Position numbers and translations under genes: made by a program
The notes under the pieces: model-generated
Told to the model about the DNA's origin: nothing
Seen by the model: only the letters and a program-made list of their open reading frames with translations
Database searches by the model: none
Source of the DNA: an uncultured Actinomycetes bacterium
Lineage (GTDB): Bacteria; Actinomycetota; Thermoleophilia; RBG-16-64-13
DNA: 64,000 nt
Direction of reading: 5' to 3'
Assembly: GCA_963806155.1 (NCBI GenBank)
Contig: CAWDXC010000009.1
Span: 198,520-262,519 of the forward strand
Shown here: positions 1 to 64,000 of the stretch, piece after piece
Numbering within the stretch: the stretch's first letter is position 1
Layout of the letters: the number at the start of each line of letters is the position of its first letter

Positions 1-101
1 ATCCTGGCTACCTGGTGGTCGAATCGTCGACAAGGAGGAACGATGGCGGCGAAACAGAACGTCAGATTCCTGCTGTGAAGTCGTGGAGGGGAGGATGCGG
101 G

Positions 102-1076
102 ATGTCTCGCTACCTGGGCACTGACAATACAAGGATCGGCCTCAGGCGCACGGCGCGGGGCCGACGGCGGATCATCACCCTTCTGGTGGCCACTGCCTCG
201 CTGCTAGCAGTCGCTTTGACATCCGCAGCCTGCGGCGCCGCGGATCCGGGCGGCGATGGGGGCAGCACCTCCACCACGGGGCCGGACGGCTCTATCGCCC
301 ATCCCACCGGCGCGAACGAGGTAGTCATCCAAGTCACCGTCGGTGGTGGGTTCGTACCGGTCGAGTACAACTTGACTTTGGTGCCCCAGTTCACCCTCTA
401 CGGTGACGGCACCGTGATAGTTGCCGGGCCGGTCATCGCGATCTATCCGCCACCGGCACTGCCGAACCTGCAGACCACAGTCATCTCCGAGGAAGCGATA
501 CAGGCGATCCTATCGGCCGCCAAGGAGGCTGGACTCTTCGATCCCACTGTCGACTACGGGCAGCCCGGGATCACCGATGTGGCGACCACCACCATCGTGA
601 TCAACGCCGACGGCACCACCTATCGTTCGGATATCTACGCCCTGGGCATGGAGTCGGGAGCCGGAGGACTGACCCTGGAACAGCAGCAGGCCCGAGCCGC
701 CGTCAACGACCTCGTGGGCAAACTCACCGTCCTCGAAGCCTTCGAGACGGGAGAGCTCGTTTGGAAGCCGTACGAGTATGCAGCGCTGGCCGTCTACAGC
801 CAGCCGGTCGACCCGGCGCAGACCACCGACGCGACCGACATCCAGCCGAACGAGCTCGAATGGCCCCTCGGTGATCTGAGCACCCTTGGGGAGCCGGTGC
901 AGCCCGAAGGCTACAGGCGGGTGGTCGTATCCGGCGAAGACCTGGCCACACTGCAGCCCCTCTTGCCGGAAGCGACGATGATCACCGTCTGGACGAGCGG
1001 TGACCAGAAATACCACCTGTACTTCCGGCCGCTGCTCCCGGAGGAGACCGCCCTGGTCGGTTCGGCGGCTGCCTAA
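102..1076 (+). CDS. hypothetical secreted lipoprotein
   Basis: ORF 15..1076; ATG at 102 preceded by GGAGGGGAGG SD; signal peptide with lipobox LTSAAC followed by Gly/Ser/Thr-rich linker; no recognisable catalytic family. Confidence 0.6.
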   Translation: MSRYLGTDNTRIGLRRTARGRRRIITLLVATASLLAVALTSAACGAADPGGDGGSTSTTGPDGSIAHPTGANEVVIQVTVGGGFVPVEYNLTLVPQFTLYGDGTVIVAGPVIAIYPPPALPNLQTTVISEEAIQAILSAAKEAGLFDPTVDYGQPGITDVATTTIVINADGTTYRSDIYALGMESGAGGLTLEQQQARAAVNDLVGKLTVLEAFETGELVWKPYEYAALAVYSQPVDPAQTTDATDIQPNELEWPLGDLSTLGEPVQPEGYRRVVVSGEDLATLQPLLPEATMITVWTSGDQKYHLYFRPLLPEETALVGSAAA

Positions 1077-1166
1077 GCAACCAGGGTAGCGCCGGCGCGC
1101 GTGCCCGCGGCCAGACCTCGTGCTAGTCTGGCTCCAAGTCGCCGCGACCGCGCGAGGAGCGGGCCA

Positions 1167-2070
1167 ATGCCACCAGCCGTACGGACCGAAGCTCTGACCA
1201 AGAGATACGGTCTCCGGCTGGGCATCGAGCACCTCGACCTGGAAGTCGGGCAAGGCGAGATATTCGGGTTCATCGGTCCCAACGGCGCCGGCAAGACGAC
1301 CACCATCAGGTTGCTCCTCGATCTGCTGCACCCCAGCAGCGGGCGCGCCACCGTGCTCGGCCTCGATGCCCACCGCGACAGCGTGGCGGTGCGAATGTCG
1401 ACCGGGTATCTTCCCGGCGAGTTCGGCCTCGATGTGCGGATGACCGGGCGTCAACTCGTCAGGCACTTCGGACGGCTCCGGGGCCTCGACGATCTGGGGA
1501 CAGCGCTACAGATCGCCGAGCGCCTGGACCTCGACCTCGACGTGCCGATGGGGCGTCTCAGCCGGGGGAATCGCCAGAAGACTAGGCCTCGTGCAGGCTC
1601 TCTTCCATCGCCCGCAACTCCTGATCCTCGACGAGCCGACCACCGGACTGGACCCACTGGTGCAGGACACCTTCCTGCAGATGCTGCGCGAAGCCCGGAA
1701 CGAAGGGCGCACGGTCTTTCTCTCCTCGCACATCCTCAGCGAGGTGGAGCGGGTCTGCGACCGGGTGGCCATCGTGCGGGGCGGGCGGTTGGCCGCTCTG
1801 GAGACCACCGAGTCTCTCCTGGAGAAGCGGCGCAAGCGGGTGACGCTCGTGTTCAGCAGGCCGGTCGATCCTGCTCCATTCGCCCGCCTGCCCGGAGTGA
1901 GCGACCTGCAGGTCTTTGGGAACACCATTTCGCTCCGTTTGCACGACGGCATCGACGCGGTCATCAAGCTGGCGGCCCAGCACACCCTCCTCGACCTGAG
2001 CGTGGAGCATCCCACATTGGACGAGGTGTTCATGGGCTACTACGACCAGAGGCAGCCGTGGCCGGTCTGA
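1167..2070 (+). pseudogene. ABC transporter ATP-binding protein (ABC-2 type), frameshifted near 1585
   Basis: Walker A GPNGAGKTT, LSRGNRQK signature region, then frame jumps to ORF 1591..2070 carrying LILDEPTTGLD Walker B and H-loop SSHIL; single frameshift splits an otherwise complete ATPase. Confidence 0.7.
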
Positions 2071-2862
2071 GACAGATCTGGACCCTGGTCGCCTACCAGT
2101 TGCGCCGGCGGATGCGATCCATCGGCATCTGGGGCGTGGCCCTGGGCGGGTTGGGCGCGCTGTACGTGGCCCTCTACCCCAGCATGAGCAGCCTTCTCGA
2201 GCAGTACATGGAGCAGGCGCCCGAACAGATGCAGCAATACATGGGCGACATGCAGGGGCCTATCACCATCGAGCAGTGGCTGGGCATGGAGCTCATCGAA
2301 CTCGATAATCCCCATCGCCCTCCCCTTCATGGTCATGGTCATAGGCGCCCGTGCCATAGCCGGGAGCGAGGAGCGCAAGACGCTCGACCTGCTGCTCAGC
2401 AACCCTTTGCCCCGCTGACCGCGTGGTCGCGGGCGCTATGGGGACGATGGCGCTCTCTCTGGCCGGCGTTCTGGCCATCACATGGGTGCTCACCTACGTC
2501 GCCGTGCCTATCGCCGGCGTCGAGCTTGTCCCCGGGACGCCTGGCAGCCGGCCTGGCGGCGCTGTGGCCGATGTGCCTCTTCTTCGGGGCCTTGGCCTTG
2601 CTGGCGTCGACCTTCGTCCGGCGCGCCTTCCTGGCGATAGTCATACCCGGCGTCGTCCTCGTGGCCATGTATGTGATCGATGGCCTGGCCCAGGCGTCGA
2701 AGACGATCGAGCCCCTGCGGGTGCTCTCGCTCTTCCACCACCTCGGTCGTCCCCTGGAGGGGGACTTCCCGTGGACGGCGGCGCTTCTTACGCTTGCTGG
2801 CAGTATGCGTCCTGGGAGTAGCCGCCGCGGCCGCCTTCGCTCGGAGGGATATCTACACTTAA
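2058..2862 (+). pseudogene. ABC-2 family permease, multiple frameshifts
   Basis: GTG at 2058 overlaps ATPase stop; hydrophobic ABC-2 permease segments are spread over three frames (1101..2891, 2423..2821, 2680..2862) with an in-frame stop at ~2417. Confidence 0.55.
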
Positions 2863-2871
2863 GCGACGGGG

Positions 2872-4071
2872 CTAGGGTCCGATGCGGATGATGCGATCGT
2901 CTCCAGAACGCGGGTCGCCACGACCGTCGAGATTGCTCGTGGAGATGTAGATGTCCCCTTCCGGGCCGACGGTGATGGCGCGCAAACGGCCGAATTCGTC
3001 GTCGAAGAGCACCTGTTCTTCAGCCACAGCCGTGAAGTCTGCGGTATCCGTGGGAACGAGGATGCGCAGATCGCTCTCTTTGAGGGTCACGAATACAAAG
3101 GCGCCGTCAAGAGAGCTCGGGCGATCACCAGTGTAGAAGAGAGCGCCGGCGGGGGCGATGGTGGGGCTCCACGTCGCTATGGGATCGGTGAAGCCCGGTT
3201 CGTCCACTTTTCCCCGAAGATCGGGCCAACCGTAGTTCCCGCCGGCCTGCAGCTTGTTGATCTCGTCGTTGTCGGAGGGTCCGTGCTCGGTCACGTAGGC
3301 TTCTCCGGAGACCGGGTGAAAGGCCAAACCTTGGGGATTGCGGTGCCCCAGCGTGTAGATGAGTGAGAACGGATACGGCTCGTCCGGGAACGGGTTGTCG
3401 GGCGCCGCCTGACCGTCCTTGGTCATACGCAGGACCTTCCCGGCGAGCGAGTCCATCTGCTGGGCGAGGTCGCCGTCCCCGGAGTCGCCCGTGGTCACCC
3501 AGAGATAGCCGTCGGGACCGAACGCGAGTCTACTCCCATTGTGGTTGGAACCGGCCGGGATGCCATCCAGGAGCACCGTCTCCACGCCCAAGCTGGGCGT
3601 CGGGCCATCGAGTCCCTCCAGGGCAAAGCGGCTCACTCGGTTCTGCGCGTCTCCGCCCTGCGAATGCGTGTAGCTCACGTAGATGTGGGGCGGATCCGGG
3701 AAGCCCGGATCCAAGGCGAATCCCATGAGCCCGCCTTCTCCCCGGGCGAGGACGTCGATCCGGCCCACCTCCGTCACGTCACCCGACTCGACGTCCGCAA
3801 GCACGACTCGTCCCTGTCGCTCGGTGACCAGAAGCCGCCCGTCCGGCAGGAAACGCATCTCCCAGGGGATGCTCAGACCTTCCACCACCGTCACAGCCTG
3901 CAGTGCGGCGACCGCAGAAGACGAGCTGCTCGAGGGGGTGGTGGTCGAAGCAGTGGTCGAGGAAGTGTTGGTCGATCCCTGCCCGCCGGACCCGCACGCC
4001 GGCGCGAGCAACAGGAGCGCCCCCACGGCGGCGCCGCCCAACCATCTGACCACTGGGGTTCGAGATCCCAT
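2872..4071 (-). CDS. PQQ-dependent sugar dehydrogenase (soluble aldose sugar dehydrogenase YliI/Asd-like), lipoprotein
   Basis: ORF 2872..4155; motifs LPDGRLLVTERQGRV, GLAFHP, NYGWP typical of the sorbosone/glucose dehydrogenase beta-propeller family; signal peptide with lipobox LLAPAC and Ser/Thr linker; start ATG 4071 (alternative TTG 4080). Confidence 0.8.
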   Translation of the reverse strand: MGSRTPVVRWLGGAAVGALLLLAPACGSGGQGSTNTSSTTASTTTPSSSSSSAVAALQAVTVVEGLSIPWEMRFLPDGRLLVTERQGRVVLADVESGDVTEVGRIDVLARGEGGLMGFALDPGFPDPPHIYVSYTHSQGGDAQNRVSRFALEGLDGPTPSLGVETVLLDGIPAGSNHNGSRLAFGPDGYLWVTTGDSGDGDLAQQMDSLAGKVLRMTKDGQAAPDNPFPDEPYPFSLIYTLGHRNPQGLAFHPVSGEAYVTEHGPSDNDEINKLQAGGNYGWPDLRGKVDEPGFTDPIATWSPTIAPAGALFYTGDRPSSLDGAFVFVTLKESDLRILVPTDTADFTAVAEEQVLFDDEFGRLRAITVGPEGDIYISTSNLDGRGDPRSGDDRIIRIGP

Positions 4072-4178
4072 CACGCCCAAGGTATCCTGTCCCTGACCAG
4101 CTTGACAAAGTCCTCGTACGCCACTTCTTGCATCGTTGACACCTCCTCTGCCCACTCCAGGTGGCGCCCGCCTTAGTC

Positions 4179-4925
4179 CTATGGTTCGAAGGCTTTCCTC
4201 ACGTCGTCGGTGACGCCCTTCTTGAAGGCTTCGAGCTTGGCTTCACCGGCCGGGGTGATATGCAACCGCCCGCCCTCGACCCGGACGTAGCCTATGACTT
4301 CTACCTCGTCGGTGAGCGCCGCTATGAGCACGGGCGCGGCCAGCGGGTAGATCTTCTCCCGGTGCGCCGAAGAAAGCTTGTCCCGCACGTCCTCCACGCC
4401 GATGCCGTCGTTCTTCCTCACCACCTCCAGAATTGCCATCTGCTTGCGGAAGTAGGGGGAGGCCTCCCCCTTCTCCGCTAGGTCGAAGGCCTCTACCCTG
4501 AAGAGAGCCGAGGTTCGAGCATCCGGGCAAATGACCATCACCTCTTTGAGGACGTCCCGCTGGGGATTGGTGGGGTAGGTGAAAGATCCCTTGGGCAGAA
4601 GGGCTTTCAGAGTGTGGGGAGGTTCCGGGATATCCTCCGGCAACGCCCGCCAGCCGGTCCCATCGTAGTCCTTCATGCTCGCGTCTCGGGCGCTGAGCGG
4701 CGCGTACCAGAAAGGAGAGTAGTAAGGCGGCTGTACGTAGCGAGGTCCGGCGTCGTACACGGCCTCGATCTTCGGCATGAGAACGCCGATCACGTGCGGG
4801 CACAGCCGGCCGTGGAACTGCTCGCCGTCGAACACCACCTCGTCCCCGATCTGGTAGCTGAAATGACAGGGGTACTTCTGCTCGTCTCCCAAAAACTCCA
4901 CCAGCGTGGCTTTAACCTGGAACAT
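4179..4925 (-). CDS. uncharacterised protein with N-terminal TIGR04076-like Cys-containing domain and ~160-aa C-terminal extension
   Basis: ORF 4179..4946; N-term MFQVKATLVEF..YPCHF..GDEVVFDG..GRLCP resembles the TIGR04076 small-protein family; paralog at 62444..63199 (~55% identity). Confidence 0.6.
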   Translation of the reverse strand: MFQVKATLVEFLGDEQKYPCHFSYQIGDEVVFDGEQFHGRLCPHVIGVLMPKIEAVYDAGPRYVQPPYYSPFWYAPLSARDASMKDYDGTGWRALPEDIPEPPHTLKALLPKGSFTYPTNPQRDVLKEVMVICPDARTSALFRVEAFDLAEKGEASPYFRKQMAILEVVRKNDGIGVEDVRDKLSSAHREKIYPLAAPVLIAALTDEVEVIGYVRVEGGRLHITPAGEAKLEAFKKGVTDDVRKAFEP

Positions 4926-5116
4926 ATCTAGCTCGCTTCCTGCCATTTAACTCGTGGCTCCGTGTTGGCTTCGCGCACAGGGCAATTCGATGTCGGCTTC
5001 GCCTGGGTGCCGCCCTGGTATCACCTCGGTCGACCCTCGTTACTTCGCCAAGTATTAGTCGCCGGAGAACGCACTAGACTGCTCCGCCGAGGAGTTGCTC
5101 GGCATGCCAGATGCGC

Positions 5117-6195
5117 TCACGCGTTAACCGAGTCTACCAATGCTTGGACGTTCTCGAACTTCGCGTCGGGCGGGACAGCGCAGCCCTGAGCCATGATATA
5201 ACCGCCCGGGCCCAACTCCGACAGCAGTCGCCTGCAGTAGGCCCTTACCTGATCGACCGTTCCCAGGGTGAGCAGGGCAGGAGGCACGTCGCCCATGAGA
5301 CACATATGCCCGTCCAAGATGCTCTTGGCCCTAAAGATGTCGGTCTTCCCGTCGAGAGTCAAGATGCACCGAGCCTTGGGCAGCTCGAGAAGGCGTTCGA
5401 TCTCCCGGTCCCAGTTGGCGTCGCAGTGAAGAATGGGGGTGCCGCCTTCCTCGGCCACGATCTCGACGAGCTCTTTCATGTAGGGCCAGACGAATGCGGT
5501 TCCACAACTTCGGGGCAAGGAACTCCGGAGATGCGCGCCAGCTACCCACCTGGTAGCCGTATGGCCCGATCGCACGCACCGTCTGGCGGGCCTCCTCCCG
5601 CCTTTCCACCATGATGACGTCCATGACGGCCTGCACCTTGTCGGGCACTTGGTATAGGTCGAGTATGAACTCCTTGACCGAACGCCCTCCGCTGAGTTGC
5701 TCGAAGGGGACGACGATATTCGGCTGCGGTGAAGGCCACGTAGCCCCGCTTCATGCACTCCCCGGCCCAGCGCGGCCCCGCCCGCATGATCGCCTGGGCG
5801 GCAGCGACCTCTTCCTGGAGATACTTGCCGATGTACCCGCCTAGCCAGGCCACTCCAGCCCATCGTCGAGGATCCTGTCGTAGTCCTCACGCTGCATCCG
5901 CATCTGCTCGTCCATTTGCCACAAGCTGTCTTCGGGCAGGTCGCGGCCGGGCAGTTTCACGGGCGTCAGCCAGATCATGCCGAGCAGTTTGGGAATGGTC
6001 GGTGGCGAACTGGATGGCGTCCACGTCCCCCAGCTTCTCCAGGGTAGCCAGAGCGGCCGCGCCGGCCACGTCACCGTCGACCGAGTAATCCGACATCTTG
6101 AGTCCCATCGTGCGAGCCGCAAAGCTGTCGAATAACAGGCAGACCGGCACACGGTCGGGAGTACCAAGCGCGACGGCAGTCTTCAGACGGGTCAT
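5117..6195 (-). pseudogene. uroporphyrinogen-decarboxylase-family (MtaA/CmuA-like) methyltransferase remnant, at least 4 frameshifts
   Basis: URO-D-like N-term (5887..6195: MTRLKTAVALGTPDRVPV), middle pieces (5841..6167, 5542..5853, 5331..5648) and C-term (5117..5890 frame: ...ILHCDANWD...MAQGCAVPP) lie in four different frames. Confidence 0.6.
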
Positions 6196-6321
6196 CCGCT
6201 CCAGGAAGAGCCGGTTAGGCGCGAAGGCGCCCGGGCTTTCTCACCGCTGTTCTCAGCCATCTCTAGAATACCCCCAGCACCTGCTTTGGCCGCATCGGTC
6301 TTATTCCTCCTTCGCTCTGAT

Positions 6322-8064
6322 TCAGTCTTGCGGAATCACGGGCAGTAGGAGGTGAGAGGGGTAAGCCGCATTGTGGAAGACCTTGTGCAGCACGGTCTTG
6401 CTGCTGCAGACATGCGGGCCGATGTACTCCACCGCGGTTTCCCCTGCGACCCCCTCGGCCAGGTCGAGGCTGGTGATCTCCAGGCAGATCCGATGTCCCG
6501 CCTTGAACATGTTCGCGGTTGACAGGATCTCGATCTCATACTCGTTCACTTCCCCGGGCATCACCGCCTGAGTCTTGTCGGGTGTCAGGTAGTGCCAGGG
6601 GCGTCCGGGTTTGGAGCGCTCCGGGTCGATGGCCCGGTAGGAGGCCTTGAGCCAACCCCGAGTCAGCTCGCGCTCCGGCAGATCCTTGGGAACCTCGCGC
6701 TCACCCATGCGGGCCGTCTGTACGGAAACGTCCGGGCCCACATCTTTGAGGATGACGATCCAGTTCGTGTCGTCCTGGTCGAGCGAGGCGTAGAGGGTGA
6801 GGGAGATGGGACCGGCGACAAGTGTGTCTTCGGACAGGGGCGCCGTCATGTAGCGAAGCCGCTCGATCGTGTTGGTCTGAGTGGGCGGCATCTGGACGAA
6901 AGCGTCCGGCGGCTCGTTGACAAAGGTATCGGTCTCCGGGAGATGACCCTTGGTGTCGAGCTTCTCCCAGCTGTGCAGGTAATAGGGGGTCCAGACCGTC
7001 TCGGGCAGGGGCCAATCCTGCCCGGTCCGCCACTTGTTCTCCCCCATCACCCAGTACCTGACCGGCGGCTCGTCCATGATGCCGGTGTCGATTCCCTTGA
7101 GCCAGTAGTCGTACCAGCGCAGGATCTCGTCGTGCCAATCGTGGAAGGGCCGCTCGCAATGGGCTGGGGGCGTGAGCAACAACTTCTTGTTCGGGGTGTC
7201 GATGCCCATGAAATGATGCTGGGCGCCCTGCCAATGCATCTTGTAGGTGTACGCACCCTCGAAGGCCCCGGTGCAGAAGGGGATCTTGATCCTGCTCAGC
7301 CGCTCCTCGGCTTTCGCCACCGCGTCGGGAGTCTCAAAGGGGAAGACAAGGGTGTAGAAGACGGCCGGGTCGCGCTGCCCCTTGAGGGTCAGGATATTGT
7401 AGAGATTCACGTACATCATGTAGTCCGGGTTGGCCATGGCCGACTGCCAGGCCTCTTCGACAGGCGGGGGAAGCTCCGGCGGCGTGTCGATGATCGTGTG
7501 GAGGCTGTTGTTCAAGCCCAGGTGGTAGAACATGGTGCCGATGACCCCGCCCGGATGCGCTTCGCGGAAGCCGATCGGCCCTCCGTACAGCCCGGTGGCG
7601 TCAAGGGGGAAGATGGCTTTCAGGGCCGGGTGCTGTTGCGCGGCCGCCTTCCATTGCTGTCCTGCGAAGCCGGACAGCCCCACCATGCCGATGTTGCCGT
7701 CGCACCAGGGCTGGGCGCAGATCCACTCGAACATGTCGTACTCGTCCCACTCGCCGCCCTCTTCGGGCATACCCTCCGACTTGTGCCCACCGCGCACCTG
7801 TCCGATGACGTGCACGTAGCCGTTGGCGACGAAACGCTTGCTGTCACCGGCTTCGATGATGCCGTACCACATGGTGGACCAAGCCGGCTGGCCGACTTTG
7901 AGGTTCTCTGCGACTTCGACCCGCTGCAGATCCTTGTTGTGCATGGCGGTGGCGTAGAGCACCGGATACCTGCCGGGCGCATCCGGCCGGTAGACATCCA
8001 CCATCAGCTTGACGCCGTCGCGCATGGGGACGGGAACGTCGTACTCCTTGATCATGCCGGGCAT
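6322..8064 (-). CDS. CocE/NonD family hydrolase (S15 X-Pro dipeptidyl-peptidase-like alpha/beta hydrolase)
   Basis: 580 aa intact ORF; GGGAGGG SD 7 nt before ATG; N-terminal region and 580-aa size typical of the CocE/NonD family; paralog at 9682..11445. Confidence 0.8.
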   Translation of the reverse strand: MPGMIKEYDVPVPMRDGVKLMVDVYRPDAPGRYPVLYATAMHNKDLQRVEVAENLKVGQPAWSTMWYGIIEAGDSKRFVANGYVHVIGQVRGGHKSEGMPEEGGEWDEYDMFEWICAQPWCDGNIGMVGLSGFAGQQWKAAAQQHPALKAIFPLDATGLYGGPIGFREAHPGGVIGTMFYHLGLNNSLHTIIDTPPELPPPVEEAWQSAMANPDYMMYVNLYNILTLKGQRDPAVFYTLVFPFETPDAVAKAEERLSRIKIPFCTGAFEGAYTYKMHWQGAQHHFMGIDTPNKKLLLTPPAHCERPFHDWHDEILRWYDYWLKGIDTGIMDEPPVRYWVMGENKWRTGQDWPLPETVWTPYYLHSWEKLDTKGHLPETDTFVNEPPDAFVQMPPTQTNTIERLRYMTAPLSEDTLVAGPISLTLYASLDQDDTNWIVILKDVGPDVSVQTARMGEREVPKDLPERELTRGWLKASYRAIDPERSKPGRPWHYLTPDKTQAVMPGEVNEYEIEILSTANMFKAGHRICLEITSLDLAEGVAGETAVEYIGPHVCSSKTVLHKVFHNAAYPSHLLLPVIPQD

Positions 8065-8117
8065 GGCAATCCCTCCCTATCGAGTACAGGGGTATCTGAG
8101 AGTCACCTGGCCGCCGC

Positions 8118-8432
8118 CTAGCCGGCGGCGGCTTCTGCTTTGATCGCCACGAGCAATCCGGAGGCCCGTATCTCGTCATAGATATGGCCGAAGGCGGGCA
8201 CCGTCGCCAGGGCACCGGTTGAGTGAGCGCTCACGAAGCAGATGGGAAGCTTCTTCGCACGGAAGGCGGCCAGAAGATCCTGGATGCGATCGATCATGCC
8301 CGACTCCCGGATGGCGACGATCGCGTCGGAGCCCCAGTTCGGGATCATGCTCTGCTCACCGGCGAGGCCGTTCTGCATGTGCATGAGCACGAGCGCCGGT
8401 TTCCCCGGCATCTGCCATTCCTTCATCCGATG
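8118..8432 (-). CDS. isochorismatase-family (cysteine hydrolase)-like protein, possibly truncated N-terminal remnant
   Basis: 105-aa segment MKEWQMPGKPALVLMHMQNGLAGEQ... resembles the N-terminal ~100 aa of isochorismatase-like hydrolases but lacks the C-terminal ~80 aa; upstream part of ORF 8118..8777 is non-coding-like. Confidence 0.35.
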   Translation of the reverse strand, partial: HRMKEWQMPGKPALVLMHMQNGLAGEQSMIPNWGSDAIVAIRESGMIDRIQDLLAAFRAKKLPICFVSAHSTGALATVPAFGHIYDEIRASGLLVAIKAEAAAG

Positions 8433-8508
8433 AACCTCCCCTGCTGTGCTTCGTAGAATGAATCTTTGAATTCGCAGAGCAAGCCTATTAAAGTGGTGCC
8501 AGTAGTAT

Positions 8509-9399
8509 TTGTCAAGCAATACCAGCATATGTGTTACACTTGGCTCACCTGATGAGTCACTACTACAGGGAACGGCTGAATTGAGGGACACCCAGCAGGA
8601 ACTCGAGCAGAAGGATGCAGGACGAGTGGCCACTGCCCAGAACGGGGGCGGAGTCCGGGCGCTGGAGCGCGGTCTGCAACTCATCAAGTGCTTCGATATC
8701 CAGCACCCAAGCTGGCGGATCGCCGACCTCGCCAGGGAGGTGAATCTCCACAAAGCGACGACACGCAGACTGGTCAAGACGCTTGAGTCGGAGTCATTTC
8801 TTGTCCTCGATCCTGATTCCGGAGAATACCGGCTGGGTTCCGCGCTTCTCCCGGTGTCGTATGTCGTCCGCTCTCACAACGAGCTGGTCCGAGTGGCCCA
8901 CCCATTCCTCGAGCAGTTAGCCGCCCGCACGGAGGAGACAGTCGGGCTCGCCGTATGGACGAGTCGCGGCATCATGCACGTCGACCACGTGTCGACCGTC
9001 CACTTCTTCAAGCCAGTGTTGATAGCCGGCAATGTCTCGACCACGTACGGCACTACTCATAGTAAGATCCTTCTTGCCTTCGGTCCCGAAGAACGGCTGT
9101 CCAAGCTATCCATCGGCGACCGCGCTGCCAGCCTGACGCTGGCCGAAGCTGCGAGACTGCACGAGGAACTGCAGAAGGTGCGCGAGTCGGGGATCGCTTA
9201 CGACGTCGAGGAGAGAGCCAGGGGTGTCTGTGCGGTTGGCGCGCCGATCAGGGATGGCTCAGGGGAGGTCGTCGCTAGTCTCTCGGTTGTCGTTCCCACC
9301 GACCGCTTCGGGCCGACGGAGCGCGAGTCGGCGACGGATGCGATCAGGGAAACGGCGATAGCCATATCTCGCGAGCTGGGGTTCAAGGAGGAGAGATAG
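8509..9399 (+). CDS. IclR family transcriptional regulator
   Basis: HTH (IADLAREVNLHKATTRRLVKTL) plus IclR effector domain; only ATG in frame is 8509, true start may be internal. Confidence 0.8.
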   Translation: MSSNTSICVTLGSPDESLLQGTAELRDTQQELEQKDAGRVATAQNGGGVRALERGLQLIKCFDIQHPSWRIADLAREVNLHKATTRRLVKTLESESFLVLDPDSGEYRLGSALLPVSYVVRSHNELVRVAHPFLEQLAARTEETVGLAVWTSRGIMHVDHVSTVHFFKPVLIAGNVSTTYGTTHSKILLAFGPEERLSKLSIGDRAASLTLAEAARLHEELQKVRESGIAYDVEERARGVCAVGAPIRDGSGEVVASLSVVVPTDRFGPTERESATDAIRETAIAISRELGFKEER

Positions 9400-9681
9400 C
9401 GGATCGTCGGACTATCAGTCCGGTGGCTCCATCGGACTGATAGTGAGATAGGGCCCGTTTCCAGCCGTGACAGCTAGTGACGGGCCCTGACGTTTCCCTG
9501 CAAAACTCGGTCTTGCCCAGATCCGTCCTGACTGTTCGTGACGCTCCGTCTTCAGCGGTTCGTTTGCAGAATGTTTGCAGAATGCCAGCATGAAATGGCC
9601 CCTCGCGACCCGATTTCCTGGCCGCCAGAGCGCCTCCCGACCGAGCGACTATCTCTGGGCAAGGGAGAGCCGGTTTTCTGC

Positions 9682-11445
9682 TCACCACTCCGGGATTAAC
9701 GGCAACAGCAGATGCGACGGGTACTCAGCATTGTGGTAGACCTTGTGCAGCACCGTCTTGCTCGAGCAGACGTGGTTGGGGATGTACTCCACGGTGGTCT
9801 CCCCGCCCACACCCTCGGCCAGGTCGAGGCAGGTGATGTCAAGACAGATGCGGTGTCCCTCCTTGAACAGGTTGGCAGTGGAGAGGATCTCGATCTGATA
9901 CTCGTTCACTTCGCCGGGGACTACCGGCTGGATCCTCTCAGGGCTGAGGTAATGCCAGGGCTTCCAGGGCTTCGTGCGCTCCGGATCGAGCGCCTGGCGG
10001 GAAGCCTTGAGCCAGCCGCGGGTCAACTCCCGTTCGAGCAGGTCGGCTGGGACCTCGCGCTCGCCCATGCGGGCGGTCTGGACGGAGACGTCGGGGCCCA
10101 CGTCCTTGAGGATGACGATCCAGTTGGTGTCGTCCTGGTCGAGTTCGGCGTATAGGGTAAGCGAGATAGGGCCGATCACCAGGGTGTCTTCGGCCAGAGG
10201 CTCGGTCATATAGCGGAGCCGCTCGATCTTGTTAGTTTGGGTAGGGGGCATCTGCACAAAGGCATCGGGAGGCTCGTTCACGAAGGTCTGCGTCACCGGC
10301 AGATGTCCCTTGGTGTCGAGCTTCTCCCAGCTGTGCAGGTAGTACTTGGTCCACTGCGTCTCGGGGAGCGGCCAGGCGGTCCCTTCGCGCCATTTGTTGG
10401 CGCCCATGACCCAGGTCCTGACCGCGGGCTCGTCGGCCACACCGTTGTCGATCCCCTTGAGCCAGTGGTCATACCAGCGGATGATCTCGTCGTGCCACTG
10501 GTGAAAGGGCCGTTCGGCATGGGCCGGCGGAGTGACGAACAGCCTCTTGTGGGACGCGTCGATGCCCGCAAAGAAGTTCTGGGCCCCCTGCCAGTGCATT
10601 TTGTAGGTGTAAGCACCCGCGAAAGCCCCGGTGGTGAAGGGGATCTTGATTCTCTTGAACATCTCCTCCGTGCGCTCGATCGTGCCCGGGCGCTCGAAGG
10701 GGAAGAGCAGCGGGTAGAACATGCCCGCGTCCCGCTGCCCGCGCAGGGTTAGGATGTTGTACAGGTTCACGTACATCATGTAGTCAGGGTTCTGCATGGC
10801 CTCCTGCCAGGCGGCCTCCACCGGCGGGGTAAGCTCGGGAGGCGTACCGATGTGCGTGTGCAGGCTGTTGTAGAGGCCGATGTGGTAGGGCATGGTCTGG
10901 ATGACTCCGCCCGGGTGCTGGTCGCGGAAGCCTTCCAGACCTCCGTAGCAGCCTCCCGCATCCAGGGGGAAGATGGCCTTGAGGGCCGGGTGCCCCTGGG
11001 CGGCCGCCCGCCACTGCTCGGCTGCGAAGGCCGAGAGTCCCACCATGCCGATGCTACCGTCACACCAGGGCTGGTCCACGATCCACTCCATGGTGTCGTA
11101 GTGGTCCCAGTCGTCGTTGGTGAACAGGTCGCCTTCGCTCTTGTGGCCGCCCCGTACCTGGCCGATGACGTGCACGTAGCCGTTGGCCACAAACCGCTTG
11201 GAGTCACCCCCTTCGATGATGCCGTACCACTGGGTCGACCAGGCCGGCTGTCCGACCTTGAGGTTTTCGGCCACCTCCACCCGCTGCAGGTCTTTGTTGT
11301 GCAGGGCGCACGTGTAGAGGACTGGGTACTTCCCCGGCGCGTCCGGGCGGTAGACGTCGACGCGCACGGTGACGCCGTCCCGCATGGTTACGGGAAGGTC
11401 ATATTCCTTGATCATCGTGTCGTAGTAGGTGTGGTCGTCTGACAT
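9682..11445 (-). CDS. CocE/NonD family hydrolase (paralog)
   Basis: ~70% identical to 6322..8064 protein; GGAG SD favours ATG 11445 (MSDDH..) over 11457. Confidence 0.8.
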   Translation of the reverse strand: MSDDHTYYDTMIKEYDLPVTMRDGVTVRVDVYRPDAPGKYPVLYTCALHNKDLQRVEVAENLKVGQPAWSTQWYGIIEGGDSKRFVANGYVHVIGQVRGGHKSEGDLFTNDDWDHYDTMEWIVDQPWCDGSIGMVGLSAFAAEQWRAAAQGHPALKAIFPLDAGGCYGGLEGFRDQHPGGVIQTMPYHIGLYNSLHTHIGTPPELTPPVEAAWQEAMQNPDYMMYVNLYNILTLRGQRDAGMFYPLLFPFERPGTIERTEEMFKRIKIPFTTGAFAGAYTYKMHWQGAQNFFAGIDASHKRLFVTPPAHAERPFHQWHDEIIRWYDHWLKGIDNGVADEPAVRTWVMGANKWREGTAWPLPETQWTKYYLHSWEKLDTKGHLPVTQTFVNEPPDAFVQMPPTQTNKIERLRYMTEPLAEDTLVIGPISLTLYAELDQDDTNWIVILKDVGPDVSVQTARMGEREVPADLLERELTRGWLKASRQALDPERTKPWKPWHYLSPERIQPVVPGEVNEYQIEILSTANLFKEGHRICLDITCLDLAEGVGGETTVEYIPNHVCSSKTVLHKVYHNAEYPSHLLLPLIPEW

Positions 11446-11663
11446 TAGGTGCTCCATTCCTCACTGGGTCTAGTACTGCGCTTGCTAGGGCCGGGCCCGG
11501 GTGGCGTTCGACGGGCACATCCTTGGTCGAGACGAGCATGTCCCCATCCTTCTCCTGTAGCAGTATCCACTTGAGCCAGGCGGCGTCATCGCGCTCCGGC
11601 TGGTCCTCGCGCAGGCGTCAGCCCCCGCTCTCTATCCACGGCGATATGCCTTAGAAGTCCCCG

Positions 11664-13094
11664 CTAGTAGTTCATGGGCTGTAGTTCGACGGCCGGAACC
11701 ATGGGGGCCAGGCCGTTGCTCACCACGACCACCTCGTAGGGCCACTTGGTCCCCTTCACCCATTGCTGCCCGGTCATGAGGGGCTTGACGATGTTCGGAT
11801 GGGGGCGGGTGCCGGTAGGCGACATAGGATTCTGATCGAGCGGAGCGGTCATGTCGATGGGACCGAGAATCGTCTCCATCTTGGTGGTCGTGATGGCTTC
11901 AAGGATGGATTCCTTGTCATCCGGATCCTTGGTGCGACTAAGCACGTCGATGGCCCAGCTGATCTTGGCGTGGCCACCGATCGCCCCCGTCCATTCGCTG
12001 CTGGTGGTCTTTTCGTAGTCATCTGCCAGTTCCTGACAGGTCATTCCCGTAACCGAATCAGTGAAGGGGAAGGTGGGGTGCCACGAGCCGTCCGGACCGA
12101 TCAGTCCATACACGCTCGGCCCGATGGCCTCCGCGGCCTGGGGAAAGCCTAGGGCAAGGGCTTGACTGGCGACGGGCGGCTTGAAGCCTTGCTGAAGGCT
12201 CTGCTTCCAGAAGTTGGTGAAGTCGGGAGTGGTGCTGGCACCGGTGAGCACCTCGCAGCCCTCCTTCTTGAACAGGCTTATCTGGGCGGTGAAGTCCTCA
12301 CTGCCCGGGGTGAAGAGTCCAGGTGCCACGATCGTGTATCCGGCAGCTTCGAGGAAGGGGGGAGCACCGGTGGTCTCGTCGAGCCAGGCCATGCCGTCGG
12401 CGTTGTTCATGGCGAGGAAGGCGACCTTCTTGTTGGTCGGGGTCCTATCGAAGATATCGACCATGGAGGCGCAGACCTGCTCCAGGCCGAGAAGTTGGCC
12501 GAATGTCCACTTGAAGGGCTTCTCGAAGCTACCTCCCCGACCGAACACGAAAGCCGACCAGATGTTGAAGCAGCTGAGGAAAGGGGTCTCCAGAGCCTCA
12601 GCCTGGTCGGCCGCCGGGTTCACCGTATCAGGCGAGCCCGCAGCCAGAAGGAGGTCCACCTTGTCGTTGGTGATCATGTCACCCGCCACCTGGGCCGCCC
12701 GGTTGGAGTCGGATTGGGTGTCGCGGAAGATGATGCTGACGGGGTGATTCTTGCCGTCGCCGAGCACCAGCCCGTCCGCAAGTGTCTTATTCGTAAGGTC
12801 GGTCGACCACTTGTCCGCGATGCCGAAGACGGCGAGCATTCCCGTTTGAGGAGAGACCACGCCTATCTTCATCTCTCGGCCGGCCTCGGCAGCCGTGCTC
12901 ACCGTGGTAGTACTCGCCCCGGTCGTCGAGGTAGTGGAGGCCGCCGTCGTCGCAACCGCGGCGGTAGTGGTGGTCTCCTTCTCCTCGCCACAGGCCGCGA
13001 CCAACCCACCAAGGCCAGCGCTCACCCCTATTGTGGCGCCGGCTAGGCCGGCGATCTTGAGGAACTCCCGGCGGCTTACTGATTCCGTTTCCAT
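11664..13094 (-). CDS. ABC transporter substrate-binding lipoprotein, PBP1 (Liv/aromatic-acid binding) family, paralog 1
   Basis: ORF 11664..13142; ATG 13094 with GGGGGAG SD; Tat/lipoprotein N-term SRREFLKIAGLAGATIGVSAGLGGLVAACG plus Thr-rich linker; conserved ...VELQPMNY C-terminus shared with paralogs. Confidence 0.85.
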   Translation of the reverse strand: METESVSRREFLKIAGLAGATIGVSAGLGGLVAACGEEKETTTTAAVATTAASTTSTTGASTTTVSTAAEAGREMKIGVVSPQTGMLAVFGIADKWSTDLTNKTLADGLVLGDGKNHPVSIIFRDTQSDSNRAAQVAGDMITNDKVDLLLAAGSPDTVNPAADQAEALETPFLSCFNIWSAFVFGRGGSFEKPFKWTFGQLLGLEQVCASMVDIFDRTPTNKKVAFLAMNNADGMAWLDETTGAPPFLEAAGYTIVAPGLFTPGSEDFTAQISLFKKEGCEVLTGASTTPDFTNFWKQSLQQGFKPPVASQALALGFPQAAEAIGPSVYGLIGPDGSWHPTFPFTDSVTGMTCQELADDYEKTTSSEWTGAIGGHAKISWAIDVLSRTKDPDDKESILEAITTTKMETILGPIDMTAPLDQNPMSPTGTRPHPNIVKPLMTGQQWVKGTKWPYEVVVVSNGLAPMVPAVELQPMNY

Positions 13095-13144
13095 GACTCC
13101 CCCTTGGTGCTGTGCTTGTAGACCCGCTGCTCCGAAGAGCACTT

Positions 13145-13162
13145 GGTAAACGATCGTTTACC
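13145..13162. promoter_or_regulatory. perfect 18-bp palindrome GGTAAACGATCGTTTACC, candidate TetR operator in SBP promoter
   Basis: perfect inverted repeat read directly from sequence; 50 bp upstream of SBP start, 70 bp downstream of TetR gene. Confidence 0.5.
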
Positions 13163-13231
13163 ACGCTAGCAAGACCAAGCTAGCAGAACCAAGGAAGCTG
13201 GTCAATGTAATGCGAGTCTTGCTTCGTGCCG

Positions 13232-13885
13232 CTAGGAATCGCTCTTGCGATTCCGGGAGGGAGAAGCCGCCACGTCCGCGAGCATACGCCGGAAGATCCT
13301 GGTAGACGCGCCGCTGGTGATCAGCTGGTCCACTCCCATCAGCCGGGCGACATCCTCTGCCCAGGCGAACATGAGAAGGCTCCAGGCGACATCGCCGGAA
13401 TCGACCTCGGGGCGGATGCTTCCCTCCCGTTTCCCCGCTTCGACGAGATCGACGAAGGCATCGAGGACTCTGAGCTGCCTCACACCCATCTCCCTGCTGA
13501 GACTCCCCTGTCCGCCGGCGGCGATGAACTCGAACAGCGGATGGATGAACGTTTCGAACTCAGAAGAAGCCCAAGAGGCGTGGCGGTCACCCATATCGAG
13601 GAGACGCCTATAGACGTCGGGTCCAGATGATTGGGCCACCCAACCCGGGGGACGTTCTTCCATAAGGTCCATGGCAGCCAGAAGGACCGCTTCCCGGCTG
13701 GGGAAATGCTTGTAGAGAGCCCCTCGTGAGAGTCCTACGGCTGCGGCGATGCGAGAAACCGTCGTGCCGTGAACGCCATACTTGGCCACCAACTTCAGGG
13801 TGGCTTCGGCGATCTCTCTCTGTCTCTCGACCTTTGTTCGCCGAGTGTACTTGTGGGGTTTCTCCAACGGGCCTCCCGTGGCCAC
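13232..13885 (-). CDS. TetR/AcrR family transcriptional regulator
   Basis: HTH REIAEATLKLVAKYGVHGTTVSRIAAAVGLSRGALYKHF; GTG start at 13885. Confidence 0.8.
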   Translation of the reverse strand: MATGGPLEKPHKYTRRTKVERQREIAEATLKLVAKYGVHGTTVSRIAAAVGLSRGALYKHFPSREAVLLAAMDLMEERPPGWVAQSSGPDVYRRLLDMGDRHASWASSEFETFIHPLFEFIAAGGQGSLSREMGVRQLRVLDAFVDLVEAGKREGSIRPEVDSGDVAWSLLMFAWAEDVARLMGVDQLITSGASTRIFRRMLADVAASPSRNRKSDS

Positions 13886-14194
13886 AGGGCTTCATCCACA
13901 GTGGGTCATCTTCTCACAGTGTCGCTTCCGGAGCCTCACCCGGGAGGAGAGAACGTTAGCAGGCTTCACATGGAGGACCGAGACTGGGTCCAGTAACGAC
14001 GCCACACCGGTATCGACGGGGTTACCTGCCGACGTGCCCACTGTAGGGATTACCCCCATCGGCCAGGGGATGGTGACTTCGTTGAGTGGAGATCCGAGGA
14101 TAGGACGCCAGCACAGTGACCCTCTCATCGACAGCTCCGCAGGCAATCGCCCCGTTGCCAAGCAACAGGAGGCGTGAACCCGGCGCATCGGACG

Positions 14195-15040
14195 TCACCC
14201 CGCGCTTTCCCGCGCGCGGTATCCCAAGACAGCGGAAAAGGACTCAGCAGCGGCTTTGACAGCATCGGCATGCAACTGCTGTTGCTCCGGTCCGAAACGG
14301 CCGGGCGGAGCGAGCACGCCCATAGAGGCGACGACCTTCCCCAACTGGTCCCTGACGGGGGCAGCCACGGCACATGTCCCGAGGTCTCGTTCCTCGAAGT
14401 CGTAGGCCACCCCGTCTTCCCGAATCCTGTCTAGCTTGAGGGTCAGGGCCTCGAGGTCGGCGGCGGCCTGCGAAGTGGGTGGATGAAATGGAGCAGCAAA
14501 GACCCGCTCGCGTTCCAGCGGGGACATGTGCGCGACGAAGACCTTCCCGTGGGCGCTGGCCTCGTATCCAATCACACGACCAGGCGCTAATTGTCGCCTA
14601 AAGGGACGAGGCGTGTGAATGCTGTCGATCTCGACGGCGACCCCGTCAACCTCGATTGCCAACGTTACTGTCTCGCGGGTGCGACTCGCCAGATCCTCGA
14701 GATATGGCCGAGCGAGCCTCGCCAATTCACCAAAACGTTGAGAAGAGACATACGTCGCGGCCAAGATCGCCGGACCCAAGCGGTAGCGATTGGTTGCCGG
14801 ATCGCCAACCAGATAGCCTTCGCTCTCAAGGGTTCTCACCACGCGATAGACGGTCATACGCGGCAACCCAAGCTCCTCGGTGATCTCATCGACTGTCCAT
14901 TCAGGACGAAGTGAATCGAACAGGCCAAAGACGGCTAGTCCCTTGACCAGCGCTTGCAGAAGCACCCGGTCTGCGGCAGAGGAGTTGTTTCCCGAGCTTT
15001 CCTGCTTGGATCGATTCCGCGCCCCGATCTTTCTCGCCAT
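14195..15040 (-). CDS. IclR family transcriptional regulator
   Basis: ORF 14195..15070; GGGAGGA SD 5 nt before ATG 15040 (MARKIG..); IclR HTH and effector domain, ~40% identical to the 8509 IclR. Confidence 0.85.
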   Translation of the reverse strand: MARKIGARNRSKQESSGNNSSAADRVLLQALVKGLAVFGLFDSLRPEWTVDEITEELGLPRMTVYRVVRTLESEGYLVGDPATNRYRLGPAILAATYVSSQRFGELARLARPYLEDLASRTRETVTLAIEVDGVAVEIDSIHTPRPFRRQLAPGRVIGYEASAHGKVFVAHMSPLERERVFAAPFHPPTSQAAADLEALTLKLDRIREDGVAYDFEERDLGTCAVAAPVRDQLGKVVASMGVLAPPGRFGPEQQQLHADAVKAAAESFSAVLGYRARESAG

Positions 15041-15354
15041 CAGTCCTCCCAATAGGCCGCCGGAATCCAATGGTTCGGCTGGCTGTGTCCAAGGACATTA
15101 TAGTAGCTTGACATGGGCCATTTGCGTAATCATAATTTCTTAATCGACAGTATGTGCCAGTAGCTCCGCGGAGCCAAGAGAGGAAATCGAGACACGCTAT
15201 TGGAGGTTGGGAGCCGCTCACCGGATGAGCGAAAGGAGGCAGGAGGCACCAATTCCTGGCTGGCGCAACGGCAACCCGGTTCTTGATGAAGAAGATGAAG
15301 CGGAAGCTCGGCCGAACGTGAATCCACACATGACATGACCGAAGGAGAGGGGAA

Positions 15355-16842
15355 ATGTCGGACAGCCCACACAGTCATCAATCGGAAGATACGGAGCCGG
15401 CAACCCTTGTCGGCAAGGGCGTGAGTCGACGTGAGTTTCTCAAGACGGCTGGTATCGCAGGCGCGACTATCGGCATCGGCGGCGGTCTGGGGAGCCTTCT
15501 TGCCGCATGCGGCGAAGAGGAGACTACCACGACGGCTGCTGCCGAAAGCACCACGACCACAGCCGCAGCCACCACAACCACAGCCGCGGCCAGCACGACT
15601 ACTGTCAGCGCTGAAGCGGAAATGGGACGCGAACTCAAGATCGGTTTTGCCTCGCCGCAGACCGGCGTCCTGGCCTTCTTCGGCGTCCCCGACAACTACT
15701 GCGTCGACCGAGCGACGGAGGCCATTGGCGACGGCCTCGTGTGCGCCGATGGTAAGAAACACCCGGTCACCATCCTTGTTCGCGACACCCAGTCAGACAC
15801 GAACCGCGCCGCCCAGGTGGCCGGGGATATGATCAACAACGACAAGGTGGACCTAGTGACGGCTGCCTCCACCTCCGACGTCGTTGTCCCCGTGGCGGAC
15901 CAGTGCGAAGCGGCCGGCATGCCCTGCATCAGCACCGACATCCCCTGGAACAACTACATATTTGGGCGGGGCGCTACTCTCGATAAGCCGTTTACCTGGA
16001 CCTACAACGTCTTCTGCGGCATGGATGATTTCTATGCCAACTACATCTATTTCTGGAACCAGGTGGAGACCAACAAGAAGGTGGCTTTCCTCAATTCCAA
16101 CGACGCTATGGGTCAAGCCACGCAAATGTCGGCCGAGGCGTATTGCCCGCCCGCCGGTTACACCCTGGTTTCTGCCCCCCTCTACAACGTGGGCACCGAG
16201 GACTTCTCCTCGTCCATTGCTCTCTTCAAGAAAGAGGGCTGCGAGATCATGCACGGGAGCGCCAATCCCGGGGACTTCGCCAACTTCTGGAACCAGTGCC
16301 TGCAACAGTCTTTCCACCCCAAGACCGCCGCCTGGTTTGTGGCTCTGATGTTCCCCGAGGGGGCCGCTGCTCTAGGCGACCTCGTCATCAATCAGAACGC
16401 CGATCTGATCTGGCACAATTCGTTCCCCTTCACCTCCCCTCTTCTCGGTGATACCTGTCAGCAGTTTGCCGACGAGTACGAAAAGAGGACGGGCGCCAAG
16501 TGGAACGTGGCGCTGTGCCACGGCATACTGTTCGACTGGGCAACAGATGTCCTCATGAGGACGGCGAACCTCGACGACAAGAACTCGGTCCTTGAGGCTG
16601 CAAAGACGACGAAGATGGAGACTATCGGCGGCGCGATCGACTTCACGGCTGCCGTTGATACGTCCACCACCGCTCACGGACCACGGCGGATCAGCCAGAA
16701 CTGCTATACGACCCCCCTTGCCATCGCTCAGTGGCGGAAAGGCACAGGCGCGTTCCCTTACGATCAGGTGGTCGTCGGCAACACAGCTGCTCCGATGGTC
16801 ACGATTCAAGACAAAGTGCAACCGCTCACGTACAGCAATTGA
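15355..16842 (+). CDS. ABC transporter substrate-binding lipoprotein, PBP1 family, paralog 2
   Basis: AGGAGAGGGGAA SD; SRREFLKTAGIAGATIGIGGGLGSLLAACG lipobox, Thr/Ala linker. Confidence 0.85.
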   Translation: MSDSPHSHQSEDTEPATLVGKGVSRREFLKTAGIAGATIGIGGGLGSLLAACGEEETTTTAAAESTTTTAAATTTTAAASTTTVSAEAEMGRELKIGFASPQTGVLAFFGVPDNYCVDRATEAIGDGLVCADGKKHPVTILVRDTQSDTNRAAQVAGDMINNDKVDLVTAASTSDVVVPVADQCEAAGMPCISTDIPWNNYIFGRGATLDKPFTWTYNVFCGMDDFYANYIYFWNQVETNKKVAFLNSNDAMGQATQMSAEAYCPPAGYTLVSAPLYNVGTEDFSSSIALFKKEGCEIMHGSANPGDFANFWNQCLQQSFHPKTAAWFVALMFPEGAAALGDLVINQNADLIWHNSFPFTSPLLGDTCQQFADEYEKRTGAKWNVALCHGILFDWATDVLMRTANLDDKNSVLEAAKTTKMETIGGAIDFTAAVDTSTTAHGPRRISQNCYTTPLAIAQWRKGTGAFPYDQVVVGNTAAPMVTIQDKVQPLTYSN

Positions 16843-16898
16843 TAGAGAGGCGGCCCCAAAGCGGCGTTCTTTCAATGCCCTATTGAGGAGAGGATCGC

Positions 16899-17555
16899 AT
16901 GTACACGCTCAGGCTTTACCACGATAGGTATGCTCCGGGCGCGAAGCCGACCGCTGACCTTAAAGCACAGCACTCTAACGTCTACGTCTTTGACGGTTCC
17001 GCGACCATCAACGGGTCGGTGCTCAAAAAGGACGAGGCCGCGTACGCAAAGGATGTCCTTCAGATCGAAGCAGGACCCGAGGGCGCCGTGGTCTGGCGCT
17101 GGGATCTAGTTCGGACCAGCGAGCCTGACAACATCGCCCAAGGTGAAGGCATTACCTCCCGCCTCAAAATGTCGCGGCGTATCAAGATGTTCGAGCTCGT
17201 TCCCACCTCGAAGTGGCTATTCCGCCTTGATGCCATTACAGACATGATGGGTAGTACCGGCCTACACTCCCACCCGGGATCGGGCATCCGCTGCATGATC
17301 GAAGGCCAGATGAGGGTGGAGTCCGACAAAGGCGAGTGCTCGGATAACCAGCGTTCGGGGGATTGCTGGTATGAAGAGGGGAGCTACCCTCTCGTATCCA
17401 CCTCCGACCCAGGAAACATGGCCCACTTCCTGCGCGGCATGGTACTCCCCCCCGAATATGACCGCTATCCCGACACCGCCATATGGATCGAGGGCGAGAA
17501 GAAGGTCAGCGCTGGCTGGAGGAACTACGTCCAGAACATCGTTACTCTGATATAG
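16899..17555 (+). CDS. cupin-like hypothetical protein
   Basis: GAGGAGAGG SD; His-rich GSTGLHSHPGSGIRCMIEG motif suggests a cupin metal site; no specific family assigned. Confidence 0.5.
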   Translation: MYTLRLYHDRYAPGAKPTADLKAQHSNVYVFDGSATINGSVLKKDEAAYAKDVLQIEAGPEGAVVWRWDLVRTSEPDNIAQGEGITSRLKMSRRIKMFELVPTSKWLFRLDAITDMMGSTGLHSHPGSGIRCMIEGQMRVESDKGECSDNQRSGDCWYEEGSYPLVSTSDPGNMAHFLRGMVLPPEYDRYPDTAIWIEGEKKVSAGWRNYVQNIVTLI

Positions 17556-17802
17556 GTTTCATTCGTGCACTGGAGTTGGAGTTACCCCAGTTCCGTGGAC
17601 ACCTGAGAGCTTTCAAATCTAGGTCACGGCGCAGGTCTGACTCCCGCATGTCTCGGATGATGTGGCGGTCAGTTGGCCTGACCAACACGCTCCCCATCGG
17701 CATCACCCAGATCGTCCCCGAGTATCGGACTTCCTGGAGGTCGTCGCGCCAGCCCGCCTCGTCCCGGAGATGCTCCAGTTCCGCGGTTCCGTTGATGATG
17801 TT

Positions 17803-18273
17803 CTACTCGCCTGCGACCCAGGGACCATCAGCAAGTGTGAACCCCAGATTGCCTCGAACGCGGGCGAGAACCCGCTTCACCATCTCCAGTTCCCCAGGCT
17901 CGATCCCTCCGTAGGCCTCCTCCAGAACTTCTGGCCCTACATGGCCGATCTCTTCCCAAAGGGCTATAGCTTTCGCGGTGGGCACGAGCCATTTGATGCG
18001 ACCATCCTTGGCATCTGGCTCCCGAGTCACGAGACCATCTCTCTCCATGCGATCTACCAAACGGACGGCGGTCGCGCCGGTTATGAAGAGGTCGTCTGCG
18101 AGACTCGACTGGTTCATCGGTTCGGACGACATGAGATGACCCAGGGCTATGAACTGGACGGGGCTCACGCCGGTACTCTTGAGCCTGCGCTCCAAAGCCG
18201 CGAAGATGGCCTTCTGCGTCAGACTACCGTGGAAACCTATGCTGTCCTCTCGACGAAGGCCCGGAGTGACCAA
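17803..18273 (-). CDS. MarR family transcriptional regulator
   Basis: winged HTH ...SLADDLFITGATAVRLVDRMERDGLVTREPDAKDGRIKWLVPT. Confidence 0.75.
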   Translation of the reverse strand: MVTPGLRREDSIGFHGSLTQKAIFAALERRLKSTGVSPVQFIALGHLMSSEPMNQSSLADDLFITGATAVRLVDRMERDGLVTREPDAKDGRIKWLVPTAKAIALWEEIGHVGPEVLEEAYGGIEPGELEMVKRVLARVRGNLGFTLADGPWVAGE

Positions 18274-18385
18274 GGTAGATATCCCGTCCTGACTCCTGGG
18301 TGCACTTATGTAGCATACTAGGTAGTTGGCGACGCCCTGTCAAGGCGACTGTCGAAACGGCTGCAGTAGGCGCGCCCCGTACACG

Positions 18386-20611
18386 CTAGACCCCCTCCAC
18401 CCTGCAGGGCACATAACGGTGATGGGGCGTGCCGGCGATCCGGTCGCGGTGCGTGTTCTTGGTGAGCAGGTTGACGTTGACCCCGTAGGTCTTGCCCTCG
18501 AAGTCCAGCCCGAAGCCGTGGGGCATGATCACCTGTCCGGACCGGGCAGCTTCGGTCACTTCCAGCTCGATCTCCACACTCCCGGCCTCGGTGGTTATGC
18601 GCACGGTCTGCCCGTCCACCAGCCCCAGGGATCCCGCATCCATGGGATTCATCGAAAGCGTGCAGGCCCGTCTGCCCCGGTTCCATGCGGGATCGCGCAG
18701 CTGGGTGTTGGCTGTTATGTCGATGTGAGCACCGGCCATGAGTATGAGCGGATACCCATGGGGCGGCTCGAGCGCGGCAGCCTCCGACGCCGCGTCGATG
18801 CTCTCCACCCACTCGGCCATTTCGGGCACGAGCAGATCGACGCGCTTGTCCGGGGTGCCAAGGGCAGCCAGGTTGTGCTCGATGGAACTCCGCCCCACCC
18901 ACATCCCTTCCGGATGGTCGATGAGGGCTTGAAGCACCTCATCGGCCAGCCCGGGTCCGGGCGTGAAGCCCACCTGCGCCATTTCCGCAATCGTATGGTC
19001 ACGAGCCGTGAACAGGTTGAACCAGATGTCGGCCAGCTTCGCCGAACCCATGGCTTTGCCCAAAGTCCGGGCCAGGATGAAGGGCAGGGCCGGGCTCAAC
19101 CTGCGGTTAAGGTCGAGGAAAGCCATCAGCTCTGCGGCGAATGCTACCCGGTCACCTTTGGCCGCCTGCACCAGCGAATCGGGGATAGGTGGGATAAGTC
19201 CCAGTCTGTCCGCCAGCCGCACCAGGATCTCGTAGGTCTCTAGAACCTCACCCTCGGGTTGGAGGATGGGCTGGCGCAGTTGATAGAAGATGTTGGGGAA
19301 GGTCCCATCGACCGTGGGCAGAATCCCACCCCAGGACTCAAAGCACGATTGCGCCGGCAGAACGTAGTCGGAGACCATGGCGGTCTCGGTGGAGGCGATA
19401 TCGATGGTGACCAGTAGCTCAAGCTGGCCGAAGGCCTCCTCATAGGCCTTGGTGTCGGCCCAGGAGCGCAAGGGGTTAGCCGCGCACACGATCAGTGCCC
19501 GCACCCGGTCGGGAGCGTCGGTCAGTATCTCTTCGGGAAGGACGTTGGGCGGAAGCATACCCATGATGGGGAAGTAGCCGGTGGCCGGAGTTCGCCAGAG
19601 GGGGGCTCCGGGTTCCGGAGCGTGAGCGTCACTGTGGAGAAGGGTGCCGTGAACGACATTGCCCCCAGGGACCCCCAGGCGCCCGCAGACGGTCTTGAGG
19701 ATCGCTTCCAGGTAAGAGGTGGCGGTACTATGCCGGCTCATCTCTATGCCCAGGCCTGAATGCAGCGAGGACCTGCGGGTGGCGAACAAGCGGCAGACTT
19801 CGCGCACCTGATCGTAATCGAGCTCGCAGACCTGGATGGCCGCCTTGGCGTCGAAATCGGCGAACCAGCCCTCGATCGACGCAAAGCTGTTGGTGTGCCG
19901 CCCGATGTACTCCCTATCCTCCCAACCCTCCTGCAGGATGATGGAAATCATGGCCTTGGTGAGAAGGGCGTCGGTACCCGGGCGGATGGGAAGGTGGATG
20001 TCGGCCAGGGCGGCGGTCTCTGACCGGCGGGGGTCGGTGACCACCAAGGTCCTGTTGGGATCTTTGGAAAAGGCCCGTAGGTAGCGAGGAGCCTGGGGCA
20101 TCATGTTGCTCGTCATGCCGTTCCAGCCGACGATCATGAGCATGTCTGTGTCGTCGTAGTCCGGCAGGGCGGCAAGCCCCAAAGCCGGGTTTCCCATCAT
20201 TCGGGCTGCTACGAACATCTCGCCGGTGAGTTCCTGGGCGAGTGACCCGTAGTAGTTCCGGGAACCGAGCGCGCCCATCAGAAGGCCACCCCAGGCCCCC
20301 GGCTCACCGGCGTAGGCGACGGTACCGGGGCCGCTGTCACCTATGATGCTCTGGATCTTCGCGGCGATCTCGCCCAGCGCCTGCTCCCACGAGATCCTCT
20401 CGTAGCCGCTCCCCGCTTTCTTGAGCGGATGGGTCAGACGCTGCGCGTGCTGGTGATACCGGATGTTGAGCCCTTTGCGGCAGCAGTAGCCCTCGCTGCG
20501 CGGGTTCTCCTTATCCCCCCTGGCCCTGGTGATGCGGTTGTCCTCGATCAGGACTTCCAGCCCGCAGCCCGTCGGGCAGAGATCGCACATGGTCCGTCGC
20601 CATTCGCCCAT
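18386..20611 (-). CDS. molybdopterin-dependent oxidoreductase, stand-alone catalytic subunit with N-terminal 4Fe-4S Cys motif (formate-dehydrogenase/NasA-like MopB)
   Basis: GGAGGGAG SD before ATG 20611; N-term CDLCPTGCGLEV...CCRKG Fe-S motif; ~740 aa MopB-like body and C-terminal domain. Confidence 0.75.
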   Translation of the reverse strand: MGEWRRTMCDLCPTGCGLEVLIEDNRITRARGDKENPRSEGYCCRKGLNIRYHQHAQRLTHPLKKAGSGYERISWEQALGEIAAKIQSIIGDSGPGTVAYAGEPGAWGGLLMGALGSRNYYGSLAQELTGEMFVAARMMGNPALGLAALPDYDDTDMLMIVGWNGMTSNMMPQAPRYLRAFSKDPNRTLVVTDPRRSETAALADIHLPIRPGTDALLTKAMISIILQEGWEDREYIGRHTNSFASIEGWFADFDAKAAIQVCELDYDQVREVCRLFATRRSSLHSGLGIEMSRHSTATSYLEAILKTVCGRLGVPGGNVVHGTLLHSDAHAPEPGAPLWRTPATGYFPIMGMLPPNVLPEEILTDAPDRVRALIVCAANPLRSWADTKAYEEAFGQLELLVTIDIASTETAMVSDYVLPAQSCFESWGGILPTVDGTFPNIFYQLRQPILQPEGEVLETYEILVRLADRLGLIPPIPDSLVQAAKGDRVAFAAELMAFLDLNRRLSPALPFILARTLGKAMGSAKLADIWFNLFTARDHTIAEMAQVGFTPGPGLADEVLQALIDHPEGMWVGRSSIEHNLAALGTPDKRVDLLVPEMAEWVESIDAASEAAALEPPHGYPLILMAGAHIDITANTQLRDPAWNRGRRACTLSMNPMDAGSLGLVDGQTVRITTEAGSVEIELEVTEAARSGQVIMPHGFGLDFEGKTYGVNVNLLTKNTHRDRIAGTPHHRYVPCRVEGV

Positions 20612-20829
20612 TCGCTCCCTCCAGGGAAACCAGATACTCGGCGTTACCGGGGCGACCAAGCCCAGATTCCCGCCGGGCCGGGCTACCGCACTCTAACAGA
20701 TTGCAAGGCCGTTTCGAATCAGTGAGTGCGGTCCCATGGCACCCGCCGAAACCGCTACTCCTGGCCGTCAGCTGATGGGGGCGCCGGCCAGGTCCACGAG
20801 GTTGACGCCCTTCATGCTTCAGCGTTCTC

Positions 20830-21624
20830 TTACACCTGCGCCGTAATCCCGCCGTCCTGAACGAAGGTGGCGCCCGTGATGTAGCTCGAAGCATCGGAGG
20901 CGAGTAGCGCCACCAGTCCCTCGAGTTCATGCGGGTACGCGACGCGTCCCAGGGGGATGGATTGAGCGGCCACGTCGCACAGGAAGTCCAGCCGCTCGGC
21001 CTTTTCGGCCTCGCCCTCCGGCATCCCGAGATCGGTGACGTGCAAGCCGGGGAGGATGGAGTTCACACGTATGCCGAACCGGCCGTACTGCACGGCCGCG
21101 TGCTTGCTTAGGGCGATGATGCCGGCCTTGGACGCGCCGTAGCTGGCAGGAGCGACGTTCCCGCCGCCGAGCGCACCGACGGAAGATATGTTGATGATGC
21201 TGCCGGACTTCTGCGTCATCATGGTCGGCAGGACCGCCTTCATGCACAGAAACTGACCCCTCAGGTTGGTAGCGATCGTCGTGTCCCAGCACTCGACGCT
21301 CTCCTCGTCGATCCTCACCCAAGGCATGGCGATCCCCGCATTGGCCACCAAGACGTCTATTCTCCCGAACCTGGCAATGGCGTCGTCGGCCATCTGCTGG
21401 ATGGTCTCGGCCTTGGTCATATCGGCGGTGAGCGCCAAGACTTCGTGCCCGTACTCGCCGACGAGGCGTACAGTCTCCTCCAGAGCGCTCTTGTCGCGGC
21501 CGACGCAGACGACGTCGGCCCCGTACTTGGCAAGAGTCTCGCAGAAGGCTCTCCCCAGGCCCCGGCTGCCCCCGGTGACGATCGCCACCTTGCCTGTGAG
21601 ATCGAAGATGTTCTTGTCCAGCAT
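20830..21624 (-). CDS. SDR family oxidoreductase (3-oxoacyl-ACP reductase-like)
   Basis: TGGSRGLG cofactor motif, NAG, S...YGASK catalytic triad; 264 aa. Confidence 0.85.
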   Translation of the reverse strand: MLDKNIFDLTGKVAIVTGGSRGLGRAFCETLAKYGADVVCVGRDKSALEETVRLVGEYGHEVLALTADMTKAETIQQMADDAIARFGRIDVLVANAGIAMPWVRIDEESVECWDTTIATNLRGQFLCMKAVLPTMMTQKSGSIINISSVGALGGGNVAPASYGASKAGIIALSKHAAVQYGRFGIRVNSILPGLHVTDLGMPEGEAEKAERLDFLCDVAAQSIPLGRVAYPHELEGLVALLASDASSYITGATFVQDGGITAQV

Positions 21625-21767
21625 GTCAATGCTCCCGGCGGTCAAGATTCCCTGAGACGTGGTCTTGAGCCACGTGGTCTCCAGCGTCGCGGGTAGGCGA
21701 GCCCACTCGGCGGCCTGAGGAACGCTGGGGGCGCGGCGGCTCACGCCGCCGCGCCCCCAGGTTCGAC

Positions 21768-23318
21768 CTAAACGTCCTTCGCTGTTATGTGGTTGCTCGC
21801 CTCGGACACGCCCTTGGGGTCGAAGCTCTTCTTGATCCTTCTCAGCCAATAGGTGTAGTTCGAGGTGTGCGGACCGAAGAAGTCGTGCTGGAAGTCGTTG
21901 AACAGATGATGCGGCAGGCCGTAGTGACCGTTGACCGCGTTCGCGTTGGCCTTGCCCACGTATTCCATCGTCGCCGCGGCGACATCCGGAGCGGGCGTCC
22001 AGCGCAGGAGGACCTCCGCATGGGCGAGCTGTCCCTGCTCGAGAGAGGTGATGAACGGGTCGGTGTTGTCCGGGAAGACCAGTCCTCGCTCGATGAGATC
22101 CTTCTTGTCCTCGCGCGAATGCTGGATGAAGTTCGACTGCACCAGATAGGAGTCTGTGCCGAAGACCTCTCCGCCGAAGACGCCCGTGGCCCGCATGGTC
22201 TCCCGTATGGAAGAGGTCACGCGTATGAACCGCCACATGTAGGCGTTGTGCACGTCGCCCTCTTCCACCGCCTTCAAGGAAGTCGCTTTGGTCTCCTTGA
22301 TGATCAGGTCGAGGACCGCCTTCTTGTACTCGAAATCTCGGGGCGAGTTCCCAGCTATGACGACGCACAAGCCCGGGCCCACGATCTCTTTGGAGAACTG
22401 CTCGGCCAGTACGAGCTCCTCCTCGTTGCTGGTGGCAAGGTTCGCGGCCACCATGTTGGGGTTGAAGCCCATGGCGCCGAAAGCGACCTCGCTCTCGCCT
22501 AACTTCTGGATGGCGGCCTTGCGGCCCTCCTCGTTGGGCCAGGAGAGGTACCTGAGCAAGAAGTTCTCCGGTGCTTTGGCGGGCGCGTAGTTGGGCGAGA
22601 TGCCCTTGATCTCCATCGTCGGAGGACCGGGCCAGTGGTAGACCTTGAGCGCGGCCCTCGTATACACGCCCAGTCCCCCGAGCGGCATCACGTTCCCGCG
22701 CACGATCCCCCGCACCGAGGGTCCGGGGCCGTCCCCGCAAAACCACTCACCGAGGGCGGCCAAGGAGCCGGCCCGGATGACCTCTCCCTCGGGCGTGACC
22801 CATTCCAACGCGAGCTGGTTCCTCTCCCCGATGCTGCACGCCCCGCTCATGTGGCCGATGCCTTCGTGAGCGGCCAGCGGCAACGCGGACGTGTTACCTC
22901 CCGCTCCGTTCACGTTGCAGGTAAGGCCCCTCTTCATCAGCTCGGCCTGGAGTTGCGCGTACACGACGTACGGCTCCACCACTGCGTACATGTTCTCTTC
23001 GTTGATCTCGATGATGCGGTTCATGCGCCGCATATCCAGCTTGATGCAGCCCGGGCCGCCTGCGTCGCAGTAGATCCCCCAGCCTGTGCTGGAGGCTTTG
23101 AACTGGACTCCGAACCTGTTGCACAGCCTTACGATCGCCTGGACCTCTTCGGTGCTACCCGGCATGAGGATGGCTTCGAAACGGGGCATGAAGTCCTGGG
23201 CCGAGGCGGCCTGGCCCGAGCGCCAGGCCCAGGCGTCCAGGTCCACCGGCTCGTTCGAGATGTTCTCCGGCCCGACGATGGCCTCGAAGGCCTGATACTG
23301 CTCTTTCGTGAGTGCCAT
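21768..23318 (-). CDS. FAD-binding oxidoreductase, PCMH/VAO-type FAD-linked oxidase (type A, ~520 aa)
   Basis: FAD-binding PCMH domain; paralogs at 35733..37298 and decayed 37312..38897. Confidence 0.75.
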   Translation of the reverse strand: MALTKEQYQAFEAIVGPENISNEPVDLDAWAWRSGQAASAQDFMPRFEAILMPGSTEEVQAIVRLCNRFGVQFKASSTGWGIYCDAGGPGCIKLDMRRMNRIIEINEENMYAVVEPYVVYAQLQAELMKRGLTCNVNGAGGNTSALPLAAHEGIGHMSGACSIGERNQLALEWVTPEGEVIRAGSLAALGEWFCGDGPGPSVRGIVRGNVMPLGGLGVYTRAALKVYHWPGPPTMEIKGISPNYAPAKAPENFLLRYLSWPNEEGRKAAIQKLGESEVAFGAMGFNPNMVAANLATSNEEELVLAEQFSKEIVGPGLCVVIAGNSPRDFEYKKAVLDLIIKETKATSLKAVEEGDVHNAYMWRFIRVTSSIRETMRATGVFGGEVFGTDSYLVQSNFIQHSREDKKDLIERGLVFPDNTDPFITSLEQGQLAHAEVLLRWTPAPDVAAATMEYVGKANANAVNGHYGLPHHLFNDFQHDFFGPHTSNYTYWLRRIKKSFDPKGVSEASNHITAKDV

Positions 23319-23331
23319 TTCCCAACGCCCC

Positions 23332-24588
23332 TTAAATCGCTTTGTCCAAGATCTCGACAACATCGAGGACCTTGAGGTGGCTGCCGTTCCCATCAAGGTT
23401 CTGCACGCAATGAGGACAGGCTGTGACCAGAGCCTCCGCGCCCGTGGACTCCGCTTCGTTCAGCCGTTCGGCGGCGGTCCATTTGGCGAACTCGGGGTTG
23501 GTCTCCCTCACCCCTCCCCCGGCCCCACAGCACCAAGCGTATTCCCGGACGCGGTCCATCTCCACCAGCTTGAGGCCGGGTATGCTCTTGAGGAGGTCAC
23601 GGGCGGGTTCGTAGACACCATAGGTGCCGCGCCGCAGGGTGCGGGGCGGATCGTAGACCCGCATGTGCCTCTCCCGCTGCACGCCTTTCCAGTGGATCCA
23701 GGGCTCGCTCAAGCGGCCCAGGTGGCAGGGATCGTGGTAGGTGACAGTTATGTCCACGGCTTTCTTGGGCTTGAGCTTCTTCTTCTCGACCAACTGGGCC
23801 AGGTACTCGGTGATGTGCCACACCTTGATGTCCATGCCCAGCCCGAGCTTGTCGTAGAGCACCTTGAAGTACTGGTAACAGTGAGCACAGCCGGTGACCA
23901 GTTCCGTGGCCCCTGACTCCTTGAAGCGCGCCACGTTCAGTTCGGCCTGTTTGAGAGATTCGTCCAGATATCCCATCTCGTAGGCCCGGCCCCCGCAGCA
24001 CAGCTCGCGGTCCTTGGCGATGCCCACGTCAACTCCCGCTTTCTTGAGCAAGGAGAGGGCGGCTCGGGCCGCGTTGCCGGCGGCTTTGTCGTAGTTGGCC
24101 AGACAGCCGGCGTGATAGACGACCGGGACTTTCTTCTGTGTATAGTCCTTGACGTCCAGCCCTTTGTACCACTGGTCCCGTTTGCCTTTTGCTCCGAGCA
24201 CCATCGGCCCCTGCTTCTGCATGGTCTGCACGAGCTTGTCCCACACCGGCACGGTCTGGCCGTTCTTCACGCACTCCTGACGGATAGCGTACAGAGGCTC
24301 GAGGACGTCCATCTCCATCGCATACTTGCAGGAGATGTCGCAGGCGCCGCACAGATTGCAGTCATAGACGACCTCCGCCACTTTGGGGGTGTACTCCACC
24401 CGGCCGCGGAGCAGCCCCAGGCCGGAGCCCATGCGGCCGCCGCCGGAGTAGGAATGGAAGTTGTAGCGCGAGATGCTGGGGCACGCATTGGCATGCTCGT
24501 AGCCGGTCACCTTCTCCAAGGGGATGAACTTGCAGGCAGAGCACCGGCAACACGACTCCATCTCCGCTCGATAGTCTTCTAGCGCCAT
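23332..24588 (-). CDS. (Fe-S)-binding protein with two CCG domains (GlcF/HdrD-like)
   Basis: two 4Fe-4S Cys clusters (CCRCSACKF..., CNLCGACDISC) plus CCG motifs (ELCCGG, WCCGAGG). Confidence 0.8.
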   Translation of the reverse strand: MALEDYRAEMESCCRCSACKFIPLEKVTGYEHANACPSISRYNFHSYSGGGRMGSGLGLLRGRVEYTPKVAEVVYDCNLCGACDISCKYAMEMDVLEPLYAIRQECVKNGQTVPVWDKLVQTMQKQGPMVLGAKGKRDQWYKGLDVKDYTQKKVPVVYHAGCLANYDKAAGNAARAALSLLKKAGVDVGIAKDRELCCGGRAYEMGYLDESLKQAELNVARFKESGATELVTGCAHCYQYFKVLYDKLGLGMDIKVWHITEYLAQLVEKKKLKPKKAVDITVTYHDPCHLGRLSEPWIHWKGVQRERHMRVYDPPRTLRRGTYGVYEPARDLLKSIPGLKLVEMDRVREYAWCCGAGGGVRETNPEFAKWTAAERLNEAESTGAEALVTACPHCVQNLDGNGSHLKVLDVVEILDKAI

Positions 24589-24605
24589 AGTTCTGGTCCC
24601 TTCCC

Positions 24606-26072
24606 TTAGAAGCACAGTTTGCCCGGACTCAGGATGCCGGCCGGGTCAACGATCGCCTTGAACTTCTTAAGCGCTTCCACGCTGGCAGCATCCCGATTCA
24701 TGATGTCTCTGGCCGCTTCCCCGAAAGGTCTCGAGAAGAAGGCGCCGGCGCTCATCAACGGCTGGATGGCGCTCGTGGCAAGACCTCTAACGGCGCAGGT
24801 CTCGGTCTTGTCCGTGGGGTCGTAGAAGAGGTTGAACTCCACGTGGCAACTGCTGCCCTGGACGATAGGCTGCAGGTAGACGCCCATCTTGGGCGCGGGA
24901 TACCCGACCGCTTCGGCGGTTTCGCTCATGACCTTGACCAGCCCGGGGATCTTCGCGTAGGTGGTGAGGAAGAAGATATCCTGGCAGCCTCCCTGCCGCC
25001 GGAGCTTCCAGTAAGGCTCGCCGGACGGCCGGCGTATGGCTTCCAGGAACTGGCCGGCACCGACCCCGCCGAGACTCTGCGCGGTCTGCAGACCGAGGCG
25101 CTGCAGGAGCTCACGGGTGTCCTCGATCTGGCCCTGCATCCTCATCTCGGGCAGATACTTGTAAGCGCCCAGGTTGAAGAAGAGGACCCACTGAGGCAGC
25201 TTGGCGACCAGCCGGGTGTAGTCCTCGTCGCTCTGGCTCATCAGCGCGACGACATCGGCACCGTTGAGGAGCAACAGTTCGTTGCCCAGTCTCAGCCGCA
25301 TCAGCCAGTGGGCGGCCTCCAGGAGCTTGGCCACGTCGCCGGACCCGATGAAGTAGGGCTGCTCGATCTCCGGGACCAGTTCGCACCGGGCCGAAGCCCA
25401 GGTGACTATGCCCATCGTCCCCTGCGCGCCCTGGAAGAGACGGTGCAGAGACATGGCCGACGGACCCGCGGCTTCCTTCTGCCGGCCCCCCGCCTTGCGC
25501 TGCTCTTCGATGGTGCCGGGGCCGGCCGCTGCGCCGGTGCGGAACATATCTCCCGTGCCGAAGATGACTTCGGTGGAACCGATGGGATCGGCGATATCCC
25601 AATGGTAATGAGGCATGGTCACCGGTTCCCGGGAGAGCATGCTACCGACCACCGACTTGGTCTTGCGCGGCTGCAGCGGCATGTTCAGCCTCAGTCCCTT
25701 CTTGGCCGCCGCCTTGCTCAGTTCGCCGAAGGTGACTCCCGGTTCGACGATCGACACCACACGCTCGAAGGGATCGATCAGGTCGATCTTCTTCATGCCG
25801 CTCATGTCCACGACCACGGCATCGCCGGTGGAGGGGACGGTGTCGCCGTAGAAATGAGGGCCGCCGGAGCTGACCGGAACGAGAGGTGTGCCGGCCTCTT
25901 TGGCCAGGTTCACAAGCTTCTGGACGGTCTCCGCCGAATCGGCCTTGACCACGAACCGCGGACGCACTCTGCCGACGAAACTGAGATCACCGGCGTAGGC
26001 GTCCAGGACGGACGGGTCCTGGCTGACGCTACGTGCCCCGGCGATCTCCTGCAATGCCTTCTCCGTTATCAT
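24606..26072 (-). CDS. FAD-binding oxidoreductase, GlcD/D-lactate dehydrogenase-like (type B)
   Basis: FAD-binding domain PLVPVSSGGPHFYGDTVP; C-terminal FAD-oxidase_C; paralog at 34217..35689. Confidence 0.8.
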   Translation of the reverse strand: MITEKALQEIAGARSVSQDPSVLDAYAGDLSFVGRVRPRFVVKADSAETVQKLVNLAKEAGTPLVPVSSGGPHFYGDTVPSTGDAVVVDMSGMKKIDLIDPFERVVSIVEPGVTFGELSKAAAKKGLRLNMPLQPRKTKSVVGSMLSREPVTMPHYHWDIADPIGSTEVIFGTGDMFRTGAAAGPGTIEEQRKAGGRQKEAAGPSAMSLHRLFQGAQGTMGIVTWASARCELVPEIEQPYFIGSGDVAKLLEAAHWLMRLRLGNELLLLNGADVVALMSQSDEDYTRLVAKLPQWVLFFNLGAYKYLPEMRMQGQIEDTRELLQRLGLQTAQSLGGVGAGQFLEAIRRPSGEPYWKLRRQGGCQDIFFLTTYAKIPGLVKVMSETAEAVGYPAPKMGVYLQPIVQGSSCHVEFNLFYDPTDKTETCAVRGLATSAIQPLMSAGAFFSRPFGEAARDIMNRDAASVEALKKFKAIVDPAGILSPGKLCF

Positions 26073-26231
26073 GTCCACTGCCTTCCTGAGGCTCCTTGAC
26101 GCCATCTCCTCAAACCATCTTTGACCGGACCTGACGACCTGCTGCGGTCTTCCGAAGAACGCTCCGTAAGGCCCCCTTTCAAAGCGAACGCATTAGCACC
26201 CCCTCCCATCTGAACGAGGGGTCCTGGAAGC

Positions 26232-26270
26232 ACAGTATCATCAGAAGAAACCGATATCAAGTCCGTGAGT
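26232..26270 (-). promoter_or_regulatory. candidate promoter for the FAD/FeS dehydrogenase operon: ACTCACGGACTTGATA extended -35, 17-nt spacer, -10 TACTGT
   Basis: read on minus strand; upstream element nearly identical to the one at 50862..50880. Confidence 0.4.
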
Positions 26271-26323
26271 AAAACCCAATACTGCCCAGCCTCGCACCAT
26301 CCATCAACGTCCCGCGAGAGGCG

Positions 26324-27259
26324 CTAGAGCTCGAGCTCCGGGGGCAGAGGCGGCATCTGGCCGGCCAGTTCGGCGATGAGCCCCTCGTACTTGGCAAGCC
26401 GCGAATCGATGTCGATCTCGCCGCTGCGCGCCGCCTGCGCAGCGAGGAACAGCCACAAGTGAGCGCGAAGCAGGTCCGCCCGCGTGTGATTCCCTGGAGA
26501 GACCGCTCCGAAGACCGTCTCCTGGTAGGCGCCGAACAGGCTCAGGGCTATGAGGTCATCACGCGCGGCCGGTCTTCCCGCAGGCGCGGGGACCGCCGTG
26601 AGCTCCTTCATGATGCGCGCCACAGTACCGGCGAGACCTTCCTGGATGGACCGGCGCAGGTCGACGTCCTCCTGCGTTCCTTCCACGCGGATCACGGCAA
26701 AGGCGGCCACACCGAGTTGAAACACGCGAAAGTGGCTGAAGACGTCCCACAGCAAGCGCTCCGCCGGATCCTCCAAAGAAGCCGTCTTCTCGTCGGCGTA
26801 GCTGACACCCCAGTTCGTCAGCACACTCACGCATTCGGCCAGGAGCCTGCGTTTGCTGGGAAAGTGGGTGTAGAAGAGACTGGCGGTGATGCCCAGCCGA
26901 CGCATGAGGGTGGAGACGTGCGTGTTCTTGTAGCCCTTGGTGGAGAACTCGCGCGTGGCAAGAGCCAGGATGCGATTGTGCATCCGCTCATACTCCAGAG
27001 ACACAAGATCCACCGCGGTCTCGTTCGCCTGGTCGACGCGATGCTGAAGTCTATCCTCGATCTCGAGGATGGAAAGTCCGGTCCGTTTCAGCTCGGCGAT
27101 CTCCTGCAGGATCTTGACGTGGTCTTCGGTGTACAAGGATCGGCTGGCAGCGGTCTTCTGAGGGCGGGGGAGCAATCCCAGCCTGAGATAGTAGTGGATG
27201 GTGGTTCGGGGTACCCCACTCACCTTCTCGAGCTCCCGAATGGTAAACGCCTGGATCAC
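26324..27259 (-). CDS. MerR-HTH / TetR-like fusion transcriptional regulator, paralog 1
   Basis: N-term MerR HTH TIRELEKVSGVPRTTIHYYLRLGLLP, then TetR-like HTH domain (~residues 90-150); GTG start with GAGGAG SD. Confidence 0.75.
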   Translation of the reverse strand: MIQAFTIRELEKVSGVPRTTIHYYLRLGLLPRPQKTAASRSLYTEDHVKILQEIAELKRTGLSILEIEDRLQHRVDQANETAVDLVSLEYERMHNRILALATREFSTKGYKNTHVSTLMRRLGITASLFYTHFPSKRRLLAECVSVLTNWGVSYADEKTASLEDPAERLLWDVFSHFRVFQLGVAAFAVIRVEGTQEDVDLRRSIQEGLAGTVARIMKELTAVPAPAGRPAARDDLIALSLFGAYQETVFGAVSPGNHTRADLLRAHLWLFLAAQAARSGEIDIDSRLAKYEGLIAELAGQMPPLPPELEL

Positions 27260-27577
27260 CTTTGCTCCTCGCTAGGGACCGACGCGAGCCGAGAGGACTC
27301 CTCAGGTGCGTCGACTCCGACCGCTGCACATGCCGACAACAAGATTAGTCTCAAGTGACGGTCCGTGGCAACAACACCGCAGACGCTCGGGGCTTGCCGC
27401 CGACGTGCACAGACCGGGCACTAGCTTCGCTGAGGACCGTTCTCGATGTGGGAGGCAGGAGGGGCGCTGCTGGATCTAATTGAACTCCACTTGACAGAAA
27501 GCTATATCAAGTCTTAGACTTCAATCATGTAGCGCTGTAAGGGCCGATCGGCAGGCCGGTGACGAGCCACGCAGATC

Positions 27578-27598
27578 AGTGACCGTCTTGCGGTCACT
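27578..27598. promoter_or_regulatory. inverted repeat AGTGACCG-n5-CGGTCACT, candidate operator
   Basis: 8-bp perfect arms, ~20 bp upstream of the -35 of the alpha1 promoter. Confidence 0.4.
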
Positions 27599-27615
27599 AT
27601 GTATATTAACTTTAA

Positions 27616-27647
27616 GACTTGAGATGTTCTTTCAAACTTGCTAGTGT
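27616..27647 (+). promoter_or_regulatory. candidate promoter: GACTTGAGAT (-35 TTGAGA), 17-nt spacer, -10 TAGTGT
   Basis: shared architecture with promoters at 41333, 50875 and 63294 (minus strand); implies ~185-nt leader before ATG 27839. Confidence 0.45.
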
Positions 27648-27838
27648 GACGGAGGAGCGGGATGTCGCTGCAGAGAGTCGTGGGTGATCGGCCAGGATGG
27701 AGTCCTCACAGGAACAGTCGACGAGGATAGCGCGCATGACCCATCCTCCGGGTTGTCTTCGCCAAACCTCAGCTGAAGAAGACTGATTATGGAGAATCGA
27801 GCCGGATCCCAACTGGGGCAACATGAGGAAAGGAGCAC

Positions 27839-30541
27839 TTGATGCCGGCGGAAAACGATCGTCGCGCAGAATTGCGCATCAAAGACAAGACGGTACTCAA
27901 GACCCTCGCCCAGTGCTCCTATGCGCAGGGGGGCGAACTGGCGTCAGTGGACGTGAAGGACGGCAAGATCGTCCGCATCCGCCCCCACCACCACACCGAA
28001 AGATACACCGAAGAAGAGCTGGGGCAGTACGAGCTCGAGAAGGACGGCGTGAAGTACAAGACGCCACCCAAAGGTCTCCTCGCCCCCTATCAGATCGCCT
28101 ACAAGAAACGGGTCTACTCTCCCAACCGCATCCTCTACCCGCTCAAGCGAGTCGACTGGGATCCCGATGGGGAGAGGAACACCCAGAACCGGGGCAAAAG
28201 CAAGTACGTCCGCATCTCCTGGGACGAGGCGACCACCACCATCGCCGACGAGATCAAGCGCATCCACAAGGAGTACGGGCCCTATGGGGTGCTCGCCCAC
28301 GGTGACGGCCACGGCGAGACGAAGACCGTGCACGGAGCCCACGCCGTGATGATGGACCTCCTCGAGCTCACCGGCGGCTTCACCCAGGCCATCCGCAACG
28401 CGGACAGCTGGGAGGGTTGGTTCTGGGGCACCAAGCACGTCTGGGGCAACGGGGAGAACGGCCTCGTCCTCCCCGCCGACAACATGATGAACGACGTCAC
28501 CCAGAACACCGACATGATCGTCCACATCGGGGCCGATCTGGAGACCACCCCCTGGGGATTCGCGGGCCAGTTCCCCTCGAACGTCCTTTACTTCTGGCAG
28601 AAGCTAGGTAAGAAGCAAGTCTTTGTCTCCCCCGATCTCAACTACTCGGGCGCCATCCATGCGAGCAAGTGGATCCCCATCCTTCCTAACACCGATGCTG
28701 CCCTGCATCTGGCCATAGCCCATACCTGGATGACCGAGGGCACCTATGACAAGGACTACGTCGCCACCCATGTGGTGGGGTTCGACAAGTTCGAGGACTA
28801 CGTGCTCGGCCGCGAAGACGGGATCCCCAAGACTCCCGAGTGGGCCTCGGCCAAGACCGATGTGCCCGAATGGACCATCAAGGCTCTTGCCCGGGAATGG
28901 GCGGCGCAACCGACCACGGTCATGCACTTCTACGGTGGCTCCTACATCCGTGGCCCCTACTCCCACGAACCGGCCCGGCTGGAAGCCTGCCTCCTCGGCA
29001 TGCAGGGGTTGGGCAAACCGGGCTGCCACCAGTACTACAAGATGGGCGGCGACGACCACTGGATGAACGACACGCCCCGCCCCCTGAAGACCATCCCCGA
29101 CATGCGCATGAGATTCGACCCCACCATCGCCAAGGGCAGCGCGGATGGGCAACAGGGGCCACCTAGCTGGAACATCTTCCCCGGCCAGAAACAGCTGGCG
29201 GTCTCCTCCAAGCAGATCATCCCCAAGACGCAACTGGCTCAGGCCATCCTCGAGGGAACCTGCTGGAGCTCCGGGAGCACCCAGCAGTTCATGCACCTGG
29301 AAGACCAGTTCAAGAGGTACGAGTATCCCATCCCGGCGGAAGAGGGCGGCACCGAGATCCACATGATCTGGATGGACAACCCCTGCCGCACCACCTGCTG
29401 GAACGACGGCTTCATGACGGTGGAGGCCTTCCGCAGCCCCAAGATCGAGACCATCGTGGTGCAGCACCTGTGGCTGGAGAACGACACCATCCTGGCCGAC
29501 CTCATCCTGCCCGTCAACACCAAGCTGGAGGAGGAAGACATCGGCCGTATGTCCGCCGGCGGACGCTCCGTGCACGGCATCCTGCTCGAGAACCAGGCCA
29601 TCGAACCCTTGGGCGAATCGCTCTCCGACTACCAAGCCGTGGGTGAGGTGGCCAAGAAGCTGGGCCTCTACGAGGAGTTCAGCGCGGGGATGACCATAAA
29701 GGAGAAGATCAAGGCGGGCTTCGACAACATGGACATCCACGATTTCGTCACCTGGGAAGATTTCCAGGACAAGCAGTACTTCATCATGCCCACCGATCCC
29801 GAGTGGGATAAGGTCCCGGCCGGTCTGCGCCAGTTCTACGAAGATCCCGAGAAGCATCCGCTGGAGACCCCCAGCGGCAAGCTCGAGTTCTACTCCCAGC
29901 GTCTGGCCGATCACTACCCCGACGACAAAGTGAGAGGCCCTCTGCCCAAGTGGATCGAGAAGGACGAGTTCCACGACGAGCGGGTCTCCAGCCCGCGGGC
30001 GCAGGAGTACCCGCTGCTGCTCGTGACCAACCACGGCCGCTGGCGGACCCATGCTCAGAACGACGACATCCCCTGGCAGCGGGAGATCATGACCTGCAAG
30101 GTCAGAGGTTGGGACGGTTATCTGTACGAGCCCATCTGGATCCATCCCACGGATGCCGAAGCGAGGGGCATCAAGGACGGCGACATCCTCAAGATGTTCA
30201 ACGAGAGAGGTACCGTCCTCGGCGGAGCCCTCGTCTGGGAGCGCATCATGCCTGGAGCCGTGTCCATGGACCACGGCTCCCGCGTCGACCTCATCAACGT
30301 CGGTCCGGACGGTTTCCTCGATCGCGGGGGGGCGAACAACCTCATCTCTCCCATCAACGGCATCTCCCCCAACTGCTGGGGTATGGCCACGAGCAGCTTC
30401 CTGGTGGAGGTGCAGAAGGTGAGCATGGCCGAGATGGAGGAATGGCGGGAGAAGTACCCCGAGGCCTTTGCGAGGAAATACGACCCGGCCTCGGGTCTGC
30501 GCTTCGAGGCCTGGGTGTTAGAGGAAGGAGAGGCCCTATGA
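27839..30541 (+). CDS. molybdopterin (bis-MGD) oxidoreductase large subunit, pyrogallol transhydroxylase / resorcinol hydroxylase-like, cytoplasmic (alpha1)
   Basis: 900 aa; no Tat motif and no N-terminal Cys cluster; conserved YERISWDEA-like, NADSWEGWFWG, LEDxxKH.., FxDP, MopB C-terminal domain; stop overlaps beta start (ATGA). Confidence 0.8.
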   Translation: MMPAENDRRAELRIKDKTVLKTLAQCSYAQGGELASVDVKDGKIVRIRPHHHTERYTEEELGQYELEKDGVKYKTPPKGLLAPYQIAYKKRVYSPNRILYPLKRVDWDPDGERNTQNRGKSKYVRISWDEATTTIADEIKRIHKEYGPYGVLAHGDGHGETKTVHGAHAVMMDLLELTGGFTQAIRNADSWEGWFWGTKHVWGNGENGLVLPADNMMNDVTQNTDMIVHIGADLETTPWGFAGQFPSNVLYFWQKLGKKQVFVSPDLNYSGAIHASKWIPILPNTDAALHLAIAHTWMTEGTYDKDYVATHVVGFDKFEDYVLGREDGIPKTPEWASAKTDVPEWTIKALAREWAAQPTTVMHFYGGSYIRGPYSHEPARLEACLLGMQGLGKPGCHQYYKMGGDDHWMNDTPRPLKTIPDMRMRFDPTIAKGSADGQQGPPSWNIFPGQKQLAVSSKQIIPKTQLAQAILEGTCWSSGSTQQFMHLEDQFKRYEYPIPAEEGGTEIHMIWMDNPCRTTCWNDGFMTVEAFRSPKIETIVVQHLWLENDTILADLILPVNTKLEEEDIGRMSAGGRSVHGILLENQAIEPLGESLSDYQAVGEVAKKLGLYEEFSAGMTIKEKIKAGFDNMDIHDFVTWEDFQDKQYFIMPTDPEWDKVPAGLRQFYEDPEKHPLETPSGKLEFYSQRLADHYPDDKVRGPLPKWIEKDEFHDERVSSPRAQEYPLLLVTNHGRWRTHAQNDDIPWQREIMTCKVRGWDGYLYEPIWIHPTDAEARGIKDGDILKMFNERGTVLGGALVWERIMPGAVSMDHGSRVDLINVGPDGFLDRGGANNLISPINGISPNCWGMATSSFLVEVQKVSMAEMEEWREKYPEAFARKYDPASGLRFEAWVLEEGEAL

Positions 30542-31344
30542 GCAAGGTTTTCGTGTTTGATACCGCCATCTGCAACGGCTGCTACTGCTGCCAGATCGCC
30601 TGCAAAGACGAGCACTGCGGCAACGACTGGACTCCCTACGCCAAGCCGCAGCCCGATACGGGCCAGTTCTGGCTCAAGCTCTCCGAGCATGTGCGCGGGA
30701 CCGTGCCCAAGGTGAAGATGCACTACCTGGCCTCGCTCTGCGCCCACTGCGACGAGGCCCCGTGCATGGCCGCCTGCTCGGTGGAAGGAGCCATCTACAA
30801 GCGCGCGGACGGGTTGGTCATCATCGATCCAGAGAGGTGCACAGGCTGCATGAGCTGCCTGGACGCGTGCCCCAGCGATTCCATCTACTTCAACGAAAAC
30901 CTCACCATCGCTCAGAAGTGCACGGGCTGCGCCCATCTGCTCGACGCCGGCTGGACCGAGCCCCGCTGCGTGGACGCCTGCCCGACTCTGGCCCTGAAGT
31001 ACATGGACGAGGATGAGGCAAAGGAACTGATCGCCGGGGCCGAGACCAGGAATCCGGCCCGAGACGAGCCTCGCCTCTACTACCTGAACATCCCCAAGAA
31101 GTTCGTCGGCGGAACGGTCTACGATCCCGTCGCGAAAGAGGTCGTGAAAGGAGCGACCTGTACCCTTACTGGTAACGGCAGCACCTGGACTGAGGCCACC
31201 GACGGCTTCGGGGACTTCTGGTTCGAGGGCCTCGTGGCGGGCGCATACTCTCTGGAGATAGCGGCCGCGGGCTTCCCGACCAAGCGATTCCCGGAGATAG
31301 CCGTCGAGAATGACGTCAACCTGGGAGACATCCCTTTGGCTTGA
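30538..31344 (+). CDS. 4Fe-4S ferredoxin-type beta subunit with C-terminal carboxypeptidase-regulatory/TTR-like beta-sandwich domain (beta1)
   Basis: CNGCYCCQIACKDEHCG, CxxCxxxPC, CTGCMSCLDACP, CTGCAHLLD...RCVDACP cluster motifs; C-term GTVYDP...GDFWFEGL...Y.LE; translationally coupled to alpha1. Confidence 0.8.
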   Translation: MSKVFVFDTAICNGCYCCQIACKDEHCGNDWTPYAKPQPDTGQFWLKLSEHVRGTVPKVKMHYLASLCAHCDEAPCMAACSVEGAIYKRADGLVIIDPERCTGCMSCLDACPSDSIYFNENLTIAQKCTGCAHLLDAGWTEPRCVDACPTLALKYMDEDEAKELIAGAETRNPARDEPRLYYLNIPKKFVGGTVYDPVAKEVVKGATCTLTGNGSTWTEATDGFGDFWFEGLVAGAYSLEIAAAGFPTKRFPEIAVENDVNLGDIPLA

Positions 31345-31407
31345 CGCGTGCTTAGGATTAAGCTTGATAGGTCGGCTGGCGGCCCCAGCGAGATAGAAGG
31401 AGCGAGA

Positions 31408-32439
31408 TTGATCCCGGTACTCACTATCCGAGATCTCGAGGAATCGAGCGGGGTTCCGCGGACCACGATCCACTACTATCTGAGCATAGGCCTGCTCCCC
31501 CGCCCCCAGAAGACCGCCCGTAGCCGGTCTCTCTACACCAGGGACCACCTCGACATACTGCGAGAGATCGTGGAGCTCAAGCAGGCCGGGCTCGCTCTGG
31601 AGGAGATCCAAGCACAGCTGCAGCATACGGTCGACCGGGCCAACAACGGCGAGGTTGATCTTGCCGCTCAAGAGCATCGGCGCGTGCACGATAGGATCCT
31701 GGCTCTGGCTGCCCAGGAACTGGTCGCAAAGGGTTATAGGAAGACGCATGTCACGACTATTGTGCGCAAGCTCGGCATCACCACAGCCGTCTTCTACAGC
31801 CATTTTCCGAGCAAGCGCGCGCTCCTCTCGGAATGCGTCAGCGCGCTTCTGGGCTGGGGCCTCGAGTTTGTAGATGCCAAAGAGGCCTCGACGGACGACC
31901 CGGCCGAGCGCTTGCTCTGGCTTGTCTTTGGGCATTCGCACGTGTTTCAACTCGGCTCGACCGCCATGGCCCTGACCCGCGTCGACGGCGTCCAGGACGA
32001 GAGCGACCCACAAAGGCCTATGGAGGCGCTCTTCAAAAACATCGTGGAGCACATCAAGGGGGACCTGGCATACGTGCCCAGCGAAGGCTCGAAGCCACCC
32101 GCGGTGCCGGACGAACTCGTGGCCCACAGCCTGTTCGGTGCATATGAGCAGACTGTATTCAGGTCATTCTCGGACAAGATGTACACCCGTGAGGATCTGC
32201 TATTGACTCACCTATGGCTGTTCTTGGCCGTGCAGGCTGCGCGAAGCGGCGAGATCGACGTCGATTCAAGACTGGATAGATACAGGGAACTGGTGTCACA
32301 GCTCGCCACCCAGATGCCGCCTCTTCCCCCGCTCTTGCAGAATGAGAGCACCCATGACCGAGGCGGGGGGACGACGGCCGATCGGATGACTGCTGATGGT
32401 TTATCCCCGATCACTACGCAAGCTGACTCAATGACTTGA
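31408..32439 (+). CDS. MerR-HTH / TetR-like fusion transcriptional regulator, paralog 2
   Basis: TTG start with AAGGAG SD 6 nt upstream; LTIRDLEESSGVPRTTIHYYLSIGLLP MerR HTH plus TetR-like domain; ~55% identical to paralog 1. Confidence 0.7.
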   Translation: MIPVLTIRDLEESSGVPRTTIHYYLSIGLLPRPQKTARSRSLYTRDHLDILREIVELKQAGLALEEIQAQLQHTVDRANNGEVDLAAQEHRRVHDRILALAAQELVAKGYRKTHVTTIVRKLGITTAVFYSHFPSKRALLSECVSALLGWGLEFVDAKEASTDDPAERLLWLVFGHSHVFQLGSTAMALTRVDGVQDESDPQRPMEALFKNIVEHIKGDLAYVPSEGSKPPAVPDELVAHSLFGAYEQTVFRSFSDKMYTREDLLLTHLWLFLAVQAARSGEIDVDSRLDRYRELVSQLATQMPPLPPLLQNESTHDRGGGTTADRMTADGLSPITTQADSMT

Positions 32440-32624
32440 GACCGCTTTCTAAACATGTTAGCGTATGGTCTGGTCTTCTAAGGGCGGGACGGGAAGTACC
32501 GTTCGAAGGTCGTGAAGGGGGGTAGTCGACAAGAGAAGTGATCCTCGATCAGGCGTGTTCTTAGGCTCTTCAACCAAAGGATGCTTCAGCAACTGCATGT
32601 GCGACCTGTGAAACGGAGGGGGAC

Positions 32625-34121
32625 ATGAGCGAGGCGAACGAAACTCACGAAGACCGCAGCCGGGAAGAACAAGAGGAGAAGAGGCCGGCGAGACCGGTCA
32701 GCCGGCGTGATTTCCTGAAGATCGCCGGAATCGCCGGAGCGGCTGTGGGGGCCGGCGCCGGCCTGGGCGGCCTACTCGCCGCCTGCGGCGAAGAAGAAAC
32801 GACCACGACGACCGCGGGCGAGACGACCACCACCACGACCGCCGCCACCACAACGACCGCCGCCGCCGCGACGACCACCGTCAGCACTGCGGCAGAGACC
32901 GGCCGCGAGCTCAAGCTCGGTTTTGTTACGCCGACAACCGGGGCCCTGGCCTCCTTCGGCGTGCCCGACGGATACTGCGTCGAACGGGCGAAAGAGGTGA
33001 TCGCGGACGGGATCGTATGCGGTGACGGACTGAAGCACCCTGTCACAATCAAGGTCGTTGACAGCCAGTCAGACCCCAACCGGGCGGCACAGGTAGCAGG
33101 CGACCTCATCCTAAACGACAAGGTGGATATTATCCTCGTAGCCTCCGCACCCGACAACGTCGTGCCGGTGTCCGGTCAGGCTGAAGCGCTCGGGACACCG
33201 TGCCTCTCCTGCGACGCCCCCTGGCAGAGCTATATGGAGCCTCGGACCGGAGGCGACCTGACGGCGGTGTTCAAGTGGACCTATCACGTCTTCTTTGGTG
33301 GGGAGGACAGCTTCGACATCATGGCCGACGTGTTTCACCGGTTGCCGACCAACAACGTCCTGGCTTTGCTGTATTCCAACAGCTCCGACGGCAACGCCGT
33401 ACATGATCTCGAACTGCCGGTGCTCGAGGAGATGGGCTTCACCGTTGTCGATGGTAGTGGTTTTTCGGAAGGCACCGAAGACTTCACCTCGATAATCAGC
33501 ATGTTCAAGAAGGCGGGGGCCGAGCTGGGGCACGGTCTGCTTTCTCCCCCGGACTTCATCAACTTCTGGAAGCAATCGATCCAGCAGTCCTGGCTGCCAA
33601 AAACGTCCATATGGGGCAAAGCCCTACTTTTCCCCCAGTCCATGGAAGCGATCGGCCCCATCGGCTACGGTCTCTGTGCGGACCAGTGGTGGGGAGCGGA
33701 CTGGCCCTACAAGTCGGCTCTACTTGGAGAGACCTGCCGGCAGTTCGCAGATGACTATGAGGCCCGGACCGATTCGCAGTGGACACAGCCCGTGGCTCAC
33801 TTCATGCTCTTCGAGTGGGCCTATGACGTACTCAGTCGAACGGCCAGCGTGGATGACAAGGACGCGATCATGACGGCGGTCAAGAGCACCAAGCTTGAGA
33901 CCATTCTCGGCACCGTCGATTTTTCAGCGCCGGTGGAGCCGGTCGGACCGCCCTGGGCCGCGGGTCCACGGCACGTCGTGGAGAACGTCTACAAGATCAA
34001 CCATCCTGCCGGCCAGTGGATCAAGGGCACGAAGTGGCCCTTCGATTTGGTTACCGTCAGCAATGCCGGGTGTCCCGCCATTCCCGTGGCAGCCGAGCTA
34101 CAGCCCTATACCGTGAGCTGA
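32625..34121 (+). CDS. ABC transporter substrate-binding lipoprotein, PBP1 family, paralog 3
   Basis: GGAGGGGGAC SD; RRDFLKIAGIAGAAVGAGAGLGGLLAACG lipobox; Thr-rich linker. Confidence 0.85.
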   Translation: MSEANETHEDRSREEQEEKRPARPVSRRDFLKIAGIAGAAVGAGAGLGGLLAACGEEETTTTTAGETTTTTTAATTTTAAAATTTVSTAAETGRELKLGFVTPTTGALASFGVPDGYCVERAKEVIADGIVCGDGLKHPVTIKVVDSQSDPNRAAQVAGDLILNDKVDIILVASAPDNVVPVSGQAEALGTPCLSCDAPWQSYMEPRTGGDLTAVFKWTYHVFFGGEDSFDIMADVFHRLPTNNVLALLYSNSSDGNAVHDLELPVLEEMGFTVVDGSGFSEGTEDFTSIISMFKKAGAELGHGLLSPPDFINFWKQSIQQSWLPKTSIWGKALLFPQSMEAIGPIGYGLCADQWWGADWPYKSALLGETCRQFADDYEARTDSQWTQPVAHFMLFEWAYDVLSRTASVDDKDAIMTAVKSTKLETILGTVDFSAPVEPVGPPWAAGPRHVVENVYKINHPAGQWIKGTKWPFDLVTVSNAGCPAIPVAAELQPYTVS

Positions 34122-34135
34122 GCCGCAGACGACCT

Positions 34136-34174
34136 GGGCGGCGGTGCGCCTCGCGCCGCCGCCCAGTGTGTTTG
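34136..34174 (+). terminator. putative intrinsic terminator (GGGCGGCGG stem / CCGCCGCCC, then GTGTGTTTG)
   Basis: GC-rich hairpin 15 bp after the SBP stop, weak U-tract. Confidence 0.35.
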
Positions 34175-34216
34175 AATCCTTCGAGGAAGTAACGACCGAG
34201 AAGCATCCGTTCCAAC

Positions 34217-35689
34217 CTACTGGAAGCAGAGCTTCCCAGGGTTCATCACGTTGTTCGGGTCGAAGATCCCCTTCACCTTTCGGAGCGCCATCGTGGTACC
34301 AGCGTCTCTCCTATAGGCCATGTCCGCCCAGGGGCCGTAAGGCCGGGAGAAGAAGGCCCCCCTATTCGCCAGAGCGCCGGCGGCGGCGTCCACCAAAGTC
34401 TTCACGGTCTCCTTCTCGGCGAGGTTGTCCTTGTCGAAGAAAAGATTGAACTCGCAGTGGTAATTGACTCCCTGGACCGCCGGCTGGAGATAGATGCCCA
34501 TGTCTGCGACGTCGTACTCAGACTCCATCGCGACGGTCTTCATGGTGTCTATGAGTTCTGGGAGCTTCTCGTGGACCGTTATGAAGAAGATGTCCGCGCA
34601 GCCACTCTTCGCATCGGCTTTCCAATACCCATCCGCAGAGGGCTCGTGCAGCAGGCTCATCAGCTCGAACGCGGAGATCGTGCCCACAGACCTGAGCGGC
34701 TCCACTCTGATGGACTGCGCGATGGTGGAGATGTCCTTCTGGACGTAGCTTATGCGGTCCTCTGGGAAATAGCGGATGCCGGAGATCGTGTAGAACAGTA
34801 TCCAGTTGGGAAGCCCGAATCTCAGCTTCTCGTAGTCGCCAGACCCATCCCGAGTCATCATCCGAGCCAGGTTGGAATCGTTCAGCAGCAGACAGTCGTC
34901 AGCCAAGCGATTGCGGATGAGCCAGTACGCGAACTCCAACAGACTGCCCAGCTTGTCCGAGCCGACCAGATAAGGTTCCTCGATACTGGGCAGATGCTCG
35001 CATCTGACCGTGGCCCAGGTCACGATGCCCATCGTGCCTTGACCGCCCTGGATGAGCCTCAAGAAACCAGCCTGCATAGGGCCTGCAGCCTCGTTTTGGG
35101 CAGCCCCGGCCGCCCACTGCTCCTCCAGAGTGCCGGGGCCGGCGGCCGACCCAGTCCTAAAGACCTCCCCCGAGCCATAGATCACTTCTGTGCAGGCCAT
35201 CGGGTCGGAGGTGTCCCAGTGGTATTTGGGCATGATCACCGGCTCCCGCTCCAGGAGGCTTCCGACTACCGATTTTGTGGCGCGCGGCAGAAGGGGCAGG
35301 TTCAGGCGAAGTCCGGCTTCACGCGCAGCAGGGATCAAGTCGCGGAAGGTGACTCCCGGCTCGACCATAGCGATGCGGTGCTCGAGGTCGAGCCTCACGA
35401 TCCTGTTCATCCCGCTCAAGTCGACGATGACCGCTCCCCCGACACTGGGGACGGTGTCGCCCCGGAAGTGGGGCCCCCCAGAGCTGACGGGGATCAGCGG
35501 AGTGGCCGAAGTATTGGCCCATTGGACTATCTTCTGTATCTCCCCCGCATCTTTGGGTCTCACCACACAGCGAGGCGTGATGGGATGGACGAAACTCTCG
35601 TCCGACGCGTATCCACTGAGGACCGCCGGTGCGTCGGTCACGTTGTCCGCACCGACTATGTTGGCTAATTCTGTCTTCTCTGACATCAC
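34217..35689 (-). CDS. FAD-binding oxidoreductase, GlcD-like (type B paralog)
   Basis: ~60% identical to 24606..26072 product. Confidence 0.8.
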   Translation of the reverse strand: MMSEKTELANIVGADNVTDAPAVLSGYASDESFVHPITPRCVVRPKDAGEIQKIVQWANTSATPLIPVSSGGPHFRGDTVPSVGGAVIVDLSGMNRIVRLDLEHRIAMVEPGVTFRDLIPAAREAGLRLNLPLLPRATKSVVGSLLEREPVIMPKYHWDTSDPMACTEVIYGSGEVFRTGSAAGPGTLEEQWAAGAAQNEAAGPMQAGFLRLIQGGQGTMGIVTWATVRCEHLPSIEEPYLVGSDKLGSLLEFAYWLIRNRLADDCLLLNDSNLARMMTRDGSGDYEKLRFGLPNWILFYTISGIRYFPEDRISYVQKDISTIAQSIRVEPLRSVGTISAFELMSLLHEPSADGYWKADAKSGCADIFFITVHEKLPELIDTMKTVAMESEYDVADMGIYLQPAVQGVNYHCEFNLFFDKDNLAEKETVKTLVDAAAGALANRGAFFSRPYGPWADMAYRRDAGTTMALRKVKGIFDPNNVMNPGKLCFQ

Positions 35690-35732
35690 ACACCCCGTTC
35701 AGTATGGTTCGCCCTGGCTTTCATCGAGCGGT

Positions 35733-37298
35733 TCAGTCCTTGGCCGAGATGTACATCGCAGGTTCGGAGACCCCGTTGGGGTCGAAAGTCTTCTTGATCT
35801 TCCGCAACCACAGATGGTAGTCGCCCAAGTGGGGACCCCACTTGTCGTGCGCGCGGTCGCCCCACACCGTCACTGGAGCCGTGTAGCATCTCGCGATGCC
35901 CAGGTCTTCGCACGTGTCGGAGAATTCCATGAGGTCTCTCCAGCCCTCCCCCGTCGGGTGGGTCATGACGAGTTGTTCCGCGTGGCCGGTGTGGCCGTTC
36001 TCGTAGACCATCCCTATGACGCAGTCGAAACCGTCGTCCGCCCTGACGGTGCCCTTGGCCTGCAGCGCCTTCTTGAGCTCCATGCATTCCAGCATGAACT
36101 TGGTGGACGTCTGGAACATGGCAGAGTCACCGATCAGACCGTGGAACCTGCCTGTCGCTCGGAATCCCTCCCTGACGCCCCCGCTGAACCTGGTCTCGCA
36201 CCAGAGGATCTCCCGCTTGACCTCAGGCTTCTCGATATGGCTCAAGAACACGCCGCCGGTCTCCTCCAGAATCTGGGCCAGGACCTTCTGCCTATAGCGA
36301 AACTCTGGGATGGTGGCACCTGAAATGATCACTAGGAACCCAGGACGTCCGTTGGACTCCTCTTGCATCTGCCTGAGCAGGACGTCTGCTTCGCTGCCGG
36401 TACCGGTGAAGGCCTCGGCCATCATCGGCAGGGGCAGGCGGAAGATCATGGTGGCTATCTCGCTCTCCCCCATCTTGATCGCGGCTTCGATCAGCTTCTC
36501 CCAGTCGGGGAAGAGGGGATGGTGGATCTCGAAGTTCGGCGGCATCTCTTTGAGGCTGTAGCTCGGAGAAACACCCTCCAGTTCGGGCTCCGGCGGACCA
36601 TAGTACGGGTACAGCTTGAGCCCGGCCTTGGTGAAGATCCCCAGACCGCCCATGACCGCCTGAGTGCCTCGTATGACTCCTCGCAGGGAGGGGCCGGGGC
36701 CGTCGCCGCAGAACCAGCCGGCGCCGGCTCCTGACGATCCGAACTTGAGCAGCTCGCCGTCGGGAGTCACCCATTCCACAGCCAGGGTGTTGCGGTCTCC
36801 GCAGCTGGTGCTCACGCCGCCGGACCCGGTGCCCTGGTGGGCCGTGATGGGCATGGCGCTGGTATTGCACCCGGCCCCGATCATATGGAGGTTGAGACCT
36901 TTCTTCATGGCCTCGGCCTGCAGGAGGGCACAGGTGACGTAGGGTTCCACGACTGCATACATGCTCTTCTCGTTCAACTCGATGATACGGTTGAAGCGGC
37001 GCATGTCCACATGGATGGCGTCGTCATCGAGACCGAGCGCGCTGTAGAAGCCCCAGCCGTTGCTGATGGCCTTGTACCTGACCTTGTACTTGTTGCAGGC
37101 TCTGACTATCGCCTGCACTTCCTCGGTCCTCCCCGGCATGAGAATGGCTCCGGATCTCGGGAGAAAGGGAGTGCCCGTAGATATCTCCGCGCCCCATTCG
37201 AACGCATAGGAGTCGAGTACGGCCGGTTCCTCAGAGATGTAGTCCGGTCCTACGATCTCCTCGAGGGCCTTGTATGCGTCCCTACTGTTTAGAGCCAT
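35733..37298 (-). CDS. FAD-binding oxidoreductase, PCMH/VAO-type (type A paralog, intact)
   Basis: 521 aa, ~55% identical to 21768..23318 product. Confidence 0.8.
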   Translation of the reverse strand: MALNSRDAYKALEEIVGPDYISEEPAVLDSYAFEWGAEISTGTPFLPRSGAILMPGRTEEVQAIVRACNKYKVRYKAISNGWGFYSALGLDDDAIHVDMRRFNRIIELNEKSMYAVVEPYVTCALLQAEAMKKGLNLHMIGAGCNTSAMPITAHQGTGSGGVSTSCGDRNTLAVEWVTPDGELLKFGSSGAGAGWFCGDGPGPSLRGVIRGTQAVMGGLGIFTKAGLKLYPYYGPPEPELEGVSPSYSLKEMPPNFEIHHPLFPDWEKLIEAAIKMGESEIATMIFRLPLPMMAEAFTGTGSEADVLLRQMQEESNGRPGFLVIISGATIPEFRYRQKVLAQILEETGGVFLSHIEKPEVKREILWCETRFSGGVREGFRATGRFHGLIGDSAMFQTSTKFMLECMELKKALQAKGTVRADDGFDCVIGMVYENGHTGHAEQLVMTHPTGEGWRDLMEFSDTCEDLGIARCYTAPVTVWGDRAHDKWGPHLGDYHLWLRKIKKTFDPNGVSEPAMYISAKD

Positions 37299-37311
37299 CG
37301 GGCGTATCCCC

Positions 37312-38897
37312 TCAATCCTTGGCCGAGATGTACATCGCTGCCTCGGAGACGCCGTTGGGATCGAAGGTCTTCTTGATCTGGCGTAGCCACAGATGGTAGT
37401 CGCAGAGATGCGGACCCCATTTGTCGTGCGCGCGATCGCCCCAAACGGTCACCGGCGCCGTGTAGCGTCCTTTGATGGCTAGGTCCTCGCATCTGTCGGT
37501 GAATTCCATGAGGTCTCGCCAACCGGCCCCGGTCGGGTGGGTCATGACGAGCTGTTCCGCGTGACCTGTGTGCCCGTTCTCGTAGACCATCCCGATTACG
37601 CAGTCCGGACCGTCATCGGCCCTGATGTTGCCTCGAGCCTGGTACTCCTTCTTGAGTCTCCATGCATTCCAGCATCAGTCTGGTGGAGGTCTGGAACATG
37701 GCGGAGTCGCCGATCGAGCCCAGGAACCTCCCCACCGCCCGGAATGCTTCTCTCACAGCGCCGCTGAACCTGGTCTCCGACCAGAGAATCTCCCTCTTGA
37801 CCTCGGGCTTCTCGATGTGGCTCAAGAGCACGCCGCCCGTCTCCTCCAGGATCTGGGCGAGGACCTTCTTCCTGTACTCGAACTCCGGCATGGTGGCGCC
37901 GGAGATCATCACCAGGAAGCCGGGGCGGCCGGCGGACTCCTCCTGCATCTGCCGGAACAGCACCTCCGCGTCACTGCCGGTGCCGGTGAAGGCCTCGGCC
38001 ATCATCGGCAGGGGCAGCCGGAAGATCATGGTCGCTATCTCACTCTCCCCCATCTTGATGGCGGCTTCGATCAGCTTGTCCCAATCGGGGAAGAGGGGAT
38101 GGTGGATATCGAAGTTCGGCGGCATCTCCTTGTACGAGTAGGAGGGCGAAACACCCTCCAACTCCGGCTCGGGCGGGCCGTAGTAGGGGTATAGCTTCAC
38201 CCCAGCTTTGGTGAAGATCCCCAGGCCGCCCATCACACCCTGAGGACCGTGTATCAGTCCTCGTAGGGAGGGGCCCGGACCGTCGCCGCAGAACCAGCCG
38301 GCGCCGGCTCCCGACGGAACCGAACTTGAGCAGCTCGCCGTCGGGAGTCACCCATTCCACCGCCAGGGTGTTGCGGTCTCCGCAGCTGGTGCTCACGCCG
38401 CCGGACCCGGTACCCTGATGAGCCGTGATGGGCATGGCGCAGGTGTTGCTACCCGCTCCGATCATGTGCACGTTCAGGCCTATCTTCATCGCTTCGGCCT
38501 GGAGTATGGCGCAGGTGACATAGGGTTCCACGACGGCGTACATGCTCTTCTCGTTCAGTTCGAGGATGCGGTTGAACCTCCGCATATCCACGTGGATGGC
38601 ATCGTCGTCCAGGCCGAGCGCGCTGTAGAAGCCCCAGCCGTTGCTGATCGCCTTGTATCTGACGTTGTATTTGTTGCAGGCTTTGACGAGCGCCTGCACT
38701 TCCTCCGTAGTGCCCGGGAGCACGATGGCGCCCGACCTGGGAAGGAACGGTGTGTCGGTGAAGAGTTCTGCGCCCCACTGGAACGCATAGGAGTCCAGTA
38801 CGGCCGGTTCCTCAGAGATGTAGTCTGGCCCGACAATCTCCTCGAAAGCCTTGTAAGCGTTCCTGTTGTTCAGAGCCACCGCCGGCATCTCCTTCAA
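37312..38897 (-). pseudogene. tandem duplicate of the 35733..37298 FAD oxidase, two 1-bp insertions (frameshifts)
   Basis: three ORF pieces (38040..38897, 37613..38236, 37312..37590) ~90% identical to the intact upstream copy; DNA alignment shows extra bases near 38290 and 37670. Confidence 0.7.
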
Positions 38898-40171
38898 TCC
38901 TCGAGGGACTGCTGCAACAACTCGACGACGTCATAGACCTTGAGACTGTCCCCGGAGGCCTCGACGGAATCCCTGAAGTTCCTGATGCACCACGGGCACG
39001 CGGTGACCAACGCTTCCGCCCCCGTATCCTTGGCCTCCGTGATCCTCTCCGCGGCCGTCCACTCGCTGAACTCGGGGTACGCGTCCAGCACACCGCCCCC
39101 GGCACCGCAGCACCAGGTGTACTCCTTGATCCTGGTCATCTCGACCAGCTTGACCCCTGGGATGCTCTTGAGCACGTTCCTCGGCGGCTCGTACACGCCG
39201 TAAGTGCCCTTTCGTATCTGCTTGTCGGGTATATGCCGCCACCGTTCGTCGGGCTTGGTGCTGATGACCCCTTCCCAATGCACCCACGGCTCCCCCAACC
39301 GGCCCAGGTGGCAGGGGTCGTGGTAGGTGACGGCCATGGGGACTTCTTTCCTGGGTGTGAGACGACCTTCCGCCATGAGCTTGTCCAGGTATTCGGTGAT
39401 GTGGAAGACCTGGATGTCCTTCTTTAGACCTAGCTTGTCGTAGAGGACCTTGAACGCGTGGTAACAGTCGGAGCAGCTGGTCACCACGGTGCCTGCCTTC
39501 GCGGCCCGGAGCATTTCCACGTTGTTCTCGGCGTACTTGGTGAGCTCACTGACATAACCGAGATCGTAGGCCCTGCCCCCACAGCAGTTCTCGTCCTTGC
39601 CCCCGATGGCGACGTCCACTCCGGCCTTTTGCAGGAGACCCACGGCCGCACGTGCAACGGGCCAGAGCTCGGTGTCGTAGCTATAGCGACACCCGGTGTG
39701 GAAATAGACTCCCGCCCCGTCCCTGGTGATGTTCTTCACATCGAGGCCTTCGGCCCAGTTGCCCCTGTCGGCTTTCCGCTCGAGGAGCATGTTGTCTTCT
39801 TTTCGTAGTCCGTCGATGATCGCCATATGCGCCGGATTGAGTTCGCCGTCGCCCACGCATTTGATCCGCATCTCATAGAGCGGCTGCAACACTTCTATAT
39901 CATTACCGTACTTACATGAAATATCGCATGCTCCACACATCTGGCATTGGTAAACGATTTCCAGCAGTTTCTCACTATAGTCGATACGTCCATCGTTCAA
40001 GGAGAGTGCGGTGATCAGCCTGCCACTCCCAGAATACGTGTGGAAGAGATACTTGGTTATGCTGGGGCAGCTGTAGGCGTATTTAGCATTGCTTATTACT
40101 GGTTGGGGTATGAATTTGCAGTTAGAGCACCGGGCACATCTGATCATGTACTCTCGTAAGTCTTGCAGCAT
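38894..40171 (-). CDS. (Fe-S)-binding protein with CCG domains (GlcF/HdrD-like paralog)
   Basis: ~60% identical to 23332..24588 product. Confidence 0.8.
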   Translation of the reverse strand: MLQDLREYMIRCARCSNCKFIPQPVISNAKYAYSCPSITKYLFHTYSGSGRLITALSLNDGRIDYSEKLLEIVYQCQMCGACDISCKYGNDIEVLQPLYEMRIKCVGDGELNPAHMAIIDGLRKEDNMLLERKADRGNWAEGLDVKNITRDGAGVYFHTGCRYSYDTELWPVARAAVGLLQKAGVDVAIGGKDENCCGGRAYDLGYVSELTKYAENNVEMLRAAKAGTVVTSCSDCYHAFKVLYDKLGLKKDIQVFHITEYLDKLMAEGRLTPRKEVPMAVTYHDPCHLGRLGEPWVHWEGVISTKPDERWRHIPDKQIRKGTYGVYEPPRNVLKSIPGVKLVEMTRIKEYTWCCGAGGGVLDAYPEFSEWTAAERITEAKDTGAEALVTACPWCIRNFRDSVEASGDSLKVYDVVELLQQSLED

Positions 40172-40235
40172 CTTCCTTCTCCCTGATCTTTCATTAGCCT
40201 TTCAACTCAGCTGCGTTCCTATCTGTCTGCCCCGG

Positions 40236-41195
40236 TCACCCCCAGCTTAGGCTTGCCAGGTCCCGCATGGCGATGCGGACGGTGCCCAGAGAGGCATCGC
40301 CTGAGATGACGGTGGAACCATCGATGCGCAGGCGGACCTCCGTCCCATCGGCGGCGACCAGATCGACCAGACACTCCTCGCCGGGCTCGCTGACGCTAAG
40401 GCGGGAGACGCGGGTCAACTCGACGTCGATCTGAGCCGGGCCGAGGGCTCCGGTGAGTTGGGTCTTGCCATTGCAGCGGACTACGCCGAGGTCGAACGGC
40501 GTGCCGTCGCGGCTGACCACCCGGGCTGGAGCATCCGGACCCGGCGAAGTGCCCTGCTCTGAAGAAGCCGCCGAAGCAAGCCAGCGCGTGACGGCATCGA
40601 CCATGAAGTTGACCACTTGCTCCGGTGGATAGCGGTCGTCGAGGCGGGAACGGAACCAGAGGTTCTCGGCGAGGCCGATGAAGCCATAGGCGGCAAGTTC
40701 GGCATCGACGTCACGAGCCCGCCCCGCCTGTATCGCAGCCTCCAGATCCCTCCGGAGAGGCTCGGTGAGGATCTCGTACGCTTCGCGGGCCTTGGTCTTG
40801 ACCTCCACGTCCGGGGACAGTTCGGCCGCGCGCAGCAGGTTGATGATCCCCGGCCACCAGTCGTAGAGGTGGACGGCCTCCACCCGCGGACCGACTCTCG
40901 TGAAGAAATCGCCTTCTCGTATCTTGGGAAGTGATTCGAATTCCCTGATCCGCTCGGTAACGTGGTCGAAACAGGTGAGCAGGAGCTCCTTCTTGTTGCG
41001 GAAGTAGAGATAGAAGGTGCCCTTCCCCATGTTCAGCGAATCAGTGATGTCGCCGACCCGCACGCGATCGTAGCCGACCTCGTTGAACATGATGACCGCC
41101 CGCTCGATGATGCGGTCTCGCTTGTCCTTGAGCTCGTCTCCCGCAGGGGCCGCGGCGACGGCGGAGAGGGCAGCATGCTTGCCTGAAGCCATCAT
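40236..41195 (-). CDS. TetR family regulator with ~120-aa C-terminal extra domain
   Basis: ORF 40236..41378; start placed at ATG 41195 (MMASGK..) so that the downstream promoter lies in intergenic DNA; HTH RIIERAVIMFNEVGYDRVRVGDITDSLNMGKGTFYLYF. Confidence 0.65.
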   Translation of the reverse strand: MMASGKHAALSAVAAAPAGDELKDKRDRIIERAVIMFNEVGYDRVRVGDITDSLNMGKGTFYLYFRNKKELLLTCFDHVTERIREFESLPKIREGDFFTRVGPRVEAVHLYDWWPGIINLLRAAELSPDVEVKTKAREAYEILTEPLRRDLEAAIQAGRARDVDAELAAYGFIGLAENLWFRSRLDDRYPPEQVVNFMVDAVTRWLASAASSEQGTSPGPDAPARVVSRDGTPFDLGVVRCNGKTQLTGALGPAQIDVELTRVSRLSVSEPGEECLVDLVAADGTEVRLRIDGSTVISGDASLGTVRIAMRDLASLSWG

Positions 41196-41332
41196 AGACT
41201 GGTCTCTTCCTTGTGCCTCGCGTTCGTTCGCCCGCGGATGGGAAGTGACTCCCCAGTCACTGTCTGAGAGCATATCAGAATCGCGTTTTAGAGCCAAGCG
41301 TTCTGTTGGCCCTAACGCCGCGAGGGCAAAGC

Positions 41333-41361
41333 TTGACAGGCTCATAAGAAATCGGTAGTGT
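41333..41361 (+). promoter_or_regulatory. candidate promoter TTGACA, 17-nt spacer, -10 TAGTGT
   Basis: sigma70/sigmaA-like hexamers with ideal spacing, ~170 nt upstream of alpha2 ATG. Confidence 0.5.
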
Positions 41362-41366
41362 GGTTG

Positions 41367-41394
41367 TGACTGACCCACCAGTCATTCTGACTGA
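41367..41394. promoter_or_regulatory. TGACTG-n6-CAGTCA inverted repeat plus extra TGACTGA copy, candidate operator at +1
   Basis: same TGACTGAC core as the etfBA palindrome at 46713..46732. Confidence 0.4.
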
Positions 41395-41530
41395 TGCGAC
41401 GGTCATCCAGCGAATCCCGGGGGGGCTTCACATCTTTGCAGAACTTCTATTCATCACGGGCTTGTCGATCTGACGGGCAAACAAGCCACCCCCTCACGGC
41501 CCAGCGACACGGACAGAGGAGAGGTACGCG

Positions 41531-44179
41531 ATGACAGCGGATGAATCCAAGAGGCAGGTTCGCATCTCCGACAAGACGGTCCTCAAGTGTCTCGCCCAGT
41601 GTTCCTTCGCCCAGCAAGGCGAGTTGGCGTCTGTTGACGTGAAGGACGGGAAGATCGTCCGCATCCGTCCCCATCGCCACACCGAGCGGTACACGGTAGA
41701 AGAGCTGGGGCAGTATGAGCTAAACAAGGACGGCGTGAAGTACAAGACGCCACTCAAGGGTCTTCTGGCTCCCTACCAGATCGCCTACAAGAAGCGGGTC
41801 TACTCCCCCAACCGGATACTCTATCCACTCAAAAGGGTGGACTGGGATCCCAAAGGGGAACGCAACCCGCAGAACCGGGGTAAGAGCAAGTACGTGCGGA
41901 TCAGTTGGGATGAGGCCACGACCATCATCGCCGACGAGATCAAACGCATCCACAAGGAATACGGACCCCTTGGCATTCTTGCCCACGGAGACGGACACGG
42001 GGAGACCAAGACGATCCACGGACCTCACGCTGTCCAGATGGATCTGCTGCGTCTGATGGGTGGCTACACTCAGGCCATCAGAAATGCCGACAGCTGGGAG
42101 GGCTGGTACTGGGGCGCCAAGCATGTCTGGGGCAACGGGGAGAACGGCCTCCTACTACCCGCCGACAACATCATGAACGATGTGACCCAGAACACGGACA
42201 TGATCATCCACATCGGCGCCGATCTCGAAACGACGCCGTGGGGCTTCGCCGGCCAATTCCCCAGCACGGTCATCTACTACTGGCAGAAGTTAGGTAAGAA
42301 GCAGGTGTTCGTCTCTCCCGATCTCAACTATTCCGGAGCCGTGCACGCGAGCAAGTGGATCCCCATCCTGCCCAACACCGATGCCGCGCTGCATCTGGCC
42401 ATCGCCTACGTGTGGATGACCGAAGGCACCTACGACAAGGATTACGTAGCTGACCATGTGGTCGGCTTCGACAAGTTCGAGGACTATGTGCTGGGAAGAG
42501 AAGACGGGGTAGCTAAGACCCCGGAGTGGGCTTCGGCTAAGACAGGCGTGCCCGAGTGGACCATCAAAGCTCTTGCCCGGGAGTGGGCGGCTCAGCCCAC
42601 CACGGTCATGCACTTCTACGGCGGCTCCTACATCCGCGGTCCTTACTCGCACGAGCCCGCCCGCCTGGAAGCGTGCCTGCTCGGCATGCAAGGGTTGGGC
42701 AAACCGGGCTGCCACCAGTACTTCAAGATGGGGGGCGATCACCACTGGATGTGCGATACGCCCCGCCCGGTGAGAACAATCGATGACGTGCGGTTTGGGG
42801 TCGCGGGGAACGTCTGGGCTGGTCAGGGGCAGGTCTATATTTCATCGAAGCAGATCATTCCCAAGACGCAGGTCAGCCAGGCCATCCTCAATCCACCCAC
42901 CAGCACGATGGGGAGCACCATCCTTATGGGGCCGCTTGAAGACCAGTTCAAACGCTACGACTACCCCATCCCCGCGGAAGAGGGCGGCACCGAGATCCAC
43001 ATGATCTGGATGGACAACCCCTGCCGCACCACCTGCTGGAACGACGGCTTCCTGACTGTGGAAGCCTTCCGGAGCCCCAAGATCGAGACTCTGGTTGTGC
43101 AACACCCCTGGCTGGAAAACGACACCATCCTGGCCGACATCATCCTGCCTATCAACACCAAGCTGGAAGAAGAAGACATCGCTCGGTTCGCTCAAAACGT
43201 GGCGGTTCACGGGTGCGCTATTGAAGACCAAGCCATAGAGCCTGTCGGGGAGTCTTTGAGCGATTATGAAGCTGTGGGTGAGGTGGCTAAGAAACTGGGT
43301 CTCTATGAGGAGTTCACCCGCGGGAAGACCGTCCGGGAAAAGATCAGACTGGGCTTCCAGGACATGGCCATCGACGATCTGATCAGCTGGGAGGAGTTCT
43401 CCGACAAGAGGTACTACATCGTCCCCACCGACCCCGAATGGGAGAAGGTTCCCGCTGGTCTGAGAGAGTTCTACGAGGATCCGGAAGCGCATCCCTTGGA
43501 GACCCCCAGCGGCAAGCTCGAGTTCTACTCACAGCGGCTGGCGGACAACTTCCCCGACGACACCGAAAGAGGGCCCCTTCCGAAGTGGGTCGAAAGCAGC
43601 GTCACCCACGATGAGAGGGTCTCCAGCCCCCGGGCGAAGAAGTATCCGCTCCTTCTCATGAGCAACCACGGAAGATGGAGGACCCACGCCCAGAACGACG
43701 ACATCACCTGGCAACGGGAGATCATGACCTGCAAGGTCAGGGGCTGGGACGGCTACATGTACGAACCCATCTGGATCAATCCCAAAGACGCCGAAGCCCG
43801 AGGTATCAAGGACGGGGACATCGTCAAGCTCTTCAACGAACGAGGCACGGTGCTCTGCGGGGCTCTGGTGTGGGAACGGATCATGCCGGGAGCGGTCTCG
43901 AGCGACCACGGCTCCCGGGCGGACCTGATCTGCACCGACGGCCCCGAGGGCTACCTCGATAGAGGCGGGGCCAACAACCTGATCTCGCCAATAAACGGAA
44001 CGTCCCAGAACTGCTGGGGCATGGCCACCAGCGGCTATCTGGTGGACGTACAGAAGGTGAGCATGGCCGAAATGGAGGAGTGGAAGAAGAAATATCCGGC
44101 GGCCTTTGCGAGGAAGTACGACCCGGCTTCCGGTCTCAGGTTCGAGGCGTGGGTGCTGGAGGAAGGAGAGGCCCGATGA
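41531..44179 (+). CDS. molybdopterin oxidoreductase large subunit, transhydroxylase-like (alpha2; ~85% identical to alpha1)
   Basis: 882 aa; GAGGAGAGG SD; same motifs as alpha1. Confidence 0.8.
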   Translation: MTADESKRQVRISDKTVLKCLAQCSFAQQGELASVDVKDGKIVRIRPHRHTERYTVEELGQYELNKDGVKYKTPLKGLLAPYQIAYKKRVYSPNRILYPLKRVDWDPKGERNPQNRGKSKYVRISWDEATTIIADEIKRIHKEYGPLGILAHGDGHGETKTIHGPHAVQMDLLRLMGGYTQAIRNADSWEGWYWGAKHVWGNGENGLLLPADNIMNDVTQNTDMIIHIGADLETTPWGFAGQFPSTVIYYWQKLGKKQVFVSPDLNYSGAVHASKWIPILPNTDAALHLAIAYVWMTEGTYDKDYVADHVVGFDKFEDYVLGREDGVAKTPEWASAKTGVPEWTIKALAREWAAQPTTVMHFYGGSYIRGPYSHEPARLEACLLGMQGLGKPGCHQYFKMGGDHHWMCDTPRPVRTIDDVRFGVAGNVWAGQGQVYISSKQIIPKTQVSQAILNPPTSTMGSTILMGPLEDQFKRYDYPIPAEEGGTEIHMIWMDNPCRTTCWNDGFLTVEAFRSPKIETLVVQHPWLENDTILADIILPINTKLEEEDIARFAQNVAVHGCAIEDQAIEPVGESLSDYEAVGEVAKKLGLYEEFTRGKTVREKIRLGFQDMAIDDLISWEEFSDKRYYIVPTDPEWEKVPAGLREFYEDPEAHPLETPSGKLEFYSQRLADNFPDDTERGPLPKWVESSVTHDERVSSPRAKKYPLLLMSNHGRWRTHAQNDDITWQREIMTCKVRGWDGYMYEPIWINPKDAEARGIKDGDIVKLFNERGTVLCGALVWERIMPGAVSSDHGSRADLICTDGPEGYLDRGGANNLISPINGTSQNCWGMATSGYLVDVQKVSMAEMEEWKKKYPAAFARKYDPASGLRFEAWVLEEGEAR

Positions 44180-45018
44180 GCAAGGTCTTCATCTTTGACA
44201 CATCCATCTGTAATGGGTGCTACTGCTGCCAGCTCGCCTGCAAGGACGAGCACTGCGGGAACGACTGGACTCCCTACGCCAAACCGCAGCCCGACACCGG
44301 TCAGTTCTGGCTCAAGCTTTCCGAGCATGTGCGGGGTACGGTCCCCAAGGTGAAGGTGCACTACCTGGCGGCTCTGTGTAACCACTGTGACCAGGCCGCC
44401 TGCCTGGCCGCCTGCCAGGTAGAAGGGACCCTCTACAAGAGGGACGACGGTCTGGTCATCATCGACCCCGAGAAATGCACGGGCTGCACCAATTGCGTGA
44501 GCGCCTGCCCCTACCACGTCATCTATATGAACGAGAACCTGAACATCGCCCAGAAGTGCACCGGATGTGCTCATCTCTTGGACAACGGCTGGACGGAGCC
44601 CCGGTGTGTAGACGCGTGCCCCACCGGAGCGCTACAGTTCATGGAGGAAGCGGAGGCTCAGGGGCCAGTCCAGAGCTCGGAGGTGCTCCACCCGGAATAC
44701 GAGCAGAAGCCCCGGGTCTACTACCTGAACATCCCCAAGAAGTTCATCGCGGGTACCGTCTACGATCCTGTGAAGAAAGAGGTGGTGATCGGAGCTAGTT
44801 GCACCCTCACGAGCAACGGCAGCACCTGGACCACCACCACCGACGGCTTCGGGGACTTCTGGTTCGAGGGGCTCGAGATTGGCAGCTATTCCCTGGAGAT
44901 CGCGGCCCTGGGATTCCCCGCCAAGACCTTCGAGGACATTAGTACTGCGATGGACGTGAACCTGGGAGACATAGCCGTGGCCAAAGACAGCAGCAGCCAA
45001 GCCGGAGGTCGCCAATGA
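44176..45018 (+). CDS. 4Fe-4S ferredoxin beta subunit with C-terminal beta-sandwich domain (beta2)
   Basis: ATGA overlap with alpha2; same Cys clusters as beta1. Confidence 0.8.
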   Translation: MSKVFIFDTSICNGCYCCQLACKDEHCGNDWTPYAKPQPDTGQFWLKLSEHVRGTVPKVKVHYLAALCNHCDQAACLAACQVEGTLYKRDDGLVIIDPEKCTGCTNCVSACPYHVIYMNENLNIAQKCTGCAHLLDNGWTEPRCVDACPTGALQFMEEAEAQGPVQSSEVLHPEYEQKPRVYYLNIPKKFIAGTVYDPVKKEVVIGASCTLTSNGSTWTTTTDGFGDFWFEGLEIGSYSLEIAALGFPAKTFEDISTAMDVNLGDIAVAKDSSSQAGGRQ

Positions 45019-45115
45019 GGTGAGTGCCAGAAGACGTGCGCCGGGATGGACCTGATCTAGAAGCAGGCGCTCGAACCAAGGTGTCCGCGGGACGAAAGGA
45101 AGGCAGGGGGGATAG

Positions 45116-46594
45116 ATGTCGACCGACTTGGAAGACAACAATGCAGGCATCAGTAGGAAGGCCGGCGTCAGCCGGCGCGAATTCTTGAAGATTGCCGGCG
45201 CCGCCGGCGCAACAGTAGGCTTGGGCGCAGGATTGGGCGGGCTGGTGGCCGCCTGTGGAGAGGAAGCCGAGACGACCACTACGGCCGGTGTTACCACCAC
45301 GGCCGGTGTAACCACCACAGCCGGTGTCACCACCACAGCCGCCCCTACCACAGTCAGTAGCGCCGCCGAAGTCGGGCGTGAGGTCAAACTCGGTTTCATC
45401 ACCCCGATTACCGGCGGCCTGGCTCCTTTCGGAGCGACCGACCAGTACTGCGTCAAGCGGGCGCAGGCGGTGATCGGTGACGGGCTGGTAAGTGGCGACG
45501 GTCTGAAACACCCCGTCACCATCAAGCTCCAGGATAGTCAGTCGGACCCGAACCGGGCGGCCCAGGTCGCAGGCGACCTCATCATGAACGACAAGATAGA
45601 CCTTATGCTCGTGGCCTCGACGCCCGATAACGTTGTCCCGGTGGCCGGGACGTGTGAGGCCATGGGGATGCCGTGCATCTCCTTCGACTGCCCCTGGCAG
45701 GGCTTCTTCGCCCCCCGGACCAACGGCGACTATTCAATTGTGTTCAACTGGACCTATCACGTCTTCTTCGGGGCGGAAGAGGGGACCGCCATCATGCTGG
45801 ACCTTCTGAGCCAGTTGCCGACCAACAAGATCGTGGCCATGATGTATCCCAACGACGCCGACGGCAACTCCCTTCACCCTATCCATGCTGCGGCGTTCGA
45901 GGCGGCGGGCTTTACCCTCGTTGATGCCAGCGGTTTCCCGGTCGGCCTGGAGGATTTCACGGAGCAGATCAGCATGTTCAAGAAGGCGGGCGCCGAACAA
46001 GGGCACGGCGTGATGCCTCCGGCGGACTTCACCAACTTCTGGAAACAGTCGATCCAGCAGGGCTGGACGCCGAAGATGTCCATGTGGGCCAAGTCGCTGC
46101 TCTTCCCGGAGTCCCTCGAAGCTCTGGGGCCCATCGGCAACAATCTCTGCTGCGACCAGTGGTGGGGACCGGACTGGCCCTTCACGTCTACCGTCCTTGG
46201 ACAGACTTGCCGACAATTCACAGACGACTTCGAGGCCGAAGCGAAGCGGCAGTGGACCCAGCCCTTGGCCCACATGATGCTCTTCGAGTGGGCCATCGAC
46301 TTGCTCCAGCGGACGGTCAACGTGGACGACACGAACGCTATCATGGCGGCGATCAAGACCACGAAGCTGGACACTATCGCCGGCCCGGTCGATTTCTCGG
46401 CTCCGGTCGAACCGGTCGGCCCACCGTGGGCCGTTGGTCCGAGGCACATCGTGGAGAACGTCTACAAGGTGGGCCTCTGCGCCGGCCAGTGGCGCATGGG
46501 CGGCAAGTACATGTTCGACCTGATCAGCGTCAGCAATGGCGGGCACCCCCTGATCCCGGTGCAGGACAAGGCGCTGCCGTATACCGAGGCCTGA
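45116..46594 (+). CDS. ABC transporter substrate-binding lipoprotein, PBP1 family, paralog 4
   Basis: lipobox LVAACG; 15-bp tandem repeats encode (TTTAGV)x3 linker; ~65% identical to paralog 3. Confidence 0.85.
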   Translation: MSTDLEDNNAGISRKAGVSRREFLKIAGAAGATVGLGAGLGGLVAACGEEAETTTTAGVTTTAGVTTTAGVTTTAAPTTVSSAAEVGREVKLGFITPITGGLAPFGATDQYCVKRAQAVIGDGLVSGDGLKHPVTIKLQDSQSDPNRAAQVAGDLIMNDKIDLMLVASTPDNVVPVAGTCEAMGMPCISFDCPWQGFFAPRTNGDYSIVFNWTYHVFFGAEEGTAIMLDLLSQLPTNKIVAMMYPNDADGNSLHPIHAAAFEAAGFTLVDASGFPVGLEDFTEQISMFKKAGAEQGHGVMPPADFTNFWKQSIQQGWTPKMSMWAKSLLFPESLEALGPIGNNLCCDQWWGPDWPFTSTVLGQTCRQFTDDFEAEAKRQWTQPLAHMMLFEWAIDLLQRTVNVDDTNAIMAAIKTTKLDTIAGPVDFSAPVEPVGPPWAVGPRHIVENVYKVGLCAGQWRMGGKYMFDLISVSNGGHPLIPVQDKALPYTEA

Positions 46595-46626
46595 ACAGCT
46601 GGCTCACTGCGCGGTTGAGTGGACGC

Positions 46627-46664
46627 GGCGGCGCCCGCGAGGGCGCCGCCGCTCCCCCTTTTTG
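46627..46664 (+). terminator. intrinsic terminator: GGCGGCGCCC-GCGA-GGGCGCCGCC hairpin plus CCCCCTTTTT
   Basis: perfect 10-bp GC stem, 4-nt loop, T-tract, 33 bp after SBP stop. Confidence 0.65.
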
Positions 46665-46678
46665 CCCCGCCGGCGGGC

Positions 46679-46707
46679 TTGACAAGCCTTGGGTAACTGG
46701 GTAGGGT
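46679..46707 (+). promoter_or_regulatory. candidate etfBA promoter TTGACA, 17-nt spacer, -10 TAGGGT
   Basis: ideal spacing; immediately followed by palindrome. Confidence 0.5.
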
Positions 46708-46712
46708 GGTGC

Positions 46713-46732
46713 ATGACTGACGAGTCAGTCAT
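46713..46732. promoter_or_regulatory. palindrome ATGACTGA-cgag-TCAGTCAT, candidate operator
   Basis: perfect 8-bp arms directly downstream of the -10. Confidence 0.45.
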
Positions 46733-46834
46733 AACCCGAGCCGGCATCTACTGGACAGGTGTTTGACCCCGATGACCAAGGGGACGGGTCGGTCTGCATG
46801 CCGCCCGTCTTTCCCTAGAAGGGACGCGAAGCCC

Positions 46835-47623
46835 ATGTTGACTATCGTGGTCTGTGCCAAGCAAGTGGTCGACCCCGAGGCGCCTCTCTCCTTGTTCGAG
46901 ATCGCAGCCGATGGGAAAAACCTGGTCCCCCCCCCGGGCACTCCGCCGGTCTCAAGCACGTTTGACGAAAACGCCCTGGAGGCGGCGCTGCGCGTCAAGG
47001 AAGCGGTCGGCGCCAAAGTCGTCGTCCTCAGTATGGGGAACAAGCTGGCGAAGGCGGTCCTTAAGAAGACATTAGCGGCAGGCGCGGATGAACTGATCCT
47101 TCTGGAGGACGAGCAGTTCGTCGACTTGGAGAGCAGGGGTACGGCTCTGGCTCTGGCTAAGGCCATCGAGAAGATAGGCGACGTGGACCTCATCCTCTGC
47201 GGCCGGCAGGCCGCGGACACCGATGCCGGCCAGGTGGGGACTGGCATCGCGGCCATTCTGGACATCCCTGCCATAACCCTGGCCCAGAAACTAGAGGTCA
47301 AAGACGGCACCGTCCGGGTGGAGCGTCTCGTCGCCGAGGGGTATGAGGTCGTCGAGGCTGCCCTGCCGGCGTTGGTCACGGCCAGTAACGAGGTCGGGGA
47401 GTTGCGCTTTCCCCCAGTGAAAGCAGTGATCGCCGCGCAGAAGATGGATGTCACGGTCTGGGATGCTCAGGCGCTCGGGGTCGATCTTGCTGGTTCCGCC
47501 CGGACCGATCTCGTGAAGTTCTATGTTCCTGATCGCAAAGTCGAGTGTCAATTGATCGAGGGAAGCAGTCCGGAGGAGATCGCGGAGGGCATAGCCGCGG
47601 TCCTGAAGACCCGTGTCGTCTGA
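46835..47623 (+). CDS. etfB: electron transfer flavoprotein beta subunit
   Basis: MLTIVVCAKQVVDPE N-terminus, ETF beta fold. Confidence 0.85.
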   Translation: MLTIVVCAKQVVDPEAPLSLFEIAADGKNLVPPPGTPPVSSTFDENALEAALRVKEAVGAKVVVLSMGNKLAKAVLKKTLAAGADELILLEDEQFVDLESRGTALALAKAIEKIGDVDLILCGRQAADTDAGQVGTGIAAILDIPAITLAQKLEVKDGTVRVERLVAEGYEVVEAALPALVTASNEVGELRFPPVKAVIAAQKMDVTVWDAQALGVDLAGSARTDLVKFYVPDRKVECQLIEGSSPEEIAEGIAAVLKTRVV

Positions 47624-47663
47624 CGACCGGCCCGCCGCAAAGTCTATCTAGGGGGCACCGAAA

Positions 47664-48662
47664 GTGAGTGAAAGCAAGGGTGTGCTGTTCCTGGCCGAAC
47701 GTAGGGGCCAGGGACTCTCCAGGATGAGCGCCGAGCTTGCCACCGTCGGCCTCGAGCTCGCGGGTCACATGGGCGAGGGCTTGTCTGCAGTGCTGGTGGG
47801 CACCGATCTGGGAGACGGTGCGCAAGAGTTGATCGACATGGGCGTGCAGAAGGTGTACGTGGTCGAGGATCCGTTGCTCTCTCGATACGGTCCGGAGCCC
47901 TATCTGGCGCTCATGACTCAGATCTGCGAGGACGTGAAACCCAGGGTGCTATTGATGGGCCACACTGAGATCGGCCGAGACCTGGCGCCCCGCCTGGCGT
48001 TCAAGCTGGACACCGGCCTCGCACCGAACTGTGTCGCCCTGCACTTCGAACAGGGATCCGGGAACCTCCAGGCGACCCGTCCGGTCTTCGGGGGGAAGGC
48101 TCACGGGCTCTTCACCCTGACGGGTGCTACGCCGCACATACTCACGGTGGGCCTTAAAGTCTTTGAGCCGGCTGCCGCCGAGGCCGGCCGGCAGGGTGAA
48201 GTGGTGACTTTCGCTCCTGCGATCGACCCCGGCGCCTTCAAGATGTCGGTCGTCGACCGGGTCGAGGACATCACCGAGGGGGTCCGACTCGAGGACGCGG
48301 CCGTCATCGTCGCGGGAGGGCGCGGTGTGGGCAGCACCGAGGGTTTTGCCCAACTCCGGGAACTGGCGGCCTTGTTGGGAGGATGCATAGGCGCATCCCG
48401 GGCGCCGGTCGACAACGGGTTGGTCCCCAGCAGTCTACAGGTGGGTCTGACCGGCACGGTGGTGAGCCCCAACGTTTATATCGCCATCGGCATCTCTGGT
48501 GCCGCGCAGCATATGGCCGGTTGCTCGGCGTCCAAGACCATCATCGCGGTCAATCGCGACCTAGAAGCCCCGATCTTCCAGAGGGCCCATTTCGGAGCCG
48601 TCGCCGATTGGAAGGACATCCTGCCGCCGCTGACCGAGAAGTGCCGGTCGATGCTGAGCTAG
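47664..48662 (+). CDS. etfA: electron transfer flavoprotein alpha subunit
   Basis: GTG start; C-terminal FAD-binding motif SGAAQHMAG...IAVNRD. Confidence 0.85.
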   Translation: MSESKGVLFLAERRGQGLSRMSAELATVGLELAGHMGEGLSAVLVGTDLGDGAQELIDMGVQKVYVVEDPLLSRYGPEPYLALMTQICEDVKPRVLLMGHTEIGRDLAPRLAFKLDTGLAPNCVALHFEQGSGNLQATRPVFGGKAHGLFTLTGATPHILTVGLKVFEPAAAEAGRQGEVVTFAPAIDPGAFKMSVVDRVEDITEGVRLEDAAVIVAGGRGVGSTEGFAQLRELAALLGGCIGASRAPVDNGLVPSSLQVGLTGTVVSPNVYIAIGISGAAQHMAGCSASKTIIAVNRDLEAPIFQRAHFGAVADWKDILPPLTEKCRSMLS

Positions 48663-48708
48663 AGGGAACAGGACTTCATCCCGGCCGCTTGGCCCAAGGA
48701 GAACGGAG

Positions 48709-50717
48709 TTGACGTACACGTCCGCAGTCTTCGTGGTGGTCCTCCTGGCCGCCCTCGCGCTCTTCGTCTACTTCCTCGTGCCGCGGGTGCCGCTACCTGC
48801 TCCTGGGCCGGCCCGAGCCCAGGGCCGACCAGGTGGCGCGAAGGACCGGGGGGTTCCTGGCGCTAGTGTTCGGACAGAAGAAGCTCTTCAAGGAGCGCGT
48901 GGGCATCATCCACTTCTTCATCTTCTGGGGCTTCATCGTCATCGCGTTCGGCACTCTGCAGATCATCGGGGAGGGCCTGAGCGAGGACTTCTCGCTTCCT
49001 CTCATCGGTGACAGCAAGGCCTTCTATCTTCTGAAGGACATACTGAGCGTCCTGGTGCTGGTCGGGGTCGTCGTCGCGGCCTATATCCGCTACGTCGTGC
49101 GGCCGGCGCGCCTCAAGGCGAACCTCGAGGCCGGCGTGATTCTGGCTCTGATCTTCGGCCTCATCGTCACGGAGTTCTTCTACAGCGGCATCTCCTACGC
49201 CCTCGATCCCAGCGAGAGCCATTCACTGGCCTTCGTGACCGTGGCCATCGTCGCAGTTGGTGGACGGGGCAAGCGTGAGTACGTTGGAGTTGGCCCAGGA
49301 CATCCTCTGGTGGCTGCACATCCTTCTACTCCTGGGGTTCCTCGTCTACATCCCCATCTCCAAGCACCTGCACCTCCTCGCCTGCCCCTTCAACGAGTGG
49401 CTGAGGAACCTCAAGCCGCGAGGCGGGCAGATCTACCCGGTAGATTTCGAGAGCGAGGACGTGGAAGAGTTCGGCGTGAGCCGGGTGGAAGGCTTCACCA
49501 AGAAGCAGCTCCTCGACCTGTACGCATGTGCCGAGTGCGGCCGCTGCCAGGACAACTGCCCGGCCTACCAGAGCGGCAAGACTCTCTCCCCCAAGCTGCT
49601 GATGACCAAGCTCCGCGATCACCTGGTGGAGCAGGGGCCGAGCCTTCTACGAAAGACCAACACATCATCCTCCGAAGAAACGCCTGCCGGGGATGCAGCC
49701 GCACCCGCCATGATCGGCGACGTGATATCCACCGAAGAGATATGGGCCTGCACCACCTGCTACTCCTGCCAGGAGCAGTGCCCCGTGATGAACGAGCACG
49801 TCAACAAGATCGTCGACATGCGCCGGCACCTCGTCCTTATGGAGGGTGAGTTCCCCCACGAAGCGACCCTCGTGTTCAGGAACATGGAAGTGAACGGTAA
49901 TCCGCTCGGCGAGAGCGCGCTCATCCGCGGGGATCACCTCCGCAAGCTGGGGGTCCCCACCATCGGGGAAAACCCGGATGCGGAGATGATGTATTGGCCA
50001 GGATGCAGTGGTGCGCTCGACGCACGGAATCAAAAGGTCTCGACCGCTTTTGTGAAGCTGGCGGAATCTGCAGGCGTGTCGCTCGCCACGCTCGGGAATG
50101 AGGAGAAGTGCTGTGGGGAGGCGGCCCGGCGCCTGGGCAACGAGTACCTCTACCAGACCCTCGCCCTGGGAAACGTGGAGGTCCTCAACAGTTACGGCGT
50201 CAAAAGAATCGTCACCCAATGCCCACACTGTTTCAACACGCTCAAGAACGAGTATCCGCAGCTGGGCGGCGACTTCGAAGTCCTGCACCATACCCAGCTC
50301 CTCTCGGAACTCATCGAGGCCGGGAGGCTCGAGCTGGGAGCGTCGGAGCGCAAGAAGGTCACCTATCACGACGCCTGCTACCTAGGCCGCTACAACGGCA
50401 TCTACGAACTGCCGCGACAACTTCTTCGGACCGCCGGGCTCGACCTGGTAGAGATGCCCCGCAGGAAGACCAAGGCGTTCTGCTGCGGCGGGGGCGGTGG
50501 CCGGATGTGGCTGGAAGAGGACGAGGGTGAGCGCATAAACAACATCCGGACCGACGAGGTCCTCGGCGTGTCGCCGGATATCGCCGCCGTCGCCTGCCCT
50601 TATTGCCTGACCATGCTGAAGGACGGTGTCGATGCTCGCGAAGCGGGCGACCGGGTGCGAGTCATGGATATAGCCGAGATCCTCCAAGTGACCGTTTCGA
50701 GCAGTCCCACCCCCTAG
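48709..50717 (+). pseudogene. EtfD-like membrane-bound (Fe-S)-binding oxidoreductase (NarI/HdrE-like TM domain fused to CCG-domain FeS protein), two apparent frameshifts (~48788, ~49265)
   Basis: TM helices across frames 48709/48833/49257; cytoplasmic part has CAECGRCQDNCP, CTTCYSCQEQCP and CCG motifs (EKCCGE, FCCGGGGG); follows etfBA directly. Confidence 0.6.
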
Positions 50718-50861
50718 TTCTGAAGACCACTGGCCCCGGGCGCCGGGCAGGCGCCGGCGGGCCCCGGACCAGAGAAGGGCATCGCGAGTGGATGGTGTCA
50801 TCTTCCACGGGAACGTGCCGCATCAGAGAGAGATCGCTGGCTCCGCGATTCGCTACCCATT

Positions 50862-50903
50862 GTCACTCACGAACTTGAGTCAGTGTTTTATAAGTGATAG
50901 TGT
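50862..50903 (+). promoter_or_regulatory. candidate promoter: GTCACTCACGAACTTGAGT extended -35, 17-nt spacer, -10 TAGTGT
   Basis: ~130 nt upstream of alpha3 GTG start; ACTCACGAACTTGA matches ACTCACGGACTTGA at 26251..26270. Confidence 0.5.
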
Positions 50904-51037
50904 AGGACGCGATCTACGGTTTTGGTCAGGAACAGAGTTGCTCGAGAGGGCCAAAGACCAGAGGAACGGGGGGCGATGAGAGTAGGACACACCAACAGCC
51001 ATCCTCGCTCAACTTCCAGAACGAAGGGAGCCCACTG

Positions 51038-53551
51038 GTGACAGAGCAGGTCTTCATGAACGCGACGATCGCCGGCCCGGTCTCCGTCTACGTGAGAGAC
51101 GGCAAGATCGTGAGGATCCGGCCGCTGCAGGTCGATGGACAAGACCTGAAGCCCTGGACGATCGAAGACTCCCGAGGCGCGAAGTATTCTCCCCCCAAGA
51201 AGCTGAAGCTCGGGCCCTATGTGATGGCCGCTCGAACGCAGCTCTATTCCGACGACCGGCTTCTTCGCCCCATGAAACGGGTCGACTTCGATCCTAAGGG
51301 GGAAAGACACCCGGAGAACCGCGGCAAGTCCGGATACGAGCCGATAAGCTGGGACGAGGCTCTGGACCTAGTGGCCGGCGAGATGGAGAGAATACGGACC
51401 GAGCACGGTCCGGCGGCGATCGCGGCCCTCGACCAGGACCACCATAACTGGGGCATCGTGGGCTACCGGTTTGGGCCTTATTTCCGGTTCTTCAACACCA
51501 TCGGGTTCACAGAGGTGCTGCACAATCCGGACAGCTGGGAAGGCTGGCACTGGGGCACTCCCCATGTGTACGGCTACTGGTGGCAACTAGGCGTGCCCGA
51601 GCAGTTCGATCTGCTCGAGGATACGCTGAAGCACGCCGAGAACATCATCTACTGGTCGAACGACCCGGACTACACCAGGGCCGCCTACAACGGCATGGAG
51701 TCTGCCATCTGGTTCGACTGGATGCGCGACGCCGGCAAGCAGCAGATATTCATCGATCCCTTCTGCAACTACACCGCCTCCAAGCTGGCCGACAAATGGA
51801 TCGCCCCCCGGCCGGGCACCGACTCGGCCTTGGCTCTGGCCATCGCTTGGGTCTGGATCGACGAAGACAGCTACGACGCTCAGTACGTGGCCGAGAAGAC
51901 AGTCGGCTTCGAAGAGTTCAAACGATACGTGACGGGCGAAGAAGACGGGGTGCCCAAGACCCCCGCGTGGGCGGCCGACATAACAGGCGTTCCCGCCCGC
52001 ACTCTTGAAGCTCTGGCCCACGAGTGGGCCGCCAAAAGGACGACGATCGCAGGAGCCGGCATGGGCGGCGCGTGCCGCACCGCCTACGGGCACGAATACC
52101 CCCGGTTGGTGGTTTTGCTGCAGGCGATGCAGGGGCTAGGCAAGCCGGGCGTCAATCTGTGGGGCAACGCCACGGCCGCGCCGGCGAACTACAACGTCCT
52201 CTTCCCCGGATATGCCGATCTGGACGCCATGATGAGCTTCTCGAGCGCCGCACGGAAGAAGGCTATCAACCCCGTGGAGCAGCGCCTCTATCGCCTCATG
52301 CTGGCCGACTCCATCCTGGATCCGCCCGTCAAGTGGATGGGCGAGGGGTTCTGCGGCCAACAACTGGAGCAGCAGTTCGCCCGCTTCGAGTACCCCATGC
52401 CCGGCTACCCGGAAGTGAGGATGCTCTACCGCTACGGATCCGCCTCGCTCGGAACGATGACCGAGGGCAATAAGCTCGTGAAGATGTTCCAGAGCCCCAA
52501 GCTGGATATGGTGGTAGTGCAGGACTGCTGGTGGAACACCGAGACCAGGTTCGCGGACGTGATCCTGCCTGCGTGCACCAACTTCGAGCGCAACGACATC
52601 GCCGAGTGGGGAGAAGCCGGCGGGTACCTCAAATGGTGCTCGACCGGATCCAACTACCGCATCGTCACCTACCAGCAGAAATGCATCGAGCCTCTGGGCG
52701 AATCGAGATCGGATTACTCGATCTTCTCGGAGCTCGCCAAACGACTGGGGGTGTGGGAGGACTTCTCCGACGGAGGTCGCTTGGAAGATGATTGGATCAA
52801 GGCCTACTTCGACGTGAGCGACCTGCCCAAGTACATCTCCTGGGAGGAGTTCCTCAAGAAGGGGTACCACGTCATCCCGGTGCCCGAGCCGTATGAGTCC
52901 ACGCCAGCGTTCCGCTGGTTCTACGAAGGCAGGGACTGCGACACCCCCGACATGATGAACCCAAACAAGGGCACCGAGCGGGCCGGTCAGCTGGCTACCC
53001 CCAGTGGGAAGATCGAGTTCGTGTCCGGCAGCCTGACCAAATTCACGCCCGACGACGAAGAGCGGCCGCCCGTGCCTCACTACATCCCCAGTTGGGAAGG
53101 TCCCGAGTCCGAGTTGGCCAAAAGGTATCCGTTACAGCTGATAACCCCCCACCCCCGCTACTCCTTCCACACCCACTTCGACAAGAAGGGCTCCTGGATC
53201 AACGACATCCCCGGTCATCGCCGTCTCGTCAACGGCTACTACTACTGGACGGTCAGGATCAGCCCCTCCGATGCAGCGGAGCGCGGGATCAAGGATGGAG
53301 ATGTCGTGCGACTCTTCAATGACCGCGGGTCGGTCCTCGGAGCGGCGACGGTGACCGAGAGGATCAAGTCCGGGGTGATCCACAGCTACTGCTCCTGCGG
53401 CAGGTACGACCCCGCGGAGCCCGGGAAGGCCTACTCCCTCGATCGGGGCGGCTGCGTCAACCTGCTCACCTCCGATAGGCTCATGTCCAAGAACGCACCG
53501 GGGATGGCACCCAACTCCTGCCTTGTCGAGATCGAAAGATGGGAGGCCTGA
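51038..53551 (+). CDS. molybdopterin oxidoreductase large subunit, closest to pyrogallol transhydroxylase AthL-type (alpha3)
   Basis: 837 aa; GTG start with GAAGGGAG SD; motifs GPVSVYVRDGKIVRIRP, YEPISWDEA, HNPDSWEGWHWG, FDLLEDTLKHAE, ACTNFERNDI, KCIEPLGES, DRGGCVNLLTSDR. Confidence 0.8.
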   Translation: MTEQVFMNATIAGPVSVYVRDGKIVRIRPLQVDGQDLKPWTIEDSRGAKYSPPKKLKLGPYVMAARTQLYSDDRLLRPMKRVDFDPKGERHPENRGKSGYEPISWDEALDLVAGEMERIRTEHGPAAIAALDQDHHNWGIVGYRFGPYFRFFNTIGFTEVLHNPDSWEGWHWGTPHVYGYWWQLGVPEQFDLLEDTLKHAENIIYWSNDPDYTRAAYNGMESAIWFDWMRDAGKQQIFIDPFCNYTASKLADKWIAPRPGTDSALALAIAWVWIDEDSYDAQYVAEKTVGFEEFKRYVTGEEDGVPKTPAWAADITGVPARTLEALAHEWAAKRTTIAGAGMGGACRTAYGHEYPRLVVLLQAMQGLGKPGVNLWGNATAAPANYNVLFPGYADLDAMMSFSSAARKKAINPVEQRLYRLMLADSILDPPVKWMGEGFCGQQLEQQFARFEYPMPGYPEVRMLYRYGSASLGTMTEGNKLVKMFQSPKLDMVVVQDCWWNTETRFADVILPACTNFERNDIAEWGEAGGYLKWCSTGSNYRIVTYQQKCIEPLGESRSDYSIFSELAKRLGVWEDFSDGGRLEDDWIKAYFDVSDLPKYISWEEFLKKGYHVIPVPEPYESTPAFRWFYEGRDCDTPDMMNPNKGTERAGQLATPSGKIEFVSGSLTKFTPDDEERPPVPHYIPSWEGPESELAKRYPLQLITPHPRYSFHTHFDKKGSWINDIPGHRRLVNGYYYWTVRISPSDAAERGIKDGDVVRLFNDRGSVLGAATVTERIKSGVIHSYCSCGRYDPAEPGKAYSLDRGGCVNLLTSDRLMSKNAPGMAPNSCLVEIERWEA

Positions 53552-53553
53552 CT

Positions 53554-54384
53554 ATGTCGCGCTATGCCCTGCTCATAGACATGGAGAAATGCAACGGCTG
53601 CTACGCCTGCTTCATGGCCTGTCGCGACGAGCACTGCGGGAACGATCACCTGCCTTACTCGGCGGCCCAGCCCTATTCGGGCCACTTCTGGATGCGCATC
53701 ATCGAACGCGAACGCGGGTCGTATCCCAGGGTCAAGGCCGCCTACATCAAGGTCCCCTGCATGCACTGCGATGACGCTCCCTGTGTCACCCAGTATCCGG
53801 ACCAAGTCTACAAGCGCCCGGACGGCATCGTCATCATCGATCCGGTCAAAGCCAAAGGGGCGAAGGAGATCCTGGATTCCTGCCCCTACCGGGTGATCTT
53901 CTGGAACGAGGAGACCGATCTGCCGCAGAAATGCACCATGTGCGCGCATCTTCTCGACGAGGGTTGGGAAGAGCCCCGGTGCGTGGAAGTATGTCCCACC
54001 AAGGCCCTTCTCTTCGGCGACCTGGACGACCTGGAGAGCGAGGTAGCCAAACGTCTAGCTGAAGGTGAGGCTGAGGTCTTCCACCCCGAATACGGCCTCA
54101 AGGGGAGCGTCCGGTACCTGGGCCTGCCCAAACGGTTCATCGCCGGCAGCCTGGTCTTCGGCGATACCGACAAATGTGCGGGCGATGTCACCGTGACCCT
54201 GGCCGGCGACGGGGAGAAGAGGCAGGCCACGAGCAACGGCTTCGGGGATTTCGAGTTCGAGGGAGTGGACAAGGACAAGGAATACATCCTGGAGGTCAAG
54301 CACCCAGGCTACCGGGACAGGCAGCTCGCCGTGTACACACAGATCGACAAATACCTAGGCGACATAGTGTTGGAGAAGATCTAG
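53554..54384 (+). CDS. 4Fe-4S ferredoxin beta subunit with C-terminal beta-sandwich domain (beta3)
   Basis: GGGAGG SD; CNGCYACFMACRDEHCG etc.; 3 nt downstream of alpha3. Confidence 0.8.
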   Translation: MSRYALLIDMEKCNGCYACFMACRDEHCGNDHLPYSAAQPYSGHFWMRIIERERGSYPRVKAAYIKVPCMHCDDAPCVTQYPDQVYKRPDGIVIIDPVKAKGAKEILDSCPYRVIFWNEETDLPQKCTMCAHLLDEGWEEPRCVEVCPTKALLFGDLDDLESEVAKRLAEGEAEVFHPEYGLKGSVRYLGLPKRFIAGSLVFGDTDKCAGDVTVTLAGDGEKRQATSNGFGDFEFEGVDKDKEYILEVKHPGYRDRQLAVYTQIDKYLGDIVLEKI

Positions 54385-54431
54385 TACCGGATCTCGAGGC
54401 ACGCTAGATCTTAACGGCTAGTAAGGAGAGT

Positions 54432-56945
54432 GTGGTGGAAGAGGTCCTGACCCAGTGCACTTCAGGCGGAGCGGTCCAGGTCCATGTCGAGGATGGGGTG
54501 ATCACCAAGATCCGGCCGCTCGTCTTCGACGAGACAGATGCCCCTGGGTGGACGCTCGAGGCCAGAGGTAGAGAGTTCAGTCCTCCGCGCAAGACAACGG
54601 TGATGCCGTACGTCGTCGCGGAGAGGAGCCGCATCTACTCGGAGAACAGGATCAAGTATCCCTGCAAGCGAGTGGATTTCGATCCCAAGGGGGAACGGAA
54701 CCCCCAGAACAGAGGGAAGTCCGCCTACGAGCGCATAAGCTGGGACGAAGCGTTCGACATAGTCGCGGGCGAGATGCAGCGAGTGCGCGAGATCTACGGG
54801 CCGGCCGCCATAGCTGCCTCCACCGGATCGCACCACAACTGGGGTCTGCTGTTCTACAAGATGGGACCCTTCGGCCGCTTCTTCAACATGCTCGGCTACA
54901 CCGAGATCGTGGACAACCCGGACAGCTGGGAGGGTTGGCACTGGGGCGCCATCCACACCTGGGGCTACTGGTGGCGGCTCGGGGTCTCGGACAACTACGA
55001 CATGCTCGAGGAGGCCCTCAAGAACACCGACCAGGTGGTCATGTGGTCGGTGGACCCGAATACAACCACCGGCTATCCGGGCCAGGATTCGCTCCTGTGG
55101 CGGATATGGTTGAAACAACTGGGCATCAAGCTGATCTTCATCGATCCCTGGTGCAACTTCACGGCCGGTATGCTGGCGGACAAATGGTTCGCCCCGCGGC
55201 CGGGCACGGACGCGGCTCTGGCTCAGGCCATCGCCTACGTGTGGATCAAAGAGGGCTCCTACGACAAGTGGTTCGTCGAGAACCGGACCGTGGGCTTCCC
55301 GGAATTCGAGAAGCACATCCTGGGCGAGCAAGACGGGATAGCCAAGACGCCGGAGTGGGCCGCGGAGATAACCGGCATCCCGGCCCGCGACATACAGGCG
55401 CTCGCTCGCAGTTGGGCCTCGAAGCGGACCATGCTTGGGTGTGGGGCTATGGTCGGGCTCGGGGGCGCGTGCCGGGGAGCGTACGCGACCGAATGGGCCC
55501 GGATGATGGTGCTCCTCATCTCGATGCAGGGCTTGGGCAAACCGGGTGTCAACGTCTGGGGCGGGTGCGGAATGGGCCAGCCCGCCGACTACTCCTTCCG
55601 GTTCCCCGGCTATTCCTCAGCCGGTTGGGACGCCTTCAACCTCGTCTCCGAGAAGAGAGCGATCAATAACGTGTCCCAGAAGATCTGCCGTCTGCTCCTG
55701 CCCGAGGCCATCCTCGCTCCACCGGTGGAGTGGGATGGGGAGGGCTTCTGCGGGTTTGCGCTCGACCAGCAGTTCACTCACCACACCTACCCCGAACCCG
55801 GGACCACCGAGATCAAGCTGCTCTACCGGCACGGGGGCTCCTACATCTCCACCATGACCGACACCAGCCGGTTCGTCCGGATGTATCAGAGTCCCAAGCT
55901 CGAGTGCGTGGTCAGCCAGGATTGCCACTGGCAGAGTGAGACCAAGTTCGCCGACGTGATCCTGCCGGCCAGCACCAATTTCGAGCAGGAGGACATCTGT
56001 GAGTGGGGGAATCCCGGTGGATACGCGGAAAACAAGGGTGGAGAGAACTTCCGCGTCGTCATCAGTCAGAAGAAGTGCATCGAGCCCCTCTGGGAATCGA
56101 AGCCGGACTGGGACATCTACTGCGAACTGGCCAAACGCTTGGGCTTCCTCGAGGACTATACAGAGGGCAATACGCGGGAGGATTGGATCAGAAAGCTCTT
56201 CGACTCCACCTCGCTGCCGGAGCACGTGAGCTACGAGGACTTCAAGAAGAAGGGCTACTTCGTGGTGCCTCCGCCTTCGGGCGACTACAAGCGCACCGTC
56301 TCCAACCGCTGGTATTACGAGGGCCGCAAGTGCGACGTCCCCGACTCGTTCAATCCTACGATCAGGGGCGAGGGCACGGACAAGCTGGGCACCTACAGCG
56401 GCAAGATCGAGTTCGTCTCGCAGAGTCTGCTGGAGCACTTCCCGGATGACGAAGAACGGCCGCCGCTGCCCCGGTACATCCCCAGCTGGGAAGGGTACGA
56501 CAGCGCGCTCGCCAAGAAGTACCCGCTGCAGCTCCTCACGACACACGCCCGCTTCTCGTTCCATACGCAATACGACAACAAGACCCCGTGGCTGGACGAG
56601 ATCCCGGTGCACCGCGTCATCAAGGACGGGTACGCTTATCTTCCGGTCCGGATCCATCCTTCGGATGCCGCGCCGCGCAACATCCGCCACGGAGACATCG
56701 TGAAGCTCTTCAACGACAGGGGTTCCGTGCTGTGCATCGCTCAACTCACCGAGCGGGTCAAGCCCGGCGTCCTTCACACCTACCAGGCGGGAGCCAAGTA
56801 CGATCCGCTCGAGCCGGGCAAGGCCGGAAGCACCGACAAGGGTGGCTGCGTCAACATACTGACCCCCGGGCGGATGATCTCGAAGCACGCGCCAGGCATG
56901 GCCAACAACTCCTGCCTGGTGGAAGTGGCGAGGAGTGATGTCTAG
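54432..56945 (+). CDS. molybdopterin oxidoreductase large subunit, transhydroxylase-like (alpha4, ~50% identical to alpha3)
   Basis: 837 aa; AAGGAG SD; only 47 bp after beta3, so probably co-transcribed. Confidence 0.8.
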   Translation: MVEEVLTQCTSGGAVQVHVEDGVITKIRPLVFDETDAPGWTLEARGREFSPPRKTTVMPYVVAERSRIYSENRIKYPCKRVDFDPKGERNPQNRGKSAYERISWDEAFDIVAGEMQRVREIYGPAAIAASTGSHHNWGLLFYKMGPFGRFFNMLGYTEIVDNPDSWEGWHWGAIHTWGYWWRLGVSDNYDMLEEALKNTDQVVMWSVDPNTTTGYPGQDSLLWRIWLKQLGIKLIFIDPWCNFTAGMLADKWFAPRPGTDAALAQAIAYVWIKEGSYDKWFVENRTVGFPEFEKHILGEQDGIAKTPEWAAEITGIPARDIQALARSWASKRTMLGCGAMVGLGGACRGAYATEWARMMVLLISMQGLGKPGVNVWGGCGMGQPADYSFRFPGYSSAGWDAFNLVSEKRAINNVSQKICRLLLPEAILAPPVEWDGEGFCGFALDQQFTHHTYPEPGTTEIKLLYRHGGSYISTMTDTSRFVRMYQSPKLECVVSQDCHWQSETKFADVILPASTNFEQEDICEWGNPGGYAENKGGENFRVVISQKKCIEPLWESKPDWDIYCELAKRLGFLEDYTEGNTREDWIRKLFDSTSLPEHVSYEDFKKKGYFVVPPPSGDYKRTVSNRWYYEGRKCDVPDSFNPTIRGEGTDKLGTYSGKIEFVSQSLLEHFPDDEERPPLPRYIPSWEGYDSALAKKYPLQLLTTHARFSFHTQYDNKTPWLDEIPVHRVIKDGYAYLPVRIHPSDAAPRNIRHGDIVKLFNDRGSVLCIAQLTERVKPGVLHTYQAGAKYDPLEPGKAGSTDKGGCVNILTPGRMISKHAPGMANNSCLVEVARSDV

Positions 56946-57776
56946 ATGACCAGATACGGCATGGTAGTCGATATCGTCAAGTGCAGTGGCTGTTACAACT
57001 GCTTTCTAGCCTGCAAGGACGAGCACTGCGGCCATGATCAGCCGGGGTACGCCGCCCCTCAGCCGATGACCGGACACTCCTGGATGCGGCTGGTGGAGAC
57101 TGAGCGAGGCTCGTATCCAAAGGTCAAGGTCGCCTACACGGCCGTCCCCTGCATGCACTGCCAGGAAGCCACCTGTCTCGAGAAGGCCGAAGGCGGAGCG
57201 GTCTATCGCCGGGCCGACGGCATCGTCATGATCGACCCGGTGAAAGCGAAAGGGCAGAAGCAGCTGGTCTCTTCCTGCCCCTACCGGGTCATCTACTGGA
57301 ACGAAGAGCTAGACCTGCCGCAGAAGTGCACGTTCTGTGCCCATCTCCTCGATGCCGGCTGGAAAGAGCCCCGGTGCGTGGAGCTATGTCCCGCCGGCGC
57401 TCTGACCTTCGGGGATCTGGACGATCCCGAGAGCGAAGTGGCGAAATTGGTCTCCGGGCAGAGGACGGAGGCCCTACATCCGGAGTTCGGGCTGAAGGAG
57501 AACGTCGTCTACGTCAACCTGCCCAAGAAGTTCATAGCCGGGACCGTGGCGTTCGGGGATACGGACGAATGCGCCCCCGGGGTGACCGTCACCGTGGGCA
57601 TTGACGGCCGGCAGCAGACGGCCATGACGGACGAATTCGGCGATTTCGAGTTCGAAGGTCTGGCCGAGGGGCAGGACTACACCGTGATCCTTGCCGCGGA
57701 CGGATACCGTTCCCAGGAATTGAACGTGAAGACACTGAGGGACATCTACCTGGGAGTCATAACGCTCGAGAAGTGA
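56946..57776 (+). CDS. 4Fe-4S ferredoxin beta subunit with C-terminal beta-sandwich domain (beta4)
   Basis: ATG directly after alpha4 TAG; same Cys pattern. Confidence 0.8.
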   Translation: MTRYGMVVDIVKCSGCYNCFLACKDEHCGHDQPGYAAPQPMTGHSWMRLVETERGSYPKVKVAYTAVPCMHCQEATCLEKAEGGAVYRRADGIVMIDPVKAKGQKQLVSSCPYRVIYWNEELDLPQKCTFCAHLLDAGWKEPRCVELCPAGALTFGDLDDPESEVAKLVSGQRTEALHPEFGLKENVVYVNLPKKFIAGTVAFGDTDECAPGVTVTVGIDGRQQTAMTDEFGDFEFEGLAEGQDYTVILAADGYRSQELNVKTLRDIYLGVITLEK

Positions 57777-57969
57777 TAACGAGCTGATGGTGGCCCTCCC
57801 CCAGCCAGGCCCGGCCAAGGGTCGGGTGTGGCGGCGGGAGGGCCCCACCATCCGGTTTGAACCGCCCTGCCTCCCTCGTCCGCCAAGCCAGAAGCCGGCC
57901 GCCCCTCCGAACGCTCGAAGAGTTCCGGAGGGGCGGCCGCTGGGGGGGCGCTGGAAACCCGGTTTCCTG

Positions 57970-59446
57970 TTAGTAGGTAAGCGGCTGAAGAGTCCCATCC
58001 AGCACGACGATATCGGGGTCGGTGCTGAAGACGAGCAGCTTGTCGATGGGCCATTTGCCCTCTGTCGCCTTGACCCACTGGCCGCAGGCCTGCGGCGGGC
58101 TGCAGCCGTTGATGAACGGATGATGGGTCATGTCCTTCACCGGCGCCGTGAAGTCGATCTGACCTAGACTCGTGTCCAGCTTCGTCGCACCGATGGCGGA
58201 CGGCGATCCCCGCCTTGTCGTCGACGTTGGTGACGCGTTTGAACACGTCGGCCGCCCATTCGAAGAGGACGAGGATGATCACGGCCTCGCTATACTGGCT
58301 GCCGCTGAAGGCTTCGTACTCGTCCGCGATCTGCTGACAGTTCATCCCCGTCAAAGAGTCGACGAACTTCTGGCGCGGAGTCCAGGTGCCGGCGCTGGAG
58401 AGGTTGTAGCCGATATCGCCCATGGAGAGCACGCCCTCCGGGAAGATCAGGCCTTTGTGACCGATAGCCACCACCGGCTGGAATGCCTGCTGATGGGACT
58501 GCGTCCAGAAGTTGGTGAAATCGGGCGTGAGCATGACCGCGAGCAACAGCTCACATCCCGCCTTCTTGATCGCGGTGATCTGGGCTGTGTAGTCCTCAGC
58601 CCCCGGGGTGTAGAGATCGGTCATCACCACCTGATAACCGGCCTGCTCGAGGATGGGCGGCCCCCATTGGGCCCAGTTGTTGCCGTCCACATCGTTGGCG
58701 AGCACGAGGCCGACGATCTTGTTGCTCGGGACCTGCGGGAGAAGCCCGGTGTAGTTGACCGTGGTGAGCACGTCGTCGAAGGCATAGGTATAGGTCCATT
58801 TGAAGCCCTCTGCCGGCATCTTCCTACCCACGGTGAACGCGTGCACCTCGGTCCAGTTGGAGATCAACGGGCATCCCATCGATTCGGCGACATCACCGGC
58901 CGGGTTCACGGTATCGGGGGTGACCGCCGCCATGACGAGGTCGACCTTGGTGTTCTGGATGAGGTCGCCGGTGACCTGCGCCGCCCGGTTCGAATCGGAC
59001 TGGGTATCCACCAGACTGACCTCAAAGGAGTGCATCATCTTGTCGCCGAGGACGAGGCCCTCACCGATAGCATCCTCGAAATGCTTCTGCGCCCATTTGC
59101 CCGCGGCTGCGAACGGCGCCAGCGGACCGGTGATGGGTACGACATAGCCCAGCTTGATCGGCCGGCCGACCTCTGGTCCGGCGCTCACGGTGGTCGTGGA
59201 CGCGGGGGCCGTAGTGGTAGTGGACGCAGGAGCCGTGGTGGTGGTGCTCGCCGGAGCGGTCGTGGTTGTTACTTCCTCTTCGCCGCAGGATGCGAGGAAG
59301 GTGCCCAACCCTCCGCCGATCCCGATAGCGCCGCCCGCCACGGCGGCAAGCCTGAGAAACTCGCGGCGACTCACCGGTCTCGTGCCCGTAGGCTCTTCGA
59401 TTCCTTCGCGGTCGTGTTGGTCGTCAGATCTGTCGCGCTCGTTCAC
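57970..59446 (-). pseudogene. ABC transporter substrate-binding lipoprotein, PBP1 family, paralog 5, frameshift near 58215
   Basis: N-terminal 400 aa in ORF 57746..59446 frame; conserved C-terminus (...KLDTSLGQIDFTAPV...LQPLTY) found in another frame ending at TAA 57970; 21-bp tandem repeats encode (TTTAPAS)x3. Confidence 0.65.
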
Positions 59447-59552
59447 GTCCCCTCCTTCTTCATCTCTCTTCCCTGCCGTATGAGGACTGTTCCGCGTAGC
59501 CTTGTTCCCCGCCTGATTCTGGTCGATTGTCGCAGTAGGTCCTCATGGGAGT

Positions 59553-60491
59553 TCAGCCCTCGAGGATCGGCGGCAGCGGCGGTGCGTCTGTCGCCAGGCG
59601 GTCGATCAGTTCGTTGTAACGACTCATCCGCGAATCAATGTCTATCTCCCCCCTTCTTGCCGCCTGAACGGCTAGGAACAACCACAGGTGCGTCTTCAGC
59701 AGGTCCTTGTGGCTGTACTTCTTGTCGGAGAACATGCGAAAGATCGTCTGCTCGTAAGCACCCAAGAGGCTATGGGCGACAAGCTCGTCGGGGACCGCGG
59801 GTGGCTTCGCGCCTCTCGCCGAGGTGTCGGCGAAATCTCTGGTAATGCGCTCGATCACGCCTTCGAGAGCTTCCTCGATGGGTTTGCGCAGTTCGCTATC
59901 GTCGTGTGTCCTCTCCACCCGGACAAGGGCGAGGCCCGACGAGCCCAGATCGAAGACATGAAGGCTTGCGAATGCCAGCCAAAGCAGTCTCTCGGCGGGG
60001 TCCTCCGTCGAGTCGCGTTTCGAGTCCCCATACGTGAGGCTCCAGGCCATCATCACCGAGACGCATTCGGCAAGAAGTCGCCGTTTGCTGGGAAAATGGC
60101 CGTAGAAGAGGCTTGCCGTTATCCCGAGCTTCTTCATGATCGTAGTCACGTGGGTGCTCTTGTAGCCTTTGGTGGTGAACTCCGCCACGGCCACCGCGAG
60201 GATGCGGTTGTGGACCCGCTGGTACTCCTGCGCGACCAGATCGACTCCGGCTTCATTGGCGCGATGGACCCGGGGCTCCAGTTCGGTCTCGATCTCGTCG
60301 AGAGACAGGCCGGCCTCCTTGAGCTCCCCGATCTTCTTGAGGATCTCCGCGTGCTCCTCGGTGTAGAGCGATCGGCTGGCGGCGGTCTTCTGAGGCAGGG
60401 GAAGCAGCCCCTGCCTCAAGTAATAGTGGATGGTGGTCCGCGGCACCCCCGTGGCCCGTTCGAGCTCCCCGATGGAAAGGACTTTGACCAC
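59553..60491 (-). CDS. MerR-HTH / TetR-like fusion transcriptional regulator, paralog 3
   Basis: GTG start with AGGAG SD, immediately downstream of the AOR stop; LSIGELERATGVPRTTIHYYLRQGLLP. Confidence 0.7.
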   Translation of the reverse strand: MVKVLSIGELERATGVPRTTIHYYLRQGLLPLPQKTAASRSLYTEEHAEILKKIGELKEAGLSLDEIETELEPRVHRANEAGVDLVAQEYQRVHNRILAVAVAEFTTKGYKSTHVTTIMKKLGITASLFYGHFPSKRRLLAECVSVMMAWSLTYGDSKRDSTEDPAERLLWLAFASLHVFDLGSSGLALVRVERTHDDSELRKPIEEALEGVIERITRDFADTSARGAKPPAVPDELVAHSLLGAYEQTIFRMFSDKKYSHKDLLKTHLWLFLAVQAARRGEIDIDSRMSRYNELIDRLATDAPPLPPILEG

Positions 60492-60499
60492 GCTCGCTC

Positions 60500-62410
60500 C
60501 TACGGCATCGCCGACGCCACGTCTTGCAGTCCGAGCGAGCGCAGGGTCTCCTCTTTGGGGATCCCCGTCTCCTCGTCCCACCCGCGCAGCTGATAGTACT
60601 CCTTGAGCATCTCCGTGAACCTCGCCTTGTCGAGCCGGTTGCCGGCCATGTCGACCACGGCGTCCCCTGGGCCGGGGACCAGCATCCCGTGCGTGCCGGA
60701 CCCACCCCAAGGCTTGGTGAAGTTGTATTCCAGAGGATAGTCCGCGGCCGGGACCTCGCGACCTTCCCGGATCAATATCGCCCGCTGGAGATTGGCGATG
60801 ATCTCTGCGCATCTTTCGAGCTCCTCGGCCGGACGTCCGGTGACCGCCGAATAGAGCTTCGCTTCCAGATCGGGGTCTCCGACGTGATCGGGAGTGACGA
60901 AGGAGTAGATGATGGGCCAGGTGAAATCGCATAGGCCCAGGCTGTCCATTAGATAGACGCGGTTCTGGATGAGCTTGGCCGCCAGCGCCTTGCCCTCGTA
61001 CGTGTTCAGGGCCCCCGCCTCCTCACTTCCCCAGAAAGCCTTGGCGATGTTGCGGAATTCCCTGTTCGTGATCGGAGTGCTGCCGGGGTCCAGCTGGTTG
61101 AGGGTCCAGGGGACCAGCGCGAAACCCGTGTCGTGCAGGAGCGGCTGGTGGACCCGAGGCTCCATGTAGTAGAGCAGGGAATGCACGATGTTGAGCCGGG
61201 GCGGTTGCAGCTCGAACTGGCCGATAGGCGCGACTTCCTCGCCCATGAGCGCACGAGCCACCGGTGACACTTCCTCCATCTTGGCAACTCTGGCCATACC
61301 TTCCGCCAGCAGGTCCCCGAAACCCTCGCGATGGGCGACCGCATGGAGGAGCTTCTCCAGGAACTCCTGGGTACCGATCTCGGCCAGGGGCAGGCCGGTC
61401 TCGGCCTCGGTCAGCGCCCCCGCCTTGTGGCACGCGTAGAGCCAGTTGATCATGCTTCGCAGTTCGAAGGTGTCGATGCAATAGTCGTTGGCCAGATCGG
61501 GCGCGTTGAAGAAGGTGTCCACCGGCTCGTCATCCCGCCCATACATCCAGGGCAGGTAGTACTCCATGGTCTGGCAGTGGCGCATTCCCTCGAGCCGCTT
61601 GTCATATCTGTATACATTGCGGATGCACTTGGCCCCGCACAGGTAACAGCCTCCCTTTCCGATGACCTCCACCACCTGTGCGTGACCGGTGCCGAGCACA
61701 TCGGGACCGATCGCCAGATGAAGCCTTTGGTTGATCTTCACTGTGTGACGGTTGAGCTCTCTGAGCCTCTCGGGATCCGCCGCGGAGACCCTCTGCGAAC
61801 CCCTGACGGCGATGCCTTTGAGGTTCTTGGAGCCCATCACGGCGCCAAAACCGCAGGAGAGGGCCGATTCGTGGGAGGCATAGGCCGTCGCCGTGCGGAC
61901 CAGGTTCTCTCCCGAGACCCCGATGGCGATGAACTTGGCGTCTGGGCCGTGGAGCTCCTGCAGCCGTTGTCCCGTCTTGAAGGCGCCCAGGCCCCACAGG
62001 CCGGCAGCCTCCCGGACCTCCACCTTTCCGTCGTCGATCCAGAGATACACAGGACTCGCGGCCTTGCCCGTCACGACCAACCCGTCGTAGCCGGCCTTCT
62101 TGATCTCGGCCCCCACGTACCCGGCGATGTTGCCGTAGCAATAGCTCTCCGGCAGCGCGCCGGGTGACTTCGCGACTACACATACCACCGTGGCTGCCTG
62201 AGCCCGCGAGGCCACCAGGGGGCCGGTCATGAAGATCAGCGGGTTTTCCGGGTCGAACGGCTTGATCCCGGGGTCCGTCATCTCCCAGTAGAGCCGAGCC
62301 GCGATCCCGCGGCCGCCGACGTAGTCCTCGATGTACGGCTCAGTGGGCGATTCCCGGGTCTCTGACGTACCAAGGTCGACGAAGAGGATCTTCCCCATCC
62401 ATCCGTCCAT
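60500..62410 (-). CDS. aldehyde:ferredoxin oxidoreductase (tungsten/molybdopterin AOR family)
   Basis: N-terminal MDGWMGKILFVDLG...GGRG AOR signature; 636 aa; Cys-containing Fe-S region GKGGCYLCGAKC. Confidence 0.85.
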   Translation of the reverse strand: MDGWMGKILFVDLGTSETRESPTEPYIEDYVGGRGIAARLYWEMTDPGIKPFDPENPLIFMTGPLVASRAQAATVVCVVAKSPGALPESYCYGNIAGYVGAEIKKAGYDGLVVTGKAASPVYLWIDDGKVEVREAAGLWGLGAFKTGQRLQELHGPDAKFIAIGVSGENLVRTATAYASHESALSCGFGAVMGSKNLKGIAVRGSQRVSAADPERLRELNRHTVKINQRLHLAIGPDVLGTGHAQVVEVIGKGGCYLCGAKCIRNVYRYDKRLEGMRHCQTMEYYLPWMYGRDDEPVDTFFNAPDLANDYCIDTFELRSMINWLYACHKAGALTEAETGLPLAEIGTQEFLEKLLHAVAHREGFGDLLAEGMARVAKMEEVSPVARALMGEEVAPIGQFELQPPRLNIVHSLLYYMEPRVHQPLLHDTGFALVPWTLNQLDPGSTPITNREFRNIAKAFWGSEEAGALNTYEGKALAAKLIQNRVYLMDSLGLCDFTWPIIYSFVTPDHVGDPDLEAKLYSAVTGRPAEELERCAEIIANLQRAILIREGREVPAADYPLEYNFTKPWGGSGTHGMLVPGPGDAVVDMAGNRLDKARFTEMLKEYYQLRGWDEETGIPKEETLRSLGLQDVASAMP

Positions 62411-62443
62411 ACCAGCAACCTCCCCTGGCCGCGGCCGCGCCGA

Positions 62444-63199
62444 CTAGTCGATGTACTGCTCGAAGGCCTCCAGATCTGCCGCCGGTAATCCTTCCCTAAA
62501 AGTCTTAAGCTTGGCTTCACCCTTGGGTGTAATGGAGGTGACTCCGTCGACGGTCTGCACGTAGCCCATAAGTTCAAGCTCTTCCCTCAGAACGCGGACC
62601 ATCTGGGTACCCAGCGGAGGATAGATGCCTTCTATCTCCTCCTTCGCGAAGGTATCAAGGATCTCGTCCGACGCTACCCCTCCCCTCGTGGCGAGCTTCT
62701 TGAGGATGGCCATCTCCCTTCTGAAGTAAGGAGTGTCGTAGCCCTTCTCGCTGAGGTCGAACGCCTCGAGCTTCAGGAGCATCGAGGTCCTCGTATCGGG
62801 GCAGATAACGGTCGGCTCACTCTGAAGATTCTCTCTTTCGCTTGGCGGCCAAGCAAAGACCTCGGGATTGGTGAGATTGGCCATATCGAAGGGAGGAGGG
62901 ACTACCGTCTTGAGCACGTTCCTGAAACCAAGCCCGTCGTACTTCTTCATTTCGTCGTCATAGACGCTGAGTGAGCAGTACCAGAAGGGATAATAGGAAA
63001 TCCACTCCACGTACCTTGGCCCGGCCTGGTGAAGGGCCTCGACCTTGGGGACTATCCTGCTCCACACATCCGGGCACAGTCTCCCGTGATAGCTCTCACC
63101 ATCGAAGATGACTTCATCGCCCACCTTATGCTTGAAATGACAGGGATAGACTTCCTCATTGCCCAAGAAAGCGACGACGGTGGCTTTGACCTGAAACAC
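62444..63199 (-). CDS. TIGR04076-like domain protein (paralog of 4179..4925)
   Basis: MFQVKATVVAF...YPCHF...GRLCP; 33 bp upstream of AOR, so likely same operon. Confidence 0.6.
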   Translation of the reverse strand: MFQVKATVVAFLGNEEVYPCHFKHKVGDEVIFDGESYHGRLCPDVWSRIVPKVEALHQAGPRYVEWISYYPFWYCSLSVYDDEMKKYDGLGFRNVLKTVVPPPFDMANLTNPEVFAWPPSERENLQSEPTVICPDTRTSMLLKLEAFDLSEKGYDTPYFRREMAILKKLATRGGVASDEILDTFAKEEIEGIYPPLGTQMVRVLREELELMGYVQTVDGVTSITPKGEAKLKTFREGLPAADLEAFEQYID

Positions 63200-63293
63200 G
63201 CGTCCCTCCTTCGTTCGTTCCTGTACGAGGTCTGCGCCCGGTCTACGGTCCCATCAGCAGACGACTGTGACCAGCCGAACCAACTCTTCAGCC

Positions 63294-63325
63294 AACCTAT
63301 CACTCACAGAAATGAATCTCAAGTC
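63294..63325 (-). promoter_or_regulatory. candidate promoter (minus strand): GACTTGAGAT, 17-nt spacer, -10 TAGGTT, with CTGTGAGTGA in spacer
   Basis: exact GACTTGAGAT decamer also at 27616..27625; ~90 nt upstream of ATG 63199. Confidence 0.45.
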
Positions 63326-63460
63326 ATCTAGCCGCGTCCCATAGCCAGACCGGGCGACACCGCGTGGAGCGGAAGATGATCGGCGGCCCGAGGGAAGCGG
63401 GCGGCGGCGGCGGTCCCTCCTGGGAACGCCGCCGCCCCCAGTGCAGCAGTATCTCGCGCC

Positions 63461-64000
63461 CTATTTCTCTACGAAGATGACCCCCAGGCTGAGGCTGTCG
63501 ACGAGGTCGACCTGCTGCGCGACCGGCTTGTAGCCGGCGGCGCTCAGGACCAAGTCATAGCGACCCGGCGCCAGGCCGTCGAAGATGAAGTCGCCGTAGT
63601 TGTTCGTCGCCAGATCGGCGACTTTGACGCCCTCCAACTGCAGGATGACAACCGCGCCTTCGGCGCAGTCATCAGTGTCTTTGTAGGCAACGGTGCCGCC
63701 TAGGAAGGCCTTGGTCCAACGGTGGAGGTTCTTGTACCAGACCCGGGGGTTGGTCCCCCAGTCCGCCTGATACGCCTCCAGACCCTCCGCACTCACCCGG
63801 ACCGCCATGTCGTCATCCTCGGCCAGGACGAGCTTGAGCGCCCCGGTGGGGCACACCTGGGTGCAGCGGGTCTCGGTCCAATCGTCGTCGATCAGGTGGG
63901 CGCAGCCGGTGCACTTCTGGGGAAGGCCGGCTTCCTCGTTCCAGTAGATGACGTCATAAGGACAGCTGCCGACGATCTGCTTCTGGCCTTTTGCCTTCTT
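63461..64000 (-). CDS. 4Fe-4S ferredoxin beta subunit with C-terminal beta-sandwich domain (beta5, 5' end outside window)
   Basis: C-terminal 131 aa plus upstream in-frame QKCTGCAHLIDDDWTETRCTQVCPTGAL running to window edge; implies a fifth alpha gene beyond 64000. Confidence 0.7.
   Translation of the reverse strand, partial: KKAKGQKQIVGSCPYDVIYWNEEAGLPQKCTGCAHLIDDDWTETRCTQVCPTGALKLVLAEDDDMAVRVSAEGLEAYQADWGTNPRVWYKNLHRWTKAFLGGTVAYKDTDDCAEGAVVILQLEGVKVADLATNNYGDFIFDGLAPGRYDLVLSAAGYKPVAQQVDLVDSLSLGVIFVEK

Follow-up and report, generated by a model that had tools for sequence, protein, structure and literature searches.

Tungsten aldehyde:ferredoxin oxidoreductases (AORs) are of interest for biocatalytic carboxylic acid reduction, and to our knowledge neither a dedicated chaperone for cofactor insertion nor an accessory subunit is on record for those that consist of a single subunit. 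Among the Moco chaperones of the XdhC/PaoD/CoxF type (XdhC_CoxI, PF02625; XdhC_C, PF13478), XdhC serves xanthine-oxidase-family enzymes, not AOR, and its gene usually follows the structural genes. Stand-alone XdhC_CoxI proteins of ~105 aa also exist, much like the 90-aa proteins of the TIGR04076 family, whose mentions in the literature, in two papers, are annotation lines only, with no function assigned. The aor operon of Aromatoleum aromaticum contains aorD and aorE, which encode MoaD-like putative W-cofactor maturation factors; their products are missing from purified AOR, and a part in maturing the cofactor is presumed (PMC6365974). There are also bacterial AORs with extra electron-transfer subunits, AorA/C (PMC6365974).

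Here we analyse a 64,000-nucleotide stretch of DNA from an uncultured Actinomycetes bacterium (the window, taken as a whole), which holds five AthL-like systems, two CocE/NonD genes, a URO-D-like gene and an AOR gene. The first-pass annotation had reported in it two genes for TIGR04076-like proteins, which we call copies A and B, and both are intact open reading frames on the minus strand. The two copies and the surroundings of copy B are as follows:

62444..63199, minus strand: copy B, a protein with a TIGR04076 core and a predicted winged helix (open reading frame of 251 aa, GTG start, ribosome-binding site GAAGGAGGGA)
4179..4925, minus strand: copy A, a paralogue of B with the same architecture (open reading frame of 248 aa)
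59553..60500, minus strand: MerR_1 + TetR_N fusion regulator directly after AOR (Pfam)
60500..62410, minus strand: AOR of the tungstopterin family (636 aa; Pfam AFOR_N 1e-60, AFOR_C 3.5e-52)
62411..62443, minus strand: B-AOR spacer of 33 nt, read directly, with a GGGGAGG ribosome-binding site
63200..63460, minus strand: upstream region of B, 261 nt, a GC-rich hairpin and then an AT-richer stretch
63461..64000, minus strand: Fe-S beta subunit of an AthL-like molybdoenzyme, upstream of B (Pfam; cut by the window end)

B had been described as lying just upstream of AOR in the same orientation, and we find 33 nt between the stop of B and the start of AOR, whose translation displays a CxxCxxxC...C cluster motif. 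This layout suggests that B and AOR are operonically coupled and co-transcribed. The 261 nt upstream of B, in which a GC-rich hairpin (63400-63439) follows the preceding gene and the AT-richer stretch is conserved with locus L001, are likely the B-AOR unit's own promoter region; they have no Rfam match and contain no riboswitch or known RNA. The preceding gene encodes an Fe-S beta subunit with a CarboxypepD_reg C-terminal domain, and in L001 its full 275-aa orthologue is preceded by an 881-aa AthL-like alpha subunit. The MerR_1 + TetR_N gene is conserved after AOR in L001 and L002 and is a separate candidate regulator of the B-AOR unit.

A and B are true paralogues of a widespread, uncharacterised family. 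They are 46% identical across all 247 aligned residues (E 3e-84), so that paralogy spans the whole protein; a shared N-terminal module of ~90 aa had been proposed, and the similarity is real but extends well beyond that module. The exact sequence of B is present in public collections, and orthologues of copy A occur in L045 (81%) and L042 (78%); the ATG of copy A at 4925 agrees with the MFQVKAT start of homologues, the longer reading frame extending to 4946. We found the A/B architecture in 525 clusters at 90% identity, mostly of 248-252 aa, and in 79 species-level loci from Actinomycetota, Chloroflexota, Desulfobacterota, Acidobacteriota, Moorella and Bathyarchaeia. NCBI or JGI already list many of these proteins as 'TIGR04076 family protein'. 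An apparent 604-aa fusion protein in L063 proved to be an artefact of a masked N run, and the family matches of odd length in the representative library turned out to be fragmentary or frameshifted.

The proposed relation to TIGR04076 is borne out by profile comparisons. Against the NCBIfam curated cut-off of 33 bits, B scores 42.5 bits and A 32.0 bits, 1 bit below, and hhalign aligns the A/B family to canonical 90-aa members with a probability of 99.6% (E 2e-24). Both types have the same core, with invariant C...H, GDE, FDG, C(P) and CPD motifs. B carries the complete set (C-x4-H, GDE, FDG, G.iC, CPD), whereas in copy A the canonical His (H24 in B) is replaced by Y24, H21 being kept. However, canonical members are single-domain proteins of ~90 aa that match the profile end to end, whereas the 250-aa A/B type matches it contiguously over positions 1-66 of 91 only. 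The A/B type has a conserved 52-aa insertion between the helix and the last strand of the core and an extra C-terminal winged helix of about 95 aa, giving the following arrangement in B:

63014..63199, minus strand: first part of the TIGR04076 core (residues 1-62; hhalign to canonical TIGR04076, secondary structure)
62858..63013, minus strand: insertion of ~52 aa within the core (residues 63-114; gap in hhalign against canonical members)
62744..62857, minus strand: end of the TIGR04076 core (residues 115-152; aligns with canonical 'FPW...CPD..vvFei')
62447..62743, minus strand: predicted winged helix-turn-helix domain (residues 153-251)

The first part comprises beta1, the YPCH loop (C20/H21/H24), GDEVIFDG, and C42-P at the start of a helix (residues 43-62). 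The highly conserved insertion (AGPRY..YYPFWY..KKYDGLGF..) is missing from canonical 90-aa proteins, and the core resumes with FxWPP, C133-P-D135-x-R137 and a long strand (138-149), 'EAFDL'. The winged-helix part comprises the YFRRQMAIL helix, an IYP loop, the LxEELELMGY helix, a wing and two C-terminal helices. These boundaries follow from hhalign to canonical members and from two short natural variants, P0199 and P0220, that have the core and the winged helix without the insertion, and they rule out the single novel C-terminal extension of ~160 aa that had been proposed. That extension is in fact the insertion (~63-114), a core strand and the winged helix (~153-251). The ICPD..RTS..EAFDL motif once assigned to it is the core's final beta-strand, CPD..vvFei in canonical members, the winged helix is a known fold, and the architecture is already labelled in databases. 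The AF2 model of B has a pLDDT of 94.4 and a pTM of 0.86, and when the winged helix is removed from the modelled protein the pLDDT of the insertion drops from >90 to 48-77, which suggests that the insertion packs on the winged helix. A widespread uncharacterised family thereby gains a domain parse, a TIGR04076 core with insertion plus a winged helix.

Conservation of the A/B architecture is high, 29% of alignment columns being at least 90% conserved across phyla. C20, D28, D33, C42, C133 and D135 are invariant in 72 of 72 species-level sequences and H21 is kept in 68 of the 72; two of the three invariant Cys lie in C-P motifs. The many invariant charged residues include D28, D33, D88, D135, R137, D148, R160, E207 and K230. 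We infer from this pattern that a core of Cys20/Cys42/Cys133, His21/His24 and Asp135 may bind a metal or a cofactor.

The only solved-structure neighbours of the TIGR04076 core are the N-domains of XdhC Moco chaperones, a predicted fold-level link that supplies a new argument for the cofactor-insertion or redox-partner role raised at first pass. The two share a similar beta-beta-beta-helix-...-Cys-strand order with Cys at two equivalent places, and XdhC, like the A/B family, is encoded beside pterin-dependent oxidoreductases. However, the match extends over just ~65 residues, in a model whose pLDDT is 77, A and B have no XdhC_CoxI Pfam match, and profile comparison lent no support to sequence homology with XdhC (hhalign 0.1-0.2% with PaoD and with an alignment of 28 XdhC_CoxI proteins). 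A and B further differ from XdhC in an extra Cys/His loop and in an appended winged helix that stands in place of the absent Rossmann-like XdhC_C domain.

Neighbourhoods across the family show that AOR-clade-specific synteny of the gene is real and has recurred in evolution. The commonest single neighbour is AOR, directly adjacent in about 15 of the 79 species-level loci, in at least five clades and four phyla; the AOR-adjacent clades belong to Actinomycetota, Chloroflexia, Dehalococcoidia and Desulfobacterota, and their AORs are of two subtypes. The TIGR04076-winged-helix gene precedes AOR in 13 of about 15 adjacent loci, with gaps of 3-130 nt, and orthologues of the window's AOR lie downstream of a B-like gene in many loci. 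A reverse search of metagenomic AORs with enough flanking sequence, split at 48% identity to the window's AOR, confined this link to one AOR clade: the gene is adjacent in 8 of 22 AORs that are at least 48% identical, compared to 0 of 34 more distant ones (Fisher p=2e-4). The other 14 of the 22 same-clade AORs have no such gene in cis, and among their heterogeneous neighbours we found no substitute accessory gene. Within the AOR clade the identities of the upstream protein and of AOR co-vary (r=0.83). In L097-L106 and L095, AOR is flanked by two diverged paralogues, ~35% identical to one another, and both are retained while AOR diverges to 71%, which makes them look like subunits or partners.

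The synteny with oxidoreductases that had been anticipated thus holds for AOR, but many members lie beside hydrolases, SDRs, transporters or housekeeping genes. A pterin enzyme of any kind occurs within 8 kb in only about 30% of loci, most loci having other catabolic genes instead of AOR; AthL-like Mo enzymes neighbour the gene in about 8 further loci. Recurrent non-AOR neighbours are CocE/NonD, SDRs, SnoaL_4, URO-D-like proteins, TRAP/ABC/MFS transporters and a class-V aminotransferase, together with rpe, TlpA and CcdA in Dehalococcoidia and a GlgC-like gene in Acidobacteriota, and separate regulators (MerR-TetR, IclR) are encoded within the same clusters. In L086, XdhC, MobA-like, YqeC and FdhD genes lie immediately upstream of a TIGR04076-winged-helix gene-AOR-AOR array; Moco biosynthesis or maturation genes occur near family members only in L008 and L086, plus an FdhD homologue in L073. 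The contexts of canonical 90-aa TIGR04076 genes were heterogeneous and uninformative.

Taken together, these observations lead us to propose, tentatively, that B could be a non-catalytic accessory partner of the tungsten AOR that handles a cofactor or metal through its Cys3-His/Asp site; the cofactor-insertion or redox-partner idea is the best class of explanation. A and B would be cytoplasmic, single-globule proteins of two parts, one the TIGR04076 core with its Cys20/Cys42/Cys133, His21/His24 and Asp135 site, enlarged by the 52-aa insertion, and the other the winged helix, packed on the insertion as a structural or docking module and not as a DNA reader. The Cys-rich core might hold a metal cofactor, most plausibly W/Mo-pterin and possibly an Fe-S or metal centre, and B might stabilise it or pass it to apo-AOR, as XdhC/PaoD do for molybdenum hydroxylases; paralogues such as A might do the same for other enzymes encoded in these catabolic islands. 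B would interact physically with AOR. In support of this proposal are the ligand set, the AOR synteny seen from both sides, the flanking paralogues, the column conservation across phyla, the separate regulators in the same clusters, the Moco-maturation cluster of L086 and the AthL-like neighbours. The aorD/aorE precedent of maturation genes in aor operons also speaks for it: these are, like B, small accessory genes within a tungsten AOR operon, although their fold and family are MoaD-like, unlike those of B, and we see no TIGR04076 relation. Against it stand the low share of loci with a pterin enzyme, the 14 same-clade AORs without the gene, recurrent neighbours that need no pterin or redox partner, the scarcity of Moco genes nearby, and, for the comparison with XdhC, the hhalign probability of 0.1-0.2%, the short fold match and the missing XdhC_C domain. 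That the whole family represents the missing dedicated partner of the AOR clade, an XdhC-like W-pterin carrier or a small subunit, sometimes as an alpha/beta pair, is a broader claim that we hold to be doubtful; if true, it would give the large TIGR04076 family its first function and an evolutionary link to XdhC chaperones. A Cys-rich protein that is conserved, probably co-transcribed with AOR and restricted to one AOR clade makes a concrete partner candidate.

The paired paralogues that flank AOR would also suit an electron-transfer partner or small subunit, in which the three Cys with His or Asp bind an Fe-S cluster, electrons pass between AOR (or the flavo-, Fe-S or Mo-enzymes of the islands) and the redox pool, and the winged helix docks. 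AOR depends on an acceptor of the ferredoxin type, which the B-AOR unit does not encode, although the AOR has a normal [4Fe-4S] motif and such enzymes usually work with generic ferredoxin. The invariant Cys with their C-P motifs and adjacent invariant Asp, the AorA/C precedent, and redox-rich neighbourhoods (AOR, AthL-like + Fe-S beta, FAD_binding_2/4, CCG, OYE + Pyr_redox_2, nitroreductase-Fer4) agree with this role. However, the Cys, at 20, 42 and 133, are scattered and unclustered, and A and B have no Fer4 or Fer2 match and no recognised Fe-S motif. Moreover, a length of 250 aa and an extensive conserved charged surface do not resemble a simple carrier, and SDR, CocE/NonD, transporter and housekeeping neighbours require no such partner. 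We regard it as rather unlikely.

FNR and Rrf2 are familiar examples of winged helices coupled to Fe-S or Cys sensors, and this precedent favours a one-component transcription factor in which the Cys/His core would respond to a metal, to redox state or to a phenolic ligand, and the PadR/MarR-like winged helix would bind operators of the adjacent catabolic genes. The presence in one genome of several paralogues, each beside a different catabolic cluster, and the variable neighbourhoods would suit a local regulator, and B apparently has its own upstream promoter region. The predicted winged helix-turn-helix fold is indeed common to PadR/MarR regulators, but A and B have no PadR, MarR or other HTH match in Pfam or NCBIfam at E<=1, with only a weak S19e match and fvmX5 (PF20003, E 0.24) at that threshold. 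The S19e match (PF01090; 14.7 bits, E 0.025) falls under the Pfam gathering threshold of 29.4 bits and indicates remote similarity only; ribosomal eS19 is nonetheless the one family that sequence comparison picks up for residues 158-240 (profile against PDB chains, E 5e-4), with a shared pattern YF.R..aIL..L ... LE.lGYV ... lT.kG, although A and B are bacterial, lie in non-ribosomal contexts and have the winged helix fused to a Cys-rich domain. The putative recognition helix (consensus SPVMVQVLVEELELMGY; copy A AAPVLIAALTDEVEVIGY) is hydrophobic and acidic where PadR/MarR proteins read DNA: E206, E207 and E209 are conserved, conserved Lys or Arg is all but absent, exposed positions are mostly V/P/A/E, and in copy A there are no polar candidate residues. 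The winged-helix domain has a negative net charge in most members; it is C-terminal and, by the model (pTM 0.86, insertion confidence lost without it), apparently forms one tightly integrated globule with the sensor-like part. Also at odds with a regulator are the frequent mid-operon position of the gene, 10-60 nt from enzymes on either side, the paralogues on both sides of AOR in some lineages, the separate IclR or MerR-TetR regulators in the same clusters, and a cross-phylum identity of 50-56%, unusually high for a one-component regulator. Upstream of B and of A there is no conserved operator palindrome, only the GC hairpin after the gene preceding B. We consider a transcription factor unlikely, and fold alone a poor ground for annotating these proteins as such.

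The gene's travels with esterase (CocE/NonD), URO-D-like, SnoaL_4, SDR, AthL-like and AOR genes could instead mean that its product is itself an enzyme in the breakdown of polyphenols or aromatic acids, catalysing a metal-dependent (Cys3-His/Asp) step of the lyase, isomerase or hydratase type. Very high conservation with many invariant charged residues, a place in catabolic operons behind IclR regulators, and a window that is an island of AthL-like systems, CocE/NonD, URO-D-like and AOR genes are as expected of such an enzyme. Yet no similarity to any enzyme fold was seen, canonical members have only ~90 aa and unrelated contexts, the clades from Dehalococcoidia and Acidobacteriota sit among housekeeping genes, and no one pathway is common to all contexts, which together render this reading improbable. 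That the gene is a passenger of horizontally transferred catabolic islands, its adjacency to AOR reflecting shared ancestry of one operon, would account for the heterogeneous neighbourhoods, for most AORs of the clade lacking the gene and for the demonstrably accidental PQQ adjacency of copy A (below), but is improbable given gene order and short spacers preserved in four phyla and two AOR subtypes, the significant excess beside one AOR clade and the retention of both flanking paralogues under divergence.

The surroundings of copy A are of a different kind:

2872..4155, minus strand: GSDH/PQQ-type sugar dehydrogenase downstream of A (Pfam GSDH 1.4e-88)
5117..6195, minus strand: URO-D-like gene that precedes A, seemingly interrupted by a frameshift (Pfam URO-D on the 5117-5890 reading frame only)
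6322..8064, minus strand: CocE/NonD hydrolase (Peptidase_S15 + PepX_C; Pfam)

Copy A had been noted as lying next to the PQQ dehydrogenase, and it is indeed co-oriented and just upstream, but the pairing is not conserved in L045 and L042, a CocE/NonD gene sitting between the A orthologue and the dehydrogenase in L045. The lipoprotein-type signal of the dehydrogenase (LLLLAPAC) would place it outside the cytoplasm, whereas copy A has no signal peptide. A functional tie between the two was rejected on both grounds. URO-D-like genes recur close to family members, and in the window's gene the URO-D-like protein of L019 aligns by tblastn with no more than 5132-5593. CocE/NonD is a recurrent neighbour of the A-type subfamily, adjacent in L004, L042, L044, L045 and L175.

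Two paralogous genes of the window, A and B, whose products the first-pass annotation had described as a ~90-aa TIGR04076-like module followed by a novel ~160-aa extension, are indeed present as open reading frames, both on the minus strand.

4179-4925, minus strand: copy A, 248 aa
62444-63199, minus strand: copy B, 251 aa
2872-4155, minus strand: GSDH/PQQ-type dehydrogenase gene, just downstream of A
60500-62410, minus strand: tungsten aldehyde:ferredoxin oxidoreductase (AOR) gene, directly downstream of B
59553-60500, minus strand: MerR_1 + TetR_N fusion regulator, starting at the AOR stop codon

The two proteins are 46% identical over a full-length alignment (E 3e-84). B scored 42.5 bits and A 32.0 bits against the NCBIfam TIGR04076 profile (cut-off 33), with the match restricted to positions 1-66 of 91, and a Pfam search with A and B gave nothing significant. 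Comparison of the family by hhalign with six canonical TIGR04076 proteins of 83-111 aa together with two short natural variants (P0199 and P0220) gave a probability of 99.6% (E 2e-24), the canonical core corresponding to residues 1-62 and ~115-150 (B numbering throughout). Judged by sequence, A and B thus belong to the annotated but uncharacterised TIGR04076 family, as had been proposed, with A a borderline member. The proposed domain boundaries need revision. The motif ICPD.RTS...EAFDL, previously assigned to a novel domain, really forms the final core strand of TIGR04076 (CPD..vvFei in canonical members), and the extension is not one domain: residues ~63-114 form an insertion within the core, and only ~153-251 are appended. 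P0199 and P0220 contain the core and the appended winged helix, with the insertion absent.

In an alignment of 35 full-length homologues, 36 columns are invariant and another 36 nearly so, among them C20, H21, C42, C133, D135 and R137; a set of 72 species-level sequences shows no variation at C20, C42, C133, D28, D33 and D135, and 68 of the 72 have H21. An AlphaFold2 model built on the alignment of 35 is a confident single globule (pLDDT 94.4, pTM 0.86) with the following predicted elements.

Residues 2-13: long strand
Residues 29-32 and 37-38: short strands
Residues 43-62: helix
Residues 63-129: mixed region
Residues 138-149: long strand
Residues 153-250: C-terminal helical/winged domain

When residues 1-152 were modelled alone, pLDDT was 77 and that of the insertion fell to 48-77, a loss upon removal of the winged helix which suggests that the insertion may pack against this domain.

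The 250-aa architecture comprises 525 clusters at 90% identity, mostly of 248-252 aa and many already named 'TIGR04076 family protein', and at 50% identity forms a compact family of 161 representatives, mostly fragments. The 79 loci in species-representative genomes come from Actinomycetota, Chloroflexota, Desulfobacterota, Acidobacteriota, Bathyarchaeia and one cultured organism, Neomoorella sulfitireducens; the closest are from Actinomycetes and Thermoleophilia MAGs (Actinomycetota), and several genomes carry 2-3 copies. The variant with insertion and winged helix is widespread, and as far as we could find it has not been described in the literature, where a search on the TIGR04076 family found no experimental work.

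In these loci, which are phylogenetically non-independent and in which genes were called as crude ORF picks, the commonest neighbour of a TIGR04076-winged-helix gene is AOR, directly adjacent in ~15/79; AOR follows with a short spacer in 13 of the ~15, which represent five or more clades in the protein tree, four phyla and two AOR subtypes. In the window, the B stop codon and the AOR ATG are separated by 33 nt containing a GGGGAGG ribosome-binding site, and the AOR is canonical (AFOR_N/AFOR_C in Pfam, CxxCxxxC...C motif). The MerR_1 + TetR_N regulator, whose two-HTH architecture is unusual, is kept after AOR in two other loci (L001 and L002). A search of metagenome contigs with the window AOR returned 80 loci. 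Where flanks were adequate, a TIGR04076-winged-helix gene adjoined 8/22 AORs at least 48% identical to the query and 0/34 more distant ones (Fisher p=2e-4). Within the AOR clade, identities of the upstream protein and of AOR co-vary (r=0.83, pairs not independent). In the metagenomic loci L097-L106 and L095, AOR is flanked by two diverged paralogues, ~35% identical to each other (in L103 at 3058-3831 and ~6058-6714, with AOR at 3983-5914); the upstream form has ~256 aa, the downstream form ~210-220 aa without the last two helices, and both retain the Cys motifs as the AORs diverge to 71%.

The first-pass annotation had extended the association with oxidoreductases to the PQQ dehydrogenase beside A. 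Only the AOR part recurs: adjacency to the dehydrogenase is not shared by the closest relatives of A (loci L045 and L042), and this dehydrogenase also has a lipoprotein-type signal (…LLLLAPACGSGG) well within the listed ORF. Translation probably begins ~80 nt past the GTG at 4155, and the predicted signal makes the dehydrogenase probably an extracytoplasmic enzyme.

Other recurrent neighbours are SDRs, SnoaL_4 and URO-D-like proteins, transporters, AthL-like molybdoenzymes with Fe-S beta subunits, FAD- and OYE-type oxidoreductases and, for the A-type subfamily, CocE/NonD hydrolases. Apparently housekeeping contexts are seen in a Dehalococcoidia clade (rpe, small Cys protein, TlpA, CcdA) and an Acidobacteriota clade (GlgC-like gene). 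Often the TIGR04076-winged-helix gene lies in the middle of an operon, and separate IclR or MerR-TetR regulators are frequent within its clusters. The Dehalococcoidia protein (L049-L075; for example L075 4173-4493, minus strand) is a conserved Cys-rich protein of 103-114 aa (CKECPWYKSC...EGCPVF) from an unknown family, encoded convergently to the TIGR04076-winged-helix gene and followed by the TlpA-like and CcdA-like thiol-disulfide genes. In L086, genes for XdhC, MobA-like NTP_transf_3, YqeC and FdhD (5245-9538) lie immediately upstream of a TIGR04076-winged-helix gene and two AOR genes; with no xanthine-oxidase-family enzyme within 10 kb, AOR may be what these maturation factors serve at this locus. 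Elsewhere near family members such genes are rare.

The TIGR04076 core has a possible resemblance in fold to XdhC. In a manual consensus line-up, the GGC-E and CGG motifs of XdhC_CoxI domains, which also occur as stand-alone ~105-aa proteins, coincide with C42-P and C133-P-D. The conserved XdhC cysteine is a proposed Moco ligand or sulfur carrier (PMC2997495). Profile-profile comparison with XdhC gave 0.1-0.2%, without statistical support, and sequence tests placed A and B outside the XdhC, PadR/MarR and S19e families. The possible resemblance is one of fold, short of demonstrated homology.

We favour the idea that these proteins are accessory, non-catalytic partners of the enzymes with which they are co-transcribed, because several points count against a transcription-factor role. 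Their Cys3-His/Asp site would hold a metal-containing cofactor, and the most specific proposal, which we put forward tentatively, is that they handle the tungsten/molybdenum pterin for AOR in an XdhC-like way. The main weakness is the lack of a nearby pterin enzyme for most family members; moreover, the recurrent neighbours CocE/NonD and SDR require no cofactor insertion. That the proteins are instead Fe-S electron-transfer subunits is doubtful. A regulator, as the winged helix suggests, seems unlikely: the would-be DNA-reading helix is acidic and hydrophobic (consensus SPVMVQVLVEELELMGY, copy A AAPVLIAALTDEVEVIGY), in most members the domain carries net negative charge and, in the model, it seems fused into a single globule with the remaining protein, NCBIfam/Pfam searches matched no HTH family, and no conserved operator-like palindrome was found. 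A partner protein agrees better with the mid-operon position, the paralogue pairs flanking AOR and the high conservation across phyla. A pathway enzyme is more improbable still, and a mere passenger gene the least probable reading. What is new is the corrected division into domains, the possible link in fold to XdhC and the AOR-clade-specific, sometimes paired synteny; were the partner model true, TIGR04076 would gain its first function, and single-subunit tungsten AORs their first dedicated accessory factor. At present the finding is a sound lead, of moderate interest.

Elsewhere in the window, two CocE/NonD paralogues (Peptidase_S15/PepX_C) lie on both sides of an IclR regulator; A-type genes adjoin CocE/NonD in L004, L042, L044, L045 and L175.

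6322-8064, minus strand: CocE/NonD paralogue
8509-9399, plus strand: IclR regulator
9682-11457, minus strand: CocE/NonD paralogue

Several genes appear frameshifted: an ABC ATPase (1101-2070, plus strand) has its continuation in a different frame (1591-2070), a URO-D-like gene (5117-6195, minus strand) falls into two ORFs, 5887-6195 and 5117-5890, and the C-terminus of a solute-binding protein (57746-59446, minus strand) looks out of frame. Assembly indels are as likely as pseudogenes here, because the closest relatives are MAGs assembled as very long contigs. The density of AthL-like (pyrogallol-hydroxytransferase-like) molybdopterin oxidoreductases is unusual and suggests an island for polyphenol catabolism.

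27839-30541, plus strand: AthL-like oxidoreductase
41531-44179, plus strand: AthL-like oxidoreductase
51038-54384, plus strand: AthL-like oxidoreductase, then an Fe-S beta subunit with a CarboxypepD_reg domain
54432-57776, plus strand: AthL-like oxidoreductase, likewise followed by such a beta subunit
63461-64000, minus strand: further Fe-S beta subunit with CarboxypepD_reg, cut by the window end
63400-63439: GC-rich 18-nt inverted repeat (GGCGGCGGCGGCGGTCCC / GGGAACGCCGCCGCCCCC), just after the Fe-S beta gene

The repeat is terminator-like, without a T run, and is followed by an AT-richer block conserved with L001.

Follow-up and report, generated by a model that had tools for sequence, protein, structure and literature searches.

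Five paralogous genes for solute-binding proteins (SBPs) lie in the window, the whole 64-kb stretch of DNA that was analysed, and none of them is accompanied by genes for an ABC permease or ATPase. What would such orphan receptors capture, and by which route would their ligands enter the cell? The anaerobic turnover of polyphenols in soil and peat matters for carbon storage and for the emission of methane, and its uptake side is essentially undescribed for the uncultured Actinomycetota concerned. Active degradation of catechin in peat has been reported for lineages such as Chersky-299 and RBG-16-64-13; the word "transporter" does not occur in the peat catechin study.

The binding-protein genes and their products

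All five open reading frames were found where a preliminary description of this DNA had located them (Table 1), and each encodes a Peripla_BP_6 paralog, with PF13458 scores of 91.9-121.2 bits against a gathering cut-off of 31.7 (Pfam). SBP1-5 are true paralogs with 45-65% identity to SBP4 and 100 or more invariant alignment columns. The presence of a Tat motif, a lipobox and a Thr-rich linker in all five proteins was borne out, but the sequences RREFLK and LxACG, given earlier for the whole set, do not recur literally: the alignment reads VSRREFLK in SBP1, SBP2 and SBP4, VSRRDFLK in SBP3 and VSRREFLR in SBP5, while SBP5 has the lipobox LASCG where the other four have L(V/L)AACG. The twin-arginine motif itself, the h-region and the lipobox Cys are invariant, and a Thr/Ala-rich linker of about 35 residues follows the lipobox in each protein. 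Tat export is backed by matches to Pfam TAT_signal and TIGR01409. By these features SBP1-5 are predicted to be extracytoplasmic, lipid-anchored, Tat-exported SBPs that form a divergent subfamily of Peripla_BP_6 (type-I periplasmic binding proteins, PBPs).

Table 1. Coordinates of the binding-protein, ABC and molybdenum-enzyme genes in the window.
Feature	Position	Strand	Evidence
SBP1, Peripla_BP_6 Tat-lipoprotein	11664..13094	-	Pfam PF13458 E=1e-34
SBP2, Peripla_BP_6 Tat-lipoprotein	15355..16842	+	Pfam E=4.6e-34; TIGR01409 Tat signal
SBP3, Peripla_BP_6 Tat-lipoprotein	32625..34121	+	Pfam E=3.1e-29
SBP4, Peripla_BP_6 Tat-lipoprotein	45116..46594	+	Pfam E=7.4e-33; TAT_signal
SBP5, Peripla_BP_6 paralog, one frameshift near 58200	57970..59446	-	Pfam E=8.3e-26, residues 96-383
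ABC ATPase (DrrA-like), frameshifted, and broken hydrophobic permease region	1101..2891	+	Pfam, TM prediction
Transhydroxylase-like Mo enzyme, alpha (27839-30541) and beta (~30540-31344)	27839..31344	+	Pfam
Transhydroxylase-like Mo alpha/beta pair, directly upstream of SBP4	41531..45018	+	alpha vs PDB 4v4c_A E=1.2e-117
Two more transhydroxylase-like alpha/beta pairs (51038-54384; 54432-57776)	51038..57776	+	Pfam AhtL-like_1st, PDB

The likely start codon of SBP1 is the ATG at 13094 and not the GTG at 13142. The reported frameshift in SBP5 is real in the assembled sequence and amounts to a single frame change, which looks like one extra base; the remainder is open in the other frame to a stop at 57970-57972 and, read in that frame, ends in QPLTY. 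It may be a sequencing error, because related long-read metagenome-assembled genomes (MAGs) contain many split genes.

The AF2 model of SBP4 (pLDDT 85, and above 90 over residues 81-490) shows the two-lobe alpha/beta fold of type-I PBPs, and in a Foldseek search its matches were LivJ/LivK-type SBPs, with E-values between 1e-18 and 1e-14 and TM-scores normalised to the target of up to 0.88. A link to aromatic ligands had been suggested earlier, and this is reasonable inasmuch as the top fold matches are the vanillate/4-hydroxybenzoate binders of R. palustris (4EYG/4EY3; E=1.5e-18, target TM-score 0.81); the matches are non-discriminating, however, with an identity of just 13-18% and almost equal scores for other Liv-type, urea and GABA binders. 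A sequence search of the PDB gave marginal matches only, 4EY3/4EYG being among the sole ones (E=1e-4, 17% identity). No curated named subfamily (LivJ/K, UrtA and the like) was matched, the best NCBIfam scores being 19-29 bits against cut-offs of about 477-495, and the best database proteins and genomes were only 63-65% identical to SBP4. No exact entry for SBP4 was present in the public gene index, and a 41-mer taken from the right end of the window matched none of the metagenome contigs scanned. The subfamily occurs in uncultured Actinomycetota of the Thermoleophilia/Gaiellales type from soil and peat; a haloarchaeal origin, suggested by the combination of Tat signal and lipobox in SBPs and by the GC content of 62%, was rejected since the relatives are all Actinomycetota MAGs.

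With LivJ and LivK of the E. coli LivHMGF (HAAT) importers, both listed under PF13458 (PMC8050422), the window proteins have the type-I PBP fold and the Pfam family in common. They differ from them in sequence (less than 20% identity), in being predicted lipoproteins of the Tat pathway that carry a tether rich in Thr and Ala and, at the C-terminus, a beta-rich extension of about 60 residues, in having genes unlinked from a translocator and embedded in aromatic catabolism modules, and in their ligands, which we infer to be probably phenolics and not amino acids. The aromatic-acid SBPs of R. palustris (4EYG/4EY3; RPA0668, RPA0985, CouP/RPA1789) belong to the same Pfam family, but they are proteobacterial periplasmic proteins, whereas lipid anchoring is predicted for those of the window; 4EY3 was named by its depositors after its twin-arginine signal. 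Binding of aromatic acids instead of amino acids by "branched-chain" SBPs of COG0683 has been described (PMC3223731).

Transporter genes and catabolic modules in the window

The preliminary description had noted no cognate ABC genes beside the five SBP genes, and within the 64-kb window this holds: Pfam, tblastn and TM scans detected no importer at all, and of a Liv-type permease or ATPase there was not so much as a remnant. When every sizeable window ORF was scanned with Pfam, no ABC_tran domain came up outside 1101-2891; LivG, LivF, LivH and LivM of a relative, used as tblastn queries against the window, gave no permease match even at E<=10; and throughout the window, antisense artefacts apart, no ORF with at least two predicted TM segments was found outside the same region. 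The ATPase encoded there (1101-2070) carries ABC_tran at residues 43-160 only, its second half lies in another frame and matches DrrA1-3_C weakly (E=1.4e-4), and the hydrophobic region downstream is broken across frames. This fits a frameshifted component of an ABC-2 exporter, the type to which the only ABC genes of the window had been assigned. A LivHMGF operon immediately flanking one of the SBP genes just outside the window is impossible, since the window includes the genes on either side of each of the five.

Each SBP gene belongs to a catabolic module that centres on enzymes resembling pyrogallol-phloroglucinol transhydroxylase. The modules consist of a regulator, a transhydroxylase-like enzyme and accessory flavoprotein, Fe-S, ETF or hydrolase genes, and 97-206 bp lie between the SBP genes and co-directional catabolic or regulator genes. 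SBP1 is located between a TetR gene (13232-13885) and a gene for a CocE/NonD S15 hydrolase (9682-11457), all on the minus strand; SBP2 and an IclR regulator gene (14195-15070) are divergently oriented, and two ORFs without family matches follow SBP2; and SBP3 is found downstream of a transhydroxylase-like alpha/beta pair (MoA-MoB, 27839-31344) and a MerR-TetR regulator gene (31348-32439). SBP4 forms part of a long same-strand run of catabolic genes, in which 97 bp separate it from the preceding MoB (44080-45018) and 168 bp from the ETF beta/alpha genes that follow, and SBP5 lies downstream of another MerR-TetR regulator gene (59553-60932). No Pfam match was obtained for the ORFs at 4179-4946, 16899-17555, 17662-18321, 48833-49849 and 62444-63199.

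The alpha and beta subunits of the window enzymes match the pyrogallol-phloroglucinol transhydroxylase of Pelobacter acidigallici (PDB 4V4C) over their full length; the beta subunits have its Fer4_11 plus CarboxypepD_reg architecture, and like it the window enzymes would be cytoplasmic. In contrast to that single reference enzyme, the window encodes four to five divergent paralogous pairs: the alpha subunit at 54432 matches 4v4c_A at E=7e-253 and its beta subunit 4v4c_B at E=8.5e-66, while the alpha subunit at 41531 reaches only E=1e-117. The alpha subunit at 27839-30541 carries the Pfam domains Molybdopterin and Molydop_binding together with a sub-threshold AhtL-like_1st match (20.9 bits; cut-off 27), and the associated beta subunit (~30540-31344) carries Fer4_11 and CarboxypepD_reg.

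Inspection of the N-termini revealed no Tat signal on the alpha subunits of the Mo enzymes, which are predicted to be cytoplasmic; for the same reason, we rejected the idea that extracytoplasmic Mo enzymes are served directly by the SBPs. The regulators beside the modules, at least eight in number, are cytoplasmic one-component proteins of the IclR, TetR and MerR-TetR types (Pfam). With enzymes and regulators both in the cytoplasm, the substrates would have to be imported, and they would be sensed after import.

Family members in related genomes and the case for a shared translocator

Our comparison set comprised 91 family genes at 78 loci from 43 assemblies of related uncultured Actinomycetota, in which the label "orphan" rests on flanks of 10 kb and on contig ends. 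Among the listed loci, 27-29 of the 91 genes lie directly upstream of livGFHM and about 62 are orphans by this definition; for 48 genes, a transhydroxylase-like alpha gene is present within 10 kb. An assembly carries none to two transporter-linked genes as against up to eight orphans, and both kinds occur together in 10 assemblies. In a simple NJ tree, which has no support values, the transporter-linked genes group in two clades, apart from two stragglers, and all five window SBPs fall in orphan-only clades. Where linkage exists, it is of the E. coli LivHMGF kind, with two ATPase and two BPD_transp_2 genes directly downstream of a family member; at loci L003 and L010, two ABC_tran genes and two BPD_transp_2 genes come immediately after the gene of a 58%-identical SBP, and transhydroxylase-like genes adjoin.

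Two observations bear on whether such a translocator serves one SBP or several. Among MAGs whose SBPs share only 45-65% identity with SBP4, the LivM orthologs keep 81-95% identity, a pattern that fits one conserved core with diversifying receptors. On the 3.56-Mb contig CAVZIK010000006.1 of a relative, the gene order is MoA-MoB-IclR-MoA-MoB-LivG-LivF-LivH-LivM (LivM ortholog, 81% identical); this livGFHM operon contains no SBP gene, only 339 bp precede LivG, and the same contig carries at least four SBPs of the family, located near 0.26, 0.96 and 1.38 Mb, none of which has livGFHM nearby. In MAG CAVQME, the closest relative (90-93% nucleotide identity at a 21-kb locus), eight orphans were counted; no transporter-linked family locus of this MAG is among the best 80 loci, and no LivM match was found on its five known contigs, so that this MAG may have a transporter without an SBP gene, one that ranked lower or was not binned, or none.

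We therefore regard it as likely that the five SBPs capture hydroxylated aromatics and share one Liv/HAAT-type ABC translocator encoded elsewhere in the genome. Each SBP would capture a different hydroxylated aromatic compound outside the cell and, once loaded, would dock onto the common LivG-LivF-LivH-LivM translocator, which the source genome presumably encodes. From the gene counts we infer that this one translocator would be shared, while the gene neighbourhood and the non-discriminating fold matches point to phenolics as the ligand class. A shared transporter was one of two possibilities raised in the preliminary description, and it gains support from the counts in the relatives, the linked sister clades and the contig with an SBP-less livGFHM operon.

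More than one binding protein, LivJ and LivK, serves a single LivHMGF translocator in the E. coli paradigm, and orphan SBPs are exemplified by Borrelia OppA1-5, pneumococcal AliA/AliB/AmiA and the Bordetella Bug/TTT proteins. The use of a distant transporter by orphan SBPs is called common in the part of PMC3223731 that cites Thomas 2010 ("Homes for the orphans"). As a principle this is familiar, and in that respect our finding is ordinary: as in the known systems, several paralogous SBPs occur with few or no adjacent translocator genes, and orphans outnumber translocators per genome in the relatives. It differs from them in that each orphan consistently sits in a distinct catabolic module and in that the hub translocator operon of at least one relative has itself lost its SBP gene.

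Soil Actinomycetota often carry several livHMGF operons, and the source genome has been seen only in the window; each SBP could accordingly have a dedicated ABC translocator of its own elsewhere, with nothing shared. We consider this unlikely in view of the 43 assemblies, in which at most two translocator-adjacent SBPs face the far more numerous orphans, of the SBP-less operon and unlinked SBPs on the 3.56-Mb contig, and of the contrast between conserved LivM and divergent SBPs.

Signalling, decay and module duplication

The other possibility raised earlier, that the SBPs are re-used as sensors, found no support. In that case each SBP, loaded with its ligand, would act as co-receptor to a membrane sensor (a histidine kinase, a chemoreceptor or a Ser/Thr kinase) and not in transport; many SBP families, type-I PBPs among them, have a documented part in signalling (PMC8050422), the five genes are orphans, and the homolog locus L001 has a PadR gene, a "Sensor"-domain gene and a PAS-HisKA kinase gene within 8 kb. 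The TM scan, however, found no membrane-bound signalling protein encoded in the window, where the broken ABC-2 region is the only candidate for a multi-TM protein. The regulators adjoining the modules are cytoplasmic, the cytoplasmic enzymes would require import in any case, and in sister clades of the family the SBPs partner transporters in the canonical way. Hence, we judge a sensory role very improbable.

Orthologs of the window genes are well conserved. SBP1 shares 81% amino-acid identity with its orthologs at loci L077 and L047 (dN/dS 0.11 against L077), SBP2 shares 87% with its ortholog at L047 (dN/dS 0.11) and SBP3 shares 95% with that at L004 (dN/dS 0.10). These values (0.10-0.11 in the SBP1-3 comparisons) indicate that the orphan orthologs are under purifying selection. 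Locus L004 is collinear with window positions 22580-41168 at 90-93% nucleotide identity, and the orphan clades keep their synteny. The frameshifts in SBP5 and in several other window genes might suggest decaying remnants or assembly errors after loss of a transporter, devoid of current function, but with four of the five genes intact, SBP5 otherwise intact to its conserved C-terminus and its frameshift possibly a sequencing error, and orthologs retained as orphans at a dN/dS of about 0.1 in conserved synteny, this is the least credible reading of all.

The shared-translocator reading might be widened to uncultured soil and peat Actinomycetota, with hub-and-spoke uptake in which one highly conserved LivGFHM beside transhydroxylase genes, sometimes SBP-less, would take five to eight or more interchangeable, module-specific SBPs; these, multiplied through duplication of enzyme-plus-SBP modules, would set the range of breakdown products of plant polyphenols open to anaerobic uptake; we advance this tentatively, with somewhat more doubt than confidence. 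If the SBPs are receptors, their ligands would reveal the phenolics handled by each transhydroxylase-like module, and binding assays with soluble proteins would offer a tractable way of assigning substrates within a large uncharacterised family of Mo enzymes.

New orphans would arise when modules of enzyme plus SBP duplicate without transporter genes. The collinear locus L004 lacks the window segment 41168-46775 (MoA-MoB-SBP4), which is 73-83% identical in nucleotide sequence to the SBP3 module.

Binding lipoproteins and the search for an importer

The preliminary description had reported five paralogous solute-binding lipoproteins (SBP1 to SBP5) in the window, and ORF listing, translation and Pfam searches bore this out (see table). 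Each of the five exceeds the gathering score of Peripla_BP_6 (PF13458), the E-values lying between 8e-26 and 1e-34; identity to SBP4 is 45-65%, and more than 100 alignment columns are invariant among them. Their aligned N-termini share a twin-arginine motif, a Gly/Ala-rich hydrophobic stretch, a lipobox and the anticipated Thr-rich linker, which is Thr/Ala-rich and about 35 residues long in all five. The motif RREFLK, attributed to every copy, occurs as such in three proteins (VSRREFLK), while SBP3 carries VSRRDFLK and SBP5 VSRREFLR; likewise, the LxACG lipobox is present as AACG in four proteins and replaced by ASCG in SBP5. The Tat assignment is supported by matches to Pfam TAT_signal and TIGR01409. 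A Ser/Thr-rich linker after a lipobox also occurs in two further predicted lipoproteins, one of them unknown and the other a PQQ-type glucose/sorbosone dehydrogenase, so that such linkers are a general trait of this organism's anchored proteins and not specific to the binding proteins. The GC content of the window is about 62%.

SBP5 is indeed frameshifted: its frame is lost after ...VTNVDDKAGIA near position 58200, and its C-terminus reads on intact in another frame as far as ...QPLTY, which is conserved, and the stop codon (57970-57972). Judged from the reading frames, a single extra base would explain this change, which may be a sequencing error. Many split genes are found in related long-read MAGs (homologous loci L003 and L084), and the frameshifted genes of the window may likewise represent sequencing errors rather than pseudogenes.

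Features of the window (coordinates of SBP1 to SBP5 from ORF listing and translation)
Feature	Position	Strand	Remark
SBP1	11664-13142	-	start probably ATG at 13094
SBP2	15355-16842	+	
SBP3	32625-34121	+	
SBP4	45116-46594	+	
SBP5	57746-59446	-	frameshifted at ~58200
Alpha/beta pair	27839-31344		
Alpha/beta pair	41531-45018		
Alpha/beta pair	51038-54384		
Alpha/beta pair	54432-57776		
Partial alpha/beta pair	63461-64000	-	right edge of window
Probable electron-transfer genes	21768-26105	-	
Probable electron-transfer genes	34217-40171	-	
Probable electron-transfer genes	46763-50717	+	
Probable electron-transfer genes	60500-62410	-	
CocE/NonD hydrolase	6322-8064	-	Peptidase_S15 + PepX_C
CocE/NonD hydrolase	9682-11457	-	Peptidase_S15 + PepX_C
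MerR-TetR regulator	26324-27259	-	
MerR-TetR regulator	31348-32439	+	
MerR-TetR regulator	59553-60932	-	
Lipoprotein, unknown	15-1076	+	
Lipoprotein, PQQ-type dehydrogenase	2872-4155	-	
ABC ATPase	~1590		frameshifted
ABC-2 permease	2060-2890		frameshifted
URO-D-like	5117-6195		frameshifted
FAD_binding_4	37613-38897		frameshifted; intact in L004

No Liv-type membrane or ATPase genes accompany the binding proteins, as had been proposed. In Pfam scans of every sizeable ORF of the window, ABC_tran was found only at 1101-2891. This ATPase is split over two frames and matches DrrA1-3_C weakly, and the hydrophobic region 3' of it is broken across frames, in agreement with its earlier description as a frameshifted ABC-2 exporter and the only ABC genes present. 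Searches of the window with the LivG, LivF, LivH and LivM proteins of a relative (tblastn) detected no similarity to a permease even at E<=10. In a hydropathy scan of the window, no ORF besides the broken ABC-2 region contained more than one TM-like segment, apart from antisense artefacts on the opposite strand of the SBP signal peptides.

Catabolic surroundings

The preliminary description did not draw on the surroundings: the window as a whole forms a dense island of genes for the anaerobic metabolism of hydroxylated aromatics. It contains four complete alpha/beta pairs of transhydroxylase-like Mo enzymes (MoA/MoB) and a partial one at its right edge; the density of these rare enzymes is unusually high. 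In the two pairs compared with the PDB, homology to the pyrogallol-phloroglucinol transhydroxylase of Pelobacter extends over the full length (54432 alpha against 4v4c_A, E=7e-253, and its beta against 4v4c_B, E=8.5e-66; 41531 alpha against 4v4c_A, E=1.2e-117). Since the alpha subunits carry no Tat signal, the chemistry is cytoplasmic.

Catabolic or regulator genes in the same orientation are found 97-206 bp from the binding-protein genes; the order around SBP4, for example, is MoB, 97 bp, SBP4, 168 bp, ETF beta. Pfam matches further identify two GlcD/E/F-like sets (FAD_binding_4 and CCG domains), ETF alpha/beta genes, a CCG Fe-S oxidoreductase and an aldehyde:ferredoxin oxidoreductase, which probably serve the modules in electron transfer. 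Two CocE/NonD hydrolase genes, with an IclR gene between them and one of them directly downstream of SBP1, possibly encode esterases for phenolic esters. The regulators are of the IclR, TetR and MerR-TetR types (Pfam); the last combine a MerR_1 and a TetR_N HTH in one protein, an uncommon architecture that recurs beside the catabolic modules.

Binding proteins and translocators in related genomes

With a cut-off of E<=1e-10, the family numbers over 1,300 proteins, concentrated in MAGs of uncultured Actinomycetota, Thermoleophilia and Gaiellales. We surveyed 78 loci within the top 80, taken with up to 10 kb of sequence on either side, which held 91 family genes from 43 assemblies. Twenty-seven of these genes lie directly upstream of livGFHM (two ATPase and two permease genes), two more are truncated at contig ends, and about 62 are orphans within the 10 kb flanks; a transhydroxylase-like alpha gene lies within 10 kb of 48 of the 91. 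At loci L003 and L010, transhydroxylase-like genes come before a homolog that shares 58% identity with SBP4, and two ABC_tran and two BPD_transp_2 genes come right after it. Per assembly, transporter-linked copies never exceed two, while orphans number up to eight; ten of the 43 assemblies have both kinds. In a neighbor-joining tree, built without support values, the transporter-linked genes make up two clades, apart from two stragglers, and all five window proteins fall into orphan-only clades. SBP3 and SBP4 group with L004 and L041; of the two L047 copies, one goes with SBP2 and the other, like L077, with SBP1; SBP5 stands alone. Orphan orthologs are under purifying selection (dN/dS 0.10-0.11), which indicates stable, functional genes and not decaying ones.

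The closest locus, L004 (MAG MFD00032.bin.1.257), is collinear with window positions 22580-41168 at 90-93% nucleotide identity, and its SBP3 ortholog shows 95% amino-acid identity. The segment 41168-46775 (MoA-MoB-SBP4) is missing from it and shares 73-83% nucleotide identity with the SBP3 module (27875-34070); hence, at least one orphan originated when an enzyme-plus-SBP module was duplicated without transporter genes.

A search with the L003 LivM protein led to contig CAVZIK010000006.1 (3.56 Mb), where an ortholog with 81% identity stands in the order MoA-MoB-IclR-MoA-MoB-LivG-LivF-LivH-LivM-IclR-TatA-GntR-PolA (L082, 2832739-2853794). The interval before LivG is only 339 bp long, and the 10 kb flanking this operon on each side contain no binding-protein gene. 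At least four family binding proteins are encoded elsewhere on this contig, at about 0.26, 0.96 and 1.38 Mb, none with livGFHM nearby. This is the arrangement predicted if dispersed binding proteins share a transporter encoded elsewhere. Across MAGs, LivM orthologs share 81-95% identity, but the binding proteins of the same MAGs are only 45-65% identical to SBP4, a contrast in keeping with a conserved core and diversifying receptors. Of the two alternatives raised in the preliminary description, a shared transporter elsewhere is thus supported by the relatives' genomes, indirectly but consistently, while re-use of the binding proteins as sensors is not supported. A review covers SBP-dependent signalling (PMC8050422).

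The L082 GntR gene is of the GntR/PBP_like type, and L003 shows the same synteny (livM, IclR, further genes, GntR, polA). At L001 (CAVZIK010000006.1, 962946-984421), an orphan stands beside genes for a Chalcone_N (chalcone-isomerase-like) protein, an OYE-type ene-reductase, an SDR and a HAD hydrolase, which looks like a flavonoid-degradation set. MFS transporter genes flank the orphan at L083 (CAVZIK010000006.1, 1381802-1403292) on both sides, and a second family gene lies 8.5 kb away.

Fold, ligand class and ecological setting

The AlphaFold2 model of SBP4 (mean pLDDT 85; above 90 over residues 81-490) is a type-I periplasmic binding protein with a disordered N-terminal tether and an additional beta-rich C-terminal segment. 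This extension (residues ~417-490), predicted with high confidence, reaches about 60 residues past the Peripla_BP_6 model and is a family trait that LivJ-sized proteins lack. The top PDB fold matches are the R. palustris vanillate/4-hydroxybenzoate binders 4EYG and 4EY3 (E=1.5e-18, 13-18% identity), with LivK, LivJ, UrtA and GABA receptors scoring nearly as high at 13-18% identity, and no NCBIfam subfamily applies to the five proteins. From the gene context, we infer a phenolic ligand class. That Liv-like proteins elsewhere bind aromatic acids, as the preliminary description stated, agrees with the literature: "branched-chain" COG0683 proteins of R. palustris often do so (Giuliani et al., PMC3223731).

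A passage of the same paper, citing Thomas 2010, calls orphan binding proteins apart from their transporter common. The mechanism is already known in kind; here it would apply to an uncharacterised subfamily in a pathway of ecological interest. A study of peat, in which the word "transporter" is absent, reported active catechin degradation by the actinobacterial genera Chersky-299 and RBG-16-64-13, as well as expression of pgthAB (PMC12203004). MAGs with isolate names containing Chersky_299 are among our binding-protein matches, and MAGs with RBG_16_64_13 in their isolate names are among those of LivM.

Follow-up and report, generated by a model that had tools for sequence, protein, structure and literature searches.

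The longest perfect palindrome in the window (the whole 64-kb stretch of DNA that was analysed), TGGTAAACGATCGTTTACCA at 13144..13163, is very probably the operator for a TetR-family repressor whose gene lies immediately upstream of it. As judged from the sequence, this candidate operator would repress the gene for a solute-binding protein, SBP1, and probably also a CocE/NonD-family hydrolase gene. It looks like an ordinary type of TetR operator that belongs to an uncharacterised clade of the family. For a lineage that is known solely through metagenome-assembled genomes, the analysis thus offers a concrete candidate set of regulator, operator and promoter.

The palindrome and the genes around it

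The local genes are arranged, all on the minus strand, in the order IclR, a 309-bp gap, TetR, a 137-bp gap that contains the palindrome, SBP1, a 206-bp gap and the CocE/NonD hydrolase. A second IclR-family gene lies on the plus strand beyond the hydrolase. The features referred to in the text are as follows.

8509..9399, plus strand: IclR-family gene on the far flank of the unit, beyond the hydrolase
9682..11457, minus strand: CocE/NonD-family (S15) hydrolase, probable second gene of the controlled unit
11664..13094, minus strand: SBP1, Peripla_BP_6 solute-binding lipoprotein (PF13458, E = 9e-35), ATG at 13094
13097..13105, minus strand: Shine-Dalgarno sequence AAGGGGGAG of SBP1, conserved in L001-L003
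13129..13140, minus strand: small hairpin GCTCTTCGGAGC with a 4-bp stem and a UUCG loop, in the predicted SBP1 5' UTR after the palindrome
13144..13163, no strand assigned: candidate TetR operator TGGTAAACGATCGTTTACCA, half-site TGGTRAACG, core TAAACG-AT-CGTTTA
13163..13190, minus strand: 14-bp tandem duplication GGTTCTGCTAGCTT / GGTCTTGCTAGCGT, holding the -10 and a decayed second copy
13177..13182, minus strand: predicted -10 element TAGCTT (TAnnnT type), 17 nt from the -35
13200..13205, minus strand: predicted -35 element TTGACC of the SBP promoter, the promoter assignment being inferred from conservation
13232..13885, minus strand: TetR-family regulator gene, 217 aa (PF00440, TetR_N helix-turn-helix at residues 25-71, E = 2e-14)
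14195..15070, minus strand: IclR-family gene upstream of the TetR gene

The gene map bears out the sequence-only reading in placing the palindrome between the TetR gene (13232..13885) and SBP1; it is 68 nt from the former, and SBP1 is the first gene downstream of it. The same reading had described a perfect palindrome of 18 bp at 13145..13162, in DNA of 65% GC, and had taken its length to make chance very unlikely. The 18-mer, GGTAAACGATCGTTTACC, was confirmed, and its perfect dyad continues for one base on either side to give 20 bp. The measured G+C content of the window is 62%, and the argument from length was overstated: in Markov-1 simulations the expected number per 64 kb is 0.41 for perfect palindromes of 18 bp or longer and 0.13 for those of 20 bp or longer, so that length alone is weak evidence. 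Because a second perfect 18-bp palindrome, AGGGGGAGGCCTCCCCCT, is present at 4454..4471, inside a long open reading frame on the minus strand (4179..4946), palindromes of this size are not rare in the window. What is unusual is the A+T-rich make-up of the site, as a 20-bp palindrome with at least six A:T pairs out of ten is expected only 0.003 times per window. The palindrome sits in one of the window's few intergenic gaps, and its dyad symmetry falls within the size range of TetR operators (~12-30 bp). It occurs as a single copy in the 64 kb, even when three mismatches are allowed. Scored with a position weight matrix (PWM) built from the sites of related loci, it reaches 25.1 bits, compared with 6.9 bits for the next best position. 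Since the matrix finds no second site in the 64 kb, the TetR has one apparent target within the window. Neither the mismatch search nor the PWM found a copy of the motif upstream of the TetR gene in the window, and autoregulation is therefore not evident there.

Upstream of the TetR start, at ~13890..13950 on the minus strand, about 60 nt are conserved between the window, L002 and L003 despite the different genes that lie upstream in each. This stretch contains CACTGTG-N12-CACTGTG and no operator-like dyad; it could be the promoter of the TetR gene itself, or some other site.

The predicted structure of the TetR protein is all-helical (pLDDT 88.9) and has the canonical TetR fold. Its recognition helix reads LSRGALYKHF. 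The best fold match of the model in the PDB is the uncharacterised 3qbm (TM 0.76, 22% identity), and the best PDB match by sequence (E = 5e-10) is likewise an uncharacterised protein. A close characterised relative that could serve as a guide to the ligand was sought; both PDB searches, by sequence and by fold, gave generic TetR matches only. Assignment of the protein as an orthologue of a TetR defined in NCBIfam was rejected, with all scores far below the cut-offs. TetR homologues are present in metagenomes, where their labels include Thermoleophilia or Actinobacteria.

SBP1 has a Cys lipobox and an SRREFLK signal of the twin-arginine type, and its neighbours include no ABC permease or ATPase genes. 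No terminator was predicted in the 206-bp gap between SBP1 and the hydrolase gene, and scans with E. coli-consensus promoter and terminator models found nothing in 9300..11800. An 81%-identical orthologue of the hydrolase is encoded within the TetR- and motif-bearing unit of L001. The hydrolase gene thus probably belongs to the SBP transcription unit.

Further modules of similar content are found nearby (6322..8064, 8509..9399, 14195..15070 and 15355..16842); they comprise a second CocE/NonD hydrolase, a second Peripla_BP_6 solute-binding protein and the two IclR genes, suggesting that the neighbourhood is an array of uptake and hydrolysis modules, each with its own regulator. The second Peripla_BP_6 protein of the window shares 48% identity with the L002 orthologue of SBP1. 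The convergent gap between the plus-strand IclR gene and the minus-strand S15 hydrolase gene contains inverted repeats at 9411..9488 (ACTATCAGTCCGGTGG / CCATCGGACTGATAGT, together with a 19-nt pair at 9450..9488) and a perfect tandem repeat, GTTTGCAGAAT, present twice at 9562..9583. These repeats may be terminator hairpins or the site of another regulator. Weak TetR-type helix-turn-helix matches (tblastn E = 1e-4 to 0.01) were seen at 31693..31827 (plus strand), 60051..60188 (minus strand) and 26819..26977 (minus strand), and the dyad was not found near any of these three in the window.

Conservation of the site beside TetR homologues

The strongest argument against chance appears to be the conservation of the site beside homologous TetR genes elsewhere. 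The genome scan, which took one genome per species, recovered further loci from metagenome-assembled genomes of uncultured Actinomycetes, Gaiellales and Thermoleophilia. Loci L001-L015, in which the TetR is at least 50% identical to that of the window, represent 13 distinct loci, L004 being the same as L003 and L005 the same as L001. The motif T-R-AAC-N3/4-GTT-Y-A adjoins the TetR gene in all 13 of them (TetR 50-96% identical; uncultured Actinomycetota genomes), lending support to the proposal of the sequence-only reading that the palindrome is an operator candidate for the adjoining TetR. Within the clade the core is TRAAC-N4-GTTYA, with a three-base spacer in L006, and lies within ~200 bp of the TetR gene; at every locus with a TetR homologue of at least 50% identity it is promoter-proximal. 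The motif also occurs in L021 and L024, which hold apparently frameshifted TetR copies, in the metagenomic locus L205 and in a distant TetR locus of Agromyces luteolus (L068). Searched against the 685 kb of L001-L083, the pattern with the four-base spacer, TRAACNNNNGTTYA, gave 17 matches, every one of them beside a TetR gene; shuffles averaged 0.5 matches and never gave more than 3.

The loci with the most similar TetR proteins (L001-L003, 85-96% identical) retain both promoter and duplication in the same place, together with a dyad that is imperfect. Their dyads are:

L003: TGGTAAACGACCGTTCACCG
L002: TGGTGAACAGCTGTTTACCA
L001: CGGTAAACGACCGTTCACCA

At the centre of the L002 site CGATCG is replaced by CAGCTG, a symmetric double change, so that the dyad is preserved. 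The four closest intergenic regions (the window and L001-L003) are 86% identical over their whole length, and for this reason these four loci alone do not demonstrate selective constraint on the site.

The regulator and the site are constant, and the target varies, with at least four target types:

Window, L002, L003: SBP gene, co-directional with TetR
L008, L205: SBP1 orthologue (52-53% identical), divergent
L001: ferredoxin / FAD_binding_2 flavoprotein / 81%-identical S15 hydrolase, replacing the SBP
L006: two-domain VOC/glyoxalase protein, divergent
L007, L009-L015: 369-aa Zn-dependent dehydrogenase, divergent

Homologues of 61-66% identity are located upstream of VOC, SDR, FAD_binding_2 and ferredoxin genes. 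The dyads of L008 (TAAACACTTGTTTA) and L205 (TAAACGTTCGTTTA) follow a TTGACA-17-TACAGT promoter directed at the SBP gene. Since the SBP gene is divergent in these two loci and co-directional in the window, L002 and L003, the triple of SBP, TetR and dyad is found in two independent gene orders.

Across the loci compared, presence of the motif is shown to track the recognition helix of the TetR. All motif-bearing loci share a helix of the type (L/I)(S/A)RGALY(K/Q)HF, and the paralogues L016-L020, L022 and L023, in which the TetR is at most 45% identical and helix 3 is different, are without the motif; in L016 and L018-L020 the helix reads MEAPSLYAHF. Three of these paralogues, with TetR 42-43% identical, have an upstream dyad of their own (L018 at 3697, L019 at 3702, L020 at 3773), either TACCTAACT-N5/6-TGTTAGGTA or TCCCTAACTC-N4-TAGTTAGGGA.

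It is improbable that the palindrome is bound by some other regulator, either one of the neighbouring IclR proteins or a global factor, with the TetR acting elsewhere. Two IclR genes do flank the unit, IclR proteins also bind palindromes, and the TetR gene of the window has no operator copy upstream; in addition, the same 18-22-bp sequence follows consensus promoters in the unrelated contigs L139, L152 and L154, with no TetR nearby. However, tblastn with both IclR proteins of the window detected an IclR homologue in none of the 26 TetR-homologue loci (L001-L026), whereas the motif is found in every locus whose TetR is at least 50% identical, and its presence follows the TetR recognition helix.

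In L139 (3575..3596), L152 (3493..3514) and L154 (12752..12773), contigs of ~50% G+C, the sequence is an identical 22-bp palindrome, TTGGTAAACGATCGTTTACCAA, set 3 nt downstream of a consensus TTGACA-17-TATAAT promoter. In L139 and, as judged by sequence identity, in L152, the gene that follows it encodes a GNAT acetyltransferase. No TetR-type helix-turn-helix was detected in any of the three contigs.

A search of metagenome contigs with GGTRAACGNNCGTTYACC was less specific. Among the 121 matches listed, 69 lie in long open frames, 4 are near a TetR-type helix-turn-helix and none belongs to the TetR clade of the window. As only 4 of the 121 matches listed are near such a domain, GGTRAACGNNCGTTYACC by itself is not diagnostic of the window TetR; the matches listed are dominated by chance or unrelated sites. 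L191, L093 and L197 contain independent TetR genes whose own promoters carry the same dyad. The first of these, an unrelated TetR gene (PF00440), has two dyad copies at 5300..5400, at its own TTGACA-17-TATACT promoter: AGTGAACGACCGTTTACT inside the spacer and GGTAAACGGTCGTTCACC after the -10.

The SBP promoter, its duplication and the 5' UTR

On the minus strand the TetR stop codon is followed by 26 nt, TTGACC, 17 nt, TAGCTT, 13 nt, TGGTAAACGATCGTTTACCA, 38 nt, the Shine-Dalgarno sequence and the SBP1 ATG. In full, the promoter part of the gap reads TTGACC (13205..13200), 17 nt, TAGCTT (13182..13177), GGTCTTGC, TAGCGT (13168..13163), GG, TAAACGATCGTTTA, CC. A promoter scan with the E. coli consensus called nothing in 12900..14300, and for this reason the promoter call rests on conservation across loci and on the TAnnnT rule that actinobacterial -10 elements follow. 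The oriented consensus of the aligned loci is cATTGACA - 17 nt - TA(C/G)(G/C)TT - GT - TGAACGnnCGTTCA - GG - ATARC, and TTGACC or TTGACA stands at a fixed 17-nt spacing from TAnnnT in 15 of the 17. Transcription would start near 13170, ~7 nt after the -10, in which case the palindrome spans ~+7 to +27 of the transcript.

The sequence-only reading had also pointed to a GCTAGCA-N7-GCTAGCA direct repeat beside the palindrome. The repeat is there, at 13165..13171 and 13179..13185. We considered and rejected it as a second binding motif: the gap shows a -10 hexamer and a decayed copy of it, so the repeat is part of the 14-bp tandem duplication, namely the -10 region and its vestigial duplicate. The downstream copy, TAGCGT at 13163..13168, is a vestigial -10 that abuts the palindrome; the upstream one is still in register with the -35. 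In the window clade the duplication has pushed the dyad 14 bp downstream, and as a result the core begins 16 nt after the -10 and not 2 nt after the TAnnnT element as in the rest of the clade; L006, with the arrangement TAGCGT-GG-dyad, provides the single-copy state for comparison. With these extra 14 bp between -10 and operator, relative to every other clade member, the mode of repression may differ in the window clade.

The second copy of the unit has diverged in the window, L002 and L001. In L003 (6683..6710; also L004) the unit GGTTCTGCTAGCTT is present as two identical tandem copies, which suggests recent slippage or homogenisation at this promoter.

On the opposite strand of L007 and L009-L015, TATCCT immediately precedes the dyad and is itself preceded, at 17-18 nt, by a hexamer resembling a -35, so that one dyad lies between the face-to-face promoters of TetR and the divergent gene.

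A role at the RNA level is very improbable. The palindrome could in principle form a stem-loop in the 5' UTR (8 bp with a GAUC loop) that stabilises the mRNA, modulates translation, or pauses or terminates read-through from the TetR gene. It lies wholly downstream of the predicted start in the window clade and hence would be transcribed; the centroid fold includes the palindrome hairpin, and a second small hairpin with a UUCG loop follows (GCTCTTCGGAGC, kept in L002, altered by one change in L003 and lost in L001). The fold of the 5' UTR is, however, no better than that of shuffled sequences (z = -0.22). No Rfam match at E <= 1 and no terminator-like site was found in 12900..14300; the stem is 60% A+T and is followed by AAGTGC, with no U-tract. 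In the other clade members, where the core begins 2 nt after the -10, the left arm would be partly untranscribed, lying in most of them at or before the start site, and in L191 one dyad copy is inside the promoter spacer. For L001 and L003, moreover, the A/G variation at position 5 of the half-site means A·C mismatches in the strand that is transcribed.

Least probable, and largely refuted, is the reading of the palindrome as a feature with no regulatory role, one that arose by chance or is neutral, or that belongs to mobile or interspersed repetitive DNA (the end of a MITE, or a palindrome related to a restriction site, with a CGATCG / GATC core). In its favour, ~0.1 perfect palindromes of 20 bp would be expected in 64 kb, another of 18 bp is present in the window, and 69 of the 121 matches listed for GGTRAACGNNCGTTYACC are inside open reading frames. 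Against it, the expectation falls to 0.003 once composition is taken into account, and TetR homologues down to ~50% identity keep the site in the same position relative to the promoter. The dispersed copies of a MITE or many-locus repeat, which the sequence-only reading had named beforehand as the case against an operator, were not seen: the window has a single copy, and the 685 kb of related loci have copies only beside TetR genes.

Proposed mechanism and relation to known systems

With the palindrome taken as the operator of the adjacent TetR, we infer repression rather than activation, with one TetR dimer per site. Each helix-turn-helix of the homodimer would occupy one half-site, TGGTRAACG. 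Bound at ~+7 to +27, the dimer would block RNA polymerase binding or promoter escape, and since no terminator separates the TetR and SBP genes, it would also be a roadblock for polymerase reading through from the TetR gene. A small molecule that binds the C-terminal domain would release the repressor from the DNA and allow the uptake and hydrolysis genes to be expressed. The inducer would most likely be the transported ester or amide, or its product; the gene contexts invite the speculation that it is a catabolic substrate or intermediate.

A broader reading, which we offer tentatively and consider rather less likely than not, is that the promoter-operator cassette (TTGACA-17-TAnnnT with the TRAACG-NN-CGTTYA dyad) is a portable module of an uncharacterised TetR clade in uncultured Actinomycetota. 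The module would have been rewired onto at least four units (Zn-dehydrogenase; VOC dioxygenase/SDR/flavoprotein; ferredoxin-flavoprotein-hydrolase; SBP-hydrolase), perhaps forming one dispersed regulon for a cyclic ester or amide, and in the window lineage the 14-bp duplication would have shifted promoter occlusion to a roadblock or escape block. The PWM could be used to reconstruct the regulon of the clade and to guess the substrate of SBP / CocE-NonD modules, and TetR/operator pairs are raw material for biosensors. The concepts themselves are unchanged, as TetR repressors acting on AAC..GTT palindromes at adjacent promoters are textbook knowledge.

In the classical tetR/tetA system, one operator region between divergent promoters controls both genes; it contains two operators, and the target is an efflux pump. 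L007 and L009-L015 resemble this arrangement in having one operator between face-to-face -10 elements, TATCCT for TetR and TAnGTT for the target, and so a single site would control both genes. The window differs: TetR is encoded in the same direction as its target, and only the downstream promoter is served by the site. It has a single operator where the classical system has two, and the target is an uptake protein and a hydrolase instead of an efflux pump.

Sites closely resembling this one are known for several characterised TetR repressors, namely KstR, PaaR, BioQ and RolR. KstR of mycobacteria binds as a dimer to the motif TnnAACnnGTTnnA, which is reused at many catabolic promoters including its own (PMC1995591). 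The half-site logic, T-n-n-AAC / GTT-n-n-A, is shared, whereas AAC and GTT are separated by 2 nt in KstR and by 4 nt here (by 3 nt in L006). The window TetR is not a KstR orthologue, since it scores 25.9 bits against the NCBIfam KstR model, for which the cut-off is 280.

The TetR-family protein PaaR (TTHA0973) of Thermus thermophilus represses a catabolic operon as well as its own gene; it recognises the pseudopalindrome CNAACGNNCGTTNG, and selection experiments gave AACnAACGTTnGTT as its preferred site (PMC6651687). Its effector is given there as phenylacetyl-CoA, a pathway intermediate, with reference to Sakamoto et al. 2011. The inner 10 bp of the PaaR site, AACG-NN-CGTT, are identical to those of the window site AACGATCGTT. 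The flanks differ, being C-N in PaaR and T-R (GGT-R) in the window, and the paa genes are absent here.

Among the sites quoted in PMC9210681, that of BioQ, TGAAC-N3-GTTAC, has a spacer one base off the clade consensus TGAAC-N4-GTTCA. The same source gives the operator of RolR, the TetR-type resorcinol regulator of Corynebacterium glutamicum, as a 29-bp sequence bound by a pair of dimers, with REP1, TGAAC-N4-GTTCA, and a second repeat, TTCAT-N2-ATGAA. RolR was not among the best 60 PDB sequence matches to the window TetR. REP1 is nonetheless the same as the clade consensus, the window itself having TAAAC-N4-GTTTA, and in both cases a TetR-family regulator has its site in the promoter of adjacent catabolic genes. 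The targets differ, and a single dyad of 18-20 bp is conserved here in place of the two repeats of RolR.

Follow-up and report, generated by a model that had tools for sequence, protein, structure and literature searches.

The locus analysed here, in a 64-kb stretch of DNA from an uncultured soil actinobacterium (the window), raises the question of what its duplicated FAD and iron–sulfur genes oxidise and whether the electrons reach the quinone pool through the ETF encoded nearby. The region is predicted to encode a soluble heteromeric flavo-iron-sulfur dehydrogenase with the subunits D, A and F twice over, in two paralogous operons (Table 1). By homology, D and A would be two distantly related FAD proteins of the VAO/PCMH fold, and F a soluble homologue of the cytoplasmic half of EtfD/HdrD, with motifs for two [4Fe-4S] clusters and with two CCG domains of the non-cubane-cluster kind. 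Both operons lie inside an island for the uptake and conversion of (poly)phenolic compounds, which encodes TAT-lipoprotein binding proteins, CocE/NonD esterases, molybdoenzymes of the pyrogallol-phloroglucinol-transhydroxylase type and an aldehyde:ferredoxin oxidoreductase. EtfD is of an already known type, and the D-F-A triad shows the GlcDEF-type architecture in a variant that is so far uncharacterised.

Table 1. Features of the locus, with positions in the window and the basis of each assignment
Feature	Position	Strand	Basis
Molybdopterin oxidoreductase, N-terminal Fe4S4 domain, closes set-1 operon	18386..20659	-	Pfam Molybdopterin, Molydop_binding, Molybdop_Fe4S4
SDR directly downstream of A1	20830..21600	-	Pfam adh_short 3.6e-54
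A1, predicted second VAO/PCMH-type FAD subunit, about 516 aa	21768..23318	-	Pfam FAD_binding_4 4e-22
F1, predicted soluble HdrD/EtfD-soluble-domain-like Fe-S subunit	23332..24615	-	Pfam CCG 1.5e-30 (2 CCG) + Fer4_8
D1, predicted VAO/PCMH-fold FAD subunit	24606..26105	-	Pfam FAD_binding_4 3.8e-17 + weak C-terminal FAD-oxidase_C match
MerR-TetR fusion regulator, upstream of set 1	26324..27259	-	Pfam MerR_1 + TetR_N
D2, D1 paralogue	34217..35689	-	Pfam FAD_binding_4 8.7e-18 + weak FAD-oxidase_C match; 49% identity to D1
A2b, intact A-type FAD subunit, 521 aa	35733..37298	-	Pfam FAD_binding_4 3.6e-20; 43% identity to A1
A2a, tandem copy of A2b, frame broken	37312..38897	-	Three ORF pieces 87-89% identical to A2b
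F2, F1 paralogue	38894..40171	-	Pfam CCG 4.3e-29 + Fer4_8; 52% identity to F1
TetR regulator, first in set-2 operon	40236..41378	-	Pfam TetR_N
Two adjoining palindromes in divergent region, candidate operator	41367..41405	.	TGACTGACCCACCAGTCA / TGACTGATGCGACGGTCA
Mo alpha/beta pair 2, distant pyrogallol-transhydroxylase-like	41531..45018	+	Pfam; PDB 4v4c_A 397 bits
TAT-lipoprotein solute-binding protein, between Mo pair and etfB	45116..46594	+	Pfam Peripla_BP_6 + TAT_signal
etfB	46835..47623	+	Pfam ETF 3e-33
etfA	47664..48662	+	Pfam ETF + ETF_alpha
etfD/EMO orthologue, frame broken at 48789 and 49254-49261	48709..50717	+	Profile vs 9ojn_A, ligand mapping, TM prediction
Two more Mo alpha/beta pairs directly after etfD, close pyrogallol-phloroglucinol transhydroxylase homologues	51038..57776	+	Pfam

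Layout of the operons and the molybdoenzyme context

The first-pass annotation had described two sets, each combining two FAD enzymes with a CCG-domain iron–sulfur protein. The genes are real and the sets true paralogues (E values of 1e-159 for D1/D2, 4e-165 for F1/F2 and 2e-141 for A1/A2b), but set 2 contains three FAD genes (F2-A2a-A2b-D2), and its order F-A-A-D is unlike the D-F-A of set 1. D1 probably starts at 26072, giving 488 aa, since this is the length of its homologues; the listed ORF of A1 reaches further upstream, to 23396. The SDR, for which no specific subfamily assignment was obtained, is a conserved companion of the triad: the order D-F-A-SDR also occurs at the related locus L010 (L numbers denote such loci in other genomes) and at many Dehalococcoidales loci, and L010 repeats the complete set-1 order D-F-A-SDR-Mo. 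The MerR-TetR fusion likewise lies upstream of D-F-A in L010, L011, L013, L017, L020 and L025.

Set 2, headed by its TetR gene (TetR-F-A-D), is transcribed away from the operon that contains etfBAD, and L008 has the same divergent layout (D<A<F<TetR< >SBP>etfB>etfA>etfD). The candidate operator reaches into the TetR ORF at its annotated 5' end, and the equivalent site in L008 reads ACTGACCGTT...AACGGTCAGT. Mo pair 2 supplies the first genes of the operon here. The transhydroxylase-type Mo enzymes, this pair included, have no TAT signal and are hence cytoplasmic. In the solute-binding protein, an SRREFLK motif is accompanied by a lipobox and a Thr-rich linker. Downstream of etfD, where L007 shows the same synteny, the two Mo pairs match Pfam AhtL-like_1st and Molybdopterin, with CarboxypepD_reg in the beta subunits. 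Such a C-terminal domain is shared with the pyrogallol-phloroglucinol transhydroxylase of Pelobacter acidigallici (AthL/BthL, PDB 4V4C), a likeness that provides context only, and MoA4 matches 4v4c_A over its full length with 844 bits. Here, by comparison, four paralogous alpha/beta pairs are present, two of them distant (397 bits), and the enzymes are co-encoded with D-F-A, ETF and EtfD. We know of no report that the Pelobacter enzyme needs any of these three, and its transhydroxylation is not known to involve net electron transfer.

Given this neighbourhood, D-F-A might be a redox partner of the molybdoenzymes and no substrate dehydrogenase, taking electrons from the Fe-S beta subunit and so turning a transhydroxylase-like enzyme into a net hydroxylase like resorcinol hydroxylase. 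The triad usually lies beside a MoA/MoB pair in Actinomycetota and Chloroflexia (L004, L012, L013, L018, L020, L021, L024, L001), in some Dehalococcoidaceae loci genes for an Fe-S beta-like protein and a Mo subunit come after A, and the last gene of set 1 is a Mo enzyme. However, no Mo enzyme lies near many of the Dehalococcoidales triads and F-A pairs, the presence of two VAO-fold proteins of full size and with cap domains points to substrate chemistry more than to pure electron transfer, and a literature search gave no precedent, which makes this partnership quite improbable in our view.

Affiliation of the D, A and F subunits

Like GlcDEF, and like the fused FAD+CCG dehydrogenases YdiJ and Dld-II, the triad combines two FAD_binding_4 proteins of the VAO superfamily with one Fer4_8 + 2xCCG protein, all soluble. 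This resemblance, together with the name 'glycolate oxidase' given by JGI to most homologues, speaks for a cluster that simply serves the utilisation of glycolate (GlcDEF) or lactate (LutABC / D-LDH). Scored against the curated equivalog models, however, the triad proteins reached 20-56 bits with the GlcD models (cut-offs 568 and 897), 23.5 bits with GlcE (cut-off 284) and 27-45 bits with GlcF (F1 45; cut-off 333), i.e. 6- to 30-fold under the cut-offs. Since none of D, A and F comes near these values, a glycolate or lactate cluster is ruled out at the sequence level, and we give it practically no weight. The result named in advance as overturning the first-pass reading, firm assignment to glycolate/lactate oxidase subunits, thus did not appear. 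For both FAD proteins, the scores against VAO/PCMH also exceed those against glycolate oxidase or D-LDH, and the Pfam match to FAD-oxidase_C is confined to the last ~30 residues. In addition, both FAD proteins are full length (488 and 515 aa) compared with the 358 positions of the curated GlcE model, and the gene order (D-F-A or F-A-D) and the context of molybdoenzymes and ETF differ. The proposed division into a GlcD-like and a PCMH-like FAD enzyme had to be abandoned: D, with 33 bits against the GlcD cut-off of 568, is not specifically GlcD-like, and because it is as VAO/PCMH-like as A, the split is not real.

The best PDB matches of D and A are the 4-phenol oxidoreductases of the VAO/PCMH group (vanillyl-alcohol oxidase, eugenol oxidase and p-cresol methylhydroxylase PchF), which are of similar size (about 490-520 aa), although at <=21% identity and with only the FAD domain significant by sequence. 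The AF2 model of D (pLDDT 70) superposes full length on VAO, PCMH and EUGO at TM 0.70-0.75, which predicts a complete VAO/PCMH fold; D-LDH and AGPS come nearly equal in fold score. For A, the AF2 model is poor (pLDDT 49). Its near-invariant Tyr82 aligns with the Tyr of the NxxYGG motif, but the C-terminal alignment is insignificant and the phenolate Tyr-Arg pair of the 4-phenol oxidoreductases was not recovered. A phenolic side-chain oxidase is therefore a lead for A, as this pair is not alignable and significance is restricted to the FAD domain. The A family comprises 1332 homologues of about 515 aa, most of them carrying the JGI label, a routine mislabel of D-F-A triad proteins.

In place of the cytochrome c of PCMH-type systems (the window has no CxxCH ORF), the partner in the triad is the CCG Fe-S protein F. 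For F1, the best PDB match is EtfD (9ojn, 1.3e-20), followed by HdrB. The NCBIfam matches of F are GlpC, LdhH and TfrB, and GlcF is less close to it than are TfrB and the soluble domain of EtfD. F1 is predicted to be soluble, with no TM segments, and has both CCG motifs intact.

The ETF and the EtfD/EMO orthologue

EtfB and EtfA are encoded, as first described, by two intact genes. The best PDB matches of EtfB are CarD (6fah_B, 141 bits) and 4kpu_B, compared with 77 bits for the Paracoccus ETF; EtfA matches CarE best (6fah_A, 228 bits; Paracoccus 148 bits). By these scores, EtfAB is closest to bifurcating-type ETFs, a resemblance that allows for more complex or reverse electron flow.

The membrane protein had been read as a fusion of a NarI/HdrE-like transmembrane domain and a CCG protein. 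Its gene spans 2009 nt, no multiple of three, and hence cannot be a single ORF: three frames are needed to read it, the shifts being one additional G at 48789 and a net gain of one nucleotide at 49254-49261 (indels placed against L007). The repaired product of 670 aa is indeed such a fusion, with a five-TM NarI-like haem-b domain, two cubane [4Fe-4S] motifs and two CCG domains, and covers 100% of the intact homologues (about 655-760 aa). A profile built from the repaired protein together with 15 homologues, searched against the PDB, matched Mycobacterium smegmatis EtfD (9ojn_A, PDB 9OJN; PMC13083937) over its full length (E 1.4e-181), bearing out the suggested resemblance to mycobacterial EtfD. 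With this protein and the Syntrophus aciditrophicus EMO (bioRxiv 10.64898/2026.08.18.745454) it shares five predicted TM helices, the haem ligands H69/H223 (H78/H241 in M. smegmatis), a third conserved His (H205), the haem-propionate residues Arg128 and Arg280, Phe76 and Phe212 for quinone stacking, two CxxCxxCxxxC motifs for cubane clusters, two CCG domains and the preceding etfB-etfA. All haem, cubane-cluster and CCG-cluster ligands mapped from these two sources are conserved, cluster cysteines included (Arg150 lies outside the mapping). In contrast to mycobacterial EtfD, the protein has no ~265-aa disordered C-terminal tail, and Thr539 is replaced by Cys470, which leaves a complete, Hdr-like first CCG motif, so that a non-cubane [4Fe-4S] cluster is expected rather than a linear [3Fe-4S] cluster. 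Its gene also lies in a polyphenol/molybdoenzyme island and not among beta-oxidation genes.

Linkage of the triad to ETF and proposed electron route

ETF genes adjoin D-F-A in about six arrangements (L008, L011, L016, L020, L001/L023, L062). Because this adjacency repeats in differing gene orders across related genomes, a functional link between triad and ETF is supported. The 64-kb window encodes no acyl-CoA dehydrogenase and no c-type cytochrome, leaving the VAO-type flavoproteins as the sole obvious ETF clients there. VAO-family dehydrogenases that use ETF are known, namely Ldh-EtfAB (PDB 7qh2; PMC9232219) and the yeast D-lactate/D-2HG dehydrogenases (PMC6771786).

We propose, with about evenly balanced confidence, a hypothetical route in which (i) D/A would oxidise a hydroxylated or phenolic intermediate of the polyphenol pathway; (ii) the clusters of F would pass the electrons to the ETF encoded nearby, by analogy with the docking of ETF on the homologous non-cubane-cluster domain of EMO (bioRxiv 10.64898/2026.08.18.745454); and (iii) the EtfD/EMO orthologue would, as known for its homologues, reoxidise ETF and deliver the electrons to menaquinone by way of four Fe-S clusters and haem b. 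If this holds, ETF and EtfD could carry triad electrons to menaquinone. Of the substrate-to-quinone route outlined in the first-pass annotation, the identity of EtfD and, by adjacency, the triad-ETF link thus stand, whereas the direction of flow, the substrate and the role of F are what we infer. With F as acceptor for D/A, ETF is not strictly needed; with ETF as acceptor, the role of F is unexplained.

D-F-A could also be a self-contained enzyme like GlcDEF, GlpABC or Dld-II, in which F delivers directly to the quinone pool or another soluble acceptor. ETF and EtfD would then serve clients encoded elsewhere in the genome, e.g. acyl-CoA dehydrogenases, and the genes would be neighbours because a catabolic island is regulated jointly. 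In known FAD/CCG dehydrogenases the CCG subunit is the output module, as the matches of F illustrate. D/F/A were essentially absent at 80 more distant EtfD/EMO loci (40-50% identity), where etfB-etfA-etfD is common, and most Dehalococcoidia loci with D-F-A or minimal F-A pairs have no ETF within 10 kb, so that the ETF link holds for only part of the family and a different acceptor for F is conceivable. Yet F has no membrane segment, the six or so gene orders in which ETF abuts the triad are hard to explain without a functional link, and no alternative ETF client is encoded within 64 kb; we therefore see this reading as possible but distinctly less probable than the proposed route.

The type of ETF bears on the direction of flow. 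Electrons could run from a bifurcating-type EtfAB through F to D/A for a reductive polyphenol step, or D/A, F and EtfAB could form a confurcating complex like Ldh-EtfAB/CarCDE, with EtfD as high-potential outlet. The scores of EtfB and EtfA against the bifurcating ETFs (CarDE, A. fermentans, T. maritima and LctBC) are far above those against the Paracoccus or human ETF, the homologous CCG domain of EtfD/EMO takes electrons from ETF, and Ldh-EtfAB joins a VAO-family flavoprotein with such an ETF (PMC9232219). As in Ldh-EtfAB (LctBCD) and the D-2-hydroxyglutarate/D-lactate dehydrogenases, a VAO-family flavoprotein gene lies beside EtfAB of the bifurcating-type clade, the two presumably working together; LctD, however, is a 2-hydroxyacid dehydrogenase without CCG subunit or membrane EtfD, compared with two VAO-fold subunits and F here, and the similarity of the triad to it is marginal (E 1e-4 to 3e-3). 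Moreover, the EtfAB of S. aciditrophicus, the partner of EMO, carries AMP, and no ferredoxin or NAD-binding partner was found beside the triads. VAO-type enzymes are also typically oxidative. Reverse or bifurcated flow is thus unlikely in our assessment.

Frameshifts in etfD and A2a

As etfD is frameshifted twice in the present sequence, the proposed route via ETF to menaquinone may be non-functional in this organism, or the assembly may be in error. In A2a, 88% identical to A2b overall, two +1 insertions (~38317 and ~37657) likewise divide the reading frame in three. Substitution patterns indicate purifying selection on both genes (46/29/175 substitutions per codon position between A2a and A2b), and related MAGs carry an intact etfD; the likeliest origin of the insertions, two in each gene, is therefore error in a long-read assembly or else lesions that arose very recently. 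The 480-aa C-terminal ORF of etfD is identical to a database protein (P0132), most likely derived from the source assembly, which suggests that the break is also present in the public record.

Gene organisation

Genes were called in the window (GC about 62%) as ORFs whose coding frame was picked by third-position GC, and domains were assigned with Pfam. Two gene sets combine FAD proteins (D and A) with an iron-sulfur protein (F). To judge from its ORF layout, set 1 (D1-F1-A1) is a single tight minus-strand operon that is headed by a MerR-TetR fusion regulator and continues through a short-chain dehydrogenase (SDR) gene to a molybdopterin enzyme. Set 2 (F2-A2a-A2b-D2) contains a third FAD gene, A2a, which was absent from the first-pass annotation. 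Protein identity between the sets is 49% for D1/D2, 52% for F1/F2 and 43% for A1/A2b (E 1e-141 to 1e-165), and the two sets are old paralogues; D and A share only about 25-32% identity over the FAD domain. A2a and A2b, which lie 13 bp apart (35733-38897) and are 83% identical in nucleotides and 87-89% in amino acids, are a recent tandem duplication.

An operon divergent from the TetR gene of set 2 begins with a pair of molybdoenzyme alpha and beta genes (MoA2-MoB2) and carries etfB, etfA, an EtfD-like gene and further such pairs. MoA4 matches the alpha subunit of pyrogallol-phloroglucinol transhydroxylase over its full length with 844 bits, and MoA2 is more distant (397 bits). Adjacent palindromes of the type TGACTG-N6-CAGTCA, in the divergent region, where they run into the TetR gene at its annotated 5' end, are a candidate shared operator; in the related metagenomic locus L008, a related ACTGACCG palindrome occupies the equivalent site (6393-6431). 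The MerR-TetR fusions, in which a MerR_1 helix-turn-helix is followed by a TetR_N one, are unusual and recur 5' of D-F-A or beside MoA/MoB in many related loci.

Table. Positions of the features in the window
Feature	Position	Strand	Remarks
CocE/NonD-family (S15) hydrolase	6322-8076
IclR regulator	8506-9399		between the two hydrolases
CocE/NonD-family (S15) hydrolase	9682-11460
Peripla_BP_6 protein	11664-13157
Peripla_BP_6 protein	15334-16842
Molybdopterin enzyme	18386-20659	minus	N-terminal Fe4S4 domain; last gene of set-1 operon
SDR	20830-21600	minus	set-1 operon, 3' of A1
A1	21768-23318	minus	FAD_binding_4 only
F1	23332-24615	minus	Fer4_8 and two CCG domains
D1	24606-26072/26105	minus	FAD_binding_4; weak FAD-oxidase_C match, last ~30 residues
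MerR-TetR fusion regulator	26324-27259		heads set-1 operon
MerR-TetR fusion regulator	31348-32439
Peripla_BP_6 protein	32625-34121
D2	34217-35689	minus	set 2
A2b	35733-37298	minus	set 2
A2a	37312-38897	minus	set 2; three frames
F2	38894-40171	minus	set 2
TetR	40236-41378	minus	heads set 2
Palindromes	41367-41405		candidate operator
MoA2-MoB2	41531-45018	plus	first genes of divergent operon
Peripla_BP_6 protein	45116-46594	plus	TAT-lipoprotein binding protein between MoB2 and etfB
etfB	46835-47623	plus
etfA	47664-48662	plus
EtfD-like gene	48709-50717	plus	3' of etfA
MoA3-MoB3-MoA4-MoB4	51038-57776	plus	3' of EtfD-like gene
Peripla_BP_6 protein	57746-59542
Aldehyde:ferredoxin oxidoreductase	60500-62443		AFOR_N/AFOR_C
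TIGR04076-family protein	62444-63253		adjoins the oxidoreductase

The membrane protein resembles EtfD along its whole length

The EtfD-like interval (2009 nt) reads in three frames, and joining these yields a repaired protein of 670 aa. A profile of this protein and 15 homologues aligned with the cryo-EM structure of Mycobacterium smegmatis (Ms) EtfD, 9ojn_A, at E 1.4e-181 and 608 bits (profile 12-675, chain residues 15-757). In a single polypeptide, the repaired protein combines a NarI-like region of five clear transmembrane segments by hydropathy (1-29, 63-90, 104-134, 136-163 and 196-225), two cubane [4Fe-4S] motifs (CxxCxxCxxxC at 275 and 349) and two CCG domains (motifs at 469 and 593). 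The Pfam NarI match is marginal (E 0.067), and some homologues do match that model. Ligands were mapped by alignment to the residues named for the Ms enzyme (PMC13083937), all of which are covered except Arg150, a third haem-propionate contact. The mapped His, Arg and Cys ligands are invariant among 16 aligned homologues; F76 and F212 are not among the invariant residues listed.

Table. Cofactor and quinone-site residues mapped from Ms EtfD
Site	Ms EtfD	Window EtfD
Haem b His	His78/His241	H69/H223
Arg	Arg137/Arg306	R128/R280
Quinone-stacking Phe	Phe85/Phe230	F76/F212
Cubane-cluster Cys	301/304/307/311	C275/278/281/285
Second cubane-cluster Cys	412/415/418/422	C349/352/355/359
Cluster D1 Cys	503/538/581/584	C434/469/506/509
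Cluster D2	Cys637/672/673/709/712 and His583	C558/593/594/631/634 and H508

A third His is conserved across EMO-like domains (EMO, ETF:(methyl)menaquinone oxidoreductase): it is H223 in Ms and H233, the distal twin-haem ligand, in Syntrophus aciditrophicus (Sa), and the proximal haem b pair in Sa EMO is H87/H251 (bioRxiv 10.64898/2026.08.18.745454). H205 of the window protein, which is invariant, corresponds to Ms H223 and Sa H233. The window protein differs from Ms EtfD in two respects. It is without the disordered tail of about 265 aa, and it has Cys470 (about nt 50120), invariant in the 16 aligned homologues, where Ms EtfD has Thr539, the residue that forces a linear [3Fe-4S] cluster (PMC13083937). 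The first CCG motif is thus intact and HdrB-like, which predicts a non-cubane [4Fe-4S] rather than a linear [3Fe-4S] cluster and bears on the cluster variability reported among EMOs. Given the full-length match to a solved structure and the mapped ligands, the earlier EtfD call was right: as read from its sequence, the gene encodes an orthologue of EtfD/EMO and is a new addition to a known family, with predicted ETF:menaquinone activity.

Frameshifts in etfD and A2a

The gene pattern described in the first-pass annotation was confirmed in part; the membrane fusion is not the one ORF it was taken for. Compared with the intact gene of L007, the closest metagenomic relative (87% nucleotide identity), etfD carries two +1 insertions: one is a supernumerary G at position 48789, the other a net gain of one base within 49254-49261. 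A2a is likewise broken into three frames, with one base more than A2b at each of two sites, near 38317 and near 37657. Homologues of EtfD run to about 655-760 aa, and the repaired protein covers 94-100% of their length. Intact orthologues are present in the database, namely P0121 (86% identity), which shares the etfA-etfD-MoAB-MoAB synteny, and P0361 (82% identity; MAG MFD00032.bin.1.257). A further database protein of 480 aa, P0132, encoded on a 698-kb contig, is 100% identical to the C-terminal ORF. Its most likely origin is the source assembly, in which case the same break is also present in the deposited record.

Substitutions by codon position number 22/10/85 between etfD and the L007 gene (soluble part) and 46/29/175 between A2a and A2b. 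This third-position bias shows that both genes evolved as coding sequences, and that the four insertions are either very recent or artefacts. Genes heavily fragmented in related 'MFD' long-read MAGs (L019, L021) make assembly error a serious possibility. Many genes are in 2-4 pieces at such loci (L019, L021, L012, L016, L025), which points to indel errors of that assembly series. A GC3/ORF scan of the gaps in the window found no further frameshifts outside etfD and A2a.

The ETF is closer to the bifurcating type

EtfB matches CarD with 141 bits and 4kpu with 126, against 77 for the Paracoccus protein, and EtfA reaches 228 (CarE) and 195 against 148 for Paracoccus. The ETFs of A. fermentans and T. 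maritima and LctBC also outrank those of Paracoccus and human. By these scores, the window EtfAB is closer to bifurcating-type (group 2) than to group 1 ETFs. This prompts one alternative to a simple flow of electrons to the quinone pool, in which the flow is reversed or bifurcated. The EtfAB that partners EMO in S. aciditrophicus carries AMP. The order etfB-etfA-etfD is found in the window, L007, L008 and L011.

D, F and A are not glycolate oxidase subunits

Many of the homologues of A (1332) and D (5126) found in metagenomes at E <= 1e-10 are automatically named 'glycolate oxidase' or 'FAD/FMN-containing dehydrogenase'. The likeness to GlcDEF is one of architecture only, with two VAO-superfamily FAD proteins and one CCG iron-sulfur protein per operon. 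The curated glycolate oxidase models all score far below their cut-offs: GlcD TIGR00387 (cut-off 568) gives 33 bits for D1, 49 for D2, 56 for A1 and 43 for A2b; GlcD NF008408 (897) gives 26, 24, 20 and 34, respectively; GlcE NF008439 (284) gives 23.5 for D1 and no match for D2, A1 and A2b; and GlcF NF008434 (333) gives 45 for F1 and 27 for F2. A plain glycolate/lactate cluster is therefore rejected, and the 'glycolate oxidase' annotation is corrected for the window proteins. The best models for F are TfrB (162 bits for F1 and 154 for F2, below the cut-off of 385), then LdhH and GlpC, and its nearest solved relatives are EtfD (1.3e-20) and HdrB. F has no transmembrane segment, and both of its CCG motifs are intact.

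The first-pass annotation had divided the FAD enzymes into a GlcD-like and a PCMH-like type, which is wrong in detail, since D and A both find VAO/PCMH enzymes first. Their top PDB matches are vanillyl-alcohol dehydrogenase (8s7*), 4-ethylphenol oxidase (7pbg), eugenol oxidase and PCMH, which rank above glycolate oxidase 9qgz and D-LDH, with significant alignment over the FAD domain only; by sequence, VAO/PCMH leads the 2-hydroxyacid dehydrogenases and AGPS by 20-30 bits. The whole of an AF2 model of D1 (pLDDT 70, pTM 0.74) can be superposed on VAO, PCMH and EUGO (TM 0.70-0.75; 0.74-0.75 and E ~1e-22 for 9fge, 8s7t and 1dii). The fold of D is certainly that of VAO/PCMH. An attempt to place D among either the 4-phenol oxidoreductases or the 2-hydroxyacid dehydrogenases by fold search was set aside, as both match the model almost equally: mouse D-LDH (mLDHD) reaches TM 0.68 and E 4e-21, AGPS is nearly as close as VAO/PCMH, and the modelled fold does not separate the subgroups. 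The AF2 model of A1, built from 11 sequences, was too poor for fold comparison (pLDDT 49), and its active site, like that of EtfD, was judged from alignments. VAO binds the phenolate through Tyr108, Tyr503 and Arg504 (VAO numbering). The near-invariant Tyr82 of A lines up with the Tyr in the NxxYGG motif shared by 4-phenol enzymes (NFaYGG in 8s7s); at the Tyr position, D reads PHF. Towards the C terminus the alignment is insignificant (2.7 bits), and the Tyr-Arg pair falls there within residues that are inserted with respect to the profile of A.

PCMH is partnered by a cytochrome c subunit, PchC, whereas the partner co-encoded with D and A is F; no c-type cytochrome (CxxCH) was found in the coding-like ORFs of the window as a PchC-like acceptor. 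We conclude that D-F-A represents a variant, as yet uncharacterised, of the architecture seen in FAD+CCG dehydrogenases. A literature search returned nothing specific on a VAO+CCG(+ETF) enzyme, or on the triad in Dehalococcoidia genome papers. The Azoarcus/Aromatoleum resorcinol pathway, with the hydroxyhydroquinone dehydrogenase BtdLS as an FAD/Fe-S enzyme beside a transhydroxylase-like hydroxylase, was considered as a precedent and dismissed, because BtdS is a DoxX-family membrane protein.

Neighbourhoods in other genomes

A genome scan gave 80 loci, which were annotated by matching the window proteins. Every one lies in a MAG, either of Actinomycetota (Gaiellales and relatives; up to 95% identity) or of Chloroflexota, chiefly Dehalococcoidia. 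Across these loci D-F-A is a strongly conserved gene order, often with an SDR gene next. In Actinomycetota and Chloroflexia the triad is usually flanked by a MoA/MoB pair, a binding protein and a MerR-TetR regulator, an arrangement that could also be read as D-F-A being the redox partner of the molybdoenzymes. Some Dehalococcoidales have F-A without D in housekeeping contexts, and some Dehalococcoidaceae loci have A, then an Fe-S beta-like gene, then the gene of a distant Mo subunit. Given these variants (seen at L170 8727-11557, L171 8747-11551 and L026-L045), A with an Fe-S partner may be what is conserved as the core.

ETF genes accompany the triad at several loci, as A-D-etfB-etfA-etfD-regulator-D-F-A in L011, etfB-etfA-D-F-A in L016 and D-F-A-etfB-etfA in L020. 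L008 has D, A, F and TetR on one strand and a binding protein, etfB, etfA and etfD on the other, which is the divergent layout of the window minus the intervening Mo pair. A lone etfB-like gene stands beside the triad in L001/L023 and L062; without etfA, it abuts the triad at L001 15567-16361 (Chloroflexia MAG) and L062 4633-5505 (Dehalococcoidia MAG). A second, EtfD-centred metagenome scan gave 80 EtfD/EMO loci, mostly at 40-50% identity and thus uninformative on the Actinomycetota clade. Among these distant loci etfB-etfA-etfD is common (etfA in 31 of 80) and D, F and A are essentially absent; the link between ETF and the triad is thus one of this actinobacterial lineage and does not extend to the whole EMO family. 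Under another explanation, F delivers its electrons to a different acceptor and ETF and EtfD serve other clients.

Proposed electron route

We propose the following route from the triad to the quinone pool, in which (i) the substrate oxidised by D and A would be an intermediate, phenolic or hydroxylated, of the pathway in which the transhydroxylase-like enzymes act; (ii) F would relay the electrons to ETF; and (iii) EtfD would hand them on to menaquinone. In homologous systems electrons pass from ETF through EtfD/EMO to (methyl)menaquinone, and the domain on which ETF docks is that of the non-cubane clusters (PMC13083937; bioRxiv 10.64898/2026.08.18.745454), and ETF is usable by VAO-family dehydrogenases (PMC9232219, PMC6771786). 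The ETF-to-quinone route from the triad is plausible but unproven. The earlier interpretation is supported in part: the EtfD call stands, and the GlcD/PCMH division falls. A stronger version, which we consider rather unlikely as it stands, makes D-F-A an uncharacterised enzyme class, a two-VAO-fold heterodimer with a soluble HdrD/EMO-like F that docks ETF as EMO does, and the whole a dedicated chain from phenolic intermediate through D/A, F, ETF and EtfD to menaquinone. If true, uncultured soil and peat Actinomycetota (and Dehalococcoidia with other acceptors) would gain respiratory energy from O2-free net oxidation of polyphenols, alongside transhydroxylase-type molybdoenzymes.

The D-F-A family travels with pyrogallol-transhydroxylase-type enzymes and SDRs and, in Actinomycetota, also with ETF/EtfD. 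It may thus mark an uncharacterised redox module in the anaerobic turnover of polyphenols in soils and peat. EtfD itself is, by its sequence, a known kind of protein, and the function of the locus is likewise read from sequence; an EtfD at a locus without acyl-CoA dehydrogenase, a domain found in none of the scanned window ORFs, widens the reach of the EtfD/EMO family past fatty-acid beta-oxidation.

Other genes of the island

The molybdoenzyme of set 1 is unlike the others: its nearest models are of the formate-dehydrogenase/NasC type, well below cut-offs, and no beta gene adjoins it. The Mo beta subunits have a CarboxypepD_reg-like domain, one further MoB is encoded in the window, and no TAT signal was found in the Mo alpha subunits. 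The SDR 3' of A1 was considered as a phloroglucinol reductase and rejected, NCBIfam and PDB giving only generic FabG/glucose-dehydrogenase-like matches. The five Peripla_BP_6 proteins are paralogous, and all of them show the TAT motif SRREFLK, the lipobox LAAC and a linker rich in Thr. None of the window genes was recognised as coding for an ABC permease or ATPase; L001 has a BPD_transp_2/ABC_tran set between its two triads. The two CocE/NonD-family hydrolases may be esterases that act on phenolic esters; one of them recurs beside the triad in both L010 and L018. In L170 an aldehyde dehydrogenase gene follows F-A, and together with the aldehyde:ferredoxin oxidoreductase of the window this hints at aldehyde intermediates.
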